Positions 1 to 64,000 of a stretch of 64,000 nucleotides of DNA are shown piece after piece. Positions within the stretch are counted from its first letter, which is position 1. Each line of letters begins with the position of its first letter. Where the stretch lies: NCBI GenBank assembly GCA_019057795.1, contig JAHLWS010000026.1, forward strand, positions 1 to 64,000. Direction: 5' to 3'. This DNA is from Promethearchaeota archaeon. Lineage in GTDB: Archaea > Asgardarchaeota > Lokiarchaeia > Sigyniarchaeales > SOKP01. Position numbers and translations under genes: made by a program. The notes beneath the pieces are model-generated. The model made no database searches and had not been told where the DNA came from. It worked only from the letters and a program-made list of their open reading frames with translations.

Positions 1-1
1 A

Positions 2-995
2 GATTATACTGACGGTGTGTGGGGTACAGATACCGAAATAATGTATGCTACATATAACATTGCAACAGGATGGTCCAATGTCGCCTTAATTTCAGACGGT
101 TATAATGGCAGCTATTGGAACGACGGAGGTAGTTACGATCCCGCAATCGCTATTGATAGTAGCGACAGAGTTCATGTAGTATGGTATGATTATACTGACG
201 GTGTGTGGGGTACAGATGCCGAAATAATGTATGCTACTTATAACAATGCAACAGGATGGTCTAATGCCATCGTAATTTCAGACGGCAATAGTGGTGTTTA
301 TTGGAACGATGGATATAGTGGAACTCCCGCAATCGCTATTGATAGTAGCGATAAAGTTCACGTAGTTTGGGAAGATAATACTGACGGTGTGTGGGGTACA
401 GATGTCGAAATATTGTATGCTACATATAACATTGCAACAGGATGGTCCAATGTCACCTTAATTTCTGATGGGTTAAACGATATTTACTGGAATGATGGTC
501 ATAGTGTCAAGCCCGAAATCGCTGTTGATAGTAGCGATAGAGTTCATGTAGTATGGGACGATTATACTGACGGTGTGTGGAGTGCAGATGTCGAAATAAA
601 TGGTCCTACAGATGTCGAAATAATGTATGCTACATATAACATTGCATCAGGATGGTCCAATGTTACCTTAATTTCTGATGGATATAACGGTAGTTACTGG
701 AACGATGGTATTAGTCTCGGGTGCGCAATCGCTGTTGATAGTAGCGATAAAGTTTACGTAGTTTGGGACGATACTACTGATGGGGTATGGGGTACAGATA
801 CCGAAATAATGTATGCTATATATAATAATGCAACAGGATGGTCTAATGCCACCGTAATTTCAGACGGTTATAATGGCTGCTATTGGAACGATTGTCAAAG
901 CCGAGACCCAACGATTGCTATTAGTACAAATGAAGTTCATGTGGTCTGGGAAGATAATACTGACGGTGTGTGGGGTACAGATTTTGAAATAATGC
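2..995 (+). repeat. Intragenic tandem repeats of ~186 nt (about 5 units visible)
   Basis: Recurrent ACTGACGGTGTGTGGGGTACAGAT...GCAACAGGATGGTC motifs. Confidence 0.85.
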
Positions 996-1126
996 ATATC
1001 GACTTTGAGATACCTGTCCCTCCTGTTGTTAGCGGTCCTGGAGGTATTCCTTTCGGGAATTTTTACCTTTTGTTTATAGCTATTAGTATAATAGGACTTG
1101 TAGCATATAAGAAGCGAAAAATATAA
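2..1126 (+). CDS. 5'-truncated secreted repeat (beta-propeller-like) surface protein with C-terminal membrane anchor/sorting signal
   Basis: Frame is open from the window edge. ~62-aa repeats (PAIAIDSSDxVHVVWxDxTDGVWGTDxEIMYA...WND). Ends GIPFGNF + hydrophobic helix + KKRKI. Confidence 0.8.
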   Translation, partial: DYTDGVWGTDTEIMYATYNIATGWSNVALISDGYNGSYWNDGGSYDPAIAIDSSDRVHVVWYDYTDGVWGTDAEIMYATYNNATGWSNAIVISDGNSGVYWNDGYSGTPAIAIDSSDKVHVVWEDNTDGVWGTDVEILYATYNIATGWSNVTLISDGLNDIYWNDGHSVKPEIAVDSSDRVHVVWDDYTDGVWSADVEINGPTDVEIMYATYNIASGWSNVTLISDGYNGSYWNDGISLGCAIAVDSSDKVYVVWDDTTDGVWGTDTEIMYAIYNNATGWSNATVISDGYNGCYWNDCQSRDPTIAISTNEVHVVWEDNTDGVWGTDFEIMHIDFEIPVPPVVSGPGGIPFGNFYLLFIAISIIGLVAYKKRKI

Positions 1127-1236
1127 TTAACACTTTATTTTTTTTCTATTTTTATTAAAATGCCTTTACTTAAGTAAATCCTATTATAGTAGAATTAGCA
1201 ATAATGTTAAAGAAATAACGGATATTTATAAAGAAC

Positions 1237-2160
1237 TCATAAAATAAGAGCTCCAATAGCTCCAGCAAACTCTGAATTTTCAATAAACACTGGTTTTTTC
1301 CTTTTAAATTTACAAAGTAGTGATAGAATTTGTTTTACAGTTTTATTTCCCATCAGAAAGCCTCCACAGAAAACAATATTTTTCATGTTATAGTTTTCAG
1401 CCATAAGAGTAGCAATCGTTCCAATGTTTTCTCCAATAATTCCAATTAGGGAATTAATTAGATCTTCCTTTTTTAATGATTTGATATCAAAATCTTTTTT
1501 AATCTTGCCTAAAGAAGCTGCTGTAAATTCTCTAAATAATTTATCAACTCTAGTATCTTCAATATCATAAATGTCAGCTACTTTTAAGTCAATGCTAAAT
1601 CGGTTCCCCTTACGAGCTAGATCAATTGCATCAAAATAGTCATCCATATTAAATAACAATTTAATTAATCCCATGAATAAACCTCCGCCCATAGCAGATC
1701 CTCCTATATGTTCGAAATTAGAGTTGAGGAAATGATCGGAATCGGAGAGCGCCTTAACATTATCGCTTTTTAGTACGATTGATGTTCCAGTCCCTATAGT
1801 AACTATTACTGAAGCCGGTAGAGCCCGGTTTTTATAATATTTATAGAGAAACTCCAATCCCTCTATATTTGCTTCAAATTCGTTAATTAAACTAGTTTTA
1901 GTTTCGTTAGAATATTTCTTATATAGCGAAAAAGCCTTTCCTCCAGTGAAATTAATAAAACTAAAATTTTTTCTATTAAAATCTAAAAATTCGATTATTT
2001 CACGAAAATCTGGTCCCGTTTGGCTCATAGATAGCATGATTTCATTTTCTTTGCAGTACGCAACCTTTGTTAAGCTCTGACCGATATCTATTCCTACAAC
2101 ATTGGAAGGAATATTTATTTCTGAATGTTCTAACCGAATCTTTAATTCGAATTGCTTCAA
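1237..2160 (-). CDS. Type II (fumble/CoaW-like) pantothenate kinase
   Basis: GIDIGQSLTK, TGG, NEFEA, IGTGTS, GGSAMGGG, GN..DLKVADIY, ASLGK, FAGAIGA motifs. Confidence 0.85.
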   Translation of the reverse strand: MKQFELKIRLEHSEINIPSNVVGIDIGQSLTKVAYCKENEIMLSMSQTGPDFREIIEFLDFNRKNFSFINFTGGKAFSLYKKYSNETKTSLINEFEANIEGLEFLYKYYKNRALPASVIVTIGTGTSIVLKSDNVKALSDSDHFLNSNFEHIGGSAMGGGLFMGLIKLLFNMDDYFDAIDLARKGNRFSIDLKVADIYDIEDTRVDKLFREFTAASLGKIKKDFDIKSLKKEDLINSLIGIIGENIGTIATLMAENYNMKNIVFCGGFLMGNKTVKQILSLLCKFKRKKPVFIENSEFAGAIGALIL

Positions 2161-2222
2161 AATATTTAACCACTCTTAATATTTTAATAAAGATTTATTT
2201 AATTATTTAATTTTAATATTTT

Positions 2223-3626
2223 GTGATAGAGAACTCTAATATGAATAGTATAGAAGTTGCAATTATTAAAAGTGGTAGTTCAAGTGAAGCAATAACCGAG
2301 GGAATTGAAAAACTTGGCGGAATTTCGGGATTCATAGAAAAGGGAGATCAAGTTTTCGTAAAAATCAATTTAAGAACGCCAGAAGGATTTCCCGTTAATA
2401 ATAATTTTGATACAATTAAAACTATAATAAATTTATGCAAAGAAGCAGATGCGAAAAACATTTTTGTTGGGAGTTATCCCTTTAATAGATTAACAACTAA
2501 TTCGGTTGCTAAAACTTTAGGGATTCAGTCGTATGTAGAAAAACTGGGGGCAGAATTTGTATTTTTAGAAGATCAAAACAAATACCCTTTAAAATCCGTT
2601 GAGATAAATGGTAAAACTATAGAATTTCCAAAAGTAATACTTGAATCTGATAGGTTAATCTTATTGAACCAAGTTAGCGTAGATCCTCTGTTTAAATGCA
2701 CGATATCATTACTAAACACCTATTCTCTTGTGTCTAATCAATTTCAAAAAATTCAAAAAAATGTAAGAAGCGGAAAAGATTACTTACATTTAGATCAATA
2801 CAAACAGGATTTAATTACTAATATCCTTGATGTTTTCAGCGTCAAAAAGCCAAATCTAGTTATAAACGATCTGTTCTACTTTTTAGAAGGCGCTGGACCG
2901 TTTATCTACAAAGATTCTAATTTGAAGCGTACAAATTTAATTGTAGTAGGAAATGATGCGGTAGCAGTTGATTTAATTACTTTAAGATTGTTCGAGATTG
3001 ATTTATTAAACAGTGATATTCTCTTAGAAGCGCGCCATAGAAGCTTAGGAATAACTGATATACCTAATATTAAGTTAATAGGCGAAAATCTTGAAGACTT
3101 CATATTAAATGTTGATTTTTGCGTGAGTAAATTAGAAGATATTAATTTAAAAAATACTTATGTGAAAGCGGGGCGAATTTGCTCTGGATGCTTCAAAGAA
3201 GCGTATCATCTATTGAATCTAATGAAAACTCACATGACAAAAGATTTAAAATATATAAAAAAACAATCCTTCTTGATCGGAGAAAAGCCTCCAAAACCAG
3301 AATCTTTAGAAAATCTTATTTTGTTTGGAGATTGTGCTATTGAAAGCACAGAGAATCGTGAGTTTAGAAGAATTATTATTACAAATAGCAAGGATTACTT
3401 TGAAACTGCTAAAAAAAAGCTAAAAAAAGATTTCAAAGCTCAAGATAAACCCCAAATTAAGGAAAAAGTAAACAAAAAGATTGTCGAACTTCCAGGGTGT
3501 CCTCCAAGTAGATTTGATTGCATAAATTCTCTTGTTAGCTATTACGGAAAATCACAAGTCCCAAATTTATACTTTTTTAATAATCTAATAAAAACATATT
3601 ATAATCGAGAGACAGATAAAAAATAG
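2223..3626 (+). CDS. DUF362 family Fe-S protein
   Basis: GDQVFVKIN, EGAGP, DAVAVD motifs; CSGC, GDC, PGCPP cysteines. Confidence 0.75.
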   Translation: MIENSNMNSIEVAIIKSGSSSEAITEGIEKLGGISGFIEKGDQVFVKINLRTPEGFPVNNNFDTIKTIINLCKEADAKNIFVGSYPFNRLTTNSVAKTLGIQSYVEKLGAEFVFLEDQNKYPLKSVEINGKTIEFPKVILESDRLILLNQVSVDPLFKCTISLLNTYSLVSNQFQKIQKNVRSGKDYLHLDQYKQDLITNILDVFSVKKPNLVINDLFYFLEGAGPFIYKDSNLKRTNLIVVGNDAVAVDLITLRLFEIDLLNSDILLEARHRSLGITDIPNIKLIGENLEDFILNVDFCVSKLEDINLKNTYVKAGRICSGCFKEAYHLLNLMKTHMTKDLKYIKKQSFLIGEKPPKPESLENLILFGDCAIESTENREFRRIIITNSKDYFETAKKKLKKDFKAQDKPQIKEKVNKKIVELPGCPPSRFDCINSLVSYYGKSQVPNLYFFNNLIKTYYNRETDKK

Positions 3627-3642
3627 AGAGATTAAATTCACT

Positions 3643-5193
3643 ATGATAAATCAATTTTTCAAGGAAAACTGGCTAAAAATCTTAAAGTTTAACTCAAAAG
3701 TAAATATAATTGAAGACCCAAAAGAGTTAAAAGAAACGGTAAGAATTCCCTTAACACCAAATGAAATTAATCCCTTCCTTTTGTATCGCTTGTTTGAGCT
3801 CTTATATCCTAAATTCATAAACGACCAACAAAATATTCTTGATATAGTAATATCAGATTTCGAGCTCGATAACATCGTATTTGGACTTTACTTGTATGAA
3901 ACTACTAAACCAGGAATACATGCAAGAATTAAAGGACTTCCTAAAGATTCTATTGAAATTAAACAAGATGATTTACACAATCTGGATACACTCTTCAATA
4001 GAATTCAATTAATTATACAAAAAGACCACGGAATAAAGATTTCTTGTATAAGATTGATAAGAAAAAGAACCATCGATTTAATGAATAGTCACTGCGAAAG
4101 ATTGACCAAGTCCACTTATTACGAATTTATTCAGAGTCTTCTAGATATAATTCAAATTTTACTAGAGCAGGAATTAATTTTTATTTATCCTGAACCAAAT
4201 ATTTTAAGATTTCTGAAAAGTAGCGTTACTTTACTGGACGGCATTAAATTCTCAAAAGTCTTTGAATTCATTGAAAGCGTAATCCCTTCATTTAACGCAT
4301 TATTTGTAATAAATTCCAATAATCCACCAATATTCCTAAAAATAAAAAAGGATAATACAAAATCTTTACATCCCGAAATTGAACTCAATTTAAATGGGTT
4401 AGAAAGCGAAAAATTTGATTTTGACGAGCAAAATCTCTTACCAGACTTAAAGGGCCTTCAAGCTGATTTTAAAACTGAAAAAATAATTAACATAGACCAA
4501 AGTTCTCTTCTCAATTTTCTTTCAGAATTATTTGAAATGGAAGTTCCCCCGAGCAAAGAAAAAGTAAAATTAATCCTCCAAAAGCTTTTGTATGGAATCA
4601 GAAGTTACGATTTATATTGGAATATGGTTCCCAAGCCAATAATATCCAATACTCTAATTAGGTTTTTAATTAGACTTTTTGGAATCAATCTTAATCTAAA
4701 GAAACTTTCTCATTGGGCTACACCGGACTTTTTTTTCGGGCTTATTGATACTTATATAGGACTAAATGCTAATATTTTAATTATTTTAACTGAGCAAAGA
4801 AATAAAACTCCAAATTTAAATAATCTTATGCTCGTAAGAATTGAAAATGGGTCTATAAATAAGCTTGAATATATTAACGATAAAAATTTTCTTTCTAAAG
4901 TTGATCAAGAGTCGCTTGAATCAATTAGGTTAAGTGTTTCTGAAAAATTTGGTTTTATTACAACCGTTTTTAAAGTAGATAAATTCCTTATTAAGGCCGT
5001 TCTAAGCGCTTTTCTTATCAATTTTCACAAAACTTCTTTGTTTTCAATCTTAAAAGTTCTCAAATTATTGAAAAAACAGCAATATTTTCAAATATATCCT
5101 GAAATACCCCCATATACCTTAATAAAGAATAAAAGAAGTTTTTCTCTTTTAAAAGATGTGTTGTCTATTGTTATCGATAAACACGAGTTTTAG
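3643..5193 (+). CDS. Hypothetical protein
   Basis: 516-aa ORF downstream of DUF362 gene, no recognised motif. Confidence 0.6.
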   Translation: MINQFFKENWLKILKFNSKVNIIEDPKELKETVRIPLTPNEINPFLLYRLFELLYPKFINDQQNILDIVISDFELDNIVFGLYLYETTKPGIHARIKGLPKDSIEIKQDDLHNLDTLFNRIQLIIQKDHGIKISCIRLIRKRTIDLMNSHCERLTKSTYYEFIQSLLDIIQILLEQELIFIYPEPNILRFLKSSVTLLDGIKFSKVFEFIESVIPSFNALFVINSNNPPIFLKIKKDNTKSLHPEIELNLNGLESEKFDFDEQNLLPDLKGLQADFKTEKIINIDQSSLLNFLSELFEMEVPPSKEKVKLILQKLLYGIRSYDLYWNMVPKPIISNTLIRFLIRLFGINLNLKKLSHWATPDFFFGLIDTYIGLNANILIILTEQRNKTPNLNNLMLVRIENGSINKLEYINDKNFLSKVDQESLESIRLSVSEKFGFITTVFKVDKFLIKAVLSAFLINFHKTSLFSILKVLKLLKKQQYFQIYPEIPPYTLIKNKRSFSLLKDVLSIVIDKHEF

Positions 5194-5202
5194 ATAAGAC
5201 GA

Positions 5203-6297
5203 TTACTTTAAAAAACCCTTAACTTTTAATAATTCAGCGTTTAAGATTGCTCCACCTGCCGCACCTCTAATTGTATTATGACTTAACGCGACAAACTTGT
5301 AATCGAAAACATTATCTTTTCTTAATCGACCGACAGTAACTGCCATACCTTTATCGTTATCTCTATCCTTCCTTGGTTGTGGCCTATCAACGTTTTCTAA
5401 GTAAATAATAGGTTGTTTTGGCGCGAACGGTAAATCTAATTCTTGAGGAACTGATTTAAACTCTTTCCAAATTTTAATAATTTCTTCTTTTGTGGGTATT
5501 TTATTTTTAAATTTCACATTGACACATGCCGTGTGGCCGTCTGTAACTGGAACCCGTGTACAAGTTGCACTTATTTGTATTGAATCGTTGTTAATTATTC
5601 CTTTTTCTCCAACTTTTCCTAAGACTTTTAAGGGCTCCTTTTCAGATTTCTCTTCCTCTCCTCCAATATAAGGCACGATGTTATCCACCATATCTAAAGA
5701 AGGGACCCCAGGGTATCCCGCCCCAGAAACAGCTTGAAGTGTAGTTATGATCAATTTTTCTACTTTAAATCCATTTACTTCGAGAGCATAAATTGGCGTC
5801 ATGTAACTCTGAATTGAACAATTAGGTTTGACCACGACAAATCCTTTTGATATCCCTCTATTTTTTTGTTGAATAGAAATTATTTCTGTGTGACTATGGT
5901 TGATTTCTGGGATTATCATGGGTACATCCGCGGTCCATCTGTTTGCTGAACTGTTACTGATAACGGGAATACCTTTCTTAGCGTACTTAAATTCAATTTT
6001 TTTTGTATCTTCTTTTTGTGGTAAGTCCATAGCTGAAAATACGAACCTTATATTAGATTTAAGGGAGTTAAAATCTTGAACATCTCTGACAATTAAATCT
6101 TTAACTTCTTTTGGGATTTCTATTGACATCTGCCACTTTTCCTTTACAGCTTCCTCGTAAGGTTTATCTGCGGATCTATGTGAAGCTGCAACATCAGCAA
6201 TTTTAAACCAGGGGTGTTCTTTCAATAATTTAATATAATTCTGTCCAACAACCCCAGTTGCTCCCAATATACCAATTTTTATTTTTTCCGAAGGCAT
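5203..6297 (-). CDS. asd: Aspartate-semialdehyde dehydrogenase (archaeal/fungal type)
   Basis: GATGVVG, PNCS, QAVSGAG, TRVPVTDGH, HNTIRGAAG. Confidence 0.95.
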   Translation of the reverse strand: MPSEKIKIGILGATGVVGQNYIKLLKEHPWFKIADVAASHRSADKPYEEAVKEKWQMSIEIPKEVKDLIVRDVQDFNSLKSNIRFVFSAMDLPQKEDTKKIEFKYAKKGIPVISNSSANRWTADVPMIIPEINHSHTEIISIQQKNRGISKGFVVVKPNCSIQSYMTPIYALEVNGFKVEKLIITTLQAVSGAGYPGVPSLDMVDNIVPYIGGEEEKSEKEPLKVLGKVGEKGIINNDSIQISATCTRVPVTDGHTACVNVKFKNKIPTKEEIIKIWKEFKSVPQELDLPFAPKQPIIYLENVDRPQPRKDRDNDKGMAVTVGRLRKDNVFDYKFVALSHNTIRGAAGGAILNAELLKVKGFLK

Positions 6298-6411
6298 ATT
6301 AGTTCAAGTTGATATTAAATTTTTAAACTCTTAAATGAGTAATTATAGAATAATTTTATTAAATTATTAATTTATAAATATCATAATAATCAAAAACTTG
6401 TTGTAAAATAT

Positions 6412-7773
6412 ATGCCAAGCCAAAATGCTGATTTATTGAAAAAAGCTGAACAGTTGACATTTCAATCAAAAATCGCAATAAGAAATAAAAATTACGAATC
6501 AGCTATTTCGTCTTTATTAATAGCTAGAGATCTCTATACTAAATTAGGATTAACAGGAGAAATTGGGATAGTAATAAAAGAAATTGTTCGATTAAAGAAT
6601 TTAAAAAAAGAGGAAAATGTCTCTTTAACCGTTTCTAAAGATCAATTTATTACTCCCAACGATAGAATCCCTATTAAATCAAGGTTGAATAGTGAAAAAG
6701 TAGCACAGTCTGAAGATAATCAGATATCGGAGATAAAGGGAAACGAAATTTTAGAAATTGCTAGAAACTTAGCTCTAGAAGACAAATTCGATGAATCTGT
6801 GAAGCTTTATAACAATGCTTATAATATTTTCAAGCAACTTAGTTATGATTACGAATGTAAGCAAATATTATGGCAAATAAATGAAATTAAGGAGTACCAA
6901 CGATGGGCTCAATTACGAAAATCTAAAGGCATTCAAGTCACCTTAAAAGATATCGTAGCGTTAGCTTCTGCTGAAAGAAGGCGACAGAGAATACAAAAAG
7001 GCTTAGGCGTAGGGAGAAAACCTATAGAACTTGCTGGAAGTAAATTAGAAAAACAAAAAGACCCAGTTATAACTCAACATAAAAAATACAAATTATTTGA
7101 ACAAATGAAAAAAAGCGAGGAAATGGAAAGGGAGCTAGCAAACAGGTCAATTTCAATAGCACAAGAACAACATGAACAAAAAAATCAAAAAAGGAAAGAA
7201 CATCAAAACAAATTAAAACTACTTCGAGAAAAGAAAATGCAAGAAGAAGCTCTTACTGCAAAAGCACAGGATCTTTTAGGCAAGGGAAACCAAAGTCTTC
7301 AACAAAAAGATTACGACGAGGCTAAATCTTTATATAGACAAGCGATTGAATTATTTATTCAGCTTGGTTGGCGTGATCAAATAACTCATTTCGCAAATGA
7401 GTTATTAAATATAGATCGATATAAAAAAGAAGAAGAATTGAAGTTAGAGCGAGCTACACTAAAAAAATTAGAAGAGGAACAAGAATTTCAGAAAAAAGTT
7501 TCAAGTATTTTAAGTGAGAAGCAAAAACATAAAGCAAAGCTACAGCAAAGACAACTTGCTCTTTCTCCTGAAATTAAAAATAAGTTAGAGAAAGCAGAGC
7601 TAACAAGAGCTAAAGCAGAAAAAGAAGAGAGTATGAACAAATTTTCCAGAGTTCTGGCTCGGTATCAGTATATTCTTCAATTATACGAATCAATTCCTAA
7701 AGATTCCATTGATTTATCTATCAAAGTTTCAGAAATAGAGCAAAAGATTTTAGAGTTAAAAGCGAAATTGTAA
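6412..7773 (+). CDS. TPR-like/coiled-coil helical protein
   Basis: Repeated helical hairpins (YDEAKSLYRQAIELF) plus charged coiled coils. Confidence 0.6.
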   Translation: MPSQNADLLKKAEQLTFQSKIAIRNKNYESAISSLLIARDLYTKLGLTGEIGIVIKEIVRLKNLKKEENVSLTVSKDQFITPNDRIPIKSRLNSEKVAQSEDNQISEIKGNEILEIARNLALEDKFDESVKLYNNAYNIFKQLSYDYECKQILWQINEIKEYQRWAQLRKSKGIQVTLKDIVALASAERRRQRIQKGLGVGRKPIELAGSKLEKQKDPVITQHKKYKLFEQMKKSEEMERELANRSISIAQEQHEQKNQKRKEHQNKLKLLREKKMQEEALTAKAQDLLGKGNQSLQQKDYDEAKSLYRQAIELFIQLGWRDQITHFANELLNIDRYKKEEELKLERATLKKLEEEQEFQKKVSSILSEKQKHKAKLQQRQLALSPEIKNKLEKAELTRAKAEKEESMNKFSRVLARYQYILQLYESIPKDSIDLSIKVSEIEQKILELKAKL

Positions 7774-7815
7774 TATTTTAGGCTTCTTTTATATAACTAA
7801 TTAATTAATTAAATT

Positions 7816-8871
7816 TTGTTACAAAATTTCATGAAGAACCCCTTTTTAGGATTTTCCCACGTCCATAATTCAAAAGAATTATTAGACATAGCTTTTAAGA
7901 GAGCTATGAAAAGTAGCGCTCAAGTCTCAAAGAATGCGCCTATTCTTTTAAAGGCAAAAAAAAAGGAATTTACACGAATAAAAGTAGCAATTAAGGAATT
8001 AATAGAGAGAATACTTGTTATAATTAAGAAAGTGCCAATAATAGACGATCTACCTGATTTTTACAAAGAGTTAGCTTCATTATTGGTCGATGTTGACGAG
8101 TTAAAATTAACTCTTGGAAAACTTAATGGAATTTTACCCGTTTTAAGCAAATTAGAAAGGGAACATTCAAAAAAATTAAGTCAGATTGAAACACCTAAAG
8201 ACGCTGATCGAATCAGAAGAGCTGCTTTCGGAAGAGTTTCCTCGATAATTAGAAAACAAAATAAAAACCTCGAATATTTAAATAGCGTTAGAGGGAGATT
8301 AAAAGAAATCCCCTCGCTCGATTATACTACGCATTGTATCGTAGTCGCGGGATATCCTAATGTGGGAAAAAGTAGTATTGTGAAAAATATTTCAACGAAC
8401 AAAAAAGTTGAAATTCAAGAATACCCATTCACAACAAAAAAATTATCATTAGGCCATCTATTTATCGAGAAGAGATTTGATTCAATTAAATTACAAATTA
8501 TGGATACACCCGGAATATTGGACAGGTCAATGGCAGAAAGAAACAACATTGAATTACAAGCAGTTTTAGCCCTAAAACTAATATCTGACTTAATTCTTTT
8601 CGTGTTTGACCCAACTCCCGCATGTGGTTATTCTATTGATTCGCAATTGGACTTATTTTACGAAATTAAAAATAATTTTACAAAAGAGGGAAAAATCCAG
8701 ATGGTAATTCTATTCAATAAAATGGATCTAGCCAACTCTGATGAGATTGAATATCTTAAAGAAAAATTAAATATAAGAGACGAAGAGTATTTTTTAATTA
8801 ACGCTTTAACCGGAGAAAACCTTGATAAAGTAATTTATTATTTAAAAGATAAGTATGATAACTCACAGTAA
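7816..8871 (+). CDS. NOG1-family GTPase (ribosome biogenesis)
   Basis: GYPNVGKSS, YPFTTK, DTPGILDR, NKMD. Confidence 0.92.
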   Translation: MLQNFMKNPFLGFSHVHNSKELLDIAFKRAMKSSAQVSKNAPILLKAKKKEFTRIKVAIKELIERILVIIKKVPIIDDLPDFYKELASLLVDVDELKLTLGKLNGILPVLSKLEREHSKKLSQIETPKDADRIRRAAFGRVSSIIRKQNKNLEYLNSVRGRLKEIPSLDYTTHCIVVAGYPNVGKSSIVKNISTNKKVEIQEYPFTTKKLSLGHLFIEKRFDSIKLQIMDTPGILDRSMAERNNIELQAVLALKLISDLILFVFDPTPACGYSIDSQLDLFYEIKNNFTKEGKIQMVILFNKMDLANSDEIEYLKEKLNIRDEEYFLINALTGENLDKVIYYLKDKYDNSQ

Positions 8872-8957
8872 TTATCAAAATTGACTCGAAACTCTATCTT
8901 TATTAAATACAAACTTTATTTATTATTTTACAGATAGTTCTATTTAGAAATTTTTAT

Positions 8958-9452
8958 ATGCTTAGCCGGAGAAAAATAATTATGGAAGAATTTAAGATTA
9001 ATTTTGGTAATCTAAAAGTTGATCAATTGGGTTATGTATTCAAAGACATTGAAAAGCAGGCAAAGATAATGGAATCCATGTTTGGATTTTCAAAATTTAT
9101 TTTTGGTGATTGGCATACATATAGCATGAAATTTCGAGGTAATAATTCAGAAATAACTTTCAGAATGGCATTCAGTAGATTAGGTAGTACCCAGGTGGAA
9201 TTAATACAATGGAAATCTGGAGATTGTTCATATAAGAAATTTCTTGATAAGGGTAATGAAGGCTTTCATCATATTGCTTGTTATATTGAGGATATAGATT
9301 CATATATAAAAGAATTTGAGAAAATTGGAATAGGGATTTTACAAGAAGGGGTAGTTTTAAATACACGAATTGCATATATGGATACTCAAAACACTTTCGG
9401 TACGATTGTAGAACTATTAGAAAAAATTAGACGTAGAAAGAAGAAGAAATAG
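8958..9452 (+). CDS. VOC/glyoxalase family protein (methylmalonyl-CoA epimerase-like)
   Basis: QLGYV, VELIQ, EGFHHIA, VELLE. Confidence 0.8.
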   Translation: MLSRRKIIMEEFKINFGNLKVDQLGYVFKDIEKQAKIMESMFGFSKFIFGDWHTYSMKFRGNNSEITFRMAFSRLGSTQVELIQWKSGDCSYKKFLDKGNEGFHHIACYIEDIDSYIKEFEKIGIGILQEGVVLNTRIAYMDTQNTFGTIVELLEKIRRRKKKK

Positions 9453-9463
9453 AAAATTATAAT

Positions 9464-10543
9464 ATGACGAACCAATTCATTCTCGGTTTAGATATCGGAG
9501 GAGCAAACACAAAAGCTGCGCTCATTGAATTTTCCAATTTAAAAATTATTCATTCTTTTTCCTATATTGAATATTTTCCGTTTTGGGAGAAAACTTTAAA
9601 CCACATTCCTAAAATGCTCAAGAGAATCGTAGAAAACCTAATTATAAAGAACAAGGTAACCTTAAAAGAAGTAGACTTTATCTCTATTGCTATTACTGCC
9701 GAACTTTCAGATGCGTTTCCAACTAAACGCGAAGGTATTTCTACAATATTAGATGCTTTAGAACAAGTCTTTGATGCCGAAAAAATGTTCTTTATTAACA
9801 ATAATAGCAAATTTACCAATTTTTCTCAAGCAAAAGAAGAATCTACATCAATTGCGGCTGCGAATTGGGCGTCAACATCGTTATTTTTAGGTAAATTCGT
9901 TCCCAAATGCATTCTTATTGATGCGGGCTCTACTACTATTGATATAATCCCTATTTTAAATTCTGTACCTGTTGCTAAGGGAAAAAACGATGTTGAGAGG
10001 TTAATAAATCACGAATTGATTTATACGGGTGGTTTACGGGCAACAATACCATCTATAACTCACTTCGTTCCCTATAAAGGAAAGATGGCTCGAATTTCTT
10101 TCGAAAAGTTTGCTCTAGTTTCGGATGTTCATAGAATATTAAACCATATTTCTGACGAAGAATATCTTAATGATACTGCAGATAGTCGTTCAAAATCGTT
10201 AGAAAATTGCTACGCCCGATTAGCAAGGGTGATATGTATGGACTTAGAAACGATTTCAAAAACTGAATTAGATACAATTGCGAAATATATTTATGATGAA
10301 CAACTGGAGATAATTATAACCGAAATTCAAGAATTTATGAAAGACTTAACTCTTAGAAAGCCTGAATTTAACAATGAGCCAAAATTTGTTATTACCGGAT
10401 TATCTGCTGGATTTTTAATTAAAAAAGTTCTACAAAAATTAGGGTATAGGAATATTTTAAGCTATGAAGAAATAACTAATATACCGGATCACATTAGTTC
10501 TTCCGCTTTTGCTGTTGCGGGAGCATTTTATTTTCAATTATAA
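9464..10543 (+). CDS. mfnF: Hydantoinase-A-fold methanofuran biosynthesis enzyme (MfnF-like)
   Basis: GLDIGGANTK, TAELSDAF, AANW, DAGSTTIDIIP; adjacent to MfnE-like kinase. Confidence 0.75.
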   Translation: MTNQFILGLDIGGANTKAALIEFSNLKIIHSFSYIEYFPFWEKTLNHIPKMLKRIVENLIIKNKVTLKEVDFISIAITAELSDAFPTKREGISTILDALEQVFDAEKMFFINNNSKFTNFSQAKEESTSIAAANWASTSLFLGKFVPKCILIDAGSTTIDIIPILNSVPVAKGKNDVERLINHELIYTGGLRATIPSITHFVPYKGKMARISFEKFALVSDVHRILNHISDEEYLNDTADSRSKSLENCYARLARVICMDLETISKTELDTIAKYIYDEQLEIIITEIQEFMKDLTLRKPEFNNEPKFVITGLSAGFLIKKVLQKLGYRNILSYEEITNIPDHISSSAFAVAGAFYFQL

Positions 10544-10557
10544 TATATGGGGTTTTT

Positions 10558-11283
10558 ATGCCACACAATAAAGCAATTTTTAAAATAGGCGGCAAAATTT
10601 TAGAAAATAGCAAAAATCTCGAATTTACAGTTTCACAACTAACGAAATTATATTATAATAATACCCTTCAGAAAATAATTATAATCCCTGGGGGTGGATC
10701 TTACGCAAATTTTATTAGAAGTAGTGATGAAAATTTAGTACTTGGAGATGACCTTGCCCATTGGATGGCCATCTTTTCTATGGATTATAATGGTAAAGAA
10801 TTGAATAAGAAATTCCCAGATTTAGAATGCGTCAATGACTTTAAGAAAATACAGCGTGCTAGTAATATTTTTTGCATTTTTTTGCCGTATAATTATCTCA
10901 GGAAAAAAGACGAATTACCACATAGCTGGGATGTTACTTCTGACTCAATAGCAATATATCTTGCTAATAAATTAAATCTAAACGAATGTTATTTAATTAA
11001 AGATATAGAGGGAATCTATAACAAAAATCATGAAGTAATTAAAGAAATTTCCACAATCCAATATAGAGAATTAAAAAAAAGCGGGGGTTTGGCTGAAATC
11101 GGATTAAATCAAGATAATTTAAAAAAATCAAAACCGATTGATTCCTATTTGTTAACGTTAATAGATAAATACAAAATTAGCTGTATTTTATTAAACGGCA
11201 CCTTACAAAATTCACGCATAATCAATTACTTTAAAAATAGTGAATTGGAAAACCAAGTTTATACTAAAATTAACTTTTCTTAA
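10558..11283 (+). CDS. mfnE: Amino-acid-kinase family protein (MfnE-like)
   Basis: KIGG, PGGGSYA, AHWMAI, HSWDVTSDSIA. Confidence 0.75.
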   Translation: MPHNKAIFKIGGKILENSKNLEFTVSQLTKLYYNNTLQKIIIIPGGGSYANFIRSSDENLVLGDDLAHWMAIFSMDYNGKELNKKFPDLECVNDFKKIQRASNIFCIFLPYNYLRKKDELPHSWDVTSDSIAIYLANKLNLNECYLIKDIEGIYNKNHEVIKEISTIQYRELKKSGGLAEIGLNQDNLKKSKPIDSYLLTLIDKYKISCILLNGTLQNSRIINYFKNSELENQVYTKINFS

Positions 11284-11409
11284 TTATATTTTATTCTAAA
11301 ATTAAGGTTTAAGAAGAAAATTGGATATAAATTAAAGTTTTAATTAAAATGAGAATAATTAAAATATATATTAATAATTTTAAAAGTAAAAAACAAAAGT
11401 GGAACAAAA

Positions 11410-11910
11410 TTGGAACCAGAAGAAGTTAAGAAAAATGCAGATTTCTTGGTTAAAAATCTTGCTGGAAAAGAAGTTCAAGGATCGGCAACAGTAAATGTAA
11501 GATATAAAACATTAGTCGCATTTGCTAAAGTATATGGTATCACCGATCCAAAATATGTTGGACCCGAAGAGGAAGGAATAATTGCGTGTCACGCTTTTGC
11601 TAACAATTTCACAATCAAGGCATTATATAAATTACTCTTAGGAATGAAATTGATACAAGATGGCATAGAACGACCTTTTATGTTAAACGTAGGAAAACTA
11701 TTACATGGGGGTCAGAAATATGACTGGGAAGGATGCGTAGATGTGAAGCCAGGAGATAAACTTAAAATTTTTGCTAAATGGGGTAAAGTTTGGGTTGTAG
11801 AGAAAAACATGGTATTATTTGCTGAATTGTTCGTCTCCGTAAAAAATCAAAATAGCGAATTAGTTTGCAAACCTACTGTTATAGTTGCAGTGCGGCCGGG
11901 AGGCTACTAA
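11410..11910 (+). CDS. MaoC-like hotdog-fold protein (non-catalytic/HadA-like subunit)
   Basis: LLHGGQKYDW..VKPGD motif; adjacent to MaoC dehydratase. Confidence 0.7.
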   Translation: MEPEEVKKNADFLVKNLAGKEVQGSATVNVRYKTLVAFAKVYGITDPKYVGPEEEGIIACHAFANNFTIKALYKLLLGMKLIQDGIERPFMLNVGKLLHGGQKYDWEGCVDVKPGDKLKIFAKWGKVWVVEKNMVLFAELFVSVKNQNSELVCKPTVIVAVRPGGY

Positions 11911-11925
11911 TGCCGCAGAAAAAAA

Positions 11926-12489
11926 ATGGAGGTAAAAAAAATGGTAAAAATTTCAGATGTTAAAGTTGGAGAAGTTATTAAAAATGAATTTAATGGAATT
12001 ACCCGAGATTTATTAAAAAAATATGCGAAAGCATCAGGAGATACCAACCCAATACATACAAACGATGTTGTAGCTGAGAAGGCGGGACTTAAAGGTGTAA
12101 TAGCTCATGGGCTCTTTAGTTTTGGATTCATTACAAAATTATTTGAAGATTTTTTAGAACATGGAAAATATGGAAAACTCATAGAAACAGATGTTTCGAT
12201 GAGATCTATGGTAAGGTGTGGAGATTTACTTATCACTGAAGCTGATATTACAAAAATTGAAGGGAAGAGAGTTTATTTCGATGTTAAACAAACTACAATA
12301 ACAAATGTTGATATTAAAGATAAAGACGGTAATATTATAAAACAATTTGAAGCTGGTGAGAGAGGGTATATTTCTGAAAAAGATATTGAGAAAGGATTAA
12401 TCAAAACTAAGGATGTTCCAGAGGGTATTCTTACATATCGAGAGAGAATTGCTACTCCTGGAACTGCGATAATTGAAATATTTGAATAA
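11926..12489 (+). CDS. MaoC-family (R)-enoyl-CoA hydratase/dehydratase
   Basis: YAKASGDTNPIH...IAHG hydratase-2 motif. Confidence 0.88.
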   Translation: MEVKKMVKISDVKVGEVIKNEFNGITRDLLKKYAKASGDTNPIHTNDVVAEKAGLKGVIAHGLFSFGFITKLFEDFLEHGKYGKLIETDVSMRSMVRCGDLLITEADITKIEGKRVYFDVKQTTITNVDIKDKDGNIIKQFEAGERGYISEKDIEKGLIKTKDVPEGILTYRERIATPGTAIIEIFE

Positions 12490-12652
12490 ATCTCAATTTC
12501 AATATTTTTTTAGTTATTTATACTATTTTTTTTGTTTTTTTTCTGATTAATTTTAAAATGACATAATTTTATGTTATTATTGAAAAACATTTTTAAAGAT
12601 TAACATCGAAAGTGTAATTAGCTCAATAATAGAATTACAAGATACAAGGCTA

Positions 12653-15562
12653 TTGACTATTCTGACATTAGACGAAAGAAAAGTTGAAGAATTGATTTTA
12701 AGCGGAAGTTATGAAAAAGCCGCAGAAGAACTCTTTGAAATTATTGAAAATCCAGAGAACTCAAATAAAGAACTACTATACGATAGTTTAACTTTATTAA
12801 ATAAGATCTGTGATAAGTCACCGGCAATATCTTTAAGAACGGTAAAAAACTTAGCAAATACAATAAATGATATTAACTCGTGGATTAGATTAGTTTCTTT
12901 GGAAATTCTTTATCAAATTTCTATGTATCGTCCAAATTTACTAATTGATCTAATAAATAAGATAAGGTCACGACTTTTTGATCAGGAACCCTCTATTAGA
13001 CGATTAACTGTAAAGGTTATAGGAAATTTAATTCTTTCTTTACACATTGATAGAGAAAAGTTACGAGACATTATTGAAGAATTTACAGAGAAATTGATGG
13101 ATAATGACTGGGAGGTTAAACTTCAAGTTATCAAAACTCTTAAAAAAATTATAAATCAAGACTACACTAAGATACGAGAATTAGAGCCATTACTTTCTAT
13201 CGTAATAGTTAATTTAAGGGACGAAGACGATGATGTTGCAAGATCTTCCGCAGAACTTTTGAAAATCCTCGGTACATATTTTCTATCTAAGGAAAATATT
13301 ATGTATGTTTTATTAAACCTTCTTTACAACGAAAAAGCTCGCGTAAAAGAACTTATTATTTGGCTAATCGGAGAAATAGGAAAAGAAAAATCGTCAGAAA
13401 TAATTCCAATAATACCTAAATTGATTAACCTTTTAAAAGAAAATAACTACCGTATCCAACTTAGAGTAATCGATTCTTTAGTAAACATTGCGGAGAACAA
13501 TTTCGAACAAATTTGGGCGAACTTAAAAACAGCATTATATACGGGCGACCCCGAATTTAGAAATGTAATCATAAATGCACTGTATCACTTATGTCAAAAT
13601 AATATCATAGACATTTTTAATTACATCTTTGAAGAGTTTGAAAATCCCTCTGAAAACGTCAGAAATGCGGTTGCTCTCGTTTTTAAGCGCCTCTATGAAG
13701 AGTATCAAGTAGAAATTGAGAACGAAATTGCAAAAATTTTATACCAATTAGAATCTAAATATTGGCGCCAAAGAAAAAAAACCATTATACTTCTGAGGAA
13801 TATAAGCTTCATATTAGAAAATCAAAAAGTTGCAGTCTGGATTTTTATAGAATTGGAAAAAGTTTTAAAAACTGAAAGCGATCCAGATGTGAACGAAGAG
13901 ATTATTTATACTATAAAAATTATCAAAGCAAAATTTAAAGAAATTGATAAAACAATTCAAAATGTTAACGAAGATTTAGAAATATTTCATAAAAAAATTC
14001 ACGAATTCCAAAAAATTCCGGCTCAATTTAGAGAAAAAATGAATTCATACATTAAAGAATTCAAATTTCGCGAGACTGAAATAGAACTAGATAAGGTATA
14101 CCGCAAGATTTTAAAAAAAATAAAGAAATTTAATAAGAGACTAAACAAATTCGAGTACAAGAGATTAGCGTTTAACTTAATAGAGGATTGGGAAGAAACT
14201 AAAGTTACCATTATTGATGAACTCAGTATTATCAAGGGATTCATTTCCGAGGTTTTTGAAGAAAAGAAAGCAGAATTTACTATTAGCCTAAAATCAAAAG
14301 TTAAACTTTTAGAAGACCGTATTAAAGTTTTAAAAGTTCAATATGATTATGTGAAGGATTATAAACTTCCCGAAAGCTTTGACGAGTTATTATTAGAGAA
14401 TTTTCACGATGACGAAATCGAAGAAAGATTCGAACAAATTACACAACTTAGAAATTATCTATTCAAACTTGATGACGATATTCGTGAAATTTTAGTGCAT
14501 AATGTAGAGTTTAATGAAGTTTTTAAGGGTTTGTTAAGGAACTGGGTTGCTGTTAAAATTGAACTTCAAGAATATTTGAGCGATTTAGATAGAAAAATCA
14601 GATTAATAAAAGATAGAATAGTACTCGAAATTCAACGCTCTAATGGAAATATTAAAGATCAAAAACTTAACATGTTATCTTCAATATTATTCCAAGGTCA
14701 TATACAATCAGTCATCACGCAAGGAATTGAAGGTCTTAAACGATTTAACGATAATTTCGTTAATTTAGAATCAAAATTGGGTATTTTACTAAAAAGGAGT
14801 GAATTCTCGGACGCAAGAAAGCTTATAGAAATGAATACTAACCAAATTCAAAATTTTATCGAAGATTATGAAAATCAAATAGACAACATTATAGGAAAAC
14901 TAACTGACGATAACGATGTTTTTAACCTATACATAAGACCTTCTATTACAAAATTTGTATCGTTTAAGGAAATGCTTATCAATAAACTAAAAATCTTTAC
15001 ACAAAAGAGTAAGGATGAACTTCTCTTAATCCAAATAAAATATTATCTCGATGTCATGAATCCTATTAAATTGGAGAGTCTTTCCTCTTTTATAGATTTA
15101 GATATCGATCTGTTGAAAGAAAAACTTGTAAAGTTCGTTAACAAAAATAAGCTCAATGCGAGAATTATTAAGGACAGCCTTTATTCGCCAAGGATAGAAG
15201 ATATTATTGAACCGAAGGATATTCTTTTCTTCAAGAACATAAAGACGATCGGAAATAAGATTTATTTTAATTTTAAATTGAACAATCCAACCAATCTAAT
15301 GTTTTCAGAATTACAAATTTCTCTTAAAACTCCTGTGTACCTAACCTTTTTGAGAAAAGAAAGCTTTCCTAAATATTTATATATTAACGAGTTAAAACCT
15401 GGAAACGTGTTTAAGTTCAATTATGTTTTAAGAATCGAACGAAATATCGAAAAAAACTTAACAGACCCTACAGTTGACGAAGTTAACCTTAATATTTATT
15501 ATAAAGACCCTTTCGACATTACGCGTAGAATAACTAAGAAGATAGATCTTCTACTTCCCTAA
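12653..15562 (+). CDS. HEAT-repeat protein with coiled coil, winged-helix-like segment and C-terminal beta-sandwich
   Basis: HEAT repeats (LMDNDWEVK, LRDEDDDVA, VRNAVA) in the N-terminal ~420 aa; beta-rich C-terminus. Confidence 0.75.
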   Translation: MTILTLDERKVEELILSGSYEKAAEELFEIIENPENSNKELLYDSLTLLNKICDKSPAISLRTVKNLANTINDINSWIRLVSLEILYQISMYRPNLLIDLINKIRSRLFDQEPSIRRLTVKVIGNLILSLHIDREKLRDIIEEFTEKLMDNDWEVKLQVIKTLKKIINQDYTKIRELEPLLSIVIVNLRDEDDDVARSSAELLKILGTYFLSKENIMYVLLNLLYNEKARVKELIIWLIGEIGKEKSSEIIPIIPKLINLLKENNYRIQLRVIDSLVNIAENNFEQIWANLKTALYTGDPEFRNVIINALYHLCQNNIIDIFNYIFEEFENPSENVRNAVALVFKRLYEEYQVEIENEIAKILYQLESKYWRQRKKTIILLRNISFILENQKVAVWIFIELEKVLKTESDPDVNEEIIYTIKIIKAKFKEIDKTIQNVNEDLEIFHKKIHEFQKIPAQFREKMNSYIKEFKFRETEIELDKVYRKILKKIKKFNKRLNKFEYKRLAFNLIEDWEETKVTIIDELSIIKGFISEVFEEKKAEFTISLKSKVKLLEDRIKVLKVQYDYVKDYKLPESFDELLLENFHDDEIEERFEQITQLRNYLFKLDDDIREILVHNVEFNEVFKGLLRNWVAVKIELQEYLSDLDRKIRLIKDRIVLEIQRSNGNIKDQKLNMLSSILFQGHIQSVITQGIEGLKRFNDNFVNLESKLGILLKRSEFSDARKLIEMNTNQIQNFIEDYENQIDNIIGKLTDDNDVFNLYIRPSITKFVSFKEMLINKLKIFTQKSKDELLLIQIKYYLDVMNPIKLESLSSFIDLDIDLLKEKLVKFVNKNKLNARIIKDSLYSPRIEDIIEPKDILFFKNIKTIGNKIYFNFKLNNPTNLMFSELQISLKTPVYLTFLRKESFPKYLYINELKPGNVFKFNYVLRIERNIEKNLTDPTVDEVNLNIYYKDPFDITRRITKKIDLLLP

Positions 15563-15714
15563 TAATTTATTAGTTTTTTTTGTAGATACTAAAAAAATCT
15601 AATATTTATATCGAAATAGTAAATAATTTATTACGAAAATATTAATATAATCAGATAGTCTTTTAAATTCACAATCTATAAGGTTAATAAAATATTTAAA
15701 AAATCGTGAGGTGA

Positions 15715-16752
15715 ATGCTACAAGAAGAAGAGAGTTATCGATTGACACTGCAAACAAAATTATTCGGATGAAACTGTAAACTTGATTCTAAAAAATTAGA
15801 CGAATTATTGGCTGGTGCTGGCTTGAAAGGAGATATCGAGGATTCTGCTGTAATTCCCGTACCAAACACCGATTTAGTACTGGTAAAAAACATTGACATC
15901 TTTACACCGATTATCGACGAACCAGATATAATGGGTGAAATTGCTGCTGCAAACGTCACTAACGATGTTTTCGCGCTAAATGTTCTAGACATCTCAGGAA
16001 TGCTTATATTTCTAGGCTTGAAAAAAAATATGCCTATGCACATCGCAGAAGGAATATTAAAAGGTATTAGAAATTTCATGGAAAATAAAATACACTCGAA
16101 AGTACTTGGAGGGCATACAATCTATTCAGAATGGCCTTTAATTGGTGGTGAAGCTTCAGGATTCGTCAATAAAAACAAACTGATTAAAAAGAACTATGTA
16201 GAAGAAGGCGATAGATTAATACTGACTAAACCCGTAGGGAACCAAGCAATCATGGCTGCATATCGCTTACAAAAAAACAGACCAGACCTCTTAGAAACAT
16301 ACTCCAAAACCAAAATAGATAAATCAATCGATTTGGCCATAGAATTTATGATCATGCCGCTACAAAACGTTGTAAAGACTATTCATTCTTATCAAGATGT
16401 ATCTTTCGTACATTCAATGACAGATGTTTCCGGTTTTGGACTCTCAGGACATTTAAAGGAAATGCTCCAAGACTCTGACCTTTCAGCTAATATTAAGAAG
16501 GTCCCGATATTTAAACTAGCAAAAGAACTATCGTACGATTTTGGATACAAATTCGATGAATGCGAAATGCCTGAGACCGCCGGGGGCATGCTCCTTTCTG
16601 TCGATCACGAATATGCTGAAGAATTTTCCAAGAGACTTGCTAATGAATTTCATGTGCCTAATTGGATTGTAGGAACAATCGATAATATTAATGAACCGCA
16701 ACTTGTTCAAATTTCGAAAAATGTTGAACATGTTGAAATAACTAAAATTTAA
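15715..16752 (+). CDS. selD: Selenophosphate synthetase 1, selenoprotein (Sec19, TGA 15769-15771)
   Basis: MLQEEESYRLTLQTKLFG-U-NCKL is in frame with ORF 15808. DIFTP, GGHT, LTKP, TDVSGFGL, ETAGG motifs. GAGGTGA upstream; SECIS downstream. Confidence 0.93.
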
Positions 16753-16823
16753 CGATGTCAATGAAATAAGCTAAAACACTATATGTGAGCGCTTATTGAG
16801 AGTACCCTTGCAAGACGGCATCG
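16753..16823 (+). promoter_or_regulatory. Eukaryote-like SECIS element of selD copy 1
   Basis: Helix I CGATGTC/GGCATCG; ATGA(16761)...TGAG core; helix II ATAAGC/GCTTAT; apical AAAA; mini-stem CAC/GTG. Confidence 0.88.
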
Positions 16824-17248
16824 AAAAGCTTTACTGTTTTTATTTTCTATTTATAATTAATTTTCCAAATCTTGAACTTCACTTAGATTTTTTCGCTTCC
16901 ATTCTTTTAAGTACCATCTAAAAAAACGCTTTGAAAACCCTAAAGAATTTACATTTTGATTGAAATAATCTTCAATTTTTTTTTGTTTTAACCGGAAAAT
17001 AAGCATACAATAAAATGACTTAAGTAGTTTTTAGTTACCTTGAAAACCAACTGTTTTATTAAAGATGTTATAACATGGGTGTAATATTTGTTTTAAAATT
17101 GAATTTGTTTGCTTATCGAAAAGGTTGATAAATAGAATCGATATTATTAATAAATAAGAATGATTTTTTCAATTAACAATTCTTGATTCCTTTAGTAAAC
17201 AATATTTAATCAACAAAATTTAAAATAAAATAAGATTTGAGGTGAAAA

Positions 17249-18277
17249 ATGGAGAAAAAGGAAGTATATAGACTTACTTCACAGGTTAAGATTCACGGAT
17301 GAAGTTGTAAGCTTGGTCCAAATACCTTAGAGAACTTACTAGCGAGAGCGGGATTACAAGGAGATATTGAAGATGCTGCAATCATCCCAGTCCCAAATAG
17401 TGATTTAGTCATGGCCAAAAATATTGATGTTTTTACTCCTATTGTCGATGAACCAGAAGTTATGGGTCAAATTGCTGCGTCTAATGTAACCAGTGACATA
17501 TTTGCGATGAATGTTCCACACATTTCGGGAATGTTAGTATTTTTAGGGATTAATACTAATACTCCAATGGAAGTAGCTGAAGGAATATTAAAAGGAATCA
17601 AATATTTCATGGAAGAAAAAATTAATTCGCAAGTAGTAGGAGGGCATACTATATATAGTGAATGGCCAATGATTGGAGGAGAAGCGTCGGGTTTTGTTCA
17701 CAAAGACGCAATAATTCTAAAACAAGGAGTTAAAGAAGGAGATAAATTGATTTTAACCAAACCGATTGGCCTACAAGCGATTATGGCTGCTTATAGGACT
17801 CTTAAAGATATGCCCGAAATGTTAGAGCAATATTCAAAAAGTGAACTACAAAAATCAATTGGTTTTGCTATAGAATTAATGACAACACCAAATCAGAATG
17901 TAGTAAAAACTATTCATTCTTATCAAGATTTTTCATTCATTCATGCAATGACAGATGTGACGGGTTTTGGGTTAAGTGGTCATATTAAAGAAATGCTGCA
18001 GAATTCTACCTTATCTGCAATCATTGAAACCATTCCATCAATAAGATTTTCAAAGGAACTTTCAGAAGAATTAGGATACGCTTTTGATGATTGTAGCTGT
18101 CATGAGACTGCTGGAGGGATGTTGATTGCTATTGATCCTAAAAAGGTTGAAGAATTTTCAAATACTCTTAATAGTAATAGTATAGAGAATTGGATTGTAG
18201 GTACAATTGATAATATTGAACCAGGCTTAGTTAGAGTTTCTGATAATGCAGAAAATATTGAGCTTATCAAGTATTAG
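17249..18277 (+). CDS. selD: Selenophosphate synthetase 2, selenoprotein (Sec18, TGA 17300-17302)
   Basis: MEKKEVYRLTSQVKIHG-U-SCKL is in frame with ORF 17411. GAGGTGA at 17239-17245. Paralogue of the upstream gene. Confidence 0.93.
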
Positions 18278-18351
18278 AGATGTCTTTGATATAAGCAAAA
18301 AACACTTGGATAGTGAGTGCTTATTGAGTTTTCACCCGTAAGGTGACATCT
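18278..18351 (+). promoter_or_regulatory. Eukaryote-like SECIS element of selD copy 2
   Basis: Helix I AGATGTC/GACATCT; TTGA...TGAG core; ATAAGC/GCTTAT; A6 bulge; CACT/AGTG mini-stem. Confidence 0.85.
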
Positions 18352-18359
18352 AAAATAAT

Positions 18360-19148
18360 TTATTCCTTAATTTCACCATTCAATTTTATTATAACCTCCT
18401 TTATTTCTTTCAAAGCTTTTTCAGCCATTTCTTCTCCATTTTCAACATTAAAACAGGTTATTGATACTTCGACTTCAATTGCAAGTCCGATCCTTGGATG
18501 TGTTTTAATCCATAACTGAGGATACTTCTCTTCAAGTTCAGTAACATAAGGAGCTATCTGAGATTCACCAATACCCATAAAAATGAAACCCTTTTCTATG
18601 AATTTTCCTCTTTTTTCTTTTAATATTGGTTTGATAACATTAAGAAAAATCGCTTTCATTTCAGCAGGAACACCGGGTAGTACGAAAATTACCGTTTCAC
18701 CTTCTTTAATTTTCACTCCAGGGGCGGTCCCTCTTATATTTGGTAGTGGTGTCGATCCTTGAGGAAGATGTGCCATTTTTTCTCTTTCCTTAGTCATGCC
18801 TTCAAGTTTCAAAATTCCCCTTTCGTAAGCATGTTCATATGCCTTCTCTATAGAATTATAAGCGTGTTCATTTAGCTCTAATTCTCGATTTAAACCCTTT
18901 GCTATCCCTGCTAAAGTCATATCATCAAATGTAGGGCCAATCCCTCCCGAAGTAATTATCATATCTGGTTTGCGTTTTAAAATAGTTTGTAGAGTATTTG
19001 AAATAACCTCAATACTATCTTCTATAGCAGTTATTCTTTTTAATCTATGCCCATATTTTGTTATTCTTTTAGCCATCCAGTTTGAATTAGTATCTTGGGT
19101 CTTTCCAATAAGGATTTCGTTTCCAATTACTAAAATTTCTACTTCCAT
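18360..19148 (-). CDS. CinA N-terminal/molybdopterin-binding domain protein
   Basis: IGNEILIG, DTNS, GGIGPTFDD, GTAPG, LPGVP. Confidence 0.85.
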   Translation of the reverse strand: MEVEILVIGNEILIGKTQDTNSNWMAKRITKYGHRLKRITAIEDSIEVISNTLQTILKRKPDMIITSGGIGPTFDDMTLAGIAKGLNRELELNEHAYNSIEKAYEHAYERGILKLEGMTKEREKMAHLPQGSTPLPNIRGTAPGVKIKEGETVIFVLPGVPAEMKAIFLNVIKPILKEKRGKFIEKGFIFMGIGESQIAPYVTELEEKYPQLWIKTHPRIGLAIEVEVSITCFNVENGEEMAEKALKEIKEVIIKLNGEIKE

Positions 19149-19301
19149 TTTTTTTCGATTATTAGCATGATTGATTTGATTTTATTTATTTAGACAATCC
19201 TTTATCGTTCAAAGGTATTTTAAATTATTCTTAATATCATAATATAATCAGCAATTTTTATAAAAAGTTTTGAATGCAAGATTTTTAACACAAAAAAGCC
19301 A

Positions 19302-19853
19302 TTGACAATAGAAATAGACGATAGTGGAACTGGGGACTTAGTAGGAGACGCTTTTATTGGTTTCTTAAGGCAAGAAACGGGCGAAATGTTATTCAAAGCA
19401 CTATCCGTGGAACTATTCAAGGGTGATAATTGGAAAAATAAAGAACCTTATAAAATGACTGTTGATTTAGTCAAGGAAGGATTGAAAGAATTAAAATTTG
19501 ATAAAAAAACTGAAAAAGTGCTTTTATGTCGCGGTAACATCTTCGATCAGGTAAGGGAATACTTTAACGATGTCGGAATAAAGTGTGAAGCTGCCATAAT
19601 TGAAGGAAAATTACAAGATGCTGTAGAAGATAGACTAGTCGAACATTTGAGAAAGGATCTAGGAGTTCGATCAAGAAAATTGACTCGTAAAAGCGGGGCA
19701 AAGCGTTATTTTGTTCTTTTTAATTGGGTTTCTTACGATTTCTTTAAACGAGAAAAATACGTTAAATCTGGATTCAAAAAATGGAATACAGTTTGGCGGG
19801 AAAGAGCTATAGAAAGATATGAAGAAAATAGGAATCGAAAAAGAAGATATTAA
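19302..19853 (+). CDS. Conserved archaeal hypothetical protein, RNase H-like N-terminus
   Basis: IEIDDSGTGDLVG resembles the RNase HII IDEAGRG motif. Confidence 0.55.
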   Translation: MTIEIDDSGTGDLVGDAFIGFLRQETGEMLFKALSVELFKGDNWKNKEPYKMTVDLVKEGLKELKFDKKTEKVLLCRGNIFDQVREYFNDVGIKCEAAIIEGKLQDAVEDRLVEHLRKDLGVRSRKLTRKSGAKRYFVLFNWVSYDFFKREKYVKSGFKKWNTVWRERAIERYEENRNRKRRY

Positions 19854-19908
19854 TAACTTAAAATTTTTGGTTTTTCTAATAATTCTAATTAAGAAAGAAT
19901 TAACGATT

Positions 19909-20768
19909 TTATAGCTCACGGATTTCTCTAATCTGTTTAGCAGCCTCATCCAATTTATCTTTTAATAATTCTCCTAGTTCAGATGCTTCTGATTCAGATC
20001 TACCTTTCATTTCGATTAGTTCAAAAGCGCTAGAGATAACTTGCAATATGTTTCCTAAATCGTGAGAGTATTATCTTTCAACTCTAATTGTTTGCGAGAT
20101 GATGTAGTATATTCTAAATGAACAAGTAAAATAATAAATAAAATACTTGTTGTGATAATAGGAATATAGTTGAACATTATTAGTACGGGATCGTCTGCGC
20201 TATATAACCCATATCCCTCTCCTTGTAAAGCAATTATTATTGAAACCGGAAAGAATAAGGATAACATTAATACTGAAGCATAATACCAAATAATACTTCT
20301 TCCCATAAATTTCTTAAAACTTTTTTTCTTTATTGGTGGAATTACATAAGTACTAATTAATATTAAGTTCATAAACAGAGCACAGAAGGTAATTACTACT
20401 GTATAATCCGTGATTAAGAAAAAAAGAACAACAATAATAATGAAAATTATAATTAATGATACCATTTTTTTAAATGAAACCGTCATAAAATATTTAAAAA
20501 ACCCCCATAAAATAAAAATTGTTCCTAAAGAAGCAAGAAATGCGTTAAGAACAAGTAAAAACTCTTTCAGGTAAATGTTTTCAACTAGATTTGAAACGAT
20601 GGGGGCTAATGCGCCTAATATCCAAAAAAGCCATCCCAAAGTGAGAAATTTAAATTTTTCTGCTCTGGTACCGTTTAGAAAATCAATTGAAATTCCTAAT
20701 CCCACAACTCTTATAAAAATAATAATTATTAAACTTAACAACACTAGGTCATTCATTTTTGGAATCAA
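19909..20768 (-). pseudogene. Multi-TM membrane sensor with C-terminal HisKA-like H-box; 1-nt frameshift at ~20071
   Basis: The alternate frame continues YSHDLGNILQVISSAFELIE...QIREIREL* to TAA at 19909-19911. Confidence 0.7.
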
Positions 20769-21073
20769 ACCTCTATTATAAATAACTCATTATCATTCAA
20801 ATTTTAAATTACAATATAGATTTCGTCAAACGAATTAATAAAATTTATGCAAATATTTTATGAGATATAAAAAAAATGAGATAATTATAAAGCGAATATT
20901 TTTTTAGATATTAACTGAAATTTATGCGATTTCCATACATATTTAATACAATTTGTCTCTTTACTCTTTTAAACAACACTATGTACAAATAAGGGCGGTA
21001 AATAATTAAAATTAAATATCGTTCAAAATATAAAATATAAAGAATTGATAAAATAATTTCAAGGATAATAAGG

Positions 21074-21757
21074 ATGAAAATTGTTGTATTTGCGCCACAC
21101 CCCGATGATGAGATTTATGGATGCGGTGGAAGTATTTTAAAATGGATGGAAGAGGGCCATGATGTCCATATAGTATATGTTACCGACAATCGCGTTTTAA
21201 TTACATGGGGCAAAGAACACGATCAATTGCTAGAAGAAGAAGCGAAAGATTATATTAATCTGAGCGAAGACGAAATTGGAAAGATAGGGTTAAGTGAAGC
21301 CGAAGAAGTAGCTAAAGCTTTTGGTTTTCCCAATAGTAATGTTCACCTTTTTAAAATTCACGATCAAGACGCAATCAATCAAATAGACAAAGGAGTAGGG
21401 CTTTCTAAGGAAATTATAAAAGATGCCGACAGAATTGTTTTGCCGAGCGATAATAATAACCATTCAGATCATCAAGCAACTCACAATATAGCTAAGACCG
21501 CCGCAATGGAGCTCAACTTAAAGGATATGGAATTTTATGTCTACGCGATATATAACATAATGAAGGCTCCAATGGAAAAACAAGTAAAAATTCGTATGGC
21601 AGAATATCGGGATAAAGTTTACAACATCATGTCGTTATATAAAACCCAATTAGCTCTTAAAGATACAAGGTTGGGTTGGATTACGTTAAAAAGAAAAAGG
21701 TCCGAAAGGTTTGGAGTTTTTTCTTTGAGAGATGTTGGAAACTTTTACAATTTTTAG
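21074..21757 (+). CDS. PIG-L/LmbE family deacetylase
   Basis: APHPDDE and HSDH motifs. Confidence 0.88.
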   Translation: MKIVVFAPHPDDEIYGCGGSILKWMEEGHDVHIVYVTDNRVLITWGKEHDQLLEEEAKDYINLSEDEIGKIGLSEAEEVAKAFGFPNSNVHLFKIHDQDAINQIDKGVGLSKEIIKDADRIVLPSDNNNHSDHQATHNIAKTAAMELNLKDMEFYVYAIYNIMKAPMEKQVKIRMAEYRDKVYNIMSLYKTQLALKDTRLGWITLKRKRSERFGVFSLRDVGNFYNF

Positions 21758-21776
21758 TTTTTAGTAAAAGTGTCTC

Positions 21777-22472
21777 TTATCTTAATTCGGTTCCGCAGTT
21801 TCCACAAATTTTGGTGTTAGATGGTGAGATAGTACCACACGTAAAACATACGATTTGTTTGTCATCTTTTGGTTGTTCTAGTTCAATATGTTGCTGAGGC
21901 TGAGAATTTTGCTTGTCGTGTTTAAAAATACTCATATCAATGTCTTGTTTTAAAATTTTCTCTACGTAATCCTTGTCGTGTGGGGTAACAATTTCAAACT
22001 CTTGAGAAGCTTCGATTTCTTTAAATCCTTTTGGTAAATTTTTAAATTCACTATCTTCTACGATTTTAGTTTCCTTGTCCTTCTTGGGGATCTCCTTATA
22101 GTTTATTTCCTTAGAGGTACTTGTAGCCTTAGGAGATTTTTGTTCCATTTCTTTATAAATAATTTCTTCAAAAGAGTCGCTCTCATGAATAAGTTCCTCA
22201 TCAAATACATCATCAATAAGTGATGAACTTGGTTCAATACTTTTTTGTATTTTTGCTTTTAACTCTTTGATGTGTTCAATAATTTGCTGAGCCTTTTTAA
22301 TTATCATTGATCTGTAAGAGAAATCTAATTTAGGTGTTTTTGAAGCATTGAGTGCCATTTCAGAAATTTCTACCCAAGAATCTATAGCGTCTTGAATTCT
22401 ATTGTTTTTTTCGTAAGCATTCGCTTTAGCAACTTTTTCCGCTAGGTTTTTATTAAATTTTGTAATATCCAT
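21777..22472 (-). CDS. MIT-like domain protein with acidic linker and C-terminal zinc ribbon
   Basis: N-terminal three-helix pattern (A..A..YE....DAI..W); CFTC/CGNC. Confidence 0.6.
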   Translation of the reverse strand: MDITKFNKNLAEKVAKANAYEKNNRIQDAIDSWVEISEMALNASKTPKLDFSYRSMIIKKAQQIIEHIKELKAKIQKSIEPSSSLIDDVFDEELIHESDSFEEIIYKEMEQKSPKATSTSKEINYKEIPKKDKETKIVEDSEFKNLPKGFKEIEASQEFEIVTPHDKDYVEKILKQDIDMSIFKHDKQNSQPQQHIELEQPKDDKQIVCFTCGTISPSNTKICGNCGTELR

Positions 22473-22614
22473 TATAAAAACTACTTAAATTTTAATTAAT
22501 TCTCAAGATTATCAAGTAAATTTAACTATATATAATTGTTAATATGTTATGTAAAAATTAATAATAGAGTTTTTTCTTAGTTTATTAAAAGAAAATACTT
22601 TTTTATTGTAATTT

Positions 22615-24504
22615 ATGTCAATAAGACCCTTTTCTTCTAGTGAGTTAAACAATTTAAGAGAAGTAATTGAACGAAATGGTTGGAAAATAGATGGAACTAT
22701 TGAAAATTATTTCAGGTATAGCGTTAAAAAGGATAAATTAATACTATTTACAATAAAATTTCCAGTTTCGCTGCCTTTAAGGTTAAATTTTCCGCTTGAA
22801 GTAGTTAGTTTTCGCATTTGCATGGCTTTTAAATTATGGGATTTTAATCAAAATACTTATAAGGTTATTCTTTCTTTAATGAAAATGCTCCGAGATTTAG
22901 CCCTTCAAGTTACTTTAGAACATGCTTTTCCCATCAAAGGTAAGGAGAACGACTTACTTGATATATTAAATCTGCTAATGCCTGAACCAATAACCGACGA
23001 GATCGATAGTACGTGGTTAAATCGTATACGCATATCTTTAATGAATAAACGCGATAAGTTCCAACAATTTACCGGAGAGCATATAAATAAAATAGTAGAA
23101 GCTTTGAAAAACACTAGATTGAAACCTACATTTAAACTTCCGTGGGAATTAAGAGATGGAGTTCCTAAACTTCGAGCTTCTGAAACGTTATTTTTTTCAA
23201 ATGAAGAAAAATTTGATGAGTTTTTCATATTAGAAAAGGGCTTTTTCACGTTTTTTAAAGATTTAGAATATCATAAATTTTTTATCAGATCTTCTTTCGA
23301 TTGCTATTCTCCGTATATTTTAAGTTCTTTGTTTAATGATACTGAGTTTAAGCTAGAAATGTATGTTGAAAATTGGATTAAGTTTTCCAGAATGATGTTG
23401 AATTCTATAATAGAAATAATAACTCTAGCAGAAATTAATCAAAATGACTATATAAAATTTAAACCTGAAAGAGAATTAGAGTCAAAAGGATTTGAGTTAG
23501 AAAAAAATAACTTTCCATTTTCAGCATTACATTACGAAAGCACATTATCAAAAGGAGAATTATATCAGATTCACAACGACCTATTTAATTCACCACCTAC
23601 TAATTTTGAAATGATTGAATCAATTAATTCCTATACAGAAGCAGAAAAGTTAATAAAGAATTATAGGTTTGATGAGGCTACTCAATTGTTAAATAACTCT
23701 TTAAAAATTTTCAATAAAAACCGTCAAAAGAAAATAGTAGTCTCAATATTATTAAAATTAAGAAAAATAGCCTCATTACTAAACCAAGATGAGGTTGCGC
23801 TCAATTATTTACAAAGTGCGATGGGAGTTGCTAAATCTGGAGAGGTAACAATAGAATTTATTATAAAAATACAATATTATTTAGGTAAGTGGTTTTATAA
23901 AACTGAAAAATTTGATGAAGCCTTGTCTCACTTTAATATTATTGTCAATTTCTTGGAAAAAGAAGAAACTATTACTGATAAAGATGAATTCCTTGGTATG
24001 GCTTACTTATACTTGGGATTAATTAATTTGAAGCAGAATAAATTAACTCAGTCTAAAAATAATTTCAAGAAAGCTTTTCAATTAGGAAACAGTTCGATTA
24101 AAGTAAAGTTAAACTATCATCTCAAGCGAGCCAAATACTATAAATCGAAAGATAATTTATCCCAAGCTCAAAAATCGTTACGATCTGGCATAGAGGTAGT
24201 CGGTTTAGATTATGATGAGATGAAAAACGCTCCCATTTTATTTGATTTAGTTTTAGAATTAGCCGAGTTCTATATTCATCACAGGGTAGATTCAAAAAAA
24301 TCGCTTTATTTAATGAAAAAAATCGAAAAGCGACTTTATCTTAACTTAAAAGAAATTTCAGGAATCCGTAGAGCAATTCGATGGAATTTGCTAATGTGTG
24401 ATTATTATGATATACTAGCTAATGATAGTAATAACTCAACCCACTATTATAAACAAAGCCAAATTTTAATTAACCAATTAAAGAAGATTGGAGTGTTAGG
24501 TTAA
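22615..24504 (+). CDS. TPR-containing protein
   Basis: C-terminal TPR-like helices (AYLYLGLI, FKKAFQL). Confidence 0.65.
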   Translation: MSIRPFSSSELNNLREVIERNGWKIDGTIENYFRYSVKKDKLILFTIKFPVSLPLRLNFPLEVVSFRICMAFKLWDFNQNTYKVILSLMKMLRDLALQVTLEHAFPIKGKENDLLDILNLLMPEPITDEIDSTWLNRIRISLMNKRDKFQQFTGEHINKIVEALKNTRLKPTFKLPWELRDGVPKLRASETLFFSNEEKFDEFFILEKGFFTFFKDLEYHKFFIRSSFDCYSPYILSSLFNDTEFKLEMYVENWIKFSRMMLNSIIEIITLAEINQNDYIKFKPERELESKGFELEKNNFPFSALHYESTLSKGELYQIHNDLFNSPPTNFEMIESINSYTEAEKLIKNYRFDEATQLLNNSLKIFNKNRQKKIVVSILLKLRKIASLLNQDEVALNYLQSAMGVAKSGEVTIEFIIKIQYYLGKWFYKTEKFDEALSHFNIIVNFLEKEETITDKDEFLGMAYLYLGLINLKQNKLTQSKNNFKKAFQLGNSSIKVKLNYHLKRAKYYKSKDNLSQAQKSLRSGIEVVGLDYDEMKNAPILFDLVLELAEFYIHHRVDSKKSLYLMKKIEKRLYLNLKEISGIRRAIRWNLLMCDYYDILANDSNNSTHYYKQSQILINQLKKIGVLG

Positions 24505-24523
24505 AACTATTAAAAACATAGAT

Positions 24524-24727
24524 TTAACGTTTGTAGGATGCTCGTTTAGCACCAATAGATTCACGCTGTCCAGCGTATTCCCCTTTCTCAACTCTCTGTA
24601 TATAAAGATCGCGATATCTCATTCTTGGAGGCTTTTTCTTCCTTGAGTTTACTCCAGTTCTTCGTATTTTTGGTGTTTGTTGTTTAACCTTTCCAGCTTT
24701 TGTTAAACTACCGTGACTTCCTGGCAT
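24524..24727 (-). CDS. rps30e: Small subunit ribosomal protein eS30
   Basis: HGSLTKAGKVKQQTPK. Confidence 0.95.
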   Translation of the reverse strand: MPGSHGSLTKAGKVKQQTPKIRRTGVNSRKKKPPRMRYRDLYIQRVEKGEYAGQRESIGAKRASYKR

Positions 24728-24946
24728 TTTTCATAAATCTCCTTATAGTTATTTTTTTACTTAATTAATTTTATTAAAGGCGTTCCGTATTATTTTAAAG
24801 TCGTTTAAAGCACTTAAATTTTGTTATTATCATGAATTTATTAGTACTGAAAAAATAAAAATTGGACTCCATTTTTTTTATAGATTTGGTCTAAATTATA
24901 TTAATTGAAGATCATGAAATAATTATTGTATTAATTTGAGCTTATT

Positions 24947-25129
24947 ATGTCAAAAATTAATATTACAGATAAAGCAAGAAAAACCGCAAGAGTTAAAGAT
25001 AATAAAATCCAATATGGGGAAAGCAAAAATATGTGTTTTGCATGCGGAGAAAAAATTGATAGCAATACTAAGATTTGTCCCTATTGCAAAACAAAACAAG
25101 ATGAAAAAGAATCAATATTAAAACAATGA
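24947..25129 (+). CDS. Small zinc-ribbon protein
   Basis: CFAC...CPYC. Confidence 0.65.
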   Translation: MSKINITDKARKTARVKDNKIQYGESKNMCFACGEKIDSNTKICPYCKTKQDEKESILKQ

Positions 25130-25180
25130 ATTCTTTAAAACATTAGAAAATATTTCAAAGTACAATTAGAGTAATCTCAA

Positions 25181-25675
25181 ATGAGCTTTCAACAATCCAA
25201 ACGTAAAAAAATCTCCGTATTGAGTGGTTTAGTTACTTTTTTAGTAGTCGGTTTTTTAATAATCGCAATCTTTTTCATTGGAATTAGTATTTTGATACTT
25301 GTCGTAATTCCCGTAATAATATTAGTTATAATAGGTATTGTTGTCTATCGTTATTCGGGAGAATCAAAAAAGTATTGTCCGCGTTGCAACCTTCCAACTA
25401 GCGTTTACACAGAATATTGTCGCAATTGTGGCTTGAAATTAATAAGTAAATGTCCAAATTGCAATATTTATATGCCCAGAAACAATAAATATTGCGATAT
25501 TTGCGGTTATGAATTCCCAGCAATAAAAGAAGATAAAATAATCCCTGAATATGAAGTCTTTCAAAAGGGCGCTCCCACTCCAAAAAAGCCAAATTTTTGC
25601 CCTACTTGCGGGGCGTCTATGAAAGATGCTAAAAATCTTAGATTTTGCGAATTCTGTGGTTCGAAAATTGTCTAA
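25181..25675 (+). CDS. Membrane-anchored multi-zinc-ribbon (DZR) protein
   Basis: Two TM helices followed by six CxxC motifs. Confidence 0.75.
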   Translation: MSFQQSKRKKISVLSGLVTFLVVGFLIIAIFFIGISILILVVIPVIILVIIGIVVYRYSGESKKYCPRCNLPTSVYTEYCRNCGLKLISKCPNCNIYMPRNNKYCDICGYEFPAIKEDKIIPEYEVFQKGAPTPKKPNFCPTCGASMKDAKNLRFCEFCGSKIV

Positions 25676-26257
25676 TTAGGACTTTCTACTCTTTTTTTTT
25701 AAATATATAACGAAGAAAGTATAGCCTATGTTAAGCAAGGTATTAACACTCCAATTTAAAATAAATGTCAACAGTGGAGCCCCATAATATGCCAATTTTA
25801 AAAAATATACCGTAAAGAGCCAAACAGTAAAAAAAATAGTATAATAAATTATATAATATGGTATTAAATTATCCCGTTTCTTCCATGTGATATAAAACGC
25901 AATTATTAATGGAAAGATATGGATATAATCGTAATAAAGTCCCAATACGCTAAATTCCAATACAATTATTAAGCTTAAAGGAAAAATCGAATAAAGGATA
26001 AAGTGATTTATGTATTTATTATCACGACGCAAAAACCATACGATAGATAACGAAAAATACCATAGACTTATCGTAAAGAACACTAAATTAGTTCCAGGAT
26101 CGCCATGTTTTACGTCATAACCGCTTTCATACGCATCCAATGGTTGCCATGATAAGGGGATAACGAATTGAAATAATAAAGATATAAGTAAAGCAACGGC
26201 CAGTTGAATAATCGTTATATATCTAATATTTAAATCTCCTAATTTCTTAAGGGTCAA
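25676..26257 (-). CDS. Integral membrane hypothetical protein
   Basis: ~6 hydrophobic segments. Confidence 0.6.
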   Translation of the reverse strand: MTLKKLGDLNIRYITIIQLAVALLISLLFQFVIPLSWQPLDAYESGYDVKHGDPGTNLVFFTISLWYFSLSIVWFLRRDNKYINHFILYSIFPLSLIIVLEFSVLGLYYDYIHIFPLIIAFYITWKKRDNLIPYYIIYYTIFFTVWLFTVYFLKLAYYGAPLLTFILNWSVNTLLNIGYTFFVIYLKKKSRKS

Positions 26258-26340
26258 ATTTTTTTCACTTCAAAACATTTTAACATTTCATAAAACTGAA
26301 ATATTATGAGTAATTAGTAAAATTAAAAATTTGTAGTTAT

Positions 26341-26350
26341 TTAATATAAA
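26341..26350 (+). promoter_or_regulatory. TATA-like box upstream of tRNA-Trp
   Basis: TTAATATAAA about 35 nt upstream of the tRNA 5' end. Confidence 0.45.
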
Positions 26351-26384
26351 TTATTTTACGCCACGACTTGTTTTCCTAAATCAT

Positions 26385-26488
26385 GGGGGCGTGGCGAAGC
26401 TCGGTATAACTTTGCCCTTTCGGTGCATAGTGCTAAACGCGGCAGGCTCCAGACTTGTTGGTCACCGGTTCAAATCCGGTCGCTCCCA
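26385..26488 (+). tRNA. tRNA-Trp(CCA) with 28-nt D-arm intron (26409-26436)
   Basis: Acceptor GGGGGCG/CGCTCCC; anticodon arm GCAGG-CTCCAGA-CTTGT (CCA 26449-26451); T-arm ACCGG-TTCAAAT-CCGGT; BHB motif GGTA-TAA/TGCT-AAA. Confidence 0.92.
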
Positions 26489-26546
26489 CTTACTTCATGT
26501 ATTAAGAATTATCCCCGTTTTCTTTAATTTTAGAAAAATAGATAAT

Positions 26547-27170
26547 CTACCATTGAGAAAAATCCTTTTCTTTAGAATAATCACGTAATAATGGCTTACC
26601 CGTTAATAATGTTAAATACCGTATCTTTGCAGATTGTTCTGCTCCAGTAACATATTGTAAAGCATCGTCTAAGGTCATACCCTTAGCAAAAATACCATGG
26701 CCCCGTACAATGACAAATGGATAATTCTTTAGTACTTTTGGAACCTCTATCGAAGTGTAATATGCGCCAGCTGGAATTTCAACATCAATAATTGGGATTT
26801 TCTTATATAGAGCAAATCCTTCTGCGTCTATACATGTTATTTCATCCTCGATTAACGATAAAGCGACGCAATAAGGATTATGGGCATGAATTACCGCCAT
26901 AGCATCTGTTTCTAAATAGATTGCTCTGTGAACTCCAAGTTCAGTACTGGCGATAAGTGAACTTGAATCCTCTTCCTTTAAATCACACACAACTAAATCT
27001 TCTAGTTCTAAATCTCCAAGCATAGCAGATCTTCTTTTAATAATAATCTTCCCTCCACTTCGAATGGAGATATTTCCTGAATGAGATGTGTTGTAACCAT
27101 GCCTAACTAAATGCTTTCCAACTTTTTTAAATATTTTATAAATTGATTCTTCAATAACCATAAATTTCAA
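26547..27170 (-). CDS. Class II aldolase (FucA/RhaD family), putative rhamnulose-1-phosphate aldolase
   Basis: SGNIS, ASTELGVH, HAH, RGHG; last gene of the rhaA operon. Confidence 0.8.
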   Translation of the reverse strand: MKFMVIEESIYKIFKKVGKHLVRHGYNTSHSGNISIRSGGKIIIKRRSAMLGDLELEDLVVCDLKEEDSSSLIASTELGVHRAIYLETDAMAVIHAHNPYCVALSLIEDEITCIDAEGFALYKKIPIIDVEIPAGAYYTSIEVPKVLKNYPFVIVRGHGIFAKGMTLDDALQYVTGAEQSAKIRYLTLLTGKPLLRDYSKEKDFSQW

Positions 27171-27177
27171 CCGTTTT

Positions 27178-28971
27178 TTAAAAATTAAGTCTAATATTAA
27201 GCTTTTCTAATAATTCTGATTTAGGAATTCCTTTTTCATCCCAACCTCTAACATAATAGTATTGTTCTAGCATTGTTTCTAATGGAACAACATGTCCTTT
27301 TGAAGCACCATCTTTTAAAGGTTCACTGAGAAATCTTGGTGGTAAAGTATCATCCTTTTTCCCTAAACCTTCTTGAACATTAAAAATTTTTTCTAAATTA
27401 TATATCCTTTCCCCGATCTCAAGAAGTTTTATAACATCATAATTAATTCCCGTAATAGCTTTTAAAAACCGAGCATAGTAATCAAGTCCTAATGCCCAAC
27501 CTGCGAAAGCGCATATAACCAAACTATCTTCAATTGCTTTCTGATTTTGTTTTAGAACAAGTAAATCAGGTTTACCTGCCGTTGTAAACCTATCTATTTT
27601 TTTTGGAGCAGCAAATATTTCCAGTGAAGCCATGTATCCCGTAAGATGACATCCTCCTCTATTTGAAGTAGCATATCCTAAAGCATGACCAATAGCCCCT
27701 CTTGGATCATAAGCAGGGAGCTCTAATCCTTTTACGTGTATAGCAGTTTCTTCGCTATTATATTTATTAGCGAATAATCTAGATCCCTCACCAATGTGGA
27801 CCCCAATACCCTCTTTATTAGCAATTTTTTCTACTATTTTTTTTAATGAACTAGTATTCCCAAATTTTAGCGAAGGATCATTTAACAGCCCTTTTTCATA
27901 TAACTCCATCCCACAGGAGATACTAACACCACAAGAAATTGTATCAATTCCATATAAATTGCATAAATAATTTGCTTGAGTTACCGTGATTAAGTCATAT
28001 ATACCAAGATTTGGACCAAGAGCCCAAACAGATTCATACTCCGGACCTTTACCTTTCATGTTCCCTGCTTTTGTTAATCTTCCACATCTAATAGGACAAG
28101 CATAACAACCTTCTCGCTCTTGAGTTAACTTTTTATTTATTTCTTCTCCACTTACAAGGGTCGCTCTCTCATCAAATCCCTTTTGAAAATTATTAATAGG
28201 AAGCATACCCATTATATTTATCACATTAACCAAGGCGGAAGTACCAAATTTTGGTAAAGAAGACCGTGTAATAGGTACAACTTTTATTTTGTCCTGAGCG
28301 ACTTTTACATATTTCTTTAAAAGTATTGGGTTATGAACATCAACTTTTATACTTCCTCCCTTTACAACAATAGCCTTAAGGTTTTTAGAACCCATAACTG
28401 CCCCCACTCCACCTCTTCCAAACGCTCTAGTTGCATCATTCATTATTGAAGCAATCTTGACTAAATTTTCACCAGCTGGACCTATCATTAAAACATTTAT
28501 TTTTTTCCCTTCTATTTCCTTCAATTGATTAAGGCTATCTTCTGTGTTAAGCCCCCATAATTTTGAAGCTTCTTTTATTATAGGTTCTTTTCCCCCTTCA
28601 ATCAAAATATAAGCGGGTTCTTTTAGAGTCCCTCCAACTAAAATTCCATCATATCCACATTTTTTCATAAAAACTCCAAAGGCTCCACCAGAATTCGAAT
28701 AAAAAATGCCATTTGTAAGTGGTGACTTAGTAACTAACGAAAAACGCCCATTTGTTGGCACAATAGTTCCACCATATGGTCCTGTTGAAAAAATCAGTAG
28801 ATTTTTTGGATCTAAGGGATCTATGTTTGTTGGAAGCTTTTCTGATAATAATTTTACTCCTAAACCTCTTCCACCTATATAATCTTCTAAAATTTTTTCA
28901 GGGATAGGAACTTTACTAAACTTCTCGTGATTTAAATCTACTTCAAGAAATTTGTTATTTAACCCTTTCAT
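27178..28971 (-). CDS. aor: Tungsten aldehyde:ferredoxin oxidoreductase family
   Basis: GGRGLG, KSPLT, GRGGVGAVMGSKNLKA, CYACPIRC, EYE, DPRG, RGGCH. Confidence 0.9.
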   Translation of the reverse strand: MKGLNNKFLEVDLNHEKFSKVPIPEKILEDYIGGRGLGVKLLSEKLPTNIDPLDPKNLLIFSTGPYGGTIVPTNGRFSLVTKSPLTNGIFYSNSGGAFGVFMKKCGYDGILVGGTLKEPAYILIEGGKEPIIKEASKLWGLNTEDSLNQLKEIEGKKINVLMIGPAGENLVKIASIMNDATRAFGRGGVGAVMGSKNLKAIVVKGGSIKVDVHNPILLKKYVKVAQDKIKVVPITRSSLPKFGTSALVNVINIMGMLPINNFQKGFDERATLVSGEEINKKLTQEREGCYACPIRCGRLTKAGNMKGKGPEYESVWALGPNLGIYDLITVTQANYLCNLYGIDTISCGVSISCGMELYEKGLLNDPSLKFGNTSSLKKIVEKIANKEGIGVHIGEGSRLFANKYNSEETAIHVKGLELPAYDPRGAIGHALGYATSNRGGCHLTGYMASLEIFAAPKKIDRFTTAGKPDLLVLKQNQKAIEDSLVICAFAGWALGLDYYARFLKAITGINYDVIKLLEIGERIYNLEKIFNVQEGLGKKDDTLPPRFLSEPLKDGASKGHVVPLETMLEQYYYVRGWDEKGIPKSELLEKLNIRLNF

Positions 28972-28973
28972 TA

Positions 28974-30242
28974 TTATGTCCTATTCATCAAAGTTTCACG
29001 TTCATATTCTTCTACGCTTTTAATCCAATCTTTTCCAATTGGTACATTATGTTTGTAACAATAATAATCCCAAACTGCGCCAAATGGAAGAGTTTTAAGT
29101 TCTTCTAGAAGTGCTAATCTTTGGAAATATTTGCCATTAACTTCATATTCCTTTAAAACTTCCCAAGGTTGGAGCAAGGCGTATAGAATACTTTTTAATG
29201 TAGATCTTGCACCTATAACCCATGCTGCTATCCGATTGATGGATGCATCAAAGTAGTCTAATCCTATAAAAATTTTATCTAATGCTTTACTTCGGATTAT
29301 TTCCTCAGCAATTTGAATTATATCATCGTTTAGGATAACTACATGATCTGAATCCCACCTTAAACCTCTACTAATATGGAGTAATATTCCCTTAACAAAA
29401 GGTAAAATTGCTGAAATTTTATCAGCAATAGATTCAGTTGGGTGAAAATGGCCAGAATCAAGAGTTAACATAAGATTGTTTTTTACGGCATAACTTAAAT
29501 AAAAATCATGGCTTCCTACTACAAAAGCCTCGCTTCCAATACCAAACAATTTTCCTTCTAATGAGTCTTGAATATATTTTGGATCTAGTTCTTGTTCGAA
29601 AATTTTATCTAAAGATTCTTTTAATAATTCTCTATGTCCAGTACGGTCTACGGGTATATCTTTTGAACCATCGGGAATCCAAATGTTATTAATCACGATA
29701 TCATTCAATTGCTTTCCAATTTCAGCACATATTTTGCGGCATTTCTGTATGTGCTCAATCCAAAAGTGACGAATTTCTGAGGATTTGCTGCTTAGAGTAA
29801 ATCCCGAATCCGCTTTAGGATGAGAAAACAAAGTAGGATTAAAATCTAATCCCAATTTCTCCCTTTTTGCCCAGTCTATCCAAGGTTGGAAATGTTCTAA
29901 TTTGATCTCATTTCTATCTACATGTTTTCCCTTGAAATCTCCATATATGGCGTGTAAACTGACACGGTGACTACTTGGAATTAGAGAATTTGCTTTAGTA
30001 AGGTCCATTTGAAGTTCTGTAATTGTTCTTGCCTTACCGGGATAATTTCCCGTTGCCATAATGCCCCCTCCCGTTAGCTCAGAATCTGGGCTTTCAAATC
30101 CTCCAACATCATCTCCTTGCCAACAGTGAATTGAAAGGGTGATACAATCTAAATCCTTGAGAATTTGATGAGTATCGATACCAAGCTCTGAATATCTCTC
30201 TTTCGCAAGTTCATAGGATTCTATAATTTTTTTTGGAATCAT
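28974..30242 (-). CDS. rhaA: L-rhamnose isomerase
   Basis: SIHCWQGDDVGGFE, TGNYPGKAR, WIPDGSKD, KLFGIGSE, GHFHPTE, RWDSDHV. Confidence 0.96.
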   Translation of the reverse strand: MIPKKIIESYELAKERYSELGIDTHQILKDLDCITLSIHCWQGDDVGGFESPDSELTGGGIMATGNYPGKARTITELQMDLTKANSLIPSSHRVSLHAIYGDFKGKHVDRNEIKLEHFQPWIDWAKREKLGLDFNPTLFSHPKADSGFTLSSKSSEIRHFWIEHIQKCRKICAEIGKQLNDIVINNIWIPDGSKDIPVDRTGHRELLKESLDKIFEQELDPKYIQDSLEGKLFGIGSEAFVVGSHDFYLSYAVKNNLMLTLDSGHFHPTESIADKISAILPFVKGILLHISRGLRWDSDHVVILNDDIIQIAEEIIRSKALDKIFIGLDYFDASINRIAAWVIGARSTLKSILYALLQPWEVLKEYEVNGKYFQRLALLEELKTLPFGAVWDYYCYKHNVPIGKDWIKSVEEYERETLMNRT

Positions 30243-30359
30243 ATTTTGGACTTAAATTTTTAAATTATATATAATGTTAAAAATTGATATATCTTGTCTT
30301 TTTTTTATTTATCAATTTAATAAAATTTAAAATAAAGAAACATTAATTGAAAGTAAATT

Positions 30360-33059
30360 ATGATAAAACCTCCTTATGATTTAAGATGTGAATATCTTTT
30401 TAATCCTATTTGTATCGATATACGAAAACCACGGTTTTCATGGCTTTTAACACATGAAGAGAGAAATCAAACCCAAAGCGCTTATCATATAATCGTGTCT
30501 TCTGATAAGAATCTTTCTAAAAGTGAAAATGGAGATGTATGGGAAAGTGGTAAAGTAATTTCAGAAAATAATGTTAATATCACATATGAAGGTAACCCTT
30601 TAGAAAGCGATAAATCATATTTCTGGCGAGTGAAATGGTGGGACAAAAAAGGTGAAGAAAGTGAATATAGCCAAATAAATCACTTCGGAACAGCATTTAT
30701 TGACGAATCTTATTGGAAAGCGAAATGGATAAGTAGAAGTGAATTTATTGATAAAAAAATGAGAAGACAGTTCCAATATAAATCTGGTAAGAGAGGATTA
30801 ATTGGACGATTAAGGGAAGTTCATGCTGTTTATTTGAGAAAGGAATTTTCGATTTCAAAAGAAATAGAATATGCAAAGGCCTATGTGTGTGGTGTAGGTT
30901 ATTATGAATTTAAGTTAAATGGTAAAAAGGTTGGAGATCGAATTTTAGAACCAGCTCAAACAGACTATAATAAAATAGCATTATATTCTACATATGATAT
31001 TACTGATTGTTTGAAAAAGTCAAATGCAATTGGCGTTATATTAGGAAATGGACGTTGTATTGAATTATTTGGATACGATTATCCAAAACTCATATTACAG
31101 ATAAATATCCATTATAAAGATGGAATGAATGAAGTTATATGCACCGACAATTCTTGGAAGATATCAAACGGACCAATTCAAGAAAATGGCATTTATTATG
31201 GCGAAATTTATGATGCTCGACTAGAGATGCCAGGATGGGATGAACCAAATTTTGACGACGCAAACTGGAGAGAAGCTATTATAGTAGAGGGATATAATTT
31301 AGCGTCTCAAATGATGCAACCCATTCAAATCACCAAATCTCTTAAACCGATAGAATTATCTAGTCCTAAACCAGGAACTTATGTTTATGATTTTGGTCAA
31401 AATTTTACAGGGTATGTAAAATTAAAAGTGTTTGGTCCGAGAGGTTCAGAAGTAAAGTTAAGATTTTCGGAATTGATTTATGAAGATGGAAATATTAACA
31501 CTGCTACAATTGGTGGTGCTCCTACAACTGACACATATATTTTAAAAGGAGAAGGAATAGAGTCTTTTGAACCCCATTTTACTTATCACGGATTTAGGTT
31601 CGTAGAGTTGACAGGATTTCCTGGAGTTCCTTCTCTAAATACTTTAGAAGGCTTATTTTTCCATTCTAATGTTCCTAAAGTTGGAAATTTCTTTTGTTCA
31701 AATAATTTAATTAACCAAATACACACTAATATTATCTGGGGTCAATTGAGCAATCTCATGAGCATCCCTACTGATTGTCCACAAAGAGACGAGAGACATG
31801 GATGGATGGGTGATGCCCAATTAACAGTAGAAGAAGCAATCTTTAATTTTAATATGGTTAAATTTTATGCGAAATACTTACGAGATATCAAATTATGTCA
31901 AAGGGAAGATGGCAGTCTTTCCGATGTAGTCCCCCCCTATTGGAGTTTTTACCCTGCAGATCCCGCCTGGGGTACAGCCTATGTAACTATTGCATGGTAT
32001 CTTTTTTGGTATTATGGTGACATCAGAATTCTTGAAGAACATTATGAGGGAATGAAAAAATATGTTGAATATTTAACATCTATAGCAAAAGAAAGCCTAA
32101 TCTATTTTGGAAAATATGGAGATTGGTGTCCTCCAAGCAATATTGTGTCAAGAAAAACCCCTATTGAGTTAACCTCTTCTTGGTATTATTATCACGATGT
32201 TCATTTTTTAGCTAAGATTGCTCATGTCATTGGAAAACAAGAAGATCATGAATATCTTTTAAACAAAGCTAAAGAAATCAAAGAGTCTTTTAATACTAAA
32301 TTTCTAACGGGAGTTTATGATGTTGTAAAACATTCTCCAACTGATAGAACAATTAGCCAGACGTCAAATATTCTACCACTTTATTTAGATATGGTTCCAC
32401 AGGGAAAAAAGAAAAAAGTTCTCTCCACTTTAGTAAATACTATTAAAGAAGATTATAGTTATCACTTTGATACTGGCATTATAGGAACGAGATATATCTT
32501 TGATGTATTAAGCGAAAATGGGTATCCTGATGTGATATATAAAATGGTCAATCAGAAAAGCTTTCCTGGATATGGATATATGATTCAAGAGGGAGCAACA
32601 ACCTTATGGGAACGATGGGAAAAATTGGAGGCGGGTGGTATGAATTCGCATAACCATATAATGCTAGGAACCGTTGATACATGGTTTTATAATACATTAG
32701 CAGGAATAAAATCATTAGAACCAAGTTGGAAATTATTGAAAATAAAACCATTTATTCCCACTACTATGAATTACGCTAGCGCAACCATTAAAACAATCAA
32801 AGGGTTTATCTCTAGTTCATGGGAAAAGTTAGAATGTGATTTAAAACTTACCATAAAGATTCCCGTAGGATGCAATGCTGAGGTTTGGATACCGATCGAA
32901 GACGAAAGCTGTGTTATCATGGAAGGAGATGTTGCAATATGGAGTAACAATGAAAACATCAAACAATCTGATGACATAGAATTTTCAAAAATAGATGATA
33001 ACCATGTTATTTTCAACATCGGTTCTGGATTTTATCAATTTATTATTCAACATAAATAA
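30360..33059 (+). CDS. Alpha-L-rhamnosidase (GH78)
   Basis: DFGQNF, FTYHGFR, PTDCPQRDER.GWMGD, GATTLWERW, SHNH. Confidence 0.93.
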   Translation: MIKPPYDLRCEYLFNPICIDIRKPRFSWLLTHEERNQTQSAYHIIVSSDKNLSKSENGDVWESGKVISENNVNITYEGNPLESDKSYFWRVKWWDKKGEESEYSQINHFGTAFIDESYWKAKWISRSEFIDKKMRRQFQYKSGKRGLIGRLREVHAVYLRKEFSISKEIEYAKAYVCGVGYYEFKLNGKKVGDRILEPAQTDYNKIALYSTYDITDCLKKSNAIGVILGNGRCIELFGYDYPKLILQINIHYKDGMNEVICTDNSWKISNGPIQENGIYYGEIYDARLEMPGWDEPNFDDANWREAIIVEGYNLASQMMQPIQITKSLKPIELSSPKPGTYVYDFGQNFTGYVKLKVFGPRGSEVKLRFSELIYEDGNINTATIGGAPTTDTYILKGEGIESFEPHFTYHGFRFVELTGFPGVPSLNTLEGLFFHSNVPKVGNFFCSNNLINQIHTNIIWGQLSNLMSIPTDCPQRDERHGWMGDAQLTVEEAIFNFNMVKFYAKYLRDIKLCQREDGSLSDVVPPYWSFYPADPAWGTAYVTIAWYLFWYYGDIRILEEHYEGMKKYVEYLTSIAKESLIYFGKYGDWCPPSNIVSRKTPIELTSSWYYYHDVHFLAKIAHVIGKQEDHEYLLNKAKEIKESFNTKFLTGVYDVVKHSPTDRTISQTSNILPLYLDMVPQGKKKKVLSTLVNTIKEDYSYHFDTGIIGTRYIFDVLSENGYPDVIYKMVNQKSFPGYGYMIQEGATTLWERWEKLEAGGMNSHNHIMLGTVDTWFYNTLAGIKSLEPSWKLLKIKPFIPTTMNYASATIKTIKGFISSSWEKLECDLKLTIKIPVGCNAEVWIPIEDESCVIMEGDVAIWSNNENIKQSDDIEFSKIDDNHVIFNIGSGFYQFIIQHK

Positions 33060-33118
33060 CCTTTTTTTATTTCGTTTCTACATCCGAAAAAGACGCAAAT
33101 ATCGATTATTATAGAAAT

Positions 33119-34621
33119 TTAAGGGTTTATTATTCTTAAGTAAGAGTCATAAGCCTTTTCCCACTTATTTGTATCTTTAGGAAGATATTCTTTTATTGGA
33201 AATGAAGATCTTACGATTTTTCGTAGTTCAGAAACATTGTCAATTTTATCAAGTGCTAGAGCTTGAACCAAAATATTACCTATAGCTGCTGCTTCAATTG
33301 GTCCCGCATTTACTGTAAGATTCAAAGCATTGGAAGTAAACTGATTTAATAACGAATTTTGACTTCCTCCACCTATAATATATAATATTTTGATTTCTTT
33401 TCGTATAATATCTTCTATGATATTTAATACATGCTTATAATTCAAAGCTAGACTTTCAAAAATAACTCGAGAAATCTCGCCAATAGTTTCTGGAAACTTA
33501 TTATATTGGTTTTTACAGTATTGCCGTATTGCTTTAATCATATTAGGAGGGTTAAGAAAAATTTTATCGTTTGGATTAATAAAAAATTGAAATGGTTCAG
33601 CGTCCATAGTTAGTTCTTCAATAATTTCCCAACTAAAGTTAAAATTTTCTTTATCCCATATCTTTTTACATTCTTGGATTAACCACAGCCCCGTAATATT
33701 TTTGAGAAATCTATAAGTGCCTCCAATACCTCCCTCGTTTGTAAAATTGTACTTTAAAGCTTTCTCACTAATTATTGGTTTTATTAATTCTACACCCAAC
33801 AAGCTCCAAGTTCCAGAGCTAAGATAAGCCCATTCTTCATTCTTATATTTATCCATATCAACGGGTACTGCAGCAACAGCCGAACCGGTATCATGACATA
33901 AAGGTGCTATAACTTTAATGTTCTCATCCAACCCAACTTCATCTGTTATGTAATCTTGAAGCGTTCCAAGAATAGTTCCGGGTTCAATCAATTTGCAAAA
34001 CCATTCAGGTTGAAGTCCTAACTTTTTAATCAAGCTATTAGCCCAATTTTTCTTTAAAGGGTTGTAAAGCTGGGTAGTGGTTGCAATTGAATATTCTGTT
34101 GACTTCACGCCAGATAGCAAGTAATTTAAATAATCTGGAATCATTAAGATCGATTTTACAATTGATAATTGAGATGAATTATTTAAAACCATCGAGAAAA
34201 GTTGAGTTGAAGTATTGAGTGACATAAATTGGATTCCTGTTTGAGAAAAAATCTCCTCCTTGGGGACCACTTTGGTCATTTCTTCCATAATTCCTTTGGT
34301 TCTTGCATCTCTATAGTGATGGGTAAGACCAATAATCTTATCTTTTTCATCCAATAGAACAAAATCAACACCCCATGAATCAATTCCGATTGAGTTAAGG
34401 TTATTTCCATACTTTTTTACAAATAAAGAGAGGGAAGTTTTTATTTCTTGGTAAAGGTTTAAAATGTTCCAATAAAATGAATCAAAGAGGCGAATACCTC
34501 CATTTGTAAACCTATATAAAGTTTCTAATTCAAGATTATTATTTTTAAGTTTTCCTATTATAGATCTTCCAGAACTTGCACCTAAATCAAACGCCAAAAC
34601 CGTTAAAACACTATTATCCAT
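33119..34621 (-). CDS. rhaB: Rhamnulokinase (FGGY family)
   Basis: DLGASSGR, IDSWGVD, YRDART, HDTGSA, SSGTWSL, NEGG, KNITGLW. Confidence 0.92.
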   Translation of the reverse strand: MDNSVLTVLAFDLGASSGRSIIGKLKNNNLELETLYRFTNGGIRLFDSFYWNILNLYQEIKTSLSLFVKKYGNNLNSIGIDSWGVDFVLLDEKDKIIGLTHHYRDARTKGIMEEMTKVVPKEEIFSQTGIQFMSLNTSTQLFSMVLNNSSQLSIVKSILMIPDYLNYLLSGVKSTEYSIATTTQLYNPLKKNWANSLIKKLGLQPEWFCKLIEPGTILGTLQDYITDEVGLDENIKVIAPLCHDTGSAVAAVPVDMDKYKNEEWAYLSSGTWSLLGVELIKPIISEKALKYNFTNEGGIGGTYRFLKNITGLWLIQECKKIWDKENFNFSWEIIEELTMDAEPFQFFINPNDKIFLNPPNMIKAIRQYCKNQYNKFPETIGEISRVIFESLALNYKHVLNIIEDIIRKEIKILYIIGGGSQNSLLNQFTSNALNLTVNAGPIEAAAIGNILVQALALDKIDNVSELRKIVRSSFPIKEYLPKDTNKWEKAYDSYLRIINP

Positions 34622-34951
34622 AATTATAATAAGTTAAGTTGTTGAGTTTTTATGAATTATTCTTTTACTCATAATATTTCTATTTATAAAATGTTATTTA
34701 AATCTCTTTATGAAGATATTACCCGTTTTTAAATACTATCTTTTAATGGTTCAATATAAAATAGTTGATTCACTTTTAGCTTTTTTTTATATTTTCAATA
34801 ATTTCTTTATAAATAAGTAAAATATATCCTCTAAGTGATATGTTTGTTCGTGAAAGACTTGTTTCACGATCATAAATGTCGGAACCTCTCGCTTTTTTCT
34901 AGAAATCAGCACTCCCTCTTATCTTTATAGCGTTATTGTTTATTTTGATTT

Positions 34952-35701
34952 GTGCTTGGAACTCAAAAAGACGATAGTTTCGTTGAAAAAAAATTATCCG
35001 AAACGGCATATCGCACCCATAATTTTAACATTGTACCGCCCATCATCGGCATTATCGTCTCAGATCAATACGGAAATACCATAACCGTTTTTGAGTATGG
35101 TTCAAAAAGCGAGAATGGTTACGGTCTGATTAAGTCTTATCTATCAGAAGGAAATAAAAGTCTTCTGGAACTCGATCTAATTTCCATGTATTTGAGTTCA
35201 TTTAAAATATTTGCGGGACAAACCAACATAAAAAACTTGTCTCATCTTGAAATCTATGGTTCCAACATTAAAGTTCAAATATATTTTTTATTCGAATATA
35301 TGGTTATTGTTTTTTTAAATTCTCAAACTAATTTGACTTCAAAAGAAAGAACTCAAATTTTAAAATACTGCGAAGATAAATTAAGTAAATACAAATATGA
35401 ATTCGAGAATTTTAACGATGCGAGATCTAGAGATGTCCTTAGGATATTGGAAAATAAGGGTAAAAATTGGCTTAAAAAGTTTAACGTAAAGTACATACAA
35501 ACATATAAAAACATTTATTTAAGAAAACACGAAACTATTGAAAAATCGATGAGTGAAATAGGGCTGATAATTCAAAATGAGTTATACGCATACTTGGAAT
35601 ATGTACCTGACGAAATAATAAATAACATCACTAAGGAAATAAGGAACAAAATCCAAGACAAACTATTTGATTTTGATTTAAATGTGTCTGAAAAAAAATA
35701 A
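34952..35701 (+). CDS. Longin/roadblock-like domain protein
   Basis: GIIVSDQYG...LISMYLSSFKIFA...beta strands, the pattern of Asgard longin-like domains. Confidence 0.5.
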   Translation: MLGTQKDDSFVEKKLSETAYRTHNFNIVPPIIGIIVSDQYGNTITVFEYGSKSENGYGLIKSYLSEGNKSLLELDLISMYLSSFKIFAGQTNIKNLSHLEIYGSNIKVQIYFLFEYMVIVFLNSQTNLTSKERTQILKYCEDKLSKYKYEFENFNDARSRDVLRILENKGKNWLKKFNVKYIQTYKNIYLRKHETIEKSMSEIGLIIQNELYAYLEYVPDEIINNITKEIRNKIQDKLFDFDLNVSEKK

Positions 35702-35716
35702 AAAAAAAACCCTAGA

Positions 35717-36670
35717 TTATTTCAACGCATTTTGACAACTTACGAGTAATTGGAGTGAAATAAAAGTAAAGATATCTTCAAAATCATTAACATCTATATC
35801 GTGCTTATCGAAGTATGTTGCATCTAATTCTTTTGCAAGGTAGGGACCTCCTTCTGATGGTATTATAGGTGCATCTCCTAATCCTACAAGAATAATTGGC
35901 GTATTGATATACTTTTCTTTCAATTTTCTTATTTTGAATTTTAAATTCGTTTTTTTTTTAAATTCAGAATAATACTTTCTAACTAACTCTAGCGATTCCC
36001 GATTGCCCTTTTTATAGACTATTATTATAGCACTCGCACCTTTATAGTAATACTCTCTTAGAAATTCAAATCTTTTTACTCCTGAAATATTCCAAAACTG
36101 TAGGCTTGTAAGAGATTTATCATAGGATTCTATTGTTTTAGTATAGAAGTCAACTCCGATCGTTTTTCTCTCTCCTGAAACCTTAGGAGTGATAAGCATG
36201 GAAGGAAGTATACTTGATTGTTTATCGTTCAATCCGATTATAATTATTTTAAATAAATGGTCGATCTTTTTTCCATATTCTCCAAAGTGATTTAAAAATT
36301 TTTCATATCTTCTAATTTTTCTCCGTAATTCATACAGCTGGCTTCGACCAGTACTTGTGAGTTTAAATCCCAAAACACGTCTTATTAAGGCTTCAGCTTG
36401 CCCTCGACTAATAGACTTCTCATATATTTTAAAAATATCAGATGAGATTGTTGATATTAACCAGTTTAAACCAATATTTTGAACAGCGTTATGAATTAAA
36501 TCTTCTATTTTAATAGAATCAGCAAACAATCCATTTTTTTCAAGATTCGGATCATTAAATTCAATCTTTGCCGCAAATACTAATTCTTCTTTAGGATAAT
36601 TAATTTTTTTTAAGAATTTTATCAAATTTGTTTTTTGTACATCAGTTAGGCTTTCTACTTTCAAATTCAT
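35717..36670 (-). CDS. Rab-like small GTPase domain protein with degenerate P-loop
   Basis: FKIIIIG, TIGVDF, LQFWNISG, YYKGA, PIILVG; no GKS/T. Confidence 0.75.
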   Translation of the reverse strand: MNLKVESLTDVQKTNLIKFLKKINYPKEELVFAAKIEFNDPNLEKNGLFADSIKIEDLIHNAVQNIGLNWLISTISSDIFKIYEKSISRGQAEALIRRVLGFKLTSTGRSQLYELRRKIRRYEKFLNHFGEYGKKIDHLFKIIIIGLNDKQSSILPSMLITPKVSGERKTIGVDFYTKTIESYDKSLTSLQFWNISGVKRFEFLREYYYKGASAIIIVYKKGNRESLELVRKYYSEFKKKTNLKFKIRKLKEKYINTPIILVGLGDAPIIPSEGGPYLAKELDATYFDKHDIDVNDFEDIFTFISLQLLVSCQNALK

Positions 36671-36898
36671 CTTAACATCACCATTGAATTTTTACATTTA
36701 CATTTTTAATTTATAACACTGAAAGGTCCATTCTAAAAACAGATGTCCAAACTATTAATGGCCGTCCATACTAATAATGGACATAATCATATTTAAACTT
36801 TTGTGTCAAAAATTTTTTCACATCAAAATAAGTTAAAAGGAAGTCTTTATATCATTTCAAGACATAACTTAAAGATAAGTAAAAATAAAGTATTTTGA

Positions 36899-37792
36899 AT
36901 GAGTAATATGGGACTAGGATCAATTAAGGTTAATGGTAAAAAATTTAATGTACGAAAAGAGCTCTATCATGTCAGATTAACTATAGATTATATGGATATA
37001 GAAGATATTACAGAGCTAAAGGGGCTTAATAAATTAAAAAATGTTACAGCTTTGGATCTTTCAAACAATAAAATCACAGAATTGAGAGGTCTGGAGGAAC
37101 TAACAAATCTTCAACAATTATTTCTTAGCAATAATCAGATCAAAGTAATTGAAGGTCTTGAATCTTTGACTAAACTTGATCGCATTTTTCTTAGTGGAAA
37201 TCAGATTTCTGAGCTGAAAGGACTCGATTCTTTAACCAACCTTCAATGGTTAGAGATAAACAATAATAAGATCTCTGAGATTAAGGAACTAGAATCATTA
37301 ACCAAACTTATACAATTAAATCTTAAATTTAACCAAATAAAAGAAATAAAAAATTTAGACGAACTATCTAATCTTGTAGTTCTGCAGCTTAATCGTAACC
37401 AAATAACAGAAATCAAGAACTTGGATAGTTTAACGAATCTAGATCGCTTGTTTCTTGGATACAATCAAATATCGGAAATCAAAGGACTGAATGCACTGAC
37501 TAAACTTACTGTTTTATATCTTAACAGTAACAAAATAACAGAGATCAAAAATTTGGAAACACTAATAAATTTGGAAACTTTATACCTTGATACAAATCAG
37601 TTAACTAGTTTAGAAAATCTAGAAAGCTTGGAAAAACTTGAAAAACTTTATGTTTTGTTTCTAAGTATGAATCCAATGGAAGGAGAAGAAAAACAATTTG
37701 CTAAAGATAATATTGAACGAGATCAAGTAAAAAAGTTGCTACAATCTTACAAGGAATGGAAGAAAAATAATGGAAAAAAAGTTAATCCTTGA
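36899..37792 (+). CDS. Leucine-rich repeat protein (SDS22-like)
   Basis: ~10 22-aa LxxLxLxxNxIxEIxxLxxL repeats. Confidence 0.92.
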   Translation: MSNMGLGSIKVNGKKFNVRKELYHVRLTIDYMDIEDITELKGLNKLKNVTALDLSNNKITELRGLEELTNLQQLFLSNNQIKVIEGLESLTKLDRIFLSGNQISELKGLDSLTNLQWLEINNNKISEIKELESLTKLIQLNLKFNQIKEIKNLDELSNLVVLQLNRNQITEIKNLDSLTNLDRLFLGYNQISEIKGLNALTKLTVLYLNSNKITEIKNLETLINLETLYLDTNQLTSLENLESLEKLEKLYVLFLSMNPMEGEEKQFAKDNIERDQVKKLLQSYKEWKKNNGKKVNP

Positions 37793-39032
37793 AGTATTTC
37801 ATTAAAAACCATATTTCAAAAACCAAACCTACTAAACCTACAACAAAAGGGGCAATATAGTGTACGCTTTCTGCAAGAGACCCCCCAATCGCTCCAGTAG
37901 GCATCATCCCAATTCCTCTGATAAATGCTACAATTCCATAAGATTCAGCTTTTCTGTTATCATCTAAATTAGTTAAGGTCATTTGCTCTGAAGGAATAAA
38001 AGTAGTTACCGCAATTCCAAAAAAGATTTCTCCAATAATTAATCCAGGAAAGGCAAATCCTGTAATCCCTTGGGACCACAAAACCGAAATCAATATGTTC
38101 ATGGAAAAAAATACCATTCCAAAAAATTGGCTTATAATTAAACTTTTTTTTTTCCCAATCTTATCTGCAATTCTTCCAGCGGGAATCTGGGAAACCATAT
38201 TTGAGATGTGAAACCATACAGCTATAGAAGCAATTTCTGGGGCTGTGAAATGATAATAAGTTGTCAAACCAGCATTATATATAGATAAAGCTATACCCCA
38301 TACAAAGACATCTAAAGTAAAGAAAACAGTAGCTACCTTTATTTTAGAATTTTGAAAGAGTTTAACAGCTTTTTTCTGTTTTAGCTCTGCCGTTTTTATT
38401 AAATCTAATTCTCCGTGTTTCTTAATAGCATTTGGACTTCTAATAATTAAAACTAGAATAAACCACTCTATTATTAAAATGATTAAGAAAACTTGAAAAT
38501 AGAATTGAAAACTAAACCCTAAATCAAGCATAACTAAGGATGTACCACCAATACTTCCTCCAAAAAATGCGAAGAATACAAGGCCGTACATTATTCCCTT
38601 TTTATTTTCACCACTGTTTTCAGATACGAATAATTGAAAATTTAAACTGTTAACCATAGCGCCCAATGTATAAGTAAGAACCCCTATTATAAGAATTGGG
38701 ATATTATTCGTAACGACTAATATCATTAATCCAAAAGATTAAATAGGGGGGCCAAATAACCATATTTTCTTAAGACCATATTTATCTGATAATTTACCTA
38801 TAAAGGGCATTGGTAAAAATTGCATTATGCTTGAAATGGAAATTATAATCCCTGTGTAAAAGAGAGAGCCTGTAAATTCTAACATGAAAGGTTGGAGAAC
38901 AACATTAAAAGCACTAACTCCAAATCCATGTATGATATTCATAATGATCTGGGACCAAAGATTTCTCTTTTTTACTCGGTTTGATCTATCCGCTGTGGGA
39001 ATGCTTTCCGATAATTTTTTACTGCTTTTCAT
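37782..39032 (-). pseudogene. MFS transporter interrupted by an in-frame TAA (38739-38741)
   Basis: Both ORF pieces are in the same frame (GPPI*SFGLMIL); motif-A GKLSDKYG and GRIADKIG. Confidence 0.8.
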
Positions 39033-39175
39033 TGCATATTTAAATGGATTATGGCATAAATCGTTTGTCTTCGAAGAAATTTCACAAATTCATAAAAAAG
39101 ATGCAACTAAAAATAAAAAAATTAATATTAACAATTTGGTATACTTTTATTTATAACAGAAAAATTGACAATATA

Positions 39176-39556
39176 ATGTATCAAATTGAGAAAATAGGTG
39201 ACGATAGTTTTTACATAAAAGCAATTGGAACCTTTCCTTTACCTGTAGCAGAAAGATTTGTAATAGAATTTGAAGATTTAACTAAAGATATTCACGAAAA
39301 TTTAAATGTAATTATCGACATTACAGAAGCGATTCTTTTACGGATAGAGTCGATTGATATAATCTTAGATTTATTAAAACGAAACAATGAAAAACTTAAC
39401 AAATCTGCATTTATAATCTCGAAAAATCCACCATTAGGCGTAGAATTCAATTATCTTTTAGAGCATGCTGAATCTTCTAAAAGGAAAATCGTATCCAACC
39501 TTGAGGACGCCAAAGAATGGATTGGTATTGAAGATATAATTTTTAAAAAGGATTAA
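39176..39556 (+). CDS. SpoIIAA/STAS-like small protein
   Basis: Probable start MYQIEK; VIIDITE and C-terminal LEDAKEWI. Confidence 0.55.
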   Translation: MYQIEKIGDDSFYIKAIGTFPLPVAERFVIEFEDLTKDIHENLNVIIDITEAILLRIESIDIILDLLKRNNEKLNKSAFIISKNPPLGVEFNYLLEHAESSKRKIVSNLEDAKEWIGIEDIIFKKD

Positions 39557-39581
39557 TGTAAGATTATCTAATGACTTATTT

Positions 39582-40411
39582 TTATTTAGTTAAGTTTTCG
39601 CTTTCTTTTTGAAATGCTGAAATTAAAATAATCCCAATTACAATTAAAATAATTCCAATAACTTGAATCCCCTAATACTTCCATTTAAAGCTAAAACACT
39701 CATTAAAGATGCTAATATAATGCTAGTAGAAGTAAAACAAGGTACAACTTGATTGGCTTTTGCTTTAGTAAAGGCATATTGAGTTATAAGCAAAGTTGAT
39801 GGTGCAAAAATAAATGTAGCTAGTGTGAAATATAGTGTCATTTCGGGAATAGTTGTAATGCGCTTTGAAACAGTTTGCAACGCATTAGTGGTTCCTGCTG
39901 TAAGTGCAATAATTATTCCAACAAATTTATAATCATTTAATTTAGATATAAAAATTAAAATCGTCTCAATTACGAGAATAATTATAGAAAAACACAAGAA
40001 AAAAGGTAAGTTGAAATGACTCATGTCAAGTCTTCCAACATTTATGTTAAACAGTGTTACTAATACAGTTCCTACAATTATGAAAAAAACACCGCTAATT
40101 TCAATAGGGCTTATATGTTCTTTTAAGACATAATAAGAAAAAAGTAAAAGAATGATTAGCCCAACACCTTCTAATGGAGCTACGATATTAACTGGGGCAA
40201 AAAATAAAGCAGCCCATTGGATGAACATGTACAAACTTGTTAAAATAGTTCCAACGACCCATATTCCAGAATTTTTTTTCTTAATCGAGTTTTCTTCTTT
40301 AAAACCTTCAATCGCATACTTTTGAATTCCTTTCCCTATATCAAGACAGATATAAGCAATTAATCCAAAAATTAATCCAATGATAATATTTTCATTAGCC
40401 ATTTTAAACAC
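39582..40411 (-). pseudogene. DMT/NIPA-type (Mg2+) transporter with probable frameshift at ~39670
   Basis: IQKY, AALFFAPVNIVAPL. The alternate frame supplies the missing last TM IQVIGIILIVIGIILISAF. Confidence 0.65.
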
Positions 40412-40447
40412 ATCTCTTTCAAAGGCAATTTAACACCTTCATAAATG

Positions 40448-41539
40448 CTAAAATTCAAAAGAATCCATGATGTTTTTTAACTCGTTTTTGACCTCAGGTT
40501 TTTTTAAAAGTTCTTCAATATTCTCAGGGGCTGAGTATACATCAAAATCTTTCAATTTTAAATTCTTGCGGACTTCTTGTTCAATCTTGTTTATTTCTTG
40601 TTTCATGGCAAAATATTTTATAATTTTGAATTTAAGTTTTGAGACTTTTCCAGACCATTCTTTTGCAAATTTTCCAGACGCAATTTCATCATAAGACCTT
40701 TGCATTTTCTCTTCCAAAGGCAGACCTATTTATCTAACTCCTCTTGACATTGCTCCATATTGAGAAGTATGAGAATGGAAATTTGTTTGCTTCACGAGAC
40801 CTATTTGAGCCATTTTTTGGTAAGTATATGCCATTTCATTACTCATGTACATTTCAATAAGAACTGCCTCAGGAGGAAGACCGTTTTTAATTAGGACTTT
40901 AATGCATGTTAAAAGAACTCTTCCAAATGCAGGACCAAACGCTTGTTCATTGAACAAATCTAATATAGCTTCTTGTTTCATTGATATTTCAACACCCCCT
41001 TTTTTCAGAGTTCCTAGTGCTTTTGCAAGTGCTAATAGAATTCGTTTAGCATTTCCTGTTACTTCTTGATGTACTCCAATAAAACTGTAAAAACCTTCTC
41101 CATTAAGGTAATTTTCCCTGACACCGACACATATCATGCGCGGAGCGATCATTATTACATCAATGTTATCTGGAGGATTTATGAGGTTGAAAGCAATGTT
41201 ATATCCGCTTGCAAAATTTATACAAGTTCCATCCTTAAGATTTGGCTCAATTTCTTTTTCAAACATTTCGGGCATGGTCTCGTCTGGAGTTAGTAGAAAG
41301 ACAATATCCGCGCGCTTTACAGCCTCAGAGATGTTGAATATCTTAAAACCATCCTTCAAGGCCTTTTCTTTGTAGGAATCTTCTTTATTACCAATTATCA
41401 CATCCAGACCACTATCTCTTAAGTTAAGTGCTTGAGCCCTTCCTTGATTTCCATACCCTATTATTGCAATTTTTTTATCTTTTATATTTTCTAGATGGGC
41501 ATTATTTTCGAAATATATGTTTGTTTCAGTCATTTTCAA
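40448..41539 (-). pseudogene. ilvC: Ketol-acid reductoisomerase interrupted by an in-frame TAA (40730-40732)
   Basis: GYGNQG.AQALNLRDSG, DLFNEQ, SHTSQYG; SRGVR*IGLPLEEKM..IASGKFAKEW continues in frame. Confidence 0.85.
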
Positions 41540-41645
41540 TTTCTCTATCTTTTTTTTGCATTATTATCAAATATTTTTTATAATTCTTCATTCATTTATA
41601 AAACTACGCGAAACTTATTTAAATAATAAAAGAAAAATCTTATTT

Positions 41646-42935
41646 ATGTTAAGAAAATTAAGATTAAGGTACAGAGTTCTTCTATTTTTTGTAATATAAT
41701 TGTTATCTTCAAATATTATTATGTTTTTTATATTTAATAACCTTGAATTGATTGATGTCCCTCATGATGCTGACCGAAAGTCTAATGGGAATACATTAAT
41801 AGTATCTGCTTCTTTTTCTGAAATGATAAATCACTTAAATAGAATTGATGATCAACAACCAGTAGAACCGAATAACCCCGCCCATAAAGTATACGAAGTT
41901 GATCCCAATGGAAATATAATCTGGGAATTAAGGGGATTGGCATATCCTCACGAGGTTTTAGAATTACCTAACGGGCATTTATTAATTGCCGACACGGGTT
42001 ATAATAGAGTAATAGAAGTGGATTATCCTAATAAGAGTATAATTTGGAGTTGGGAGCCCGCACAAATAAATTGGACTAAAGTTAATCCTGAATGGGGTTC
42101 AGATCATTATTATAATAATCCTTCAACTTATGATTGGTCCCATCTTAACGATGTGGATTTTAAACAATATAGTACTTGGAATGCGTGTTTGATTTCTATA
42201 AGAAATTTTGATTTGATAATAGAGGTAAATTACACCGCAGATTTTAACGACCCAAATAATCCAGATAATATAATTTGGTGGTATGGTGATTATGAAAACC
42301 ACACTCTCTTATTTAGACAACATAACCCCGATTATTTAGATAGTGGAAATATAATTATCTCTGATTCTGGAAACGATCGAATTATTGAAATTAATTATAC
42401 AACAAAAGAAGTAGTGTGGAAGTTAGACCAAGGATTAAATTGGCCGAGAGACGCTGACGAGTTGGATAATGGAAATATATTGATTACAGATAGTAGTAAT
42501 AGTAGAATTTTAGAGGTTAACAAAGACAGTAAAAAAATTGTGTGGAGTTTTGCTCAAGATTTAATTATTCCTTACGAAGCAGATTTAATAGATAATGGAA
42601 ATATCTTAATTAGTAGTGCTTATAACGGAATAATTTTAGAGGTAAATAGAAATGGAATTATTGTATGGAAGTATGGTTTTTCTATAGTAAAATCCCTAAT
42701 TTACCTTAATTTAATCATTTTAATTGCAATTTCTTCAATTGTTCTTTATTATAGGTACGAAAAAATTAAACATTATAAGAGAGCTTCTAAAAAAATTAAA
42801 AAATTAGATTATTCTATTCTCATAACCTTTTGTTCTTTCCTAATAATAGGGATTTTGATGTTAATCTTCTATAGCCAAATTTTAGCTGCAGTTGCAAGGT
42901 TTGCCTATTTATCGTTAGGAGCAGAATCCTTTTGA
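41646..42935 (+). CDS. Membrane-anchored arylsulfotransferase-like beta-propeller; in-frame TAA (41697-41699) within the N-terminal signal/anchor
   Basis: DWSHLNDVD, ISIRN, QHNP, WPRDAD; MLRKLRLRYRVLLFFVI*LLSSN in one frame. Confidence 0.7.
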
Positions 42936-42939
42936 ATTA

Positions 42940-43290
42940 TCAAAATGTAATTATTGTAAATCCTTTTTTAATGTAACTGGCCATACTAGGATGCCCCATT
43001 AGTTCGTCGCAGAGGGGAAAGCCTAGTTTCTCCACTTCATCTAAAGATCCCATTTTATTACAACACGCTTTGCAGAAACAATCTATTAGTCCTGAATCTT
43101 TTAAATCTTGATAAAGCTTAAAGAAAGGATTCTCCTTGTTTTCGAATTGCTACGCTAATTTCGTAGCTGATCCTTCGACGATTACTTTTACTTCAAATCC
43201 TTTTTTGTCAAGATCTAATGCGTTCAATACTACGTGAATAAAACACATAGGATCTCCATTAAACGCAAATAACGCGAATTTTTCTCCCAT
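42940..43290 (-). pseudogene. DsrE/F-like protein with in-frame TAG at codon 47 (43150-43152); absent from ORF track
   Basis: MGEKFALFAFNGDPMCFIHVVLNALDL...VIVEGSATKLA*QFE...CFCKACC...GHPSMASYIKKGFTIITF. Confidence 0.8.
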
Positions 43291-43362
43291 TTTTGCCACT
43301 TTTTTTCAATTGTTGTTTAATTTTATGTTAAGATGAATAAAATTGAATAAAAACCTTTATAT

Positions 43363-44172
43363 TTAGGTTTTTAAGTTAAAATTTAGCCTTCCATTACACA
43401 ATTCGATGGCTTTTGGATTATTATCGACTCCAATCCATTTTCGGTTTAACTTTTTAGCCATAGCTATCGTTGTTCCAGAGCCACAGAAAAAATCAGCAAC
43501 GATTTCTCCTTCATTTGAAGATGCTAAAATTATTCGTTCGAGCAATTTTCCCGGTTTCTGAGTAGGATAACCTAAATATTCCTTCGATCTCGTAGTCGTT
43601 TGGAAAGAATAAATATCGTTCCACACGTCACCAACTAATGTTCCGGGTTTTTCGTCTAAATATTGCCTACCTCCTCGGCGTTTTCGATACAATCGTCCAT
43701 TTTCGTCTTTATATCTAAACATTTTTTTAACATATTCTTCTCGATATGGTAAATATTGTTTATGAAAAGTGAAAATAGAAGATTTCGTGTAATAAAAGAT
43801 TGTATCGTGCTGGCGTACCCAACCATTTACTTGGCTTTTAAATCCCGAAACGCTTCCCACATTCCAAATGATTTCTCTTCGAAAATTTTTTCGTCCAAAA
43901 ATTTCATCACAAATAGGTTTCAAGTCAAATTTTGCGTTTGTATCGCAATGTAAATAAAAACTACCTTTTTCTTTAAGGATACGATACATTTCTTTAATTC
44001 TTAATTTCATAAAATCTAAATATTCATCTAAAGATTTCCATAAATCAGAAAAATCCTTGTAATCAACGCCACTATAAAAAGGAGGGTCAATATAGATAAG
44101 ATCGATTATTTCTGATTCCAGTTTTCTCATAAATTCTAAGTTTTCTGCGAGATAGACAATATTTAACTTCAT
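43363..44172 (-). CDS. N4-C/N6-A DNA methyltransferase (beta class)
   Basis: YIDPPF precedes YPTQKP and DFFCGSGTT. Confidence 0.9.
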   Translation of the reverse strand: MKLNIVYLAENLEFMRKLESEIIDLIYIDPPFYSGVDYKDFSDLWKSLDEYLDFMKLRIKEMYRILKEKGSFYLHCDTNAKFDLKPICDEIFGRKNFRREIIWNVGSVSGFKSQVNGWVRQHDTIFYYTKSSIFTFHKQYLPYREEYVKKMFRYKDENGRLYRKRRGGRQYLDEKPGTLVGDVWNDIYSFQTTTRSKEYLGYPTQKPGKLLERIILASSNEGEIVADFFCGSGTTIAMAKKLNRKWIGVDNNPKAIELCNGRLNFNLKT

Positions 44173-44189
44173 GCGAGAATTAAATAGGA

Positions 44190-44594
44190 ATGAATATTAA
44201 TACAATTATGATAAAAAAAGAACGGTTAAATAAGAATTTCTTGGATGAGTTCCAAGATTACGATTTTTCAAAAATAAATGAAAAGAAAATCTTTTTAGTA
44301 GGTTCCATGCGATTTAAGGATTATTTTATTAAGATCGAGTCAATTTTACAGATTAAATATAAAAAACTTGTCGAAATCTGTTCGGTTGACGGATTATTAA
44401 ATAAAGAAAGATTTTCGGTGGAAGAATGGGATAATCTCCAAGAGGTTGCCCTAAGGAAACTACGCGATCAAGACGCAATTTTAGTACTTGATGTCAATAA
44501 ATATATTGGAGATCAATCAAAAGAAGAAATTGAATATTTTCAAGTAAAACTAAAAAAGCCAGTATATTATTTTTCCAAACTTAAATTAAATTAA
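44190..44594 (+). CDS. Hypothetical protein, nucleoside 2-deoxyribosyltransferase-like fold
   Basis: IFLVGSMRF...DAILVLD...YIG..SKEEIEY. Confidence 0.45.
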   Translation: MNINTIMIKKERLNKNFLDEFQDYDFSKINEKKIFLVGSMRFKDYFIKIESILQIKYKKLVEICSVDGLLNKERFSVEEWDNLQEVALRKLRDQDAILVLDVNKYIGDQSKEEIEYFQVKLKKPVYYFSKLKLN

Positions 44595-44760
44595 TTTTTA
44601 ATTTTCATTTTATCAAGGAATCTCCGCCTATTCAATAAATAAGTCCCTTAAAAATCAATAATTTGGTGAAGTCGGGATATTTTAAAGGATAGATTAAATT
44701 TTAGACATAAGTAGATCGATTGAAAAATTTAACGATAAAAACTAAGGGTTATAACCAAAA

Positions 44761-45768
44761 ATGGAATTGTTCCAAGTTTTTTGGGACGAACAAAGGAAAT
44801 TGTTTTTAGAATTTAAAAAAAACGATGAAGAACAAGTTCAATTTCTTCCAGATAAGATTAAACGATTGAATTTCCAGTTTGAAATATCTAAGATTGTTAA
44901 ACAAGAGATTTATTACAAGCAATCTCCATCGCTAATTTCAATAAAAAAGATTTATCACTCAAACGAGCTTCTCTGTTTTACAATTGAATTAGATGAAATT
45001 CAGGGTTATACAGATATCCAGATTAAAGTTTTAAAACTAACGATATATCTATATTCTGGGCACCGAATCGAGTATATATTTTCAGAGAAATTTAACATAT
45101 TAGACATTGGGATTAACGACGATTGCTACGATGGTTTTCAATTTATAGATCTAAGTTTAGGTAAAGGTCAAAAAAGAAAAGTCACTCAAGAAAGAGTAAT
45201 ACAATCGATTAAGACGGATTACAACCAAAATAAAGAAGAAAGAACAATAATTTACGAAAAAAAGAGTATTGAGAGTATTTCTGCTGATCAAGCTAATCAA
45301 TCTGTAATTTCAATGATGAAAGAGAGCAACGAGACTTTAAAAAACATAGAGCTATATTTAAAAAATCTCTCCTTAACCATGCAAAATATGCCAGTTAGTC
45401 CTATATCTTACGGACCGCCAGTACGCACGCCCCAAAGAATTTCGGGACCTGGTATCGAAAGAATTAAAAGATCCGAATTACCTTCATTGATACAAAGCCG
45501 AGGATCATCAGCAAAACTTTTAGTGATAAAAGAGATGAAAACAAAATTCAGAGAAATCACAGAGAAAAACAAAGGATTTAGTGTTACAGATATTTTAAAA
45601 CCAATGAGCGAGGATGAACTTAAAGCTATCGTATTGAGCGATGAGGAATTAAAGAAAAAGGAAGAAATCACAATCAATAACCAAATTAAAAGATTTAAAA
45701 AAAAGCAAGAACTAAAAGAACAAAAAGAAAAAAAAATCAAACTGAAAAAATTAAATAAACCAAAATAA
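44761..45768 (+). CDS. Hypothetical protein
   Basis: 335-aa ORF; Pro-rich linker, charged tail. Confidence 0.6.
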   Translation: MELFQVFWDEQRKLFLEFKKNDEEQVQFLPDKIKRLNFQFEISKIVKQEIYYKQSPSLISIKKIYHSNELLCFTIELDEIQGYTDIQIKVLKLTIYLYSGHRIEYIFSEKFNILDIGINDDCYDGFQFIDLSLGKGQKRKVTQERVIQSIKTDYNQNKEERTIIYEKKSIESISADQANQSVISMMKESNETLKNIELYLKNLSLTMQNMPVSPISYGPPVRTPQRISGPGIERIKRSELPSLIQSRGSSAKLLVIKEMKTKFREITEKNKGFSVTDILKPMSEDELKAIVLSDEELKKKEEITINNQIKRFKKKQELKEQKEKKIKLKKLNKPK

Positions 45769-45910
45769 GCTATTAATGAATACTGAACTCACTTTTTTTA
45801 ACCCTATCCCTAATATTCATTCGTAGTGTTCATTATTAGTTTTATTATGAATCTTTAATTATCTTTGATTATTTAAATATTAATGAGGAAAGAAAACTTA
45901 TTAGAGGTCG

Positions 45911-46693
45911 ATTAATTTTTTATTAAATTACTTTATTGGTACCGCTGGAAGCGGAAAAAGTACTTTAACAGGATTATTTAAAGAGTATGTTCTTACTAGA
46001 AATCCTGATATTTCGGCTATTACTTTAAACTTGGACCCTGGCGTTAAAAGAATGCCTTATACTCCCGATATAGATATAAGAGACTACATCGTTCTTGAAG
46101 AAGTAATGGATAAATATGAGTTAGGGCCAAACGGAGCCATGATCTTAGCTTCTGATTTAATGGTTAACTTTCTAGACGATTTAAAGTACGAAATTGACGA
46201 ATACAATCCAGATTGGGTATTTGTAGATACTGCTGGGCAGCTCGAACTGTTTGCTTTTAGGGAAACGGGACCTTTAATTGCAAGTTCATTAGGTTTTGGA
46301 TCAATTCAAAAGGCAGTTTCTTTTCTTTTTGATTCAAACTTAGTCCTTAGACCTAATGGATTCATCTCTACACTACTTTTAGCGGCCTCAGTACAATTTA
46401 GGTTTAGAAATATTTCCCAAATTAATGTTTTATCCAAGGTTGATCTATTAGGCGAAGATCAAATCGATATGATTGTTAATTGGAGTCAAGACTTTCGAGC
46501 GTTAGAGGATTCCACTAATGAAAGAGAAAGTGGTTTAATAAGGGAGTTATCTATGTTAATCTCAGAAGTATTCGTTCAATTAGGCTCCACTTCAGAGTTG
46601 ATTCCCTGCTCAAATAAAGAAGAATACGGGCTCGACCTATTATTTGCCTATTTACAAAGAATTTTCAATTCGGATGAGTCAAAGTTTTATTAA
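45911..46693 (+). CDS. GPN-loop GTPase (probable ATT start)
   Basis: Walker A GTAGSGKST lies in frame upstream of the track start; NLDP, LGPNG, DTAGQLE. Confidence 0.88.
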   Translation: MNFLLNYFIGTAGSGKSTLTGLFKEYVLTRNPDISAITLNLDPGVKRMPYTPDIDIRDYIVLEEVMDKYELGPNGAMILASDLMVNFLDDLKYEIDEYNPDWVFVDTAGQLELFAFRETGPLIASSLGFGSIQKAVSFLFDSNLVLRPNGFISTLLLAASVQFRFRNISQINVLSKVDLLGEDQIDMIVNWSQDFRALEDSTNERESGLIRELSMLISEVFVQLGSTSELIPCSNKEEYGLDLLFAYLQRIFNSDESKFY

Positions 46694-46748
46694 ATTAAAT
46701 GATTAATAACACTAAATAAATTAAAAAGACTATATTTCAAATTAAAAT

Positions 46749-47846
46749 ATGAAAATTATTGGTCCATGTGCAGGTATTGGTTCGAGATTACGCCCATTTA
46801 CCTTAAGCAAACCTAAAGCGTTCATAAATGTTGCTGGTAAGACGGTGTTAGAACACATCCTTAATAAGATTAACGACACTTTTGATTCAAAAACGGAATT
46901 AATTTTAATTGTAGGATATAAGAAAAGACAAATAATAGAATTCGTTAAACAAAAGTATAGCGATAAGTTTCGGTTAACTTTTATCGAGCAGATACCTAGA
47001 GGTTATAATGACGACATCCCCTTTTATTGGGGCTTAGGTGAAGCCGTATATTTAGCTAATTCAAGGTTTGAAAAAAAAAAATACGCAAGTAAAGAAGCTG
47101 ATAAACGGGAAGGATCGTTAATCTTCTTATCAGACATGATTCCAATTGACGAATATTCTTACTTAATGTATCGATATTACGAATCTGATATAGATGGAAT
47201 TATTACAGTAATGGAAGTCCCAAAAGAAAATGCAAGCTCTTATGGTGTTGTTGTTGTAGATGATAATTCCCTTATTCAAAAATTAGTTGAGAAACCAAAA
47301 GAATTTGTATCCAATTTAGCTATAGCTGGTATATACGCATTTTCTAACTCTGCAACCCAAGCTCTCTTTGATAATTTAAAAATATACTTAGATAAAAGAG
47401 TGGACAGCGCTAAAGAGGTTTATTTAACCGAAAGTTTACAAGATTTAATCGATAGCGGATTCAAAATCGCAGCAGTTAAGCTAAAAAAAGGAATATTGGA
47501 TTTTGGAAGACCTTCTGAAGTGTTGAACGGTAACAAATATCTTTTAGACCAAAAATCGGTCAATATCGAAGATTTTCAAGAACTAAATATCGTTTCTGAA
47601 AGGTCGTTCATAAAAGGTCCAGTATATATAGGGAAGAATACCAACATTTCTTATTCCGTTGTTGGACCATATGTATCTATTGGTTGCGATTCTAATATTG
47701 AAAATTGTATTCTAGAAAATTGCGTTATTGAAAAGAATGCAACTTTGAAAAATGTGATTACTGAGAGTTCAATCATAGGAAGTAATGTAAGAGTAGAAAA
47801 TATTACTAAAAATAATTTAATTATTGGAGACAAAAGTATTTATTGA
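46749..47846 (+). CDS. Sugar-1-phosphate nucleotidyltransferase with left-handed beta-helix
   Basis: AGIGSRLRP.T..KPK, EKP, hexapeptide C-terminus. Confidence 0.88.
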   Translation: MKIIGPCAGIGSRLRPFTLSKPKAFINVAGKTVLEHILNKINDTFDSKTELILIVGYKKRQIIEFVKQKYSDKFRLTFIEQIPRGYNDDIPFYWGLGEAVYLANSRFEKKKYASKEADKREGSLIFLSDMIPIDEYSYLMYRYYESDIDGIITVMEVPKENASSYGVVVVDDNSLIQKLVEKPKEFVSNLAIAGIYAFSNSATQALFDNLKIYLDKRVDSAKEVYLTESLQDLIDSGFKIAAVKLKKGILDFGRPSEVLNGNKYLLDQKSVNIEDFQELNIVSERSFIKGPVYIGKNTNISYSVVGPYVSIGCDSNIENCILENCVIEKNATLKNVITESSIIGSNVRVENITKNNLIIGDKSIY

Positions 47847-47892
47847 TAAAAAATAAAAAAAATATAAAATAAAATAAAATAAAATAATAATC

Positions 47893-49242
47893 ATGCCGTA
47901 TAATATAGCGTTTGATGTGGCCCACAAGCCGCGTGGAAAGTTAGACGAGAATCTAACGGAATTACGAGACTTCTTAAATGCGAACGATTATGTTTGTTAT
48001 AATTTCTTAGAAGCGCCGATTACCCGAAATTCTTTAAAATCTTTTGATATTTTAGTGTTTGTTTGCCCTGATTTTACAAAAATTTCTTCGATGGAAATAA
48101 CTGAAATTAACAGTTGGGTTAGAGAAGATGGTGGCGGGTTATTGATGATGTCGCATGCGGGGGGCGATAGAGGAAGAAATAGTAACTTAAGCGAAGTAAG
48201 TCAATCATTTGGAATCGTATTTGAAAACGATCAAGTACTAGATAAAACTTATAATTTAGGCTTGGAAAATATGCCTATAGTTACAGCCTTTATTCCACCA
48301 CATCCAATTACAAATGGTATTAGTTCATTATGCTTTAGATCTGGATGCTCGCTTTCGTTATTAGGTAATTCTATTTCTATTGTTTCTTCAAATGAAACCT
48401 CAGAACCTTTTTCTACTCCCTTAATTTGTGTTGCTGAACCAGATAAAGGAAGGGTATGTGCTATAGGAAGTTACGAATTGTTTAGAGACAGAGTTGGAGG
48501 GGGTTTTGGTAACGACGAGCATCCAAATTTAGCGTTTAATATATTTTCATGGTTAGTTTCAGATTATAGAATGGAATTGCATTCGAGTGGTGCTATCCTC
48601 GAGATTGCTCCTCAAGAGGCAACTTCTACAAAACAAACAATGGACTACCAAGCGCCACCAATTAGTTCTGAAATAACTGAAAGGAAAAAAGTAGATATCA
48701 GTTTTTCTATGAAAATATCTAAAAAAAGTGAATTAATCGATTTACTAAAGATTTTTCAAAATCAAATTGATACGATAAAGACTACAATCGACAAATTAAT
48801 TAGAACAGTTGCTTCTTCGGAGACCTCGATAACAGAATTGACTGAACCCCCATCTAATAAAATTGAAAAAACAACAAATGATGGTTTAGACGAATCATTA
48901 ACCTCAAATGAACCACTAACCGATCTACCCAAAAGACCTGAGGTTTTGGACCAAAAAGAGGACGAATATTTTATTGGACTGCCAAGACTCGATGTATCCG
49001 ATAAATTAAAGCCTGCTCCAAAACCCCAAACTAAAAAGAAAGTTAAAAAGAAAGATTTAATAGCCGAAAAGAAGGGACTAGAAAGTAAACTTAATTCGGT
49101 TCGAAACTTACTTGATTTTGTAGAAAAAAAATATAAAGCTGGACAAATGGATAAGAAATCTTACGAAAAACGGGCTGGTCAACTGAAGAATGATTTGAAG
49201 GCAACTAAAAACAAAATTGAAGCCATTGATAAACAACTATAA
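47893..49242 (+). CDS. GIFT/DUF4350 (IFT52/GldG-like) domain protein with C-terminal coiled coil
   Basis: IAFDVAH, GGGLLM, N....FGIVFEND.V, HPITNGI, GRVCAIGS, N.FSWL. Confidence 0.65.
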   Translation: MPYNIAFDVAHKPRGKLDENLTELRDFLNANDYVCYNFLEAPITRNSLKSFDILVFVCPDFTKISSMEITEINSWVREDGGGLLMMSHAGGDRGRNSNLSEVSQSFGIVFENDQVLDKTYNLGLENMPIVTAFIPPHPITNGISSLCFRSGCSLSLLGNSISIVSSNETSEPFSTPLICVAEPDKGRVCAIGSYELFRDRVGGGFGNDEHPNLAFNIFSWLVSDYRMELHSSGAILEIAPQEATSTKQTMDYQAPPISSEITERKKVDISFSMKISKKSELIDLLKIFQNQIDTIKTTIDKLIRTVASSETSITELTEPPSNKIEKTTNDGLDESLTSNEPLTDLPKRPEVLDQKEDEYFIGLPRLDVSDKLKPAPKPQTKKKVKKKDLIAEKKGLESKLNSVRNLLDFVEKKYKAGQMDKKSYEKRAGQLKNDLKATKNKIEAIDKQL

Positions 49243-49273
49243 AATGCAAAGTAAGGTTTATATTCATTAAATT

Positions 49274-50596
49274 CTAACTTTTTGGCTTAAATTCGTCAGG
49301 AACATATGGTTGAGCGTATTTATTTACAATTTCGAAGAACTCTTTATCCCCCACTCCTTTTGTAACTTTCTCTAGTTCTTGCTTTATTATCTTAAACGAC
49401 TTTCTTAATTCCTTTTTAGACGTCTCCTCGTGTTTCTTTTTCACTTCTAAAACAATTCGCTTAATAATATCTTCTGGAATATCTAAATCTAAAACCTTAA
49501 TTTTTTGTTGTAGTGCGTTTAGTACTGATTTAGACCCTGAAAATTTTCCTAAATAGAATTTTCTTCTTCTACCTACTATATGGGGGTTGATTGGTTCATA
49601 AGTTAATGGGTGTGCTAAAATTGCAGCAATGTGAAGTCCGCTTTCGTGACTAAAAGCGTGTTCACCAACTATGGCCTTGTTTAAGGCTAGTGGTTGGCAA
49701 AAATATTTCTCGCAAATTTCGCTTAATTCTGGTAATTTTGTCAAATCTATACCGGTTTTAATACCTATCCGTTCAAGATTCGTAGCAACCTCTTCTAAAG
49801 CGGCATTTCCTGCTCTTTCGCCGTAACCATTTATACATGTATGTGGATAAGTGCATCCCTCAAACACGCCAACAATAGTATTAGCAACCGCTAAGCCAAA
49901 ATCGTTGTGCGTGTGAATACCCATTGGAATTTTTTTCTTTAGTGGTTTTATAACTTCTTTTTTTATTCGCTTAATCAAATACGAAGTAGAATCGGGCGTT
50001 AAAACACCCACTGTGTCTCCAAGAACGATCCTTTCTGCCCCAGCTTCTATTGCTGTTTTGAAAACATTTACCAAATGATTAAAATCGCATCTAGTGCCAT
50101 CTTCTGAAACCCAATTGACTCTAAATCCGTTGTTTCTCGCGTAATGAATGGCTTCTTCTATCATCTCTAGTTGCTGTTCAGGTGTTTGCTTTAAAGTTTT
50201 CCTAAAAATTGGAGAAATTGGCATGAAAATAACGATTTCTTTAAGATCTACATCGATACACGCATTAATATCTTCCTTCTTTGGACGAGCAATTCCAAGG
50301 ATAGTAGCATGTTTACAATTTTCATTTACTATCGCTTTAACGATTTTCTTTTCGGTTTTTGAGACTGCTGGAAACCCAACTGCGATTAATTTAACTCCTA
50401 TCTCGTCCATTAATTTTGTTAAATGGATTTTTTCATCTAATGTAAGATAAACGGTAGGACTTTGCTCTCCATCTCTCAATGTTTCGTCCCAGATACAGAC
50501 TTTTGAGGGAAGATCAAGTTTTTGCTCTTTTAAAGCAATTTTATTATAATCAATTAAAAGTTCTTCTAATTCCTCTTTTGTAAATTTATAGCTCAT
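49274..50596 (-). CDS. Homocitrate/isopropylmalate synthase family (DRE-TIM), no LeuA regulatory domain
   Basis: DETLRDGEQ, HTHNDFG, GERAGNA, HESGLH. Confidence 0.88.
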   Translation of the reverse strand: MSYKFTKEELEELLIDYNKIALKEQKLDLPSKVCIWDETLRDGEQSPTVYLTLDEKIHLTKLMDEIGVKLIAVGFPAVSKTEKKIVKAIVNENCKHATILGIARPKKEDINACIDVDLKEIVIFMPISPIFRKTLKQTPEQQLEMIEEAIHYARNNGFRVNWVSEDGTRCDFNHLVNVFKTAIEAGAERIVLGDTVGVLTPDSTSYLIKRIKKEVIKPLKKKIPMGIHTHNDFGLAVANTIVGVFEGCTYPHTCINGYGERAGNAALEEVATNLERIGIKTGIDLTKLPELSEICEKYFCQPLALNKAIVGEHAFSHESGLHIAAILAHPLTYEPINPHIVGRRRKFYLGKFSGSKSVLNALQQKIKVLDLDIPEDIIKRIVLEVKKKHEETSKKELRKSFKIIKQELEKVTKGVGDKEFFEIVNKYAQPYVPDEFKPKS

Positions 50597-50785
50597 CTTT
50601 GATTACTAGTGGGGGTCAATTTATTAATAGTAAAAATTATCTAAAACAAATAAAATTGTTTATTGATTTTTAAGAAGAAAAAGATTATTTTTAATTTCTT
50701 TTCATAGAACTATTAATAAAAGCAAAAATAAGTTAAAATTATTTTTTTCGATAAATAATAAAAATGTAGTATAATTTTGTTCTTT

Positions 50786-51283
50786 TTAAGTGTGCTCACA
50801 CCCACACCCACATTCATGCGTGCCAGGTGGATCTGGTTCGCAACCTATTTCTAGAATTTTAATTTTAAAGATTAGCGTTTTTCCTGCCATTGGGTGGTTC
50901 ATATCAAGGGTTACAAACTCGCCATCGACCTCCTTAATCCAGACCACAGATTGTGCCCCGTTAGCATCAAATGCGTTCAACATCATCCCCGGTTCAGGAT
51001 CAATATCTTTTGGAAGTTGATCTTTTGAAATAGTTTGAATTAATTGTGGATCGACCTCACCATAAGCTTCAGAAGCTTTTATAGTAATAGTAAATTCATC
51101 TCCAACATCCTTACCCATAACCGCGTTATCAAAACCTCGAATTAATAAACCAATACCAACTTCAAATTTCATTGGTTTTCCTCCTTGAAGTTCCGTACTA
51201 TCAAATATCGTTCGATCTTCTAATCGCCCTTCGTATTCTACCTTAATTATATCGCCCTTCTTAATAACCATTTTAGATTCCAA
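50786..51283 (-). CDS. slyD: FKBP-type PPIase (SlyD-like)
   Basis: VEYEG, FDS, EAYG, DMNHPMAGKTL; Cys/His tail. Confidence 0.88.
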   Translation of the reverse strand: MESKMVIKKGDIIKVEYEGRLEDRTIFDSTELQGGKPMKFEVGIGLLIRGFDNAVMGKDVGDEFTITIKASEAYGEVDPQLIQTISKDQLPKDIDPEPGMMLNAFDANGAQSVVWIKEVDGEFVTLDMNHPMAGKTLIFKIKILEIGCEPDPPGTHECGCGCEHT

Positions 51284-51480
51284 CTTTTTAGATATTAATA
51301 AAATAATGGAAATAATGTTTATTACTTAATGGTTTATTTTTTAAAAATTCTAATTTTAAAAATGGGAGAAATTTATCAAATAAAGAAATAGTAATAAAGT
51401 GGCTACTGCTGTAATTGTATTTCTAATTATTGGTTTTCGCCTATTACAAAAACATATAATTCTGAAAGAACTGATTTCAT

Positions 51481-51921
51481 TTATTTTATAATATCTGTTA
51501 TAAAACAAGTTTCCATAATTTTAACTCCTTTGATTACAGATATTTTCTCTTCAATTAAAGGGTTAAACTGTTCAATAGTAGGAATCTCTACTTTTATAAA
51601 AAGACCACAATTTCCACTTAAGCGCCAAATATCTGTAATCTCTTCAATTGCTTTTAATTCTTTCATTATATTTTTCATCTCCTTAAAATCAGGTTCAATT
51701 TTAACAGTGGCTCTAGTTTGTGGTTTAGAATTTGTACTATATTCTATAGTAAAACTTTTTATTATGCCATCCTCCTTCAACTTATTAACCCGCCTTCGAA
51801 CCGTAGCTTCTGTTTTTCCTACTCGCTCAGAAATGTCTCTAAATGATATTCTACTATTTTCCTTCAATTCTTCTAAGATTTTTTCATCGATTGCGTCCAA
51901 TTTAATTTTCAACCTCTTCAA
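51481..51921 (-). CDS. Lrp/AsnC family transcriptional regulator
   Basis: LDAIDEKIL..L..NSR, TVRRRVNKL..GII. Confidence 0.9.
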   Translation of the reverse strand: MKRLKIKLDAIDEKILEELKENSRISFRDISERVGKTEATVRRRVNKLKEDGIIKSFTIEYSTNSKPQTRATVKIEPDFKEMKNIMKELKAIEEITDIWRLSGNCGLFIKVEIPTIEQFNPLIEEKISVIKGVKIMETCFITDIIK

Positions 51922-52236
51922 AATATATTTAATATTTTACTAAAATGATCTATTTTATATATTAATTGTGATATTTAGTTAATTATTTTTTAGCTTTTTA
52001 GTATTTAAATTTTTATTTTTTATTTGAATCTTTCGAAAAAAAGCGATTTTGGTCGATATGTATTATATTTATATAATAATTTGAAAATTGATATTGTTAA
52101 AATAATCAAATATTTAGCATATTATTACCAAATTAATAATTTTACAATTTTTTTATCACAACTCTCAAATACATAGACATCTATAACTATTCATATTACC
52201 ACTATCAAGATAAACATTAATTTTTAAAAAAAATAT

Positions 52237-53868
52237 ATGAATATGGATTATTTTCTCGGTTTAGATTGTTCAACTCAAAGTTTAACAGCCATTCTCATAA
52301 ATCTTAGCAAAAATGAAATTATCATTAGGTATAGTATTAATTTTGACGAAGAACTACCACATTACAACACTCAAAATGGCGTTTTTAGTTCAAATGGCGG
52401 TAAAGTTGTTCACTCGAATCCATTAATGTGGGTAGAAGCTTTAGATTTATTATTTAAAGCGTTTGTTCAAAAAAACTTACCTTTGAGCAAAATAAAGGCA
52501 ATATCTGGTTCAGCTCAGCAACATGGAACGGTCTATTTAAATAATTCTTTCGAATCAACTCTAAAAAATTTAGATTCTGAAAAACCTTTAGTAGATCAAT
52601 TACAGAAAGTATTTACAAGAGAAACTAGTCCAATCTGGATGGATTCAAGCACAACCAAGCAATGCGAAGAAATTCGCCTTAAATTAGGAGGATTAGAACC
52701 TACAATAAGTATAACTGGTTCAAATACATTTGAGAGATTTTCTGGACCGCAAATTAGAAAATTTTACGAACAAAATTACGATGATTATATTCAAACTTCA
52801 ACGATTCATCTTGTAAGCTCTTTTCTTTCTTCAATATTACTAGGTAAAAGTTCACCAATCGACCATGGAGATGGAGCGGGTATGAATTTAATGAACATTA
52901 GAACTAAACAATGGGACAATAAGGCTTTAGATGCTACTGCTCCAGATTTGAGACAAAAATTACCGTCCCTTATCAACTCTTACGATGTCATAGGAAAAAT
53001 ATCTCCTTATTTTGTAGAAAGATTTGGCTTTTCTCCAGAAACTATCCTAATCGGGTGGTCGGGAGATAATCCGAATAGCTTAATTGGAGTTGGTCTTACA
53101 GAGAAGGGTAAAGCCGCAATTAGCTTAGGTACGAGTGATACTTATTTTAGTTTTATGAAAAACTTATCATTTGATATGTTGGGAGAGGGACATGTTTTTA
53201 GAGCGCCTACAGGAGATTTTATGAGTTTAATCTGTTTTAAAAATGGGTCTTTAGCAAGAGAAGCTATTAAAGATAAATTCAATCTAAATTGGGACAAATT
53301 TGGTGAAATCCTAAGAATAACGCCCCCAGGGAATTTTGGTAAAATTATGTTACCATATTTCTTGCCTGAAATAGTACCCTTAGTTTTAGAGCCGACTGTT
53401 TATCGATTTGGTTTTGATGAGAATGATGTACAAGGTAATGTCCGAGGAATCATAGAAGCCCAATTTCTGTCAATGAGACTGCATTCCGAGTGGATCCAAG
53501 AGCAACCAGAAGAGATTTATGCTACAGGAGGAGCATCTGCTAATAAAGAAATATTACAAATCGCATCAAATATATTTAATGCTAAGATTTACAAATTTGA
53601 AGTTACTAATTCCGCAGCATTAGGTGCAGCACTTAGAAGCGCCAAATCCTATTATGATTCTATAAATGAAAGTATTAATTGGACTGAATTAGTAAATCGT
53701 TTTCTAAAAATCCAAGATAATTATATAATACAACCGAATAATAAGTATAAAAAATTATACGATGATATGCTCGAAGTGTATAGGAAATGTGAAAAATACT
53801 TCTTAAAGAATGGAGAAAATCCAGAACAATTTCGGAAAGATTTTATAAAAAAATATTTTAGTAATTAA
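52237..53868 (+). CDS. xylB: Xylulokinase, eukaryote-type (XYLB/Xks1-like) FGGY kinase
   Basis: LDCSTQ, QQHG, PIWMDSST..QC, ERFSGPQIRK, GDNP, SLGTSD, NGSLARE, GGASAN. Confidence 0.85.
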   Translation: MNMDYFLGLDCSTQSLTAILINLSKNEIIIRYSINFDEELPHYNTQNGVFSSNGGKVVHSNPLMWVEALDLLFKAFVQKNLPLSKIKAISGSAQQHGTVYLNNSFESTLKNLDSEKPLVDQLQKVFTRETSPIWMDSSTTKQCEEIRLKLGGLEPTISITGSNTFERFSGPQIRKFYEQNYDDYIQTSTIHLVSSFLSSILLGKSSPIDHGDGAGMNLMNIRTKQWDNKALDATAPDLRQKLPSLINSYDVIGKISPYFVERFGFSPETILIGWSGDNPNSLIGVGLTEKGKAAISLGTSDTYFSFMKNLSFDMLGEGHVFRAPTGDFMSLICFKNGSLAREAIKDKFNLNWDKFGEILRITPPGNFGKIMLPYFLPEIVPLVLEPTVYRFGFDENDVQGNVRGIIEAQFLSMRLHSEWIQEQPEEIYATGGASANKEILQIASNIFNAKIYKFEVTNSAALGAALRSAKSYYDSINESINWTELVNRFLKIQDNYIIQPNNKYKKLYDDMLEVYRKCEKYFLKNGENPEQFRKDFIKKYFSN

Positions 53869-53928
53869 ATATGTAAAAATCTTAAAAAGTAATAGAAATA
53901 AAAAAAAAATAATAAAAGTGAGATAAAA

Positions 53929-54126
53929 ATGCCTTTAAAATTCCTTGAAAATGAAAGAAACAAAAAAATATTCATTGCTATTATTATCATAGCACTGGTT
54001 ATTACTTTTGCTACTCTCATCTCTGTAGCAGTCATTAATTTCATCCCCCCAGATGATAACGGAGGAGGATGACTTTGCTTAGCTGTTGGTTATCAAAAAA
54101 TATTTTTAAACATAATATTAAAATAA
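53929..54126 (+). CDS. Putative 65-aa single-pass membrane selenoprotein (Sec48, TGA 54070-54072); not in ORF track
   Basis: MPLKFLENERNKKIFIAIIIIALVITFATLISVAVINFIPPDDNGGG-U-LCLAVGYQKIFLNIILK*; SECIS core starts 3 nt after the TAA. Confidence 0.72.
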
Positions 54127-54129
54127 AGG

Positions 54130-54182
54130 ATGACTTTTGCGAGAAAATTCTAGTCGCAAAACGACTTACCCCGCAAGGGTAA
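54130..54182 (+). promoter_or_regulatory. SECIS element (third copy) with 3' GNRA hairpin
   Basis: ATGAC-TTTTGCGA-GAAAATTCTAG-TCGCAAAA-CGAC, then TTACCCC-GCAA-GGGTAA. Confidence 0.78.
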
Positions 54183-54304
54183 AAAGAAAAAAAATAATAT
54201 AGTATGAAATAGTATGAAATATTTATTAATTTATTAATTAACAAAATTCTTATAAATACCTAAAACCTCTTAAATTACACGATTTTGTTTAATGGTATAA
54301 AAAA

Positions 54305-55102
54305 ATGTCAAAACAAACTCCCGAGAATGTTAAAGAATCTCTACGTTTGATTGGATTAACGGATTACGAGATATCGATATATTTAACCTTAATTTCAAAA
54401 GGACCTATGGACGCAAGAGAGCTTTCTGAAGCCTCAAGCGTTCCATATTCTCGAATTTATAACATTTTAACTCAATTAGAAAAGGATAAAATGTGGATTT
54501 TAAAGGAGGAAGAATCAAGACCGTCGAGATATTTCGCAAAAAGCCCTGATGAAGCTTTGGTAATCGCAAAGAAACAATACAGTGATAGTTTCGACGAGTA
54601 TTCAGACACAATTATTCGTGAACTTACCCCCATTTACGAATCTCACGATACACCGATAAAAATTGCGTTATATATTCACCGGGGAAGAGATGTTTGTATT
54701 AATAGAGCTTTAACTTTAATAAAAACAGCAAAAATGGCACTATACTTTGTCACACAAGATTACGAATTTTTAGATGTGTTTTACGAGGAAATAAAAAAAG
54801 CAAGAGCTCGAGGAGTCACAGATATTAGATTATTAGTCGAAGAAGTAGTAGTAAAGGATAAAAAATTTAAAGAAATCATTGAAAAATACGCTCAAATCGC
54901 TGAAATTCGTTCCCGTGATCAAGTTTTTGGGACTAGCTTGGTAATGGACGAAGGGGAAGATGCCTTTATAATTTTGACACAAGACATTTTTAAAAAGTTA
55001 TCGTATTTTGGCATTATGGCCGACCATATCGCTTTTGGACCAGCTAGCAATTTTTATTTTATGTACTTATATAAGACGGCTGATATAGTTAATTTAAAAT
55101 AG
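54305..55102 (+). CDS. TrmB-family transcriptional regulator
   Basis: GLTDYE..Y..L, VPYSRIY.IL, RP.RY. Confidence 0.88.
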   Translation: MSKQTPENVKESLRLIGLTDYEISIYLTLISKGPMDARELSEASSVPYSRIYNILTQLEKDKMWILKEEESRPSRYFAKSPDEALVIAKKQYSDSFDEYSDTIIRELTPIYESHDTPIKIALYIHRGRDVCINRALTLIKTAKMALYFVTQDYEFLDVFYEEIKKARARGVTDIRLLVEEVVVKDKKFKEIIEKYAQIAEIRSRDQVFGTSLVMDEGEDAFIILTQDIFKKLSYFGIMADHIAFGPASNFYFMYLYKTADIVNLK

Positions 55103-55177
55103 ATGCTTTCTTAATAAATAAAAGCTCCTACAATATTCTTTATCTGTAGCCTTTCTTCTTAGGTGAAAGTGTAATTA

Positions 55178-57187
55178 TTATTGTTTTTCGTTAGAAAAAA
55201 CGGGAAGGATTACATGTGATTGATTAACTTTATCATGATATATGGTTTGTGTAGCAACCTTGTACTCATTCTCATTTTGTACCCCTGCAAGATTGGAATT
55301 TACGTCGAATCGAGGGAAATTGCTTGAAGTTATTTCTATGCGTATTTTGTGGTTTTTTGGAAAATAGATACCAATTGAACCAATGGCGAATTCATATTTA
55401 TATATTTTATTTGGTTTGATGAGTTTAGGTTCGTTCAAATCGCCATTAAGAAAGCGAGTTCTTACACCAGAATCTATAACATTTATTGAAGTTTTTCCGT
55501 TGGGGTAGACATCAACTAGTTTAACCATAAAATCTGTATCCCGTACGGTGGTAGAAGCAAAAAGGACCATTTTGACCTCACCGATAATTTCTATGCCTTT
55601 TTCGAGCGTTTTTGAAGTATATATTAACACATCATCACGCTTTTCAATCTTAGTCTGATCTTGAGGACCGCTTAAGAGAAAAAGATTTCTTCCCCCTTTT
55701 GTAATCACAGGATTAGTAGGATCGAAATGATATTTATCGGGCGATTCTTCTTTCGGTTCGTTTTTAGAAAGGACGCCATCTCCGTAAAGACTATTACTCT
55801 TCCCATTAGAATGCAAGTATAATTTTAATTCATTGGAAGAAGGCGGCCACTTTTTAAAACCTCTCCAAATATTTTTATTTAACACAAATACTTGTAATGG
55901 AGGTAGTTTTGAAAAATCAGTCTCTCCTCCTTTTAACCAAGATTCATACCACCAAAATGGAAGGATATTTTTAAAAAACCTGAAGTCATCTTTTAAATGG
56001 GCGTACTTTAATGGCTTAATAAATAATTTATCCATATTCATATGTGTCCAAGGGCCAATGATCATCTTAAAACTCTCTTTGAAGAATTCTGGAGCCCTTT
56101 CTTGTATTAACTTCGCGTCTCGTACCATGTGTTCAATAAACATATCGTACCAACCCCCAATAAACAGTATGGGTGTATTAAATTTATAATCAAGCCCAAA
56201 GACATATGGGGATAATTCGTGATTGTGAAATAATTTTCTCTCATAGAACACTTCCTTTATCAACTTAGCGAACGAACCATCGTCCTTTTTAGAAACATCT
56301 ACATTCGTTTTATAGACTCGATTCATAATCTTCATCAAGTATTTAGCTCCCTCAATGCTTGCCATATCCGATAATTTTGGTATTTTTGAGTCTAAAGGTT
56401 CGTTATAAAAGCTAATAGAGGGGTCAAAAAACAATTGTTTGTAATATCCATCTTTATCCCACTGATTAAAATCCATAGTTGTTAGTTTTTTCATGCTTGA
56501 GGTAGAATTCATGATTAAATAAAGAGATCCTGACAAACCAATCGGATACAAACCTCCAGGATGCCAAAAAACGTTTGAAAAAGAACTGTGAATTGGACTT
56601 AAACAAGTAAGTAAATTTTCGTTATTCCAAGATACAGCTATTTGTGTTATGCCCAAATAAGACAATCCCCACATTCCTACTTTCCCATTGTGCCAAAATC
56701 GTTTAGTGATCCAACGCAAAGTTTCTAGACCATCTTGTCGTTCATACATGTATATCGAATTAGTGCTATAATCCATCGATTGCGCACAACCTCGTATATC
56801 TTGGAGAACTGAAACATAACCTTTAGACGCTAAGAAATATCCTAATATACTAAGGCGATCTTTCCAATAAGGTAGTCTTATTAGAATTGTAGGGCCCTTG
56901 CCTTTCTTTTTGTAAATATCTTTCGGTAAATATATGTCGGTGGCTAATTTTCCTCCGTCTTCAAGAGTTATAAGGGTTTGTTTTAATCTAATGACGTCAT
57001 TTTCAGGTAAAAAACTAATATTTTGAAGTTTACCCAAACGCCCAATTATTTTAAATATTTTAAATAGCGGGGGAAAAACGTAATCTACAAAAAATGCCAT
57101 ACGAATAATAATTGAGCTTAGTGGGGTCAAAATTGTAGGTAATTCAAGACCAATTTTGATTTCCTTAGGGTTAAATTTTTGTTGCAT
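55178..57187 (-). CDS. CocE/NonD family serine hydrolase
   Basis: LATDIYLP, QDIRG, GLSYLG nucleophile elbow, GWYD, GPWTH, SSNFPRFD. Confidence 0.9.
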   Translation of the reverse strand: MQQKFNPKEIKIGLELPTILTPLSSIIIRMAFFVDYVFPPLFKIFKIIGRLGKLQNISFLPENDVIRLKQTLITLEDGGKLATDIYLPKDIYKKKGKGPTILIRLPYWKDRLSILGYFLASKGYVSVLQDIRGCAQSMDYSTNSIYMYERQDGLETLRWITKRFWHNGKVGMWGLSYLGITQIAVSWNNENLLTCLSPIHSSFSNVFWHPGGLYPIGLSGSLYLIMNSTSSMKKLTTMDFNQWDKDGYYKQLFFDPSISFYNEPLDSKIPKLSDMASIEGAKYLMKIMNRVYKTNVDVSKKDDGSFAKLIKEVFYERKLFHNHELSPYVFGLDYKFNTPILFIGGWYDMFIEHMVRDAKLIQERAPEFFKESFKMIIGPWTHMNMDKLFIKPLKYAHLKDDFRFFKNILPFWWYESWLKGGETDFSKLPPLQVFVLNKNIWRGFKKWPPSSNELKLYLHSNGKSNSLYGDGVLSKNEPKEESPDKYHFDPTNPVITKGGRNLFLLSGPQDQTKIEKRDDVLIYTSKTLEKGIEIIGEVKMVLFASTTVRDTDFMVKLVDVYPNGKTSINVIDSGVRTRFLNGDLNEPKLIKPNKIYKYEFAIGSIGIYFPKNHKIRIEITSSNFPRFDVNSNLAGVQNENEYKVATQTIYHDKVNQSHVILPVFSNEKQ

Positions 57188-57241
57188 GCTTTAATTAATA
57201 AAAAATTAAAGATTTTTGAACTTAATTGTTAAGATAATCCT

Positions 57242-57520
57242 TTACCATGATACGGTTATAGCATTTTCAGGACAAGCCTCGACACATTTGAAACAACGAG
57301 AACATAAAGAACCCCATATAGGAGTAATTCGCCAGTCTTGTGGATCGTATGGATCTTCTTGTTTGTCTTCCGTTCCGATTGTAGTATGCATTACAAAAAC
57401 AGCAGGATCACATGCTCTCAAACATAGTCCACAATCTCTTGGGTCTATTTTACCCTTTTCTCCACATATAGAATAATCAATATTTATCTTAGTTCTTTTC
57501 TTTTTCTTTGCTTTGCTCAT
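57242..57520 (-). CDS. 4Fe-4S ferredoxin
   Basis: C...CGLCLRAC and CSRCFKCVEACP. Confidence 0.85.
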   Translation of the reverse strand: MSKAKKKKRTKINIDYSICGEKGKIDPRDCGLCLRACDPAVFVMHTTIGTEDKQEDPYDPQDWRITPIWGSLCSRCFKCVEACPENAITVSW

Positions 57521-57528
57521 AATATCAC

Positions 57529-58383
57529 CTAATATGACCCATCAAATCCCGGATACTCCTCTCTGGGTATTAATTTTAAGGCATCATTTTCACAAGCATG
57601 TCTACATATACCACAACCAAAACATTTATCGTAATCTATGATAACTCTGTTCATCGAAGGGATAAAACGAATAGCACTAAATTGGCACATAGCAACACAC
57701 AACTTACATCCTTGACACTTATCGTGATCTAATTGGATGATATATTCTGCTTTATACATAGCATTTAAATTAAAATTGTTTCTTAGAGTAAGTCCACCAC
57801 ATTCTGGACTTTCGCAAGAACAAATGGCGTTAATGTATGGTACTGGCTGAAACCAGACACTAGATATATATCCTTTTTTATTAAATTCTTCTAATTTTTC
57901 CATCGCGGTCTCGCGATCTATCCTAACGGTTCGATCTTTTGGAATATAGCGCGGTAGTTTCTCTAAGACTTCCGAAAGCACACCGAAATTTATACATACT
58001 GCTTCTTTATTTTTCCTCTGCATCCAGCGACACATACAATAATTAAGGATTATTGGTTCAGCAGCTAGTTCTGACATAATGATCTGAGCGTCTTCTAAAG
58101 GAATAACTTGTCCAAAATGACCATCAGCCCTTACAGGGTTTCGATTTTTCTTTTCGCTATGGATCATCTTCTCAGCTTTCCAACGAAGAATTTTACCAAT
58201 TATTGGCATTTTCAACTTATATCCCAAGTCTTTAGACGAAAAACCCATTATTTTTCTTATAAAAACTTGTTCAAAATTCATCCATTGCTCGGTTAAATAT
58301 TCTTTCATATTATATTCTTCGGCAAGCTCATTGGAGTAATTTCGGGCATTCATGTACCATTTTTTACCTGCCCCATGGGACAA
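57529..58383 (-). CDS. 4Fe-4S dicluster-domain protein
   Basis: CMCR, ICSC...C, CQGCKLCVAMC, CFGCGICRHAC. Confidence 0.85.
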   Translation of the reverse strand: MSHGAGKKWYMNARNYSNELAEEYNMKEYLTEQWMNFEQVFIRKIMGFSSKDLGYKLKMPIIGKILRWKAEKMIHSEKKNRNPVRADGHFGQVIPLEDAQIIMSELAAEPIILNYCMCRWMQRKNKEAVCINFGVLSEVLEKLPRYIPKDRTVRIDRETAMEKLEEFNKKGYISSVWFQPVPYINAICSCESPECGGLTLRNNFNLNAMYKAEYIIQLDHDKCQGCKLCVAMCQFSAIRFIPSMNRVIIDYDKCFGCGICRHACENDALKLIPREEYPGFDGSY

Positions 58384-58496
58384 ACACCAATCACAAATCG
58401 TTAATCACATCCTTTTAATTAAATAATGTTTCATTATTATTTCGTTAATATCCTAATTAATAGAAATTCGACTTTTTAATATATAAATCTATTCTT

Positions 58497-59426
58497 TTAT
58501 TCTGTTTTAAAAGTTCTTAAGTGTTCCATCATACCAACACCAATCTCTCCAGTTTTTAAATCCTTTATCACTGCCATTTGTTCAAATAATTCCGTATATC
58601 CCCCGGGAAAACTTCTAACAAAGCGAATAAACGAATTCTTTCCGAATCGCTCTGCTTTGATTTTATATTCTATGTCACTTGCATCTGCAAAGTTATAAGT
58701 TGTTGTAAGTGGACTTTTAAACTGATCAGAGTCATTTAAAGTTTTGATTTCCAAATTCGATAATGGAATATTTCCTTTTTTATTCGAAGTTTGACCTGAT
58801 AAATCTATTCGATTTTCAATATAATCTTTTCGAAATGCACATGACCAGTCTTTGAATTGGAAATGACCTGCGTACCATTTATCAAACTGATGCCAGTCTC
58901 GAAAACCCCAACTCTTATCACGTTGACCAAATCCCGTGATATTAATAATTTCTCCGTCTTTTCTAATTAATTTACCGGTGATTACTCCTGACGATTCAAA
59001 ATGCTGGTGCCAAGATTTAGAAGAATCTTTACCGAAATTATAAGTTGGAAATCTGGTTTCAAAGGTTATATCAAGCTTTAATTTCCGCGATTTATAAACT
59101 ATTTTCCATTTTTTAAAGGGTTTAACAAGAGTGTATGAGAGTTTCTTATCTCGCAACATAGAATTAATGTCGCTATCGTATTCCTGTAATGGTGGTTCTT
59201 TATAATATACTTCATTTCGATCTTCTAAAAATAATAAGAATACAAACTCTCTCCTATTTTCATGAGGAACTATCCCTATTGTTGAGAATCCAGAAATTTT
59301 ATTTTTCAGATCTGCCCAATTAAAATAATAAGATTCCCTCCATTTTAGTTCACTCGAAGGTTGATGAAGTAATTCGTCGTCTTCAACCAAAGTAGAAAAT
59401 TTCTCGTTAATATCCATGTAAATCAA
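58497..59426 (-). CDS. CrtC/tocopherol-cyclase-like beta-barrel protein
   Basis: WRESYYF, HFE..G, G.RDKSWG.RDW. Confidence 0.6.
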   Translation of the reverse strand: MIYMDINEKFSTLVEDDELLHQPSSELKWRESYYFNWADLKNKISGFSTIGIVPHENRREFVFLLFLEDRNEVYYKEPPLQEYDSDINSMLRDKKLSYTLVKPFKKWKIVYKSRKLKLDITFETRFPTYNFGKDSSKSWHQHFESSGVITGKLIRKDGEIINITGFGQRDKSWGFRDWHQFDKWYAGHFQFKDWSCAFRKDYIENRIDLSGQTSNKKGNIPLSNLEIKTLNDSDQFKSPLTTTYNFADASDIEYKIKAERFGKNSFIRFVRSFPGGYTELFEQMAVIKDLKTGEIGVGMMEHLRTFKTE

Positions 59427-60580
59427 TCCTGTGGTAGCAAATAAAGGGACGGACCTTCTCTCTTTTTTTTTGCTTTACTTCTTAATAATCTCGGAATTCC
59501 CGGATCGAAATCACTTTCCATAAAGATTGGTATGTATTTATCCATTATTCTTTCAGTAAGTTCCCAATTAATCTCATCAGTTACCCTAGCGAAATTAGTA
59601 TACCTCGCATATCCGTAACAATATGCGTAAGCCCCCGCAATTAATCTTTGTTTTCTATCCCATTTAGCAAATTTTAAAAATAATTCTTTATTGGCATTTA
59701 CTGAATAAGCGTTAAAGGAGTCTAATATGTCTAAATCCAGTGGTTTAATGTTATTCCCCTCTCTAGTTAACAGTGCAACTCCAGTTATATTATCAATAAA
59801 ATCTGCAGGAATAGATTCTAAAGTAGCAAAATCGTCAAATTTAGCTTCTATATCTTTTAATCGAAAAACAAAAGCAACGTTATTAAAGGGAGATATAGCA
59901 TCCGTTTCAGACCAAGGAAAATGAGGTTTACCACCATCGTAGAGATGTGATATTTCTCTAAATATCAAGACTTCGTTTTCATTAATTTGATACGGTCCAT
60001 GGTCGCAAATTTTTGCCCTAGCCTCGCACTCGTCAAGAAAGGACACAACTTCAAGATTCGCCATTGATCTTTTGATATTTATAGCATCTTCTTTTGGTAT
60101 ATCAATAATTTGATTTTTAGCCCAATCAATATCAGATTGATTTATGGCAATATTTTGTTTGTTAGAATCGTATACAGATATTTTTCCTTCAGGAAAATAT
60201 GAAGTTGCTAATCGTTTCCAGAATTCGAGGACAAATATAGTCTGTTCTCTTTTTTCTTTGGTTTCACTTTTCGGATCTCCGCCATTCCTTTGTATTTCGC
60301 CCATCCTTCCAACCATATAATACAGTGGAATGTAAAAAATACTTAAAGCATGAATTTCTGATAGGATTTTTCTACTTTCTTTGCCCATTTTTTCGGGAGT
60401 TGTTTTTTCAGAGACTTTTTTCAAAATATCGTACAAAATGTCGTAAGCTTCATAAAAAGAAACGCAAATATAAGCAGTTACAGGAAATAACTTTGATTCT
60501 AAAAGTCCTCTTCGTGATACTTGGTAATCTACTAATTCGGAAGCACGAGCTATTAATTCATTCGCAGCTTTAATATCCAT
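59423..60580 (-). CDS. Hypothetical protein
   Basis: 385-aa ORF overlapping the next gene by 4 nt; ECEAR..DHGPY motif. Confidence 0.6.
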   Translation of the reverse strand: MDIKAANELIARASELVDYQVSRRGLLESKLFPVTAYICVSFYEAYDILYDILKKVSEKTTPEKMGKESRKILSEIHALSIFYIPLYYMVGRMGEIQRNGGDPKSETKEKREQTIFVLEFWKRLATSYFPEGKISVYDSNKQNIAINQSDIDWAKNQIIDIPKEDAINIKRSMANLEVVSFLDECEARAKICDHGPYQINENEVLIFREISHLYDGGKPHFPWSETDAISPFNNVAFVFRLKDIEAKFDDFATLESIPADFIDNITGVALLTREGNNIKPLDLDILDSFNAYSVNANKELFLKFAKWDRKQRLIAGAYAYCYGYARYTNFARVTDEINWELTERIMDKYIPIFMESDFDPGIPRLLRSKAKKKREGPSLYLLPQD

Positions 60581-60743
60581 TTAAATCTTCTCCTAAACCT
60601 TTCCATTTAATATTAACTTTAAACTTAGTTCTATTTAAATATTTGAAATACTATCATTTTTTTTTAAAAAAATTTAAGTAATATACAAAAAATTAAAATC
60701 TAATTAGTGGTAATAAATTAAGAATTAGATGGGGATATAGCTA

Positions 60744-61100
60744 ATGAAAAAGATTGGAGAGGGGTTATCGTGTTCTACCAAATCCGATGTTACTGGTGAA
60801 TTAGCGTATATTACAACTCTCGAAGATGTAATCGAATTATTCGATAAAGCTGCTGGAAAAATATGTTTAATTGATGATGCTGGAATAACGACACTAGGTC
60901 CTCTTTTAAATGAATTGGTAGCAACCATATGTACCACTGGAGGCGCGGGTTCACACCTAGCTATTATATCAAGAGAATTTGGGCTCCCATGTATCATGGG
61001 AATAGAACTCTCATTAAAAAATTTGTCTACTTTGAACGGAAGAAAAGTAAAAATTATTCATAATGGAGAGGATAGGGGTATCCTCTATTTAATCGACTAA
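60744..61100 (+). CDS. Stand-alone PEP-utilising enzyme mobile (phospho-His swivel) domain
   Basis: TTGGAGSHLAIISREFGLPCIMG. Confidence 0.88.
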   Translation: MKKIGEGLSCSTKSDVTGELAYITTLEDVIELFDKAAGKICLIDDAGITTLGPLLNELVATICTTGGAGSHLAIISREFGLPCIMGIELSLKNLSTLNGRKVKIIHNGEDRGILYLID

Positions 61101-61173
61101 GACTAGAATTAAATCAACTCAAATGTTTTTTCATTTTGCCAAATAATAAAAAGAGAAATGATTAAAAAATAAA

Positions 61174-61632
61174 TCACTTTAGAAACGCTCTCTTTCCTAA
61201 ATAAATAAAAAGCTCGCCCAATTCAAAGATCGTGAGCGGATAGACTAAGTTAGCCATGTCAGTTCTTAACTGAAATTTGTTTTTACCGGCACAAATTAAT
61301 TTTTCTATATCCTCTACAAAGTCATCCATGTTTAAGAAAAGTATTTCAATTTTATCACAACCGGTTAATTCTTCGATATCTTTATCTAAATGTTCTTCAA
61401 CTTGATTTAATAGCCCTAATTTTAGCTTAGGGCTCAATTCATATTCAGTGATAACTTCGTTCATTTCCTCTAGAATAATATTTAAAGTTAAGTTCCAATC
61501 TTTATTCTCTTTATATTTTGGAATTAACACTTCGCTTATTATTATTTCAAAAAGAGTTTTGGGCGCTTGTTCGTCGAATTCAACCTCTAAACCAGACCTT
61601 AGTTTAATTTTTTTAACCAATTCGAACCTCAA
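61174..61632 (-). CDS. Hypothetical protein
   Basis: 152-aa helical ORF. Confidence 0.55.
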   Translation of the reverse strand: MRFELVKKIKLRSGLEVEFDEQAPKTLFEIIISEVLIPKYKENKDWNLTLNIILEEMNEVITEYELSPKLKLGLLNQVEEHLDKDIEELTGCDKIEILFLNMDDFVEDIEKLICAGKNKFQLRTDMANLVYPLTIFELGELFIYLGKRAFLK

Positions 61633-62229
61633 CTCAATAATTAATCTGCTTAAAATTTGCTTCTTATTAAATAATAGACTATTTTTTTTTATACTTTTTG
61701 GGACTTTATAAATCTTGAGTTAGAAATCAGCAATTCAAAAATATAAATATAAAAAAAATATAAACAAAACAAACTCTTTTTTTAAATTATCTTATAACCA
61801 AATTTTTCAGTTTGGAAAAAGGAGTAAATCGGAAACCAAGATTTTCAAAATTATAAAAAGAGGAGATGTATTTATCTAATAACAGGGTTAAGGGTTGAGG
61901 TATTGAGTCTTCCGACTCTTAGGTATAAGAATATATTTTTTGATCATGGTTTCCAATTTTTTTTTATAGTTAGATATTGATCACTTAACTATATAAAGAT
62001 ATCTATCTTTTCACATGACAAAAGGGAAAATCGAAAATAGGTTAGTATAAGGCTATTAAAAGTCAATTTAAAAAGATACTGCGATTATATTACTAAAAAT
62101 GAGAGTTTTTGGAAATTTAGACGAGATTTAGGAAATTATTATAAGGAAGTTTATATTCTTTGTCTAATTTCTAAGAATAGCATAATTCCCATATTGGATT
62201 TCCATGTTGTAAGTAAGTTAAACAGGTAA

Positions 62230-63054
62230 CTACGAAATAATTTTCTTTTGAATTTTTTTAATAATTTTTCGACGAAAATCTATCTTTTTCTCATTAACCA
62301 ATTCAATTATAGCGTTATATATCATGTATTTTCCATATTTTTTTTTAAAAGACTTTAAAATTGCCTTTAACAATCTATTCTCGTCATACCGTGCTTTCTT
62401 ATTCTTCAGATAATAAAAATTTACAATTCTCTTTTTCAAGACATTTTTTAAATTCTTATCGTAGAACCGAGCGATCTTGTACCCTGAAAATTCCGTACAC
62501 AATATGTTCCAGCTAGGAATTCCTGTAAAATTTGAATCCCTAAAATAATAGCTATCGTATCGAGTTTTAAAAAACCCGCGTTTGTTTTTATTTAATGGTT
62601 TAGAAAAATGAAGTGCGAAAGGCATTCTAAGAGATGCCTTATTTTTACGAATGTTCAAATTAACGTAATAGACACGGCCCCCATACATTCGATGCAAGAA
62701 ATTTTCTGCTAAGCTAATTTTTATACATTTGGTATCAACGGGGTATTTTGGCGATGCAACACAGTTCCCTTCCCCATATAACACCCATAAAATGTAGATA
62801 CCTTGTTGATTATAATCCTTCGTTCTTTTGATAATTTCTTTTACAGTAATTTTAGAATTTTGAACTTCTACTACTACTTCTTTTCCTGTATCGAGTTTAA
62901 AATACACATCGGCAAAGCGATTCCCTAAATATTTTTCAAGGGATCTTTTTATTACCGACTTATCGTTTTCATAAATATATTTGTACAATAATAACTTGAT
63001 CGCTTTATGGAAATGAGATTCTGCTGGAGTGCTAATCAGTGAGATTTCCTTCAT
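62230..63054 (-). CDS. CoiA-like PD-(D/E)xK nuclease
   Basis: ES.FH...K, ADVY, VEVQNS, RT..Y...GIY.LW. Confidence 0.7.
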   Translation of the reverse strand: MKEISLISTPAESHFHKAIKLLLYKYIYENDKSVIKRSLEKYLGNRFADVYFKLDTGKEVVVEVQNSKITVKEIIKRTKDYNQQGIYILWVLYGEGNCVASPKYPVDTKCIKISLAENFLHRMYGGRVYYVNLNIRKNKASLRMPFALHFSKPLNKNKRGFFKTRYDSYYFRDSNFTGIPSWNILCTEFSGYKIARFYDKNLKNVLKKRIVNFYYLKNKKARYDENRLLKAILKSFKKKYGKYMIYNAIIELVNEKKIDFRRKIIKKIQKKIIS

Positions 63055-63204
63055 TTTGCCCTAAATAGCAAAAAGCAAGTTCTTTTCTTAAAAAGATTCT
63101 TAGACACTTAATATATCTAAACAGTATTATGAATTTTTGAATTTTTAGACCAAATTTGGGTGGTTACAAAATTCAGTGATGGGGTTTAATATAGTTAAAT
63201 ATAG

Positions 63205-63978
63205 TTAAAAAATGAAAATTAGAAAAAAACTTATTAAAAATGTTAAGATAGAATTAATAAAAAAATATGTTAAAATTTGAGTCTTCTGATTAATAGTTTC
63301 AGATAATAAGTTTTCAAGATTTTTAAAATTACCTTCTTTAATAGTAGTTTCTATATTTTTAAATTCTATCTCCAATTGAGTTTCTAATTTTGTTATGCCA
63401 ATTATATTATTTGAAGCCTGAACTGCTTCTTTAAGTAAATTTAATGCCTTTTCATATTTTCTTTTGTCTAATTCTTCACGAGCTTTGTTTCTAAAAGAAA
63501 CTGCTCTTTTTTTATTAATTAAATAACGATTAAACAGAAAATATAACCATAATATAAACATCATTTGAAGAATTGAAGAGAATATAAGTTCATTAAGAGT
63601 ATAAGAACTAGAAATCTTAAAATAAAAATAAAGCATATAAAAGAAAACCAATAACCAATACCAATTAATTTGCAATAAACCATCGTTTTTATTTGAAAAT
63701 TCGGATTTTACATAAATATAAGAGGTCCAATAAAGTAAAATACTAAATGATATTATAAAAATAAATAGATTTATGAAACTTAAACCAAAATAAATAAAAT
63801 TAAAAACCAGAATTAATAAATTTAGATCAGATTTTGTATTTTCTTTTTGAAATCCTCCTTTAACATAATATATAAAAAGAATTAAAAATTCTCCCGTCAA
63901 TAATGCAATGAATATGAAAAACAATATGAACTCCAATTGAACATTCAAAATAAAAATTTGGAACATGCTATAAATCAT
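63205..63978 (-). CDS. Integral membrane hypothetical protein
   Basis: Multiple hydrophobic helices plus one TPR-like helix pair. Confidence 0.55.
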   Translation of the reverse strand: MIYSMFQIFILNVQLEFILFFIFIALLTGEFLILFIYYVKGGFQKENTKSDLNLLILVFNFIYFGLSFINLFIFIISFSILLYWTSYIYVKSEFSNKNDGLLQINWYWLLVFFYMLYFYFKISSSYTLNELIFSSILQMMFILWLYFLFNRYLINKKRAVSFRNKAREELDKRKYEKALNLLKEAVQASNNIIGITKLETQLEIEFKNIETTIKEGNFKNLENLLSETINQKTQILTYFFINSILTFLISFFLIFIF

Positions 63979-64000
63979 ATAGGGAATTAATTATTTAAAC

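Follow-up and report, generated by a model that had tools for sequence, protein, structure and literature searches.

A predicted third arm with a G-pyrimidine loop in the SECIS elements of Asgard archaea

Comparison of sequences and predicted folds indicates that the SECIS elements of Asgard archaea possess a conserved, covarying third arm, which we term helix III and which is marked by a G followed by a pyrimidine in its loop. This arm, a short hairpin that follows the G.A core by a few nucleotides on the 3' side, is present in each of the three SECIS of the window (the entire analysed stretch of 64,000 nucleotides from a Loki-type Asgard archaeon, a Promethearchaeota MAG) and was also seen in 25 selD SECIS of relatives and in 79 distinct type I SECIS from at least 8 families of the phylum. 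The original prediction had regarded the hairpin as a lineage-specific architecture, a wording not supported by its recurrence in at least 8 families, which include other classes of the phylum. For the window itself, the result is a refinement of a known element and not a new system.

The window contains two tandem Sec-containing selD genes and a small membrane selenoprotein ORF, all on the forward strand; the SECIS behind each selD is of type II, and that of the ORF is a type I lokiSECIS. The selenophosphate synthetase gene selD1 (15715-16752, Sec codon UGA at 15769-15771), when translated with TGA as U, yields an SPS-like protein with a G-U-N-C-K motif; selD2 (17249-18277, Sec codon UGA at 17300-17302), translated in the same manner, shows 96% identity to the selD of the MAG Loki_b31. 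The products encoded by the neighbours of the selD genes are a NOG1-like GTPase, a glyoxalase, a hydantoinase, an amino-acid kinase, MaoC, a HEAT-repeat protein and MoCF, and no Sec-machinery or RNA-binding candidate was found among them. The small ORF (53929-54126, 65 aa, Sec codon at 54070-54072) comprises a single TM helix followed by GGG-U-x-C and matched no Pfam family; its UGA and the frame downstream thereof are kept in orthologues from at least 13 genomes of the genus.

The 5' strand of these SECIS runs through helix I, a C-stem of 2-3 nt, a 3-nt bulge (R-A-U), the G.A/A.G core and helix II, and the 3' strand returns through helix II, G/A-A, the C-stem, helix III and helix I. The hairpin strings at 16804-16816, 18334-18344 and 54166-54182 confirm the prediction of an extra hairpin in all three elements; the UGA/CGA that contributes the 3' G.A of the core is located 3-6 nt to the 5' side of each. 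SECIS 1 (type II, 16753-16823, forward strand), delineated by its fold, by pair counts and by alignment A2 of 25 selD SECIS, consists of helix I (16753-16757/16819-16823), the C-stem (16758-16759/16800-16801), AUGA (16761-16764), helix II with a ministem (16766-16771/16791-16796) and the 3' UGA (16797-16799). Its degenerate helix III (16805-16818, forward strand; row selD1_win of A2) forms only 3 of the 5 consensus pairs, contains UGCAA in the loop and folds no better than its own shuffles, in keeping with the earlier remark that pairing is weakest in this copy. SECIS 2 (type II, 18278-18351, forward strand), recognized on the same evidence, has helix I at 18278-18282(83)/18347-18351, a 5' core at 18286-18289 that reads UUGA and not AUGA, helix II with a ministem at 18291-18296/18319-18324 and the 3' UGA at 18325-18327. 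Its helix III (18332-18346, forward strand; A2 columns 59-73) has a 5 bp stem and the 5-nt loop CGUAA; the outer U-A pair (columns 59/73) is a compensatory double change with respect to the C-G of close relatives, and RNAfold assigns this outer pair to helix I instead.

SECIS 3 (type I lokiSECIS, 54126-54182, forward strand) scores 72.7 bits against the type I model R1. It comprises the C-stem (54126-54128/54165-54167), the bulge plus G.A (54129-54133), helix II (54135-54142/54154-54161) under an 11-nt apical loop with AG at its end, the 3' GA (54163-54164) and helix III (54168-54180, forward strand), which has a 4 bp stem and the 5-nt loop CGCAA, can be extended to 54166-54182 (6 bp) and is kept in orthologues with wobble and compensatory variants. 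The score and the conservation of ORF, UGA and SECIS as a set in at least 13 genomes of the genus bear out the proposal that this element is genuine. The accompanying claim that it is otherwise unrelated in sequence fails, as its helix II is ~83% identical to that of an hdrA-vhuD SECIS on contig C42. The three window copies are ordinary instances of the Asgard helix III, with copy 1 (selD1) partly decayed.

For type I elements, known as lokiSECIS or eSECIS-like, the text of PMC4989117 and PMC11227280 covers the core, the upper stem and the apical loop. It gives AUGA, a stem of 8-9 bp, an A-rich loop of 11 nt with AG at its end and a 3' GA or AA, just past the stop of the UGA-containing gene. 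SECIS 3 agrees with this description in having AUGA (54130-54133) directly 5' of the main stem, GA at 54163-54164, a 9 bp stem as 8 bp plus C.C, an 11-nt apical loop GAAAAUUCUAG with an A-rich start and AG end, and a position just downstream of the ORF with its in-frame UGA at 54070. For type II, the same text gives a shorter main stem, an A-rich bulge, an apical ministem and a lower stem G[A/U]G_C[U/A]C; Huang 2024 (PMC11227280) sets the core as GA_[G/A]A and allows 7-15 bp for the upper stem, 4-12 nt for the A-rich bulge, 2-8 bp for the ministem and 2-6 nt for the apical loop, and its loose model asks for GA only. Both selD elements fit this type with a GA_GA core, a ministem of 3-4 bp, a 5-nt loop and an upper stem of 6 bp plus U.U, the lower limit of the model, and differ from it in that helix III is inserted between the 3' GA and the lower stem. 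The 5' core is AUGA in selD1 and UUGA in selD2 and its close relatives L011 and L037. Helix II is short, as originally noted, both in the selD elements (6 bp plus U.U) and in SECIS 3 (8 bp plus N.N), and for the selD SECIS this feature and the type II shape were already published in Mariotti 2016 (PMC4989117). The text of the two reports makes no mention of helix III, the 2-3 bp C-stem or the G-Y loop, and an unremarked drawing in their figures or supplements is possible. Rfam covariance models (gathering score; E up to 10) gave no match at the three sites to a SECIS family or to any other meaningful one.

Alignment of Asgard SECIS, a step proposed with the original prediction, uncovered compensatory changes in helix III of both types. 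In a plain MAFFT alignment of 25 selD elements, helix III is 98.4% paired with double-sided changes in 4 of its 5 pairs; it is the best of the four helices, and its covariation score was reached by 0 of 500 shuffles. Among 30 diverse type I elements, also aligned by plain MAFFT, double changes occur in 5 of 5 pairs, and 79.6% of the helix III cells are paired as against 31-48% in slid controls. Alignment A5, in which pairing is favoured because its 79 distinct type I elements were fitted to R1, a model containing helix III, displays 43 distinct stem sequences and a middle pair that forms in 76 of 76 cases (C-G 43, U-A 27, U-G 4, A-U 1, G-C 1). The first C-stem pair in the 79 elements is G-C in 76, U-A in 2 and C-G in 1, and the selD C-stem (A2 columns 8/54) changes from C-G to U-A or U-G while always remaining paired. 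Per-element shuffle tests, individually weak for stems so short, gave p<0.05 in only 25 of 55 cases, and a combined p overstates the signal because the sequences are related. A single MAFFT alignment of paralogous elements could not bring helix I into register, because their 5' internal loops vary in length; helix I was therefore counted only on the orthologue sets (A2 and A3).

The loop of helix III holds G followed by C or U in 75 of 79 type I elements (GC 70, GU 5), and GY is found in 51 of 55 helix III loops as against 30% of random genomic hairpins. This dinucleotide, and not a GNRA tetraloop of the form ACCC...GYAA as first supposed, is the common element: covariation sets a 5-nt register, Y-G-Y-R-A, for the selD loops, VhuD-type loops are mostly non-GNRA (e.g. 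N-A-G-C-A), and a 4-nt GNRA tetraloop occurs in 0 of 79 type I loops in the fitted register, many being non-GNRA in any register. Inspection of alignment A4 by eye revealed no link between loop flavour and a GA or AA core. The literal pattern ACCC-N0-2-GYAAG has 6 matches in the window against 0.71 expected, a number reached by 0 of 100 shuffles; however, the three further matches (28151 on the reverse strand, 55281 on the forward strand and 58130 on the reverse strand) lack any SECIS association, two being coding and one stemless. It was rejected as a SECIS finder because half of its matches are unrelated to SECIS despite the enrichment in the window, and because most SECIS of the genome, having different stems, escape it. 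The motif is a single local flavour of helix III.

Helix III is present in 12 of 12 SECIS of the source genome. The 10 type I elements, which were located by a core-only pattern and sit behind hdrA-vhuD (4 copies), prxL, vhuA/U and small UGA-containing ORFs, all have a hairpin 1-4 nt past the GA, each with a different stem sequence. The 26 nt past the 3' GA of the 12 SECIS have a median folding energy of -4.35 kcal/mol versus -0.4 for random 26-mers (Mann-Whitney p ~1e-6), and fold better than 3'-UTR-like controls as well (p ~1e-7). Across the phylum, a hairpin was seen by eye in 20 of 20 regions 3' of Sec-containing vhuD genes (12 genera, 8 families) and in 9 of 10 model matches from four distant genomes. 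The variants include L128, a distant model match without a hairpin in register, the vhuD SECIS of contig C42, whose 3 bp helix III stem shows no folding in isolation, and two core-less elements behind Sec-vhuD genes (L081 and L087, families f2 and f7), which lack AUGA/GA but retain helix III and still give the same three arms upon unconstrained folding. A whole-genome search with R1 found no type I element beyond the known 10, and the full model recovered exactly the true elements of the source genome at E <= 3e-6, the next match being on contig C77 at E 0.6; type II and core-less forms are not detected by R1.

Taken together, the predicted structure of the Asgard SECIS is a k-turn in which a short GC-rich stem-loop breaks the canonical helix on its non-bulged strand, 2-3 bp below the turn, and the resulting fold would be a k-junction-like three-way junction. 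In the selD elements, alignment and fold agree with the earlier claim that the hairpin and helix I form such a junction; SECIS 3 has no convincing helix I, and junction formation is therefore not universal. In the k-junctions of TPP riboswitches and H. marismortui 23S rRNA, a third helix in the non-bulged strand similarly converts a k-turn into a three-way junction (PMC4005666). The third helix of the Asgard SECIS is likewise on the 3' non-bulged strand after G/A-A in all elements, but it is set apart from the turn by 2-3 C-stem pairs and 0-3 linker nucleotides, whereas that of the k-junction faces the k-turn loop directly; the likeness is one of secondary structure. Methanogen (euryarchaeal) SECIS contain a GAA_A kink-turn-like motif (Peiter & Rother 2022, 2025). 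They share with the Asgard elements a 3'-UTR hairpin with GC clamps flanking an asymmetric purine-rich loop, but are single hairpins devoid of the AUGA/GA quartet and of a third arm. With eukaryotic SECIS of types 1 and 2, the Asgard elements have in common the 3'-UTR site, the G.A/A.G k-turn core after AU, the unpaired A's above helix II and a helix I under the internal loop. In eukaryotic SECIS the internal loop is plain and helix II is longer; SBP2 is absent from Asgard genomes.

We consider it quite likely, given this conservation, that helix III is a functional module of the SECIS acting in folding and/or in recognition by the Asgard SECIS reader. It would be needed for UGA recoding and would fix the geometry of the junction and k-turn, such that the G-Y loop and the A-rich apical loop of helix II could be presented together to a SECIS reader in these SBP2-less organisms, for which EFSec itself or another protein is a candidate. 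Since selD1 retains its Sec codon although its helix III is decayed, the C42 stem has only 3 bp and L128 shows no hairpin in register, the arm is perhaps helpful and not obligatory. A more specific proposal, which we offer only tentatively, is that the G-Y and A-rich apical loops are the primary determinant for the reader (EFSec or a new protein), with the k-turn only setting the inter-arm angle and being replaceable, as the core-less variants would illustrate. On this view, the eukaryotic SECIS would have emerged when helix III was lost, after SBP2 had assumed the role of recognising the k-turn and internal loop. A purely architectural role, in which helix III lends stability to a weak k-turn by making it a k-junction-like three-way junction and G-Y only reflects loop stability or shared ancestry in a loop that is not read, seems rather unlikely to us: it is in line with the topology, in which the non-bulged strand of a k-turn bears a third helix, with GC-rich stems in a genome of 31% GC and with the selD helix III abutting helix I without a spacer, as would suit coaxial stacking, but it sits poorly with the retention of G-Y in 75 of 79 paralogous SECIS with wholly different stems and loop flanks (30% in random hairpins), and with the persistence of helix III in L081 and L087, where there is no k-turn to stabilise.

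Docking of a C-G-closed GNRA (GYAA) tetraloop into a receptor as a tertiary contact is improbable. Although all three window copies have GCAA or GUAA, and GCAA, GCGA, GUAA or GUGA is found in most selD loops and in the loops of the small membrane ORF, the selD covariation favours a stem of 5 bp under a 5-nt loop, and a tetraloop register would break the next pairs; furthermore, many type I loops are non-GNRA (CAGCA, UAGCU, AUGCC, UGGCC), and no conserved receptor was seen. We regard as very improbable a transcription terminator or 3'-end stability hairpin independent of recoding, a possibility raised with the original prediction in the event that the hairpin also followed non-Sec genes. Hairpins of <= -2 kcal/mol follow 83% of SECIS cores but only 17% of ordinary genes, and their position is set by the SECIS core and not by the stop codon. 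The hairpin is indeed GC-rich and, in vhuD elements, often followed by U-rich sequence, but helix I encloses it and the U-rich run is the 3' strand of helix I; the selD copies lack a U-tract, no terminator-like site was called at 16805-16818 or 18332-18346, and SECIS 3 is followed by an A-run. That the arm merely reflects chance or inherited similarity, i.e. short complementary runs without selected structure, is extremely improbable: the stems are of 3-6 bp and single-element shuffle tests are frequently non-significant, but 43 distinct stems with compensatory changes occupy one fixed position across unrelated genes and distant families.

Helix III, as a probable functional module, bears on the question of how archaea recognise SECIS without SBP2, with the Asgard SECIS being regarded as a bridge to the eukaryotic system. 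The search models in current use, as described in the published text, are confined to the core, the upper stem and the apical loop, and therefore leave out a conserved arm that covaries and has a sequence-specific loop. Addition of helix III to such models would sharpen selenoprotein gene finding, and the arm offers a defined RNA bait, together with point mutations, for finding the SECIS reader. It would also alter the picture of the losses and gains en route to the eukaryotic SECIS.

The window comes from a MAG of 4.95 Mb and 31% GC, whose selD and that of the Promethearchaeota MAG Loki_b31 share 96% identity, the remaining relatives being Promethearchaeia (Loki-type Asgard archaea). It contains a tandem pair of selD genes, selD1 (15715-16752) and selD2 (17249-18277), each with an in-frame UGA within a G-U-x-C-K motif and a type II SECIS directly 3' of it. 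An unannotated 65-codon ORF (53929-54126) encodes a small membrane selenoprotein with one N-terminal TM helix followed by GGG-U-x-C (also GGG-U-(P/L)-x-x-C), for which no Pfam family match was found. The SECIS after this ORF is a type I lokiSECIS (AUGA, 8 bp plus N.N, an A-rich 11-nt loop ending in AG, and GA) that matches all the type I features published by Mariotti et al. 2016 (PMC4989117). Within the genus, 13 or more genomes keep the ORF, its UGA and the SECIS, together with a short hairpin 3' of the G.A core, termed helix III or the third arm, in which both wobble and compensatory variants are seen.

Some further features of these loci may be recorded. Both selD duplicates (15715-18351) keep Sec, and the selD1 helix III has decayed. 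The 5' core of the selD2 SECIS is UUGA (18286-18289), not 'always AUGA (rarely GUGA)', and is the same in two close relatives (loci L011 and L037); the SECIS of another relative (L012) resembles a chimera with a selD1-type 5' half and a selD2-type 3' half. Directly 5' of selD1 lies the gene for a 969-aa HEAT/Armadillo-repeat protein (12653-15562). Elsewhere in the window, Rfam reports a partial tRNA at 26425-26480 (30.6 bits, model positions 10-63) and ARAGORN reports no tRNA; this stretch may be a tRNA fragment, or else belong to a tRNA that is split or interrupted by an intron.

The original prediction held that all three SECIS carry an ACCC-(N0-2)-GYAA-G hairpin with a GNRA-type loop, and the three motif strings lie exactly at the positions it gave (16804-16816, 18334-18344 and 54166-54182). 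The literal ACCC-N0-2-GYAAG motif occurs 6 times in the window against 0.71 expected, the three additional matches being unconnected to SECIS. In folding, the hairpin of the small membrane ORF pairs well; that of selD2 has 5 bp, its outer U-A being a double change relative to C-G in close relatives. The selD1 hairpin was rightly singled out as the weakest, because just 3 of its 5 consensus pairs form.

A scan of the host genome with the core alone (AUGA, stem, A-rich loop and GA/AA), the hairpin not being part of the pattern, recovered ten good type I elements, situated 3' of four hdrA-vhuD pairs, prxL, vhuA/vhuU and four small UGA-containing ORFs. In each of them GA is followed, after 1-4 nt, by a short hairpin whose stem sequence none of the others shares, and all adopt a three-armed fold when helix II, the main stem, alone is constrained. 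That these hairpins represent chance complementarity is a disfavoured explanation, as is their interpretation as terminators. The 26 nt 3' of GA in the host SECIS fold far better than either random 26-mers (p ~1e-6) or 3'-UTR-like controls (p ~1e-7).

In helix II and apical loop (54135-54161), the small-membrane-ORF SECIS shares ~83% identity with an hdrA-vhuD SECIS on another contig (C42:32113-32165), and there it also resembles the selD type I SECIS of a relative (L025). This suggests copying of SECIS modules from gene to gene, with helix III diverging meanwhile. Three more type I SECIS lie 3' of small unannotated ORFs with in-frame UGA (C24:23608(-), C63:23732(-) and C78:176805(+)); one of these ORFs terminates in ...GC-U-U and one has several UGA codons and encodes a peptide resembling a Zn-ribbon.

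For selD, the 3' UTRs from 26 further species yielded 25 type II elements. Aligned with plain MAFFT, these show 98.4% pairing in helix III and both-side changes in 4 of its 5 pairs, exceeding helices I and II and the ministem; the observed covariation was reached by no shuffle. Two selD genes of relatives are instead followed by type I SECIS, likewise with helix III. The third arm is kept in 28 orthologous vhuD SECIS, and a hairpin is present in 20/20 regions 3' of Sec-containing vhuD, spanning 12 genera and 8 families, other classes included. When 30 diverse type I elements are aligned with MAFFT, each of the five pairs of helix III has double changes. The covariance model built from this alignment, R1, returned exactly the same ten elements from the host genome, and of ten that it detected in four distant genomes, nine have the third arm. 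Among 79 distinct type I elements fitted to R1, a model that itself contains helix III, the middle pair is formed in 76/76, with five pair types, and there are 43 distinct stems. Sequence comparison shows the third arm to be a stem that covaries and keeps its position, topped by a loop under sequence constraint; it occurs in both SECIS types and phylum-wide. Earlier accounts (Mariotti 2016; Sun 2021; Huang 2024; Peiter and Rother 2025; a 2026 review) cover the core, upper stem, apical loop and selD ministem, and their texts make no mention of a third hairpin or three-way junction.

The same 79 elements illuminate the junction. A G lies two positions 5' of AUGA in 76/79, its partner being the C after the 3' GA; the exceptions to this first pair of the C-stem are C-G and U-A, and one or two more pairs follow. 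The selD counterpart (alignment columns 8/54) changes from C-G to U-A or U-G without exception. With covarying C-stem pairs under it, the Asgard SECIS core is therefore a regular k-turn, comprised of the C-stem, a 3-nt bulge (R-A-U), G.A and A.G, and helix II in the role of NC helix. Helix III branches from the non-bulged strand immediately after the C-stem, adjoining helix I, the base stem, in selD. In the k-junction of Wang et al. 2014 (PMC4005666) a third helix is likewise inserted in the non-bulged strand, but in the Asgard SECIS 2-3 pairs separate turn and branch. Two families of the phylum (loci L081 in f2 and L087 in f7) have, 3' of Sec-containing vhuD, an element without AUGA/GA; unconstrained folds give helix I, helix II with its A-rich apical loop retained, and a helix III whose loop contains GCAC or UGCAA. 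Helix III is therefore independent of the k-turn, and the elements themselves are probably SECIS that lack the core.

As for the loop, the predicted GNRA identity fits some cases, but others do not conform and the selD covariation register conflicts with it. What recurs is GY, found in 51/55 helix III loops versus 30% of random genomic hairpins. In the 79 type I elements G is followed by C in 70 and by U in 5; of the four lacking GY, three are misaligned by R1. The selD loops read Y-G-Y-R-A or UGCAC, and vhuD loops mainly N-W-G-C-M.

All support for helix III is comparative in kind, and the p-values are overstated because the sequences are related. The arm is perhaps not indispensable, being weak in selD1 and a few other elements, and a purely architectural role is possible. 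On the favoured reading, helix III would be required for UGA recoding; it would lock the junction, and its G-Y loop, beside the apical A-rich loop, may be presented to the SECIS reader in these organisms, which lack SBP2.

Follow-up and report, generated by a model that had tools for sequence, protein, structure and literature searches.

The Lokiarchaeal SECIS (lokiSECIS), the signal for decoding UGA as selenocysteine (Sec), described by Mariotti 2016 (PMC4989117), lies close to the stop codon and combines an AUGA core, a 9-bp stem, a GA on the 3' side of the stem, and an apical loop of 11 nt that begins with about five adenines and in which the final G usually follows an A. Surveys of the Asgard selenoproteome, which sought mainly relatives of known families, have reported five widespread and two rare families, none of them of eukaryote type. 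Eukaryotic SelK and SelS, in turn, are defined by layout rather than sequence (PMC10650576); that is, by a single N-terminal helix, a Gly-rich (at times Pro-rich) stretch, and one Sec near the C terminus, a layout that resembles the one reported here.

The locus discussed below lies in a window of 64,000 nucleotides (the whole stretch of Lokiarchaeial DNA that was analyzed) and carries the same recoding signal as the known lokiSECIS genes for VhuD/FrhD, VhuU/FrhA, and PrxL (PMC4989117; Huang 2024, PMC11227280). Based on sequence comparisons, we infer that it is very probably a genuine, Sec-decoded gene and belongs to a new, previously undescribed selenoprotein family. The preliminary description of this DNA had proposed an unannotated membrane selenoprotein with a U-x-C motif and a SECIS of its own, and that proposal is supported by conservation, throughout the family, of TGA, SECIS, and reading frame; on re-reading the sequence, the positions it had assigned to the ATG, the in-frame TGA, the TAA, and the downstream AUGA/GA stem-loop all proved correct (Table 1). 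The frame opened by the ATG runs for 47 codons to the TGA and for 17 more codons to the TAA. Read through, it would specify a protein of 65 residues with a Cys two residues past the TGA and 17 residues after Sec, of which annotation has so far captured only the 47-residue N-terminal fragment.

Table 1. Features of the small gene and of the selD genes, in positions of the window
Feature	Positions	Strand	Observation
Start codon and basic N-terminal tail, residues 1-13, predicted cytoplasmic	53929..53967	+	Flank mean 4.1 K+R, 44 members
Single transmembrane helix, residues 14-36	53968..54036	+	Mean hydropathy ~3.0 over 19 residues; AlphaFold2 helix
Acidic/polar linker with terminal Gly run, residues 37-47, predicted extracytoplasmic	54037..54069	+	Mean 0.02 K+R, net charge about -1.4, family-wide
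In-frame UGA, putatively read as selenocysteine (U48)	54070..54072	+	Sole invariant alignment column
Hydrophobic 17-codon tail after Sec; Cys50 at 54076-54078 (U-x-C)	54073..54123	+	In-frame codon periodicity
TAA, predicted true stop codon	54124..54126	+	3 nt before SECIS core
Type I Lokiarchaeal SECIS core	54130..54164	+	AUGA, 9-position stem, 11-nt A-rich loop ending AG, GA
Second hairpin, 3' side of SECIS	54166..54182	+	Fold z = -2.6; 84% paired across family
Tandem selD copies, one in-frame TGA each	15739-16752, 17270-18277		
selD type II SECIS, closed by lower stem	~16753-16830, 18278-18352		

The element behind the stop codon has every feature published for lokiSECIS (PMC4989117). The AUGA (54130-54133) is followed by a C.C pair (54134/54162) and by a stem of 8 Watson-Crick bp (54135-54142 with 54154-54161); four of the five leading positions of the 11-nt apical loop (54143-54153) are A, and the GA stands directly 3' of the stem (54163-54164). 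The distance of 57 nt from the UGA to the AUGA core that had been noted earlier was confirmed. The preliminary description had also suggested scoring the element with a SECIS model, and for this we used a covariance model trained on only six SECIS of the same genome, all located behind known selenoprotein genes with an in-frame TGA (four VhuD/MvhD genes, one Prx-like gene, and one gene for an FrhA-type hydrogenase subunit), with the candidate excluded from training. Searched on both strands of the 64-kb window with filters off, the candidate scored 50.1 bits (E 1.5e-10), and the runner-up scored 18 bits. The whole 4.95-Mb genome held eight sites of at least 47 bits (i.e., the training sites at 50.9 to 63 bits, the candidate in seventh place, and one extra site at 47.2 bits), beyond which the best score was 22.4. 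No element of comparable score was found with this model behind an ordinary gene of this genome. The candidate stem-loop is far beyond chance and cannot be told apart from the SECIS that accompany known selenoprotein genes.

With the known lokiSECIS genes, the new gene has in common the placement of the element after the stop codon and the presence of a hairpin on its 3' side. It differs from them in that its stop codon touches or overlaps the SECIS core, in that the spacing from UGA to SECIS is only 43 to 60 nt (shorter than in the other selenoprotein genes seen here), and in that, in this genus, the lower helix of the other genes is missing. Behind the VhuD, PrxL, and FrhA genes (L087, L088, L089, L091, and L092), a lower stem of 5 to 9 bp encloses both the AUGA/GA stem-loop and the second hairpin and so forms a three-way junction; within the new family, such a lower stem is kept in genus g12 and absent in this genus. 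The second hairpin also occurs behind known selenoprotein genes of this genome. It had been described earlier as an ACCC..GNRA hairpin found in both selD SECIS of the window: the hairpin itself is present, but its loop of 5 nt (C plus GCAA) is not a clean GNRA tetraloop, and of the two selD genes, copy 2 is clearly followed by a hairpin like that of the new gene, whereas for copy 1 this is doubtful. In agreement with published work, the two selD genes carry a different, type II SECIS.

The element is conserved throughout the family. All 52 homologous loci scanned gave exactly one SECIS match each with the model built from known genes (26.7 to 57.7 bits); the AUGA is invariant among them, and the GA is present in all but one, which has the accepted variant AA. 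The stem is 92% paired in these loci versus 41 to 58% in controls with slid partners, where the alignment was fitted to the model and so favors pairing, a bias that the slid controls carry equally. Compensatory changes occur at 9/9 stem pairs, and some also occur in the second hairpin. In every one of the 44 loci in which the frame could be resolved, the SECIS match lies no more than about 65 nt downstream of the stop codon, and in 36 of them the position of the stop ranges from 4 nt within the AUGA core to 12 nt upstream of it. The final stop is itself a TGA in about a third of members, 0 to 5 nt from the SECIS core, and in three (L033, L036, and L076) it is the UGA within the AUGA core. In one locus (L068, G098:C55), no stop codon precedes the SECIS, and the frame traverses the element and continues into a long acidic extension.

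Searching 154 genomes of the order in all six frames recovered homologues, each with one in-frame TGA. The family occurs in 37 to 38 of the 41 genomes of the genus, the lower figure being that of a broader profile. Of the 134 genomes in the taxonomic family, that profile matched 98 at E 1e-3 and 90 at E 1e-4; the same profile found no homologue in 266 other Asgard genomes, barring four chance matches inside long ORFs. The named relatives are metagenome-assembled genomes of Promethearchaeota/Promethearchaeia (Lokiarchaeia) from sediments and cold seeps (e.g., Loki_b31 and ABR02). In an alignment of 29 members, in which G45 and G47 are nearly invariant, the TGA is the sole invariant column, and it is again the sole invariant column in an alignment of 30 members from six genera; nearly every confident match, in about 100 genomes, has one TGA at the place of the putative Sec. 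The search for homologues that the preliminary description had recommended thus turned up Lokiarchaeial relatives in which the TGA is conserved and a SECIS co-occurs: the TGA is never exchanged for TAA or TAG, and the stem-loop accompanies all homologues.

In protein databases, the family is visible mainly in truncated form. Among 1.84 billion representative proteins, the profile matched 21, all of which end just before the Sec position except for one spurious match, and neither this collection nor the genome searches held a homologue with Cys in place of Sec. Public records give the 47-residue fragment, unnamed or as "hypothetical protein," and two ENA entries, called under a code in which TGA is W, show W at the TGA. 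The family is absent from the earlier surveys, whether based on SECIS or on homology, and none of the 11 families of archaeal selenoproteins in a 2026 review is related to the protein. Scans of 29 members against Pfam and NCBIfam revealed no profile similarity to the known archaeal families (SelD, FrhA/VhuU, FrhD/VhuD, HdrA, PrxL, FdhA, AhpF-N, DsbA-like, and others) and no real family of any kind, only chance matches to the transmembrane helix.

What kind of protein would this gene specify? The hydrophobic segment is about 24 residues long, and the linker behind it has 6 to 13 residues in most members and is longer and acidic in one genus. AlphaFold2, supplied with the family alignment, gives a model of mean pLDDT 72 that has a confident helix over residues 9 to 38 (pLDDT 88 to 90), places the Gly-Sec motif in a low-confidence loop, and draws residues 50 to 64 as a helix of low confidence. 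The two flanks of the membrane segment differ sharply in charge (Table 1), and by the positive-inside rule the N terminus is therefore predicted to be cytoplasmic, so that the protein is probably oriented N-in/C-out with Sec outside the cell. The motif was also considered as a lipobox and the tail as a C-terminal sorting signal; we rejected the former since the motif stands 48 residues into the chain and the usual residue at -3 is absent, and the latter since the tail is wholly absent in one genus. The order of basic n-region, hydrophobic core, and polar stretch resembles that of a cleaved signal peptide, and cleavage would leave a mature extracellular selenopeptide of about 25 residues, free or loosely bound, that would hold the Gly-Sec motif. 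However, a core of about 24 residues fits a signal anchor better than a cleaved signal, and no small-x-small cleavage motif is conserved in the alignments, which makes cleavage improbable.

Beyond the UGA, the evidence for translation comes from composition and from Cys. Of the 29 aligned members, 17 have a Cys at +2 and 12 have one at +4, encoded as TGC or TGT according to lineage; in other genera, the Cys is at -3 or there is none at all. The tail shows a periodicity of base composition in register with the upstream ORF, with T at 49% of second codon positions versus 35 and 34% at the others (chi-square 37, p 2e-6; computed from 20 members whose tails share less than 75% identity, a sample of related sequences for which the p-value is an overstatement). 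This periodicity resembles that of the N-terminal part, and the 60 nt beyond the SECIS, taken as a control region, showed no codon periodicity (p 0.5). Counting open frames is circular as a test and does not discriminate, given that 26 of 40 members are open in frame +2 as well. Over 11 codons past the UGA, changes number 24, 21, and 22 by codon position, and the synonymous share in the tail codons is not highest in frame 0. Because there is no third-position excess, the tail seems to be selected for hydrophobic composition rather than for exact sequence.

Those same observations bear on whether the UGA simply ends translation, with a 47-residue membrane peptide as the product and the stem-loop acting as a 3' element in transcript stability or termination. 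This is the form that gene callers and public databases give; it would accommodate the lack of a clear synonymous excess in the tail, and in one genus only one or two codons follow the UGA. Yet a mere 3' element would have to match the SECIS of known selenoprotein genes when none of comparable score was found behind an ordinary gene of this genome, the TGA would have to stay invariant in a genome in which TGA ends 13% and TAA 72% of long ORFs, and neither the conserved in-frame Cys nor the coding periodicity beyond the UGA would be expected. We therefore regard termination at the UGA as quite unlikely. As for transcription, one 222-nt metatranscriptome contig of a relative (54054-54275, about 92% identity, depth 2) is too weak a trace to show expression.

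The C terminus takes three forms: U-x-C with a tail of 11 to 33 residues, U-P-x-x-C with a tail, and, in other genera, a chain that would stop about one to three residues past Sec (i.e., G-G-G-U-G-stop, U-C-stop, U-G-C-stop, or U-P-G-stop). Given that some members have no tail, the tail appears dispensable, and the constant core of the family, as read from the aligned sequences, is a membrane anchor, a Gly hinge, and a putative Sec.

Neighboring genes offer little guidance to function. In each of the 30 loci examined in the genus, a gene for a TrmB-family regulator lies on the same strand at a distance of 180 nt downstream, and the FGGY kinase gene upstream is inconstant within the genus. In other genera, the neighbors are a 334-residue protein of unknown function and an MFS transporter, or phosphoglycerate kinase, and a comparison of neighbors found no partner gene conserved across genera; the gene therefore looks stand-alone, with no partner indicated. 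Many members have a TATA-like box about 25 to 30 nt before the ATG, a position that suggests short or absent leaders. It is scarcely credible that the small frame is a selenium-sensing leader whose rate of UGA read-through tunes the TrmB-family gene, constant as that gene is within the genus, since in other genera the small gene and its SECIS stand beside unrelated neighbors, conservation at the protein level extends to the transmembrane helix, the pattern of charges, and the Gly-Sec motif, and a TATA-like box separates the two genes. Between the SECIS and that TATA-like box, upstream of the TrmB-family gene (54305-55102), a 10-nt unit occurs twice in tandem (54200-54219), where related genomes have inverted repeats; the tandem unit may be an operator of the regulator.

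For the Sec-decoded membrane protein, we posit a mechanism in which the SECIS directly behind the stop codon recruits the archaeal Sec-specific elongation factor, so that the UGA would be decoded as selenocysteine and translation would stop at the TAA. The product would consist of a cytoplasmic basic tail, one transmembrane helix, an acidic linker with a Gly hinge, the U-x-C motif, and a hydrophobic or amphipathic tail, and the positive-inside rule would put the U-x-C on the outer side of the cell membrane. The selenol, carried on a flexible Gly hinge, could form a reversible selenenylsulfide with the nearby Cys, and in members without that Cys an intermolecular bond could form instead. We speculate that such a protein would serve as a membrane-tethered redox arm or would bind soft metals or chalcogens, possibly in the service of a larger membrane partner. 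An outward-facing redox or metal-binding selenenylsulfide arm is a possibility that we put forward tentatively.

Might this family be an archaeal relative or forerunner of eukaryotic SelK/SelS? If it were, it would be the first eukaryote-type selenoprotein family traced into the Asgard archaea, and the members whose chain ends two or three residues beyond Sec would resemble the ancestral form most. The preliminary description had limited the resemblance to architecture, and this is borne out. None of 29 members matched the SelK/SelS Pfam profiles at E up to 10. The Gly-rich segment of SelK/SelS is basic and about 40 residues long, whereas that of the new family is acidic and about 10; the Sec region of SelK/SelS is cytosolic (type III topology), whereas the positive-inside rule predicts the opposite orientation here. 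The near-terminal Sec of SelK/SelS (second or third from the end) is matched only in some other genera, and SelK/SelS have Cys-containing homologues, in contrast to the new family, for which none is known. Because charge and length, orientation, profile, and Sec position all fail to agree, we describe the protein as one that would work like a tethered Sec arm rather than as a member of SelK/SelS, and kinship with them is a very remote prospect. Nonetheless, the common layout makes the question of origin testable.

Two further systems invite comparison. DUF466 "KCU-star" and SaoC (Haft 2022 preprint, 10.1101/2022.07.06.499078) are likewise very short, truncated in databases at the Sec codon, and dependent for their chemistry on a terminal Sec/Cys pair; unlike the new family, they are bacterial, have an in-frame bacterial SECIS, and lack a membrane anchor of this kind, and there is no sequence relation. 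The FeoB-associated Cys-rich membrane protein (PF12669) is also small, with an N-terminal transmembrane helix and a Gly/Cys-rich tail, but it has no Sec, and its profile matches 3 of 29 members with a best E of 0.18, which is not significant and apparently reflects the transmembrane helix.

If the reading proposed here is right, this would be the first small membrane-anchored selenoprotein proposed in archaea, in a family that spans most genomes of a large Lokiarchaeial family. Its SECIS is a minimal natural one: the lower helix is lacking, the stop codon is in contact with the core, and the spacing from the UGA is very short. Asgard archaea lack SBP2, and such an element would be useful for understanding how they read a SECIS of eukaryote-like form.

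As to the decoding machinery, the genome has SepSecS (484 bits), with a gene for a SelB-like factor close to it on contig 73, near 87659-88561, and in-frame TGA codons in its VhuD, PrxL, and FrhA genes in addition to those of the selD copies. tRNA-Sec was not found in the 87-contig draft, either by ARAGORN with or without introns or by Rfam above threshold; because at least eight other genes have an in-frame TGA, we take this as a gap in the assembly or a matter of tool sensitivity. Within the window, positions 26425-26480 give a partial tRNA match with Rfam (30.6 bits, model positions 10-63), where ARAGORN reports no tRNA in the window; this may be an intron-containing or split tRNA.

Searches that start from the SECIS still uncover hidden genes, and the same genome holds further candidates. 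On contig C63 (minus strand, AUGA 23732; L093), a zinc-ribbon-like micro-ORF that contains four in-frame TGA codons has a SECIS-shaped element behind it, a weaker one that the covariance model failed to recover at E 1. A SECIS of 47.2 bits on contig C24 (minus strand, AUGA 23608; L090) stands behind no recognized selenoprotein gene. One of the frames upstream of it encodes a small peptide with a double C-x-x-C that has TGA and then TAA at its end, and an additional hidden selenoprotein is possible there. Finally, on contig C78 (plus strand, AUGA 176805; L094), a SECIS-shaped element lies 9 nt past a stop codon; the frame that this stop closes reads through three TGA codons, of which two are adjacent and come after G-C.
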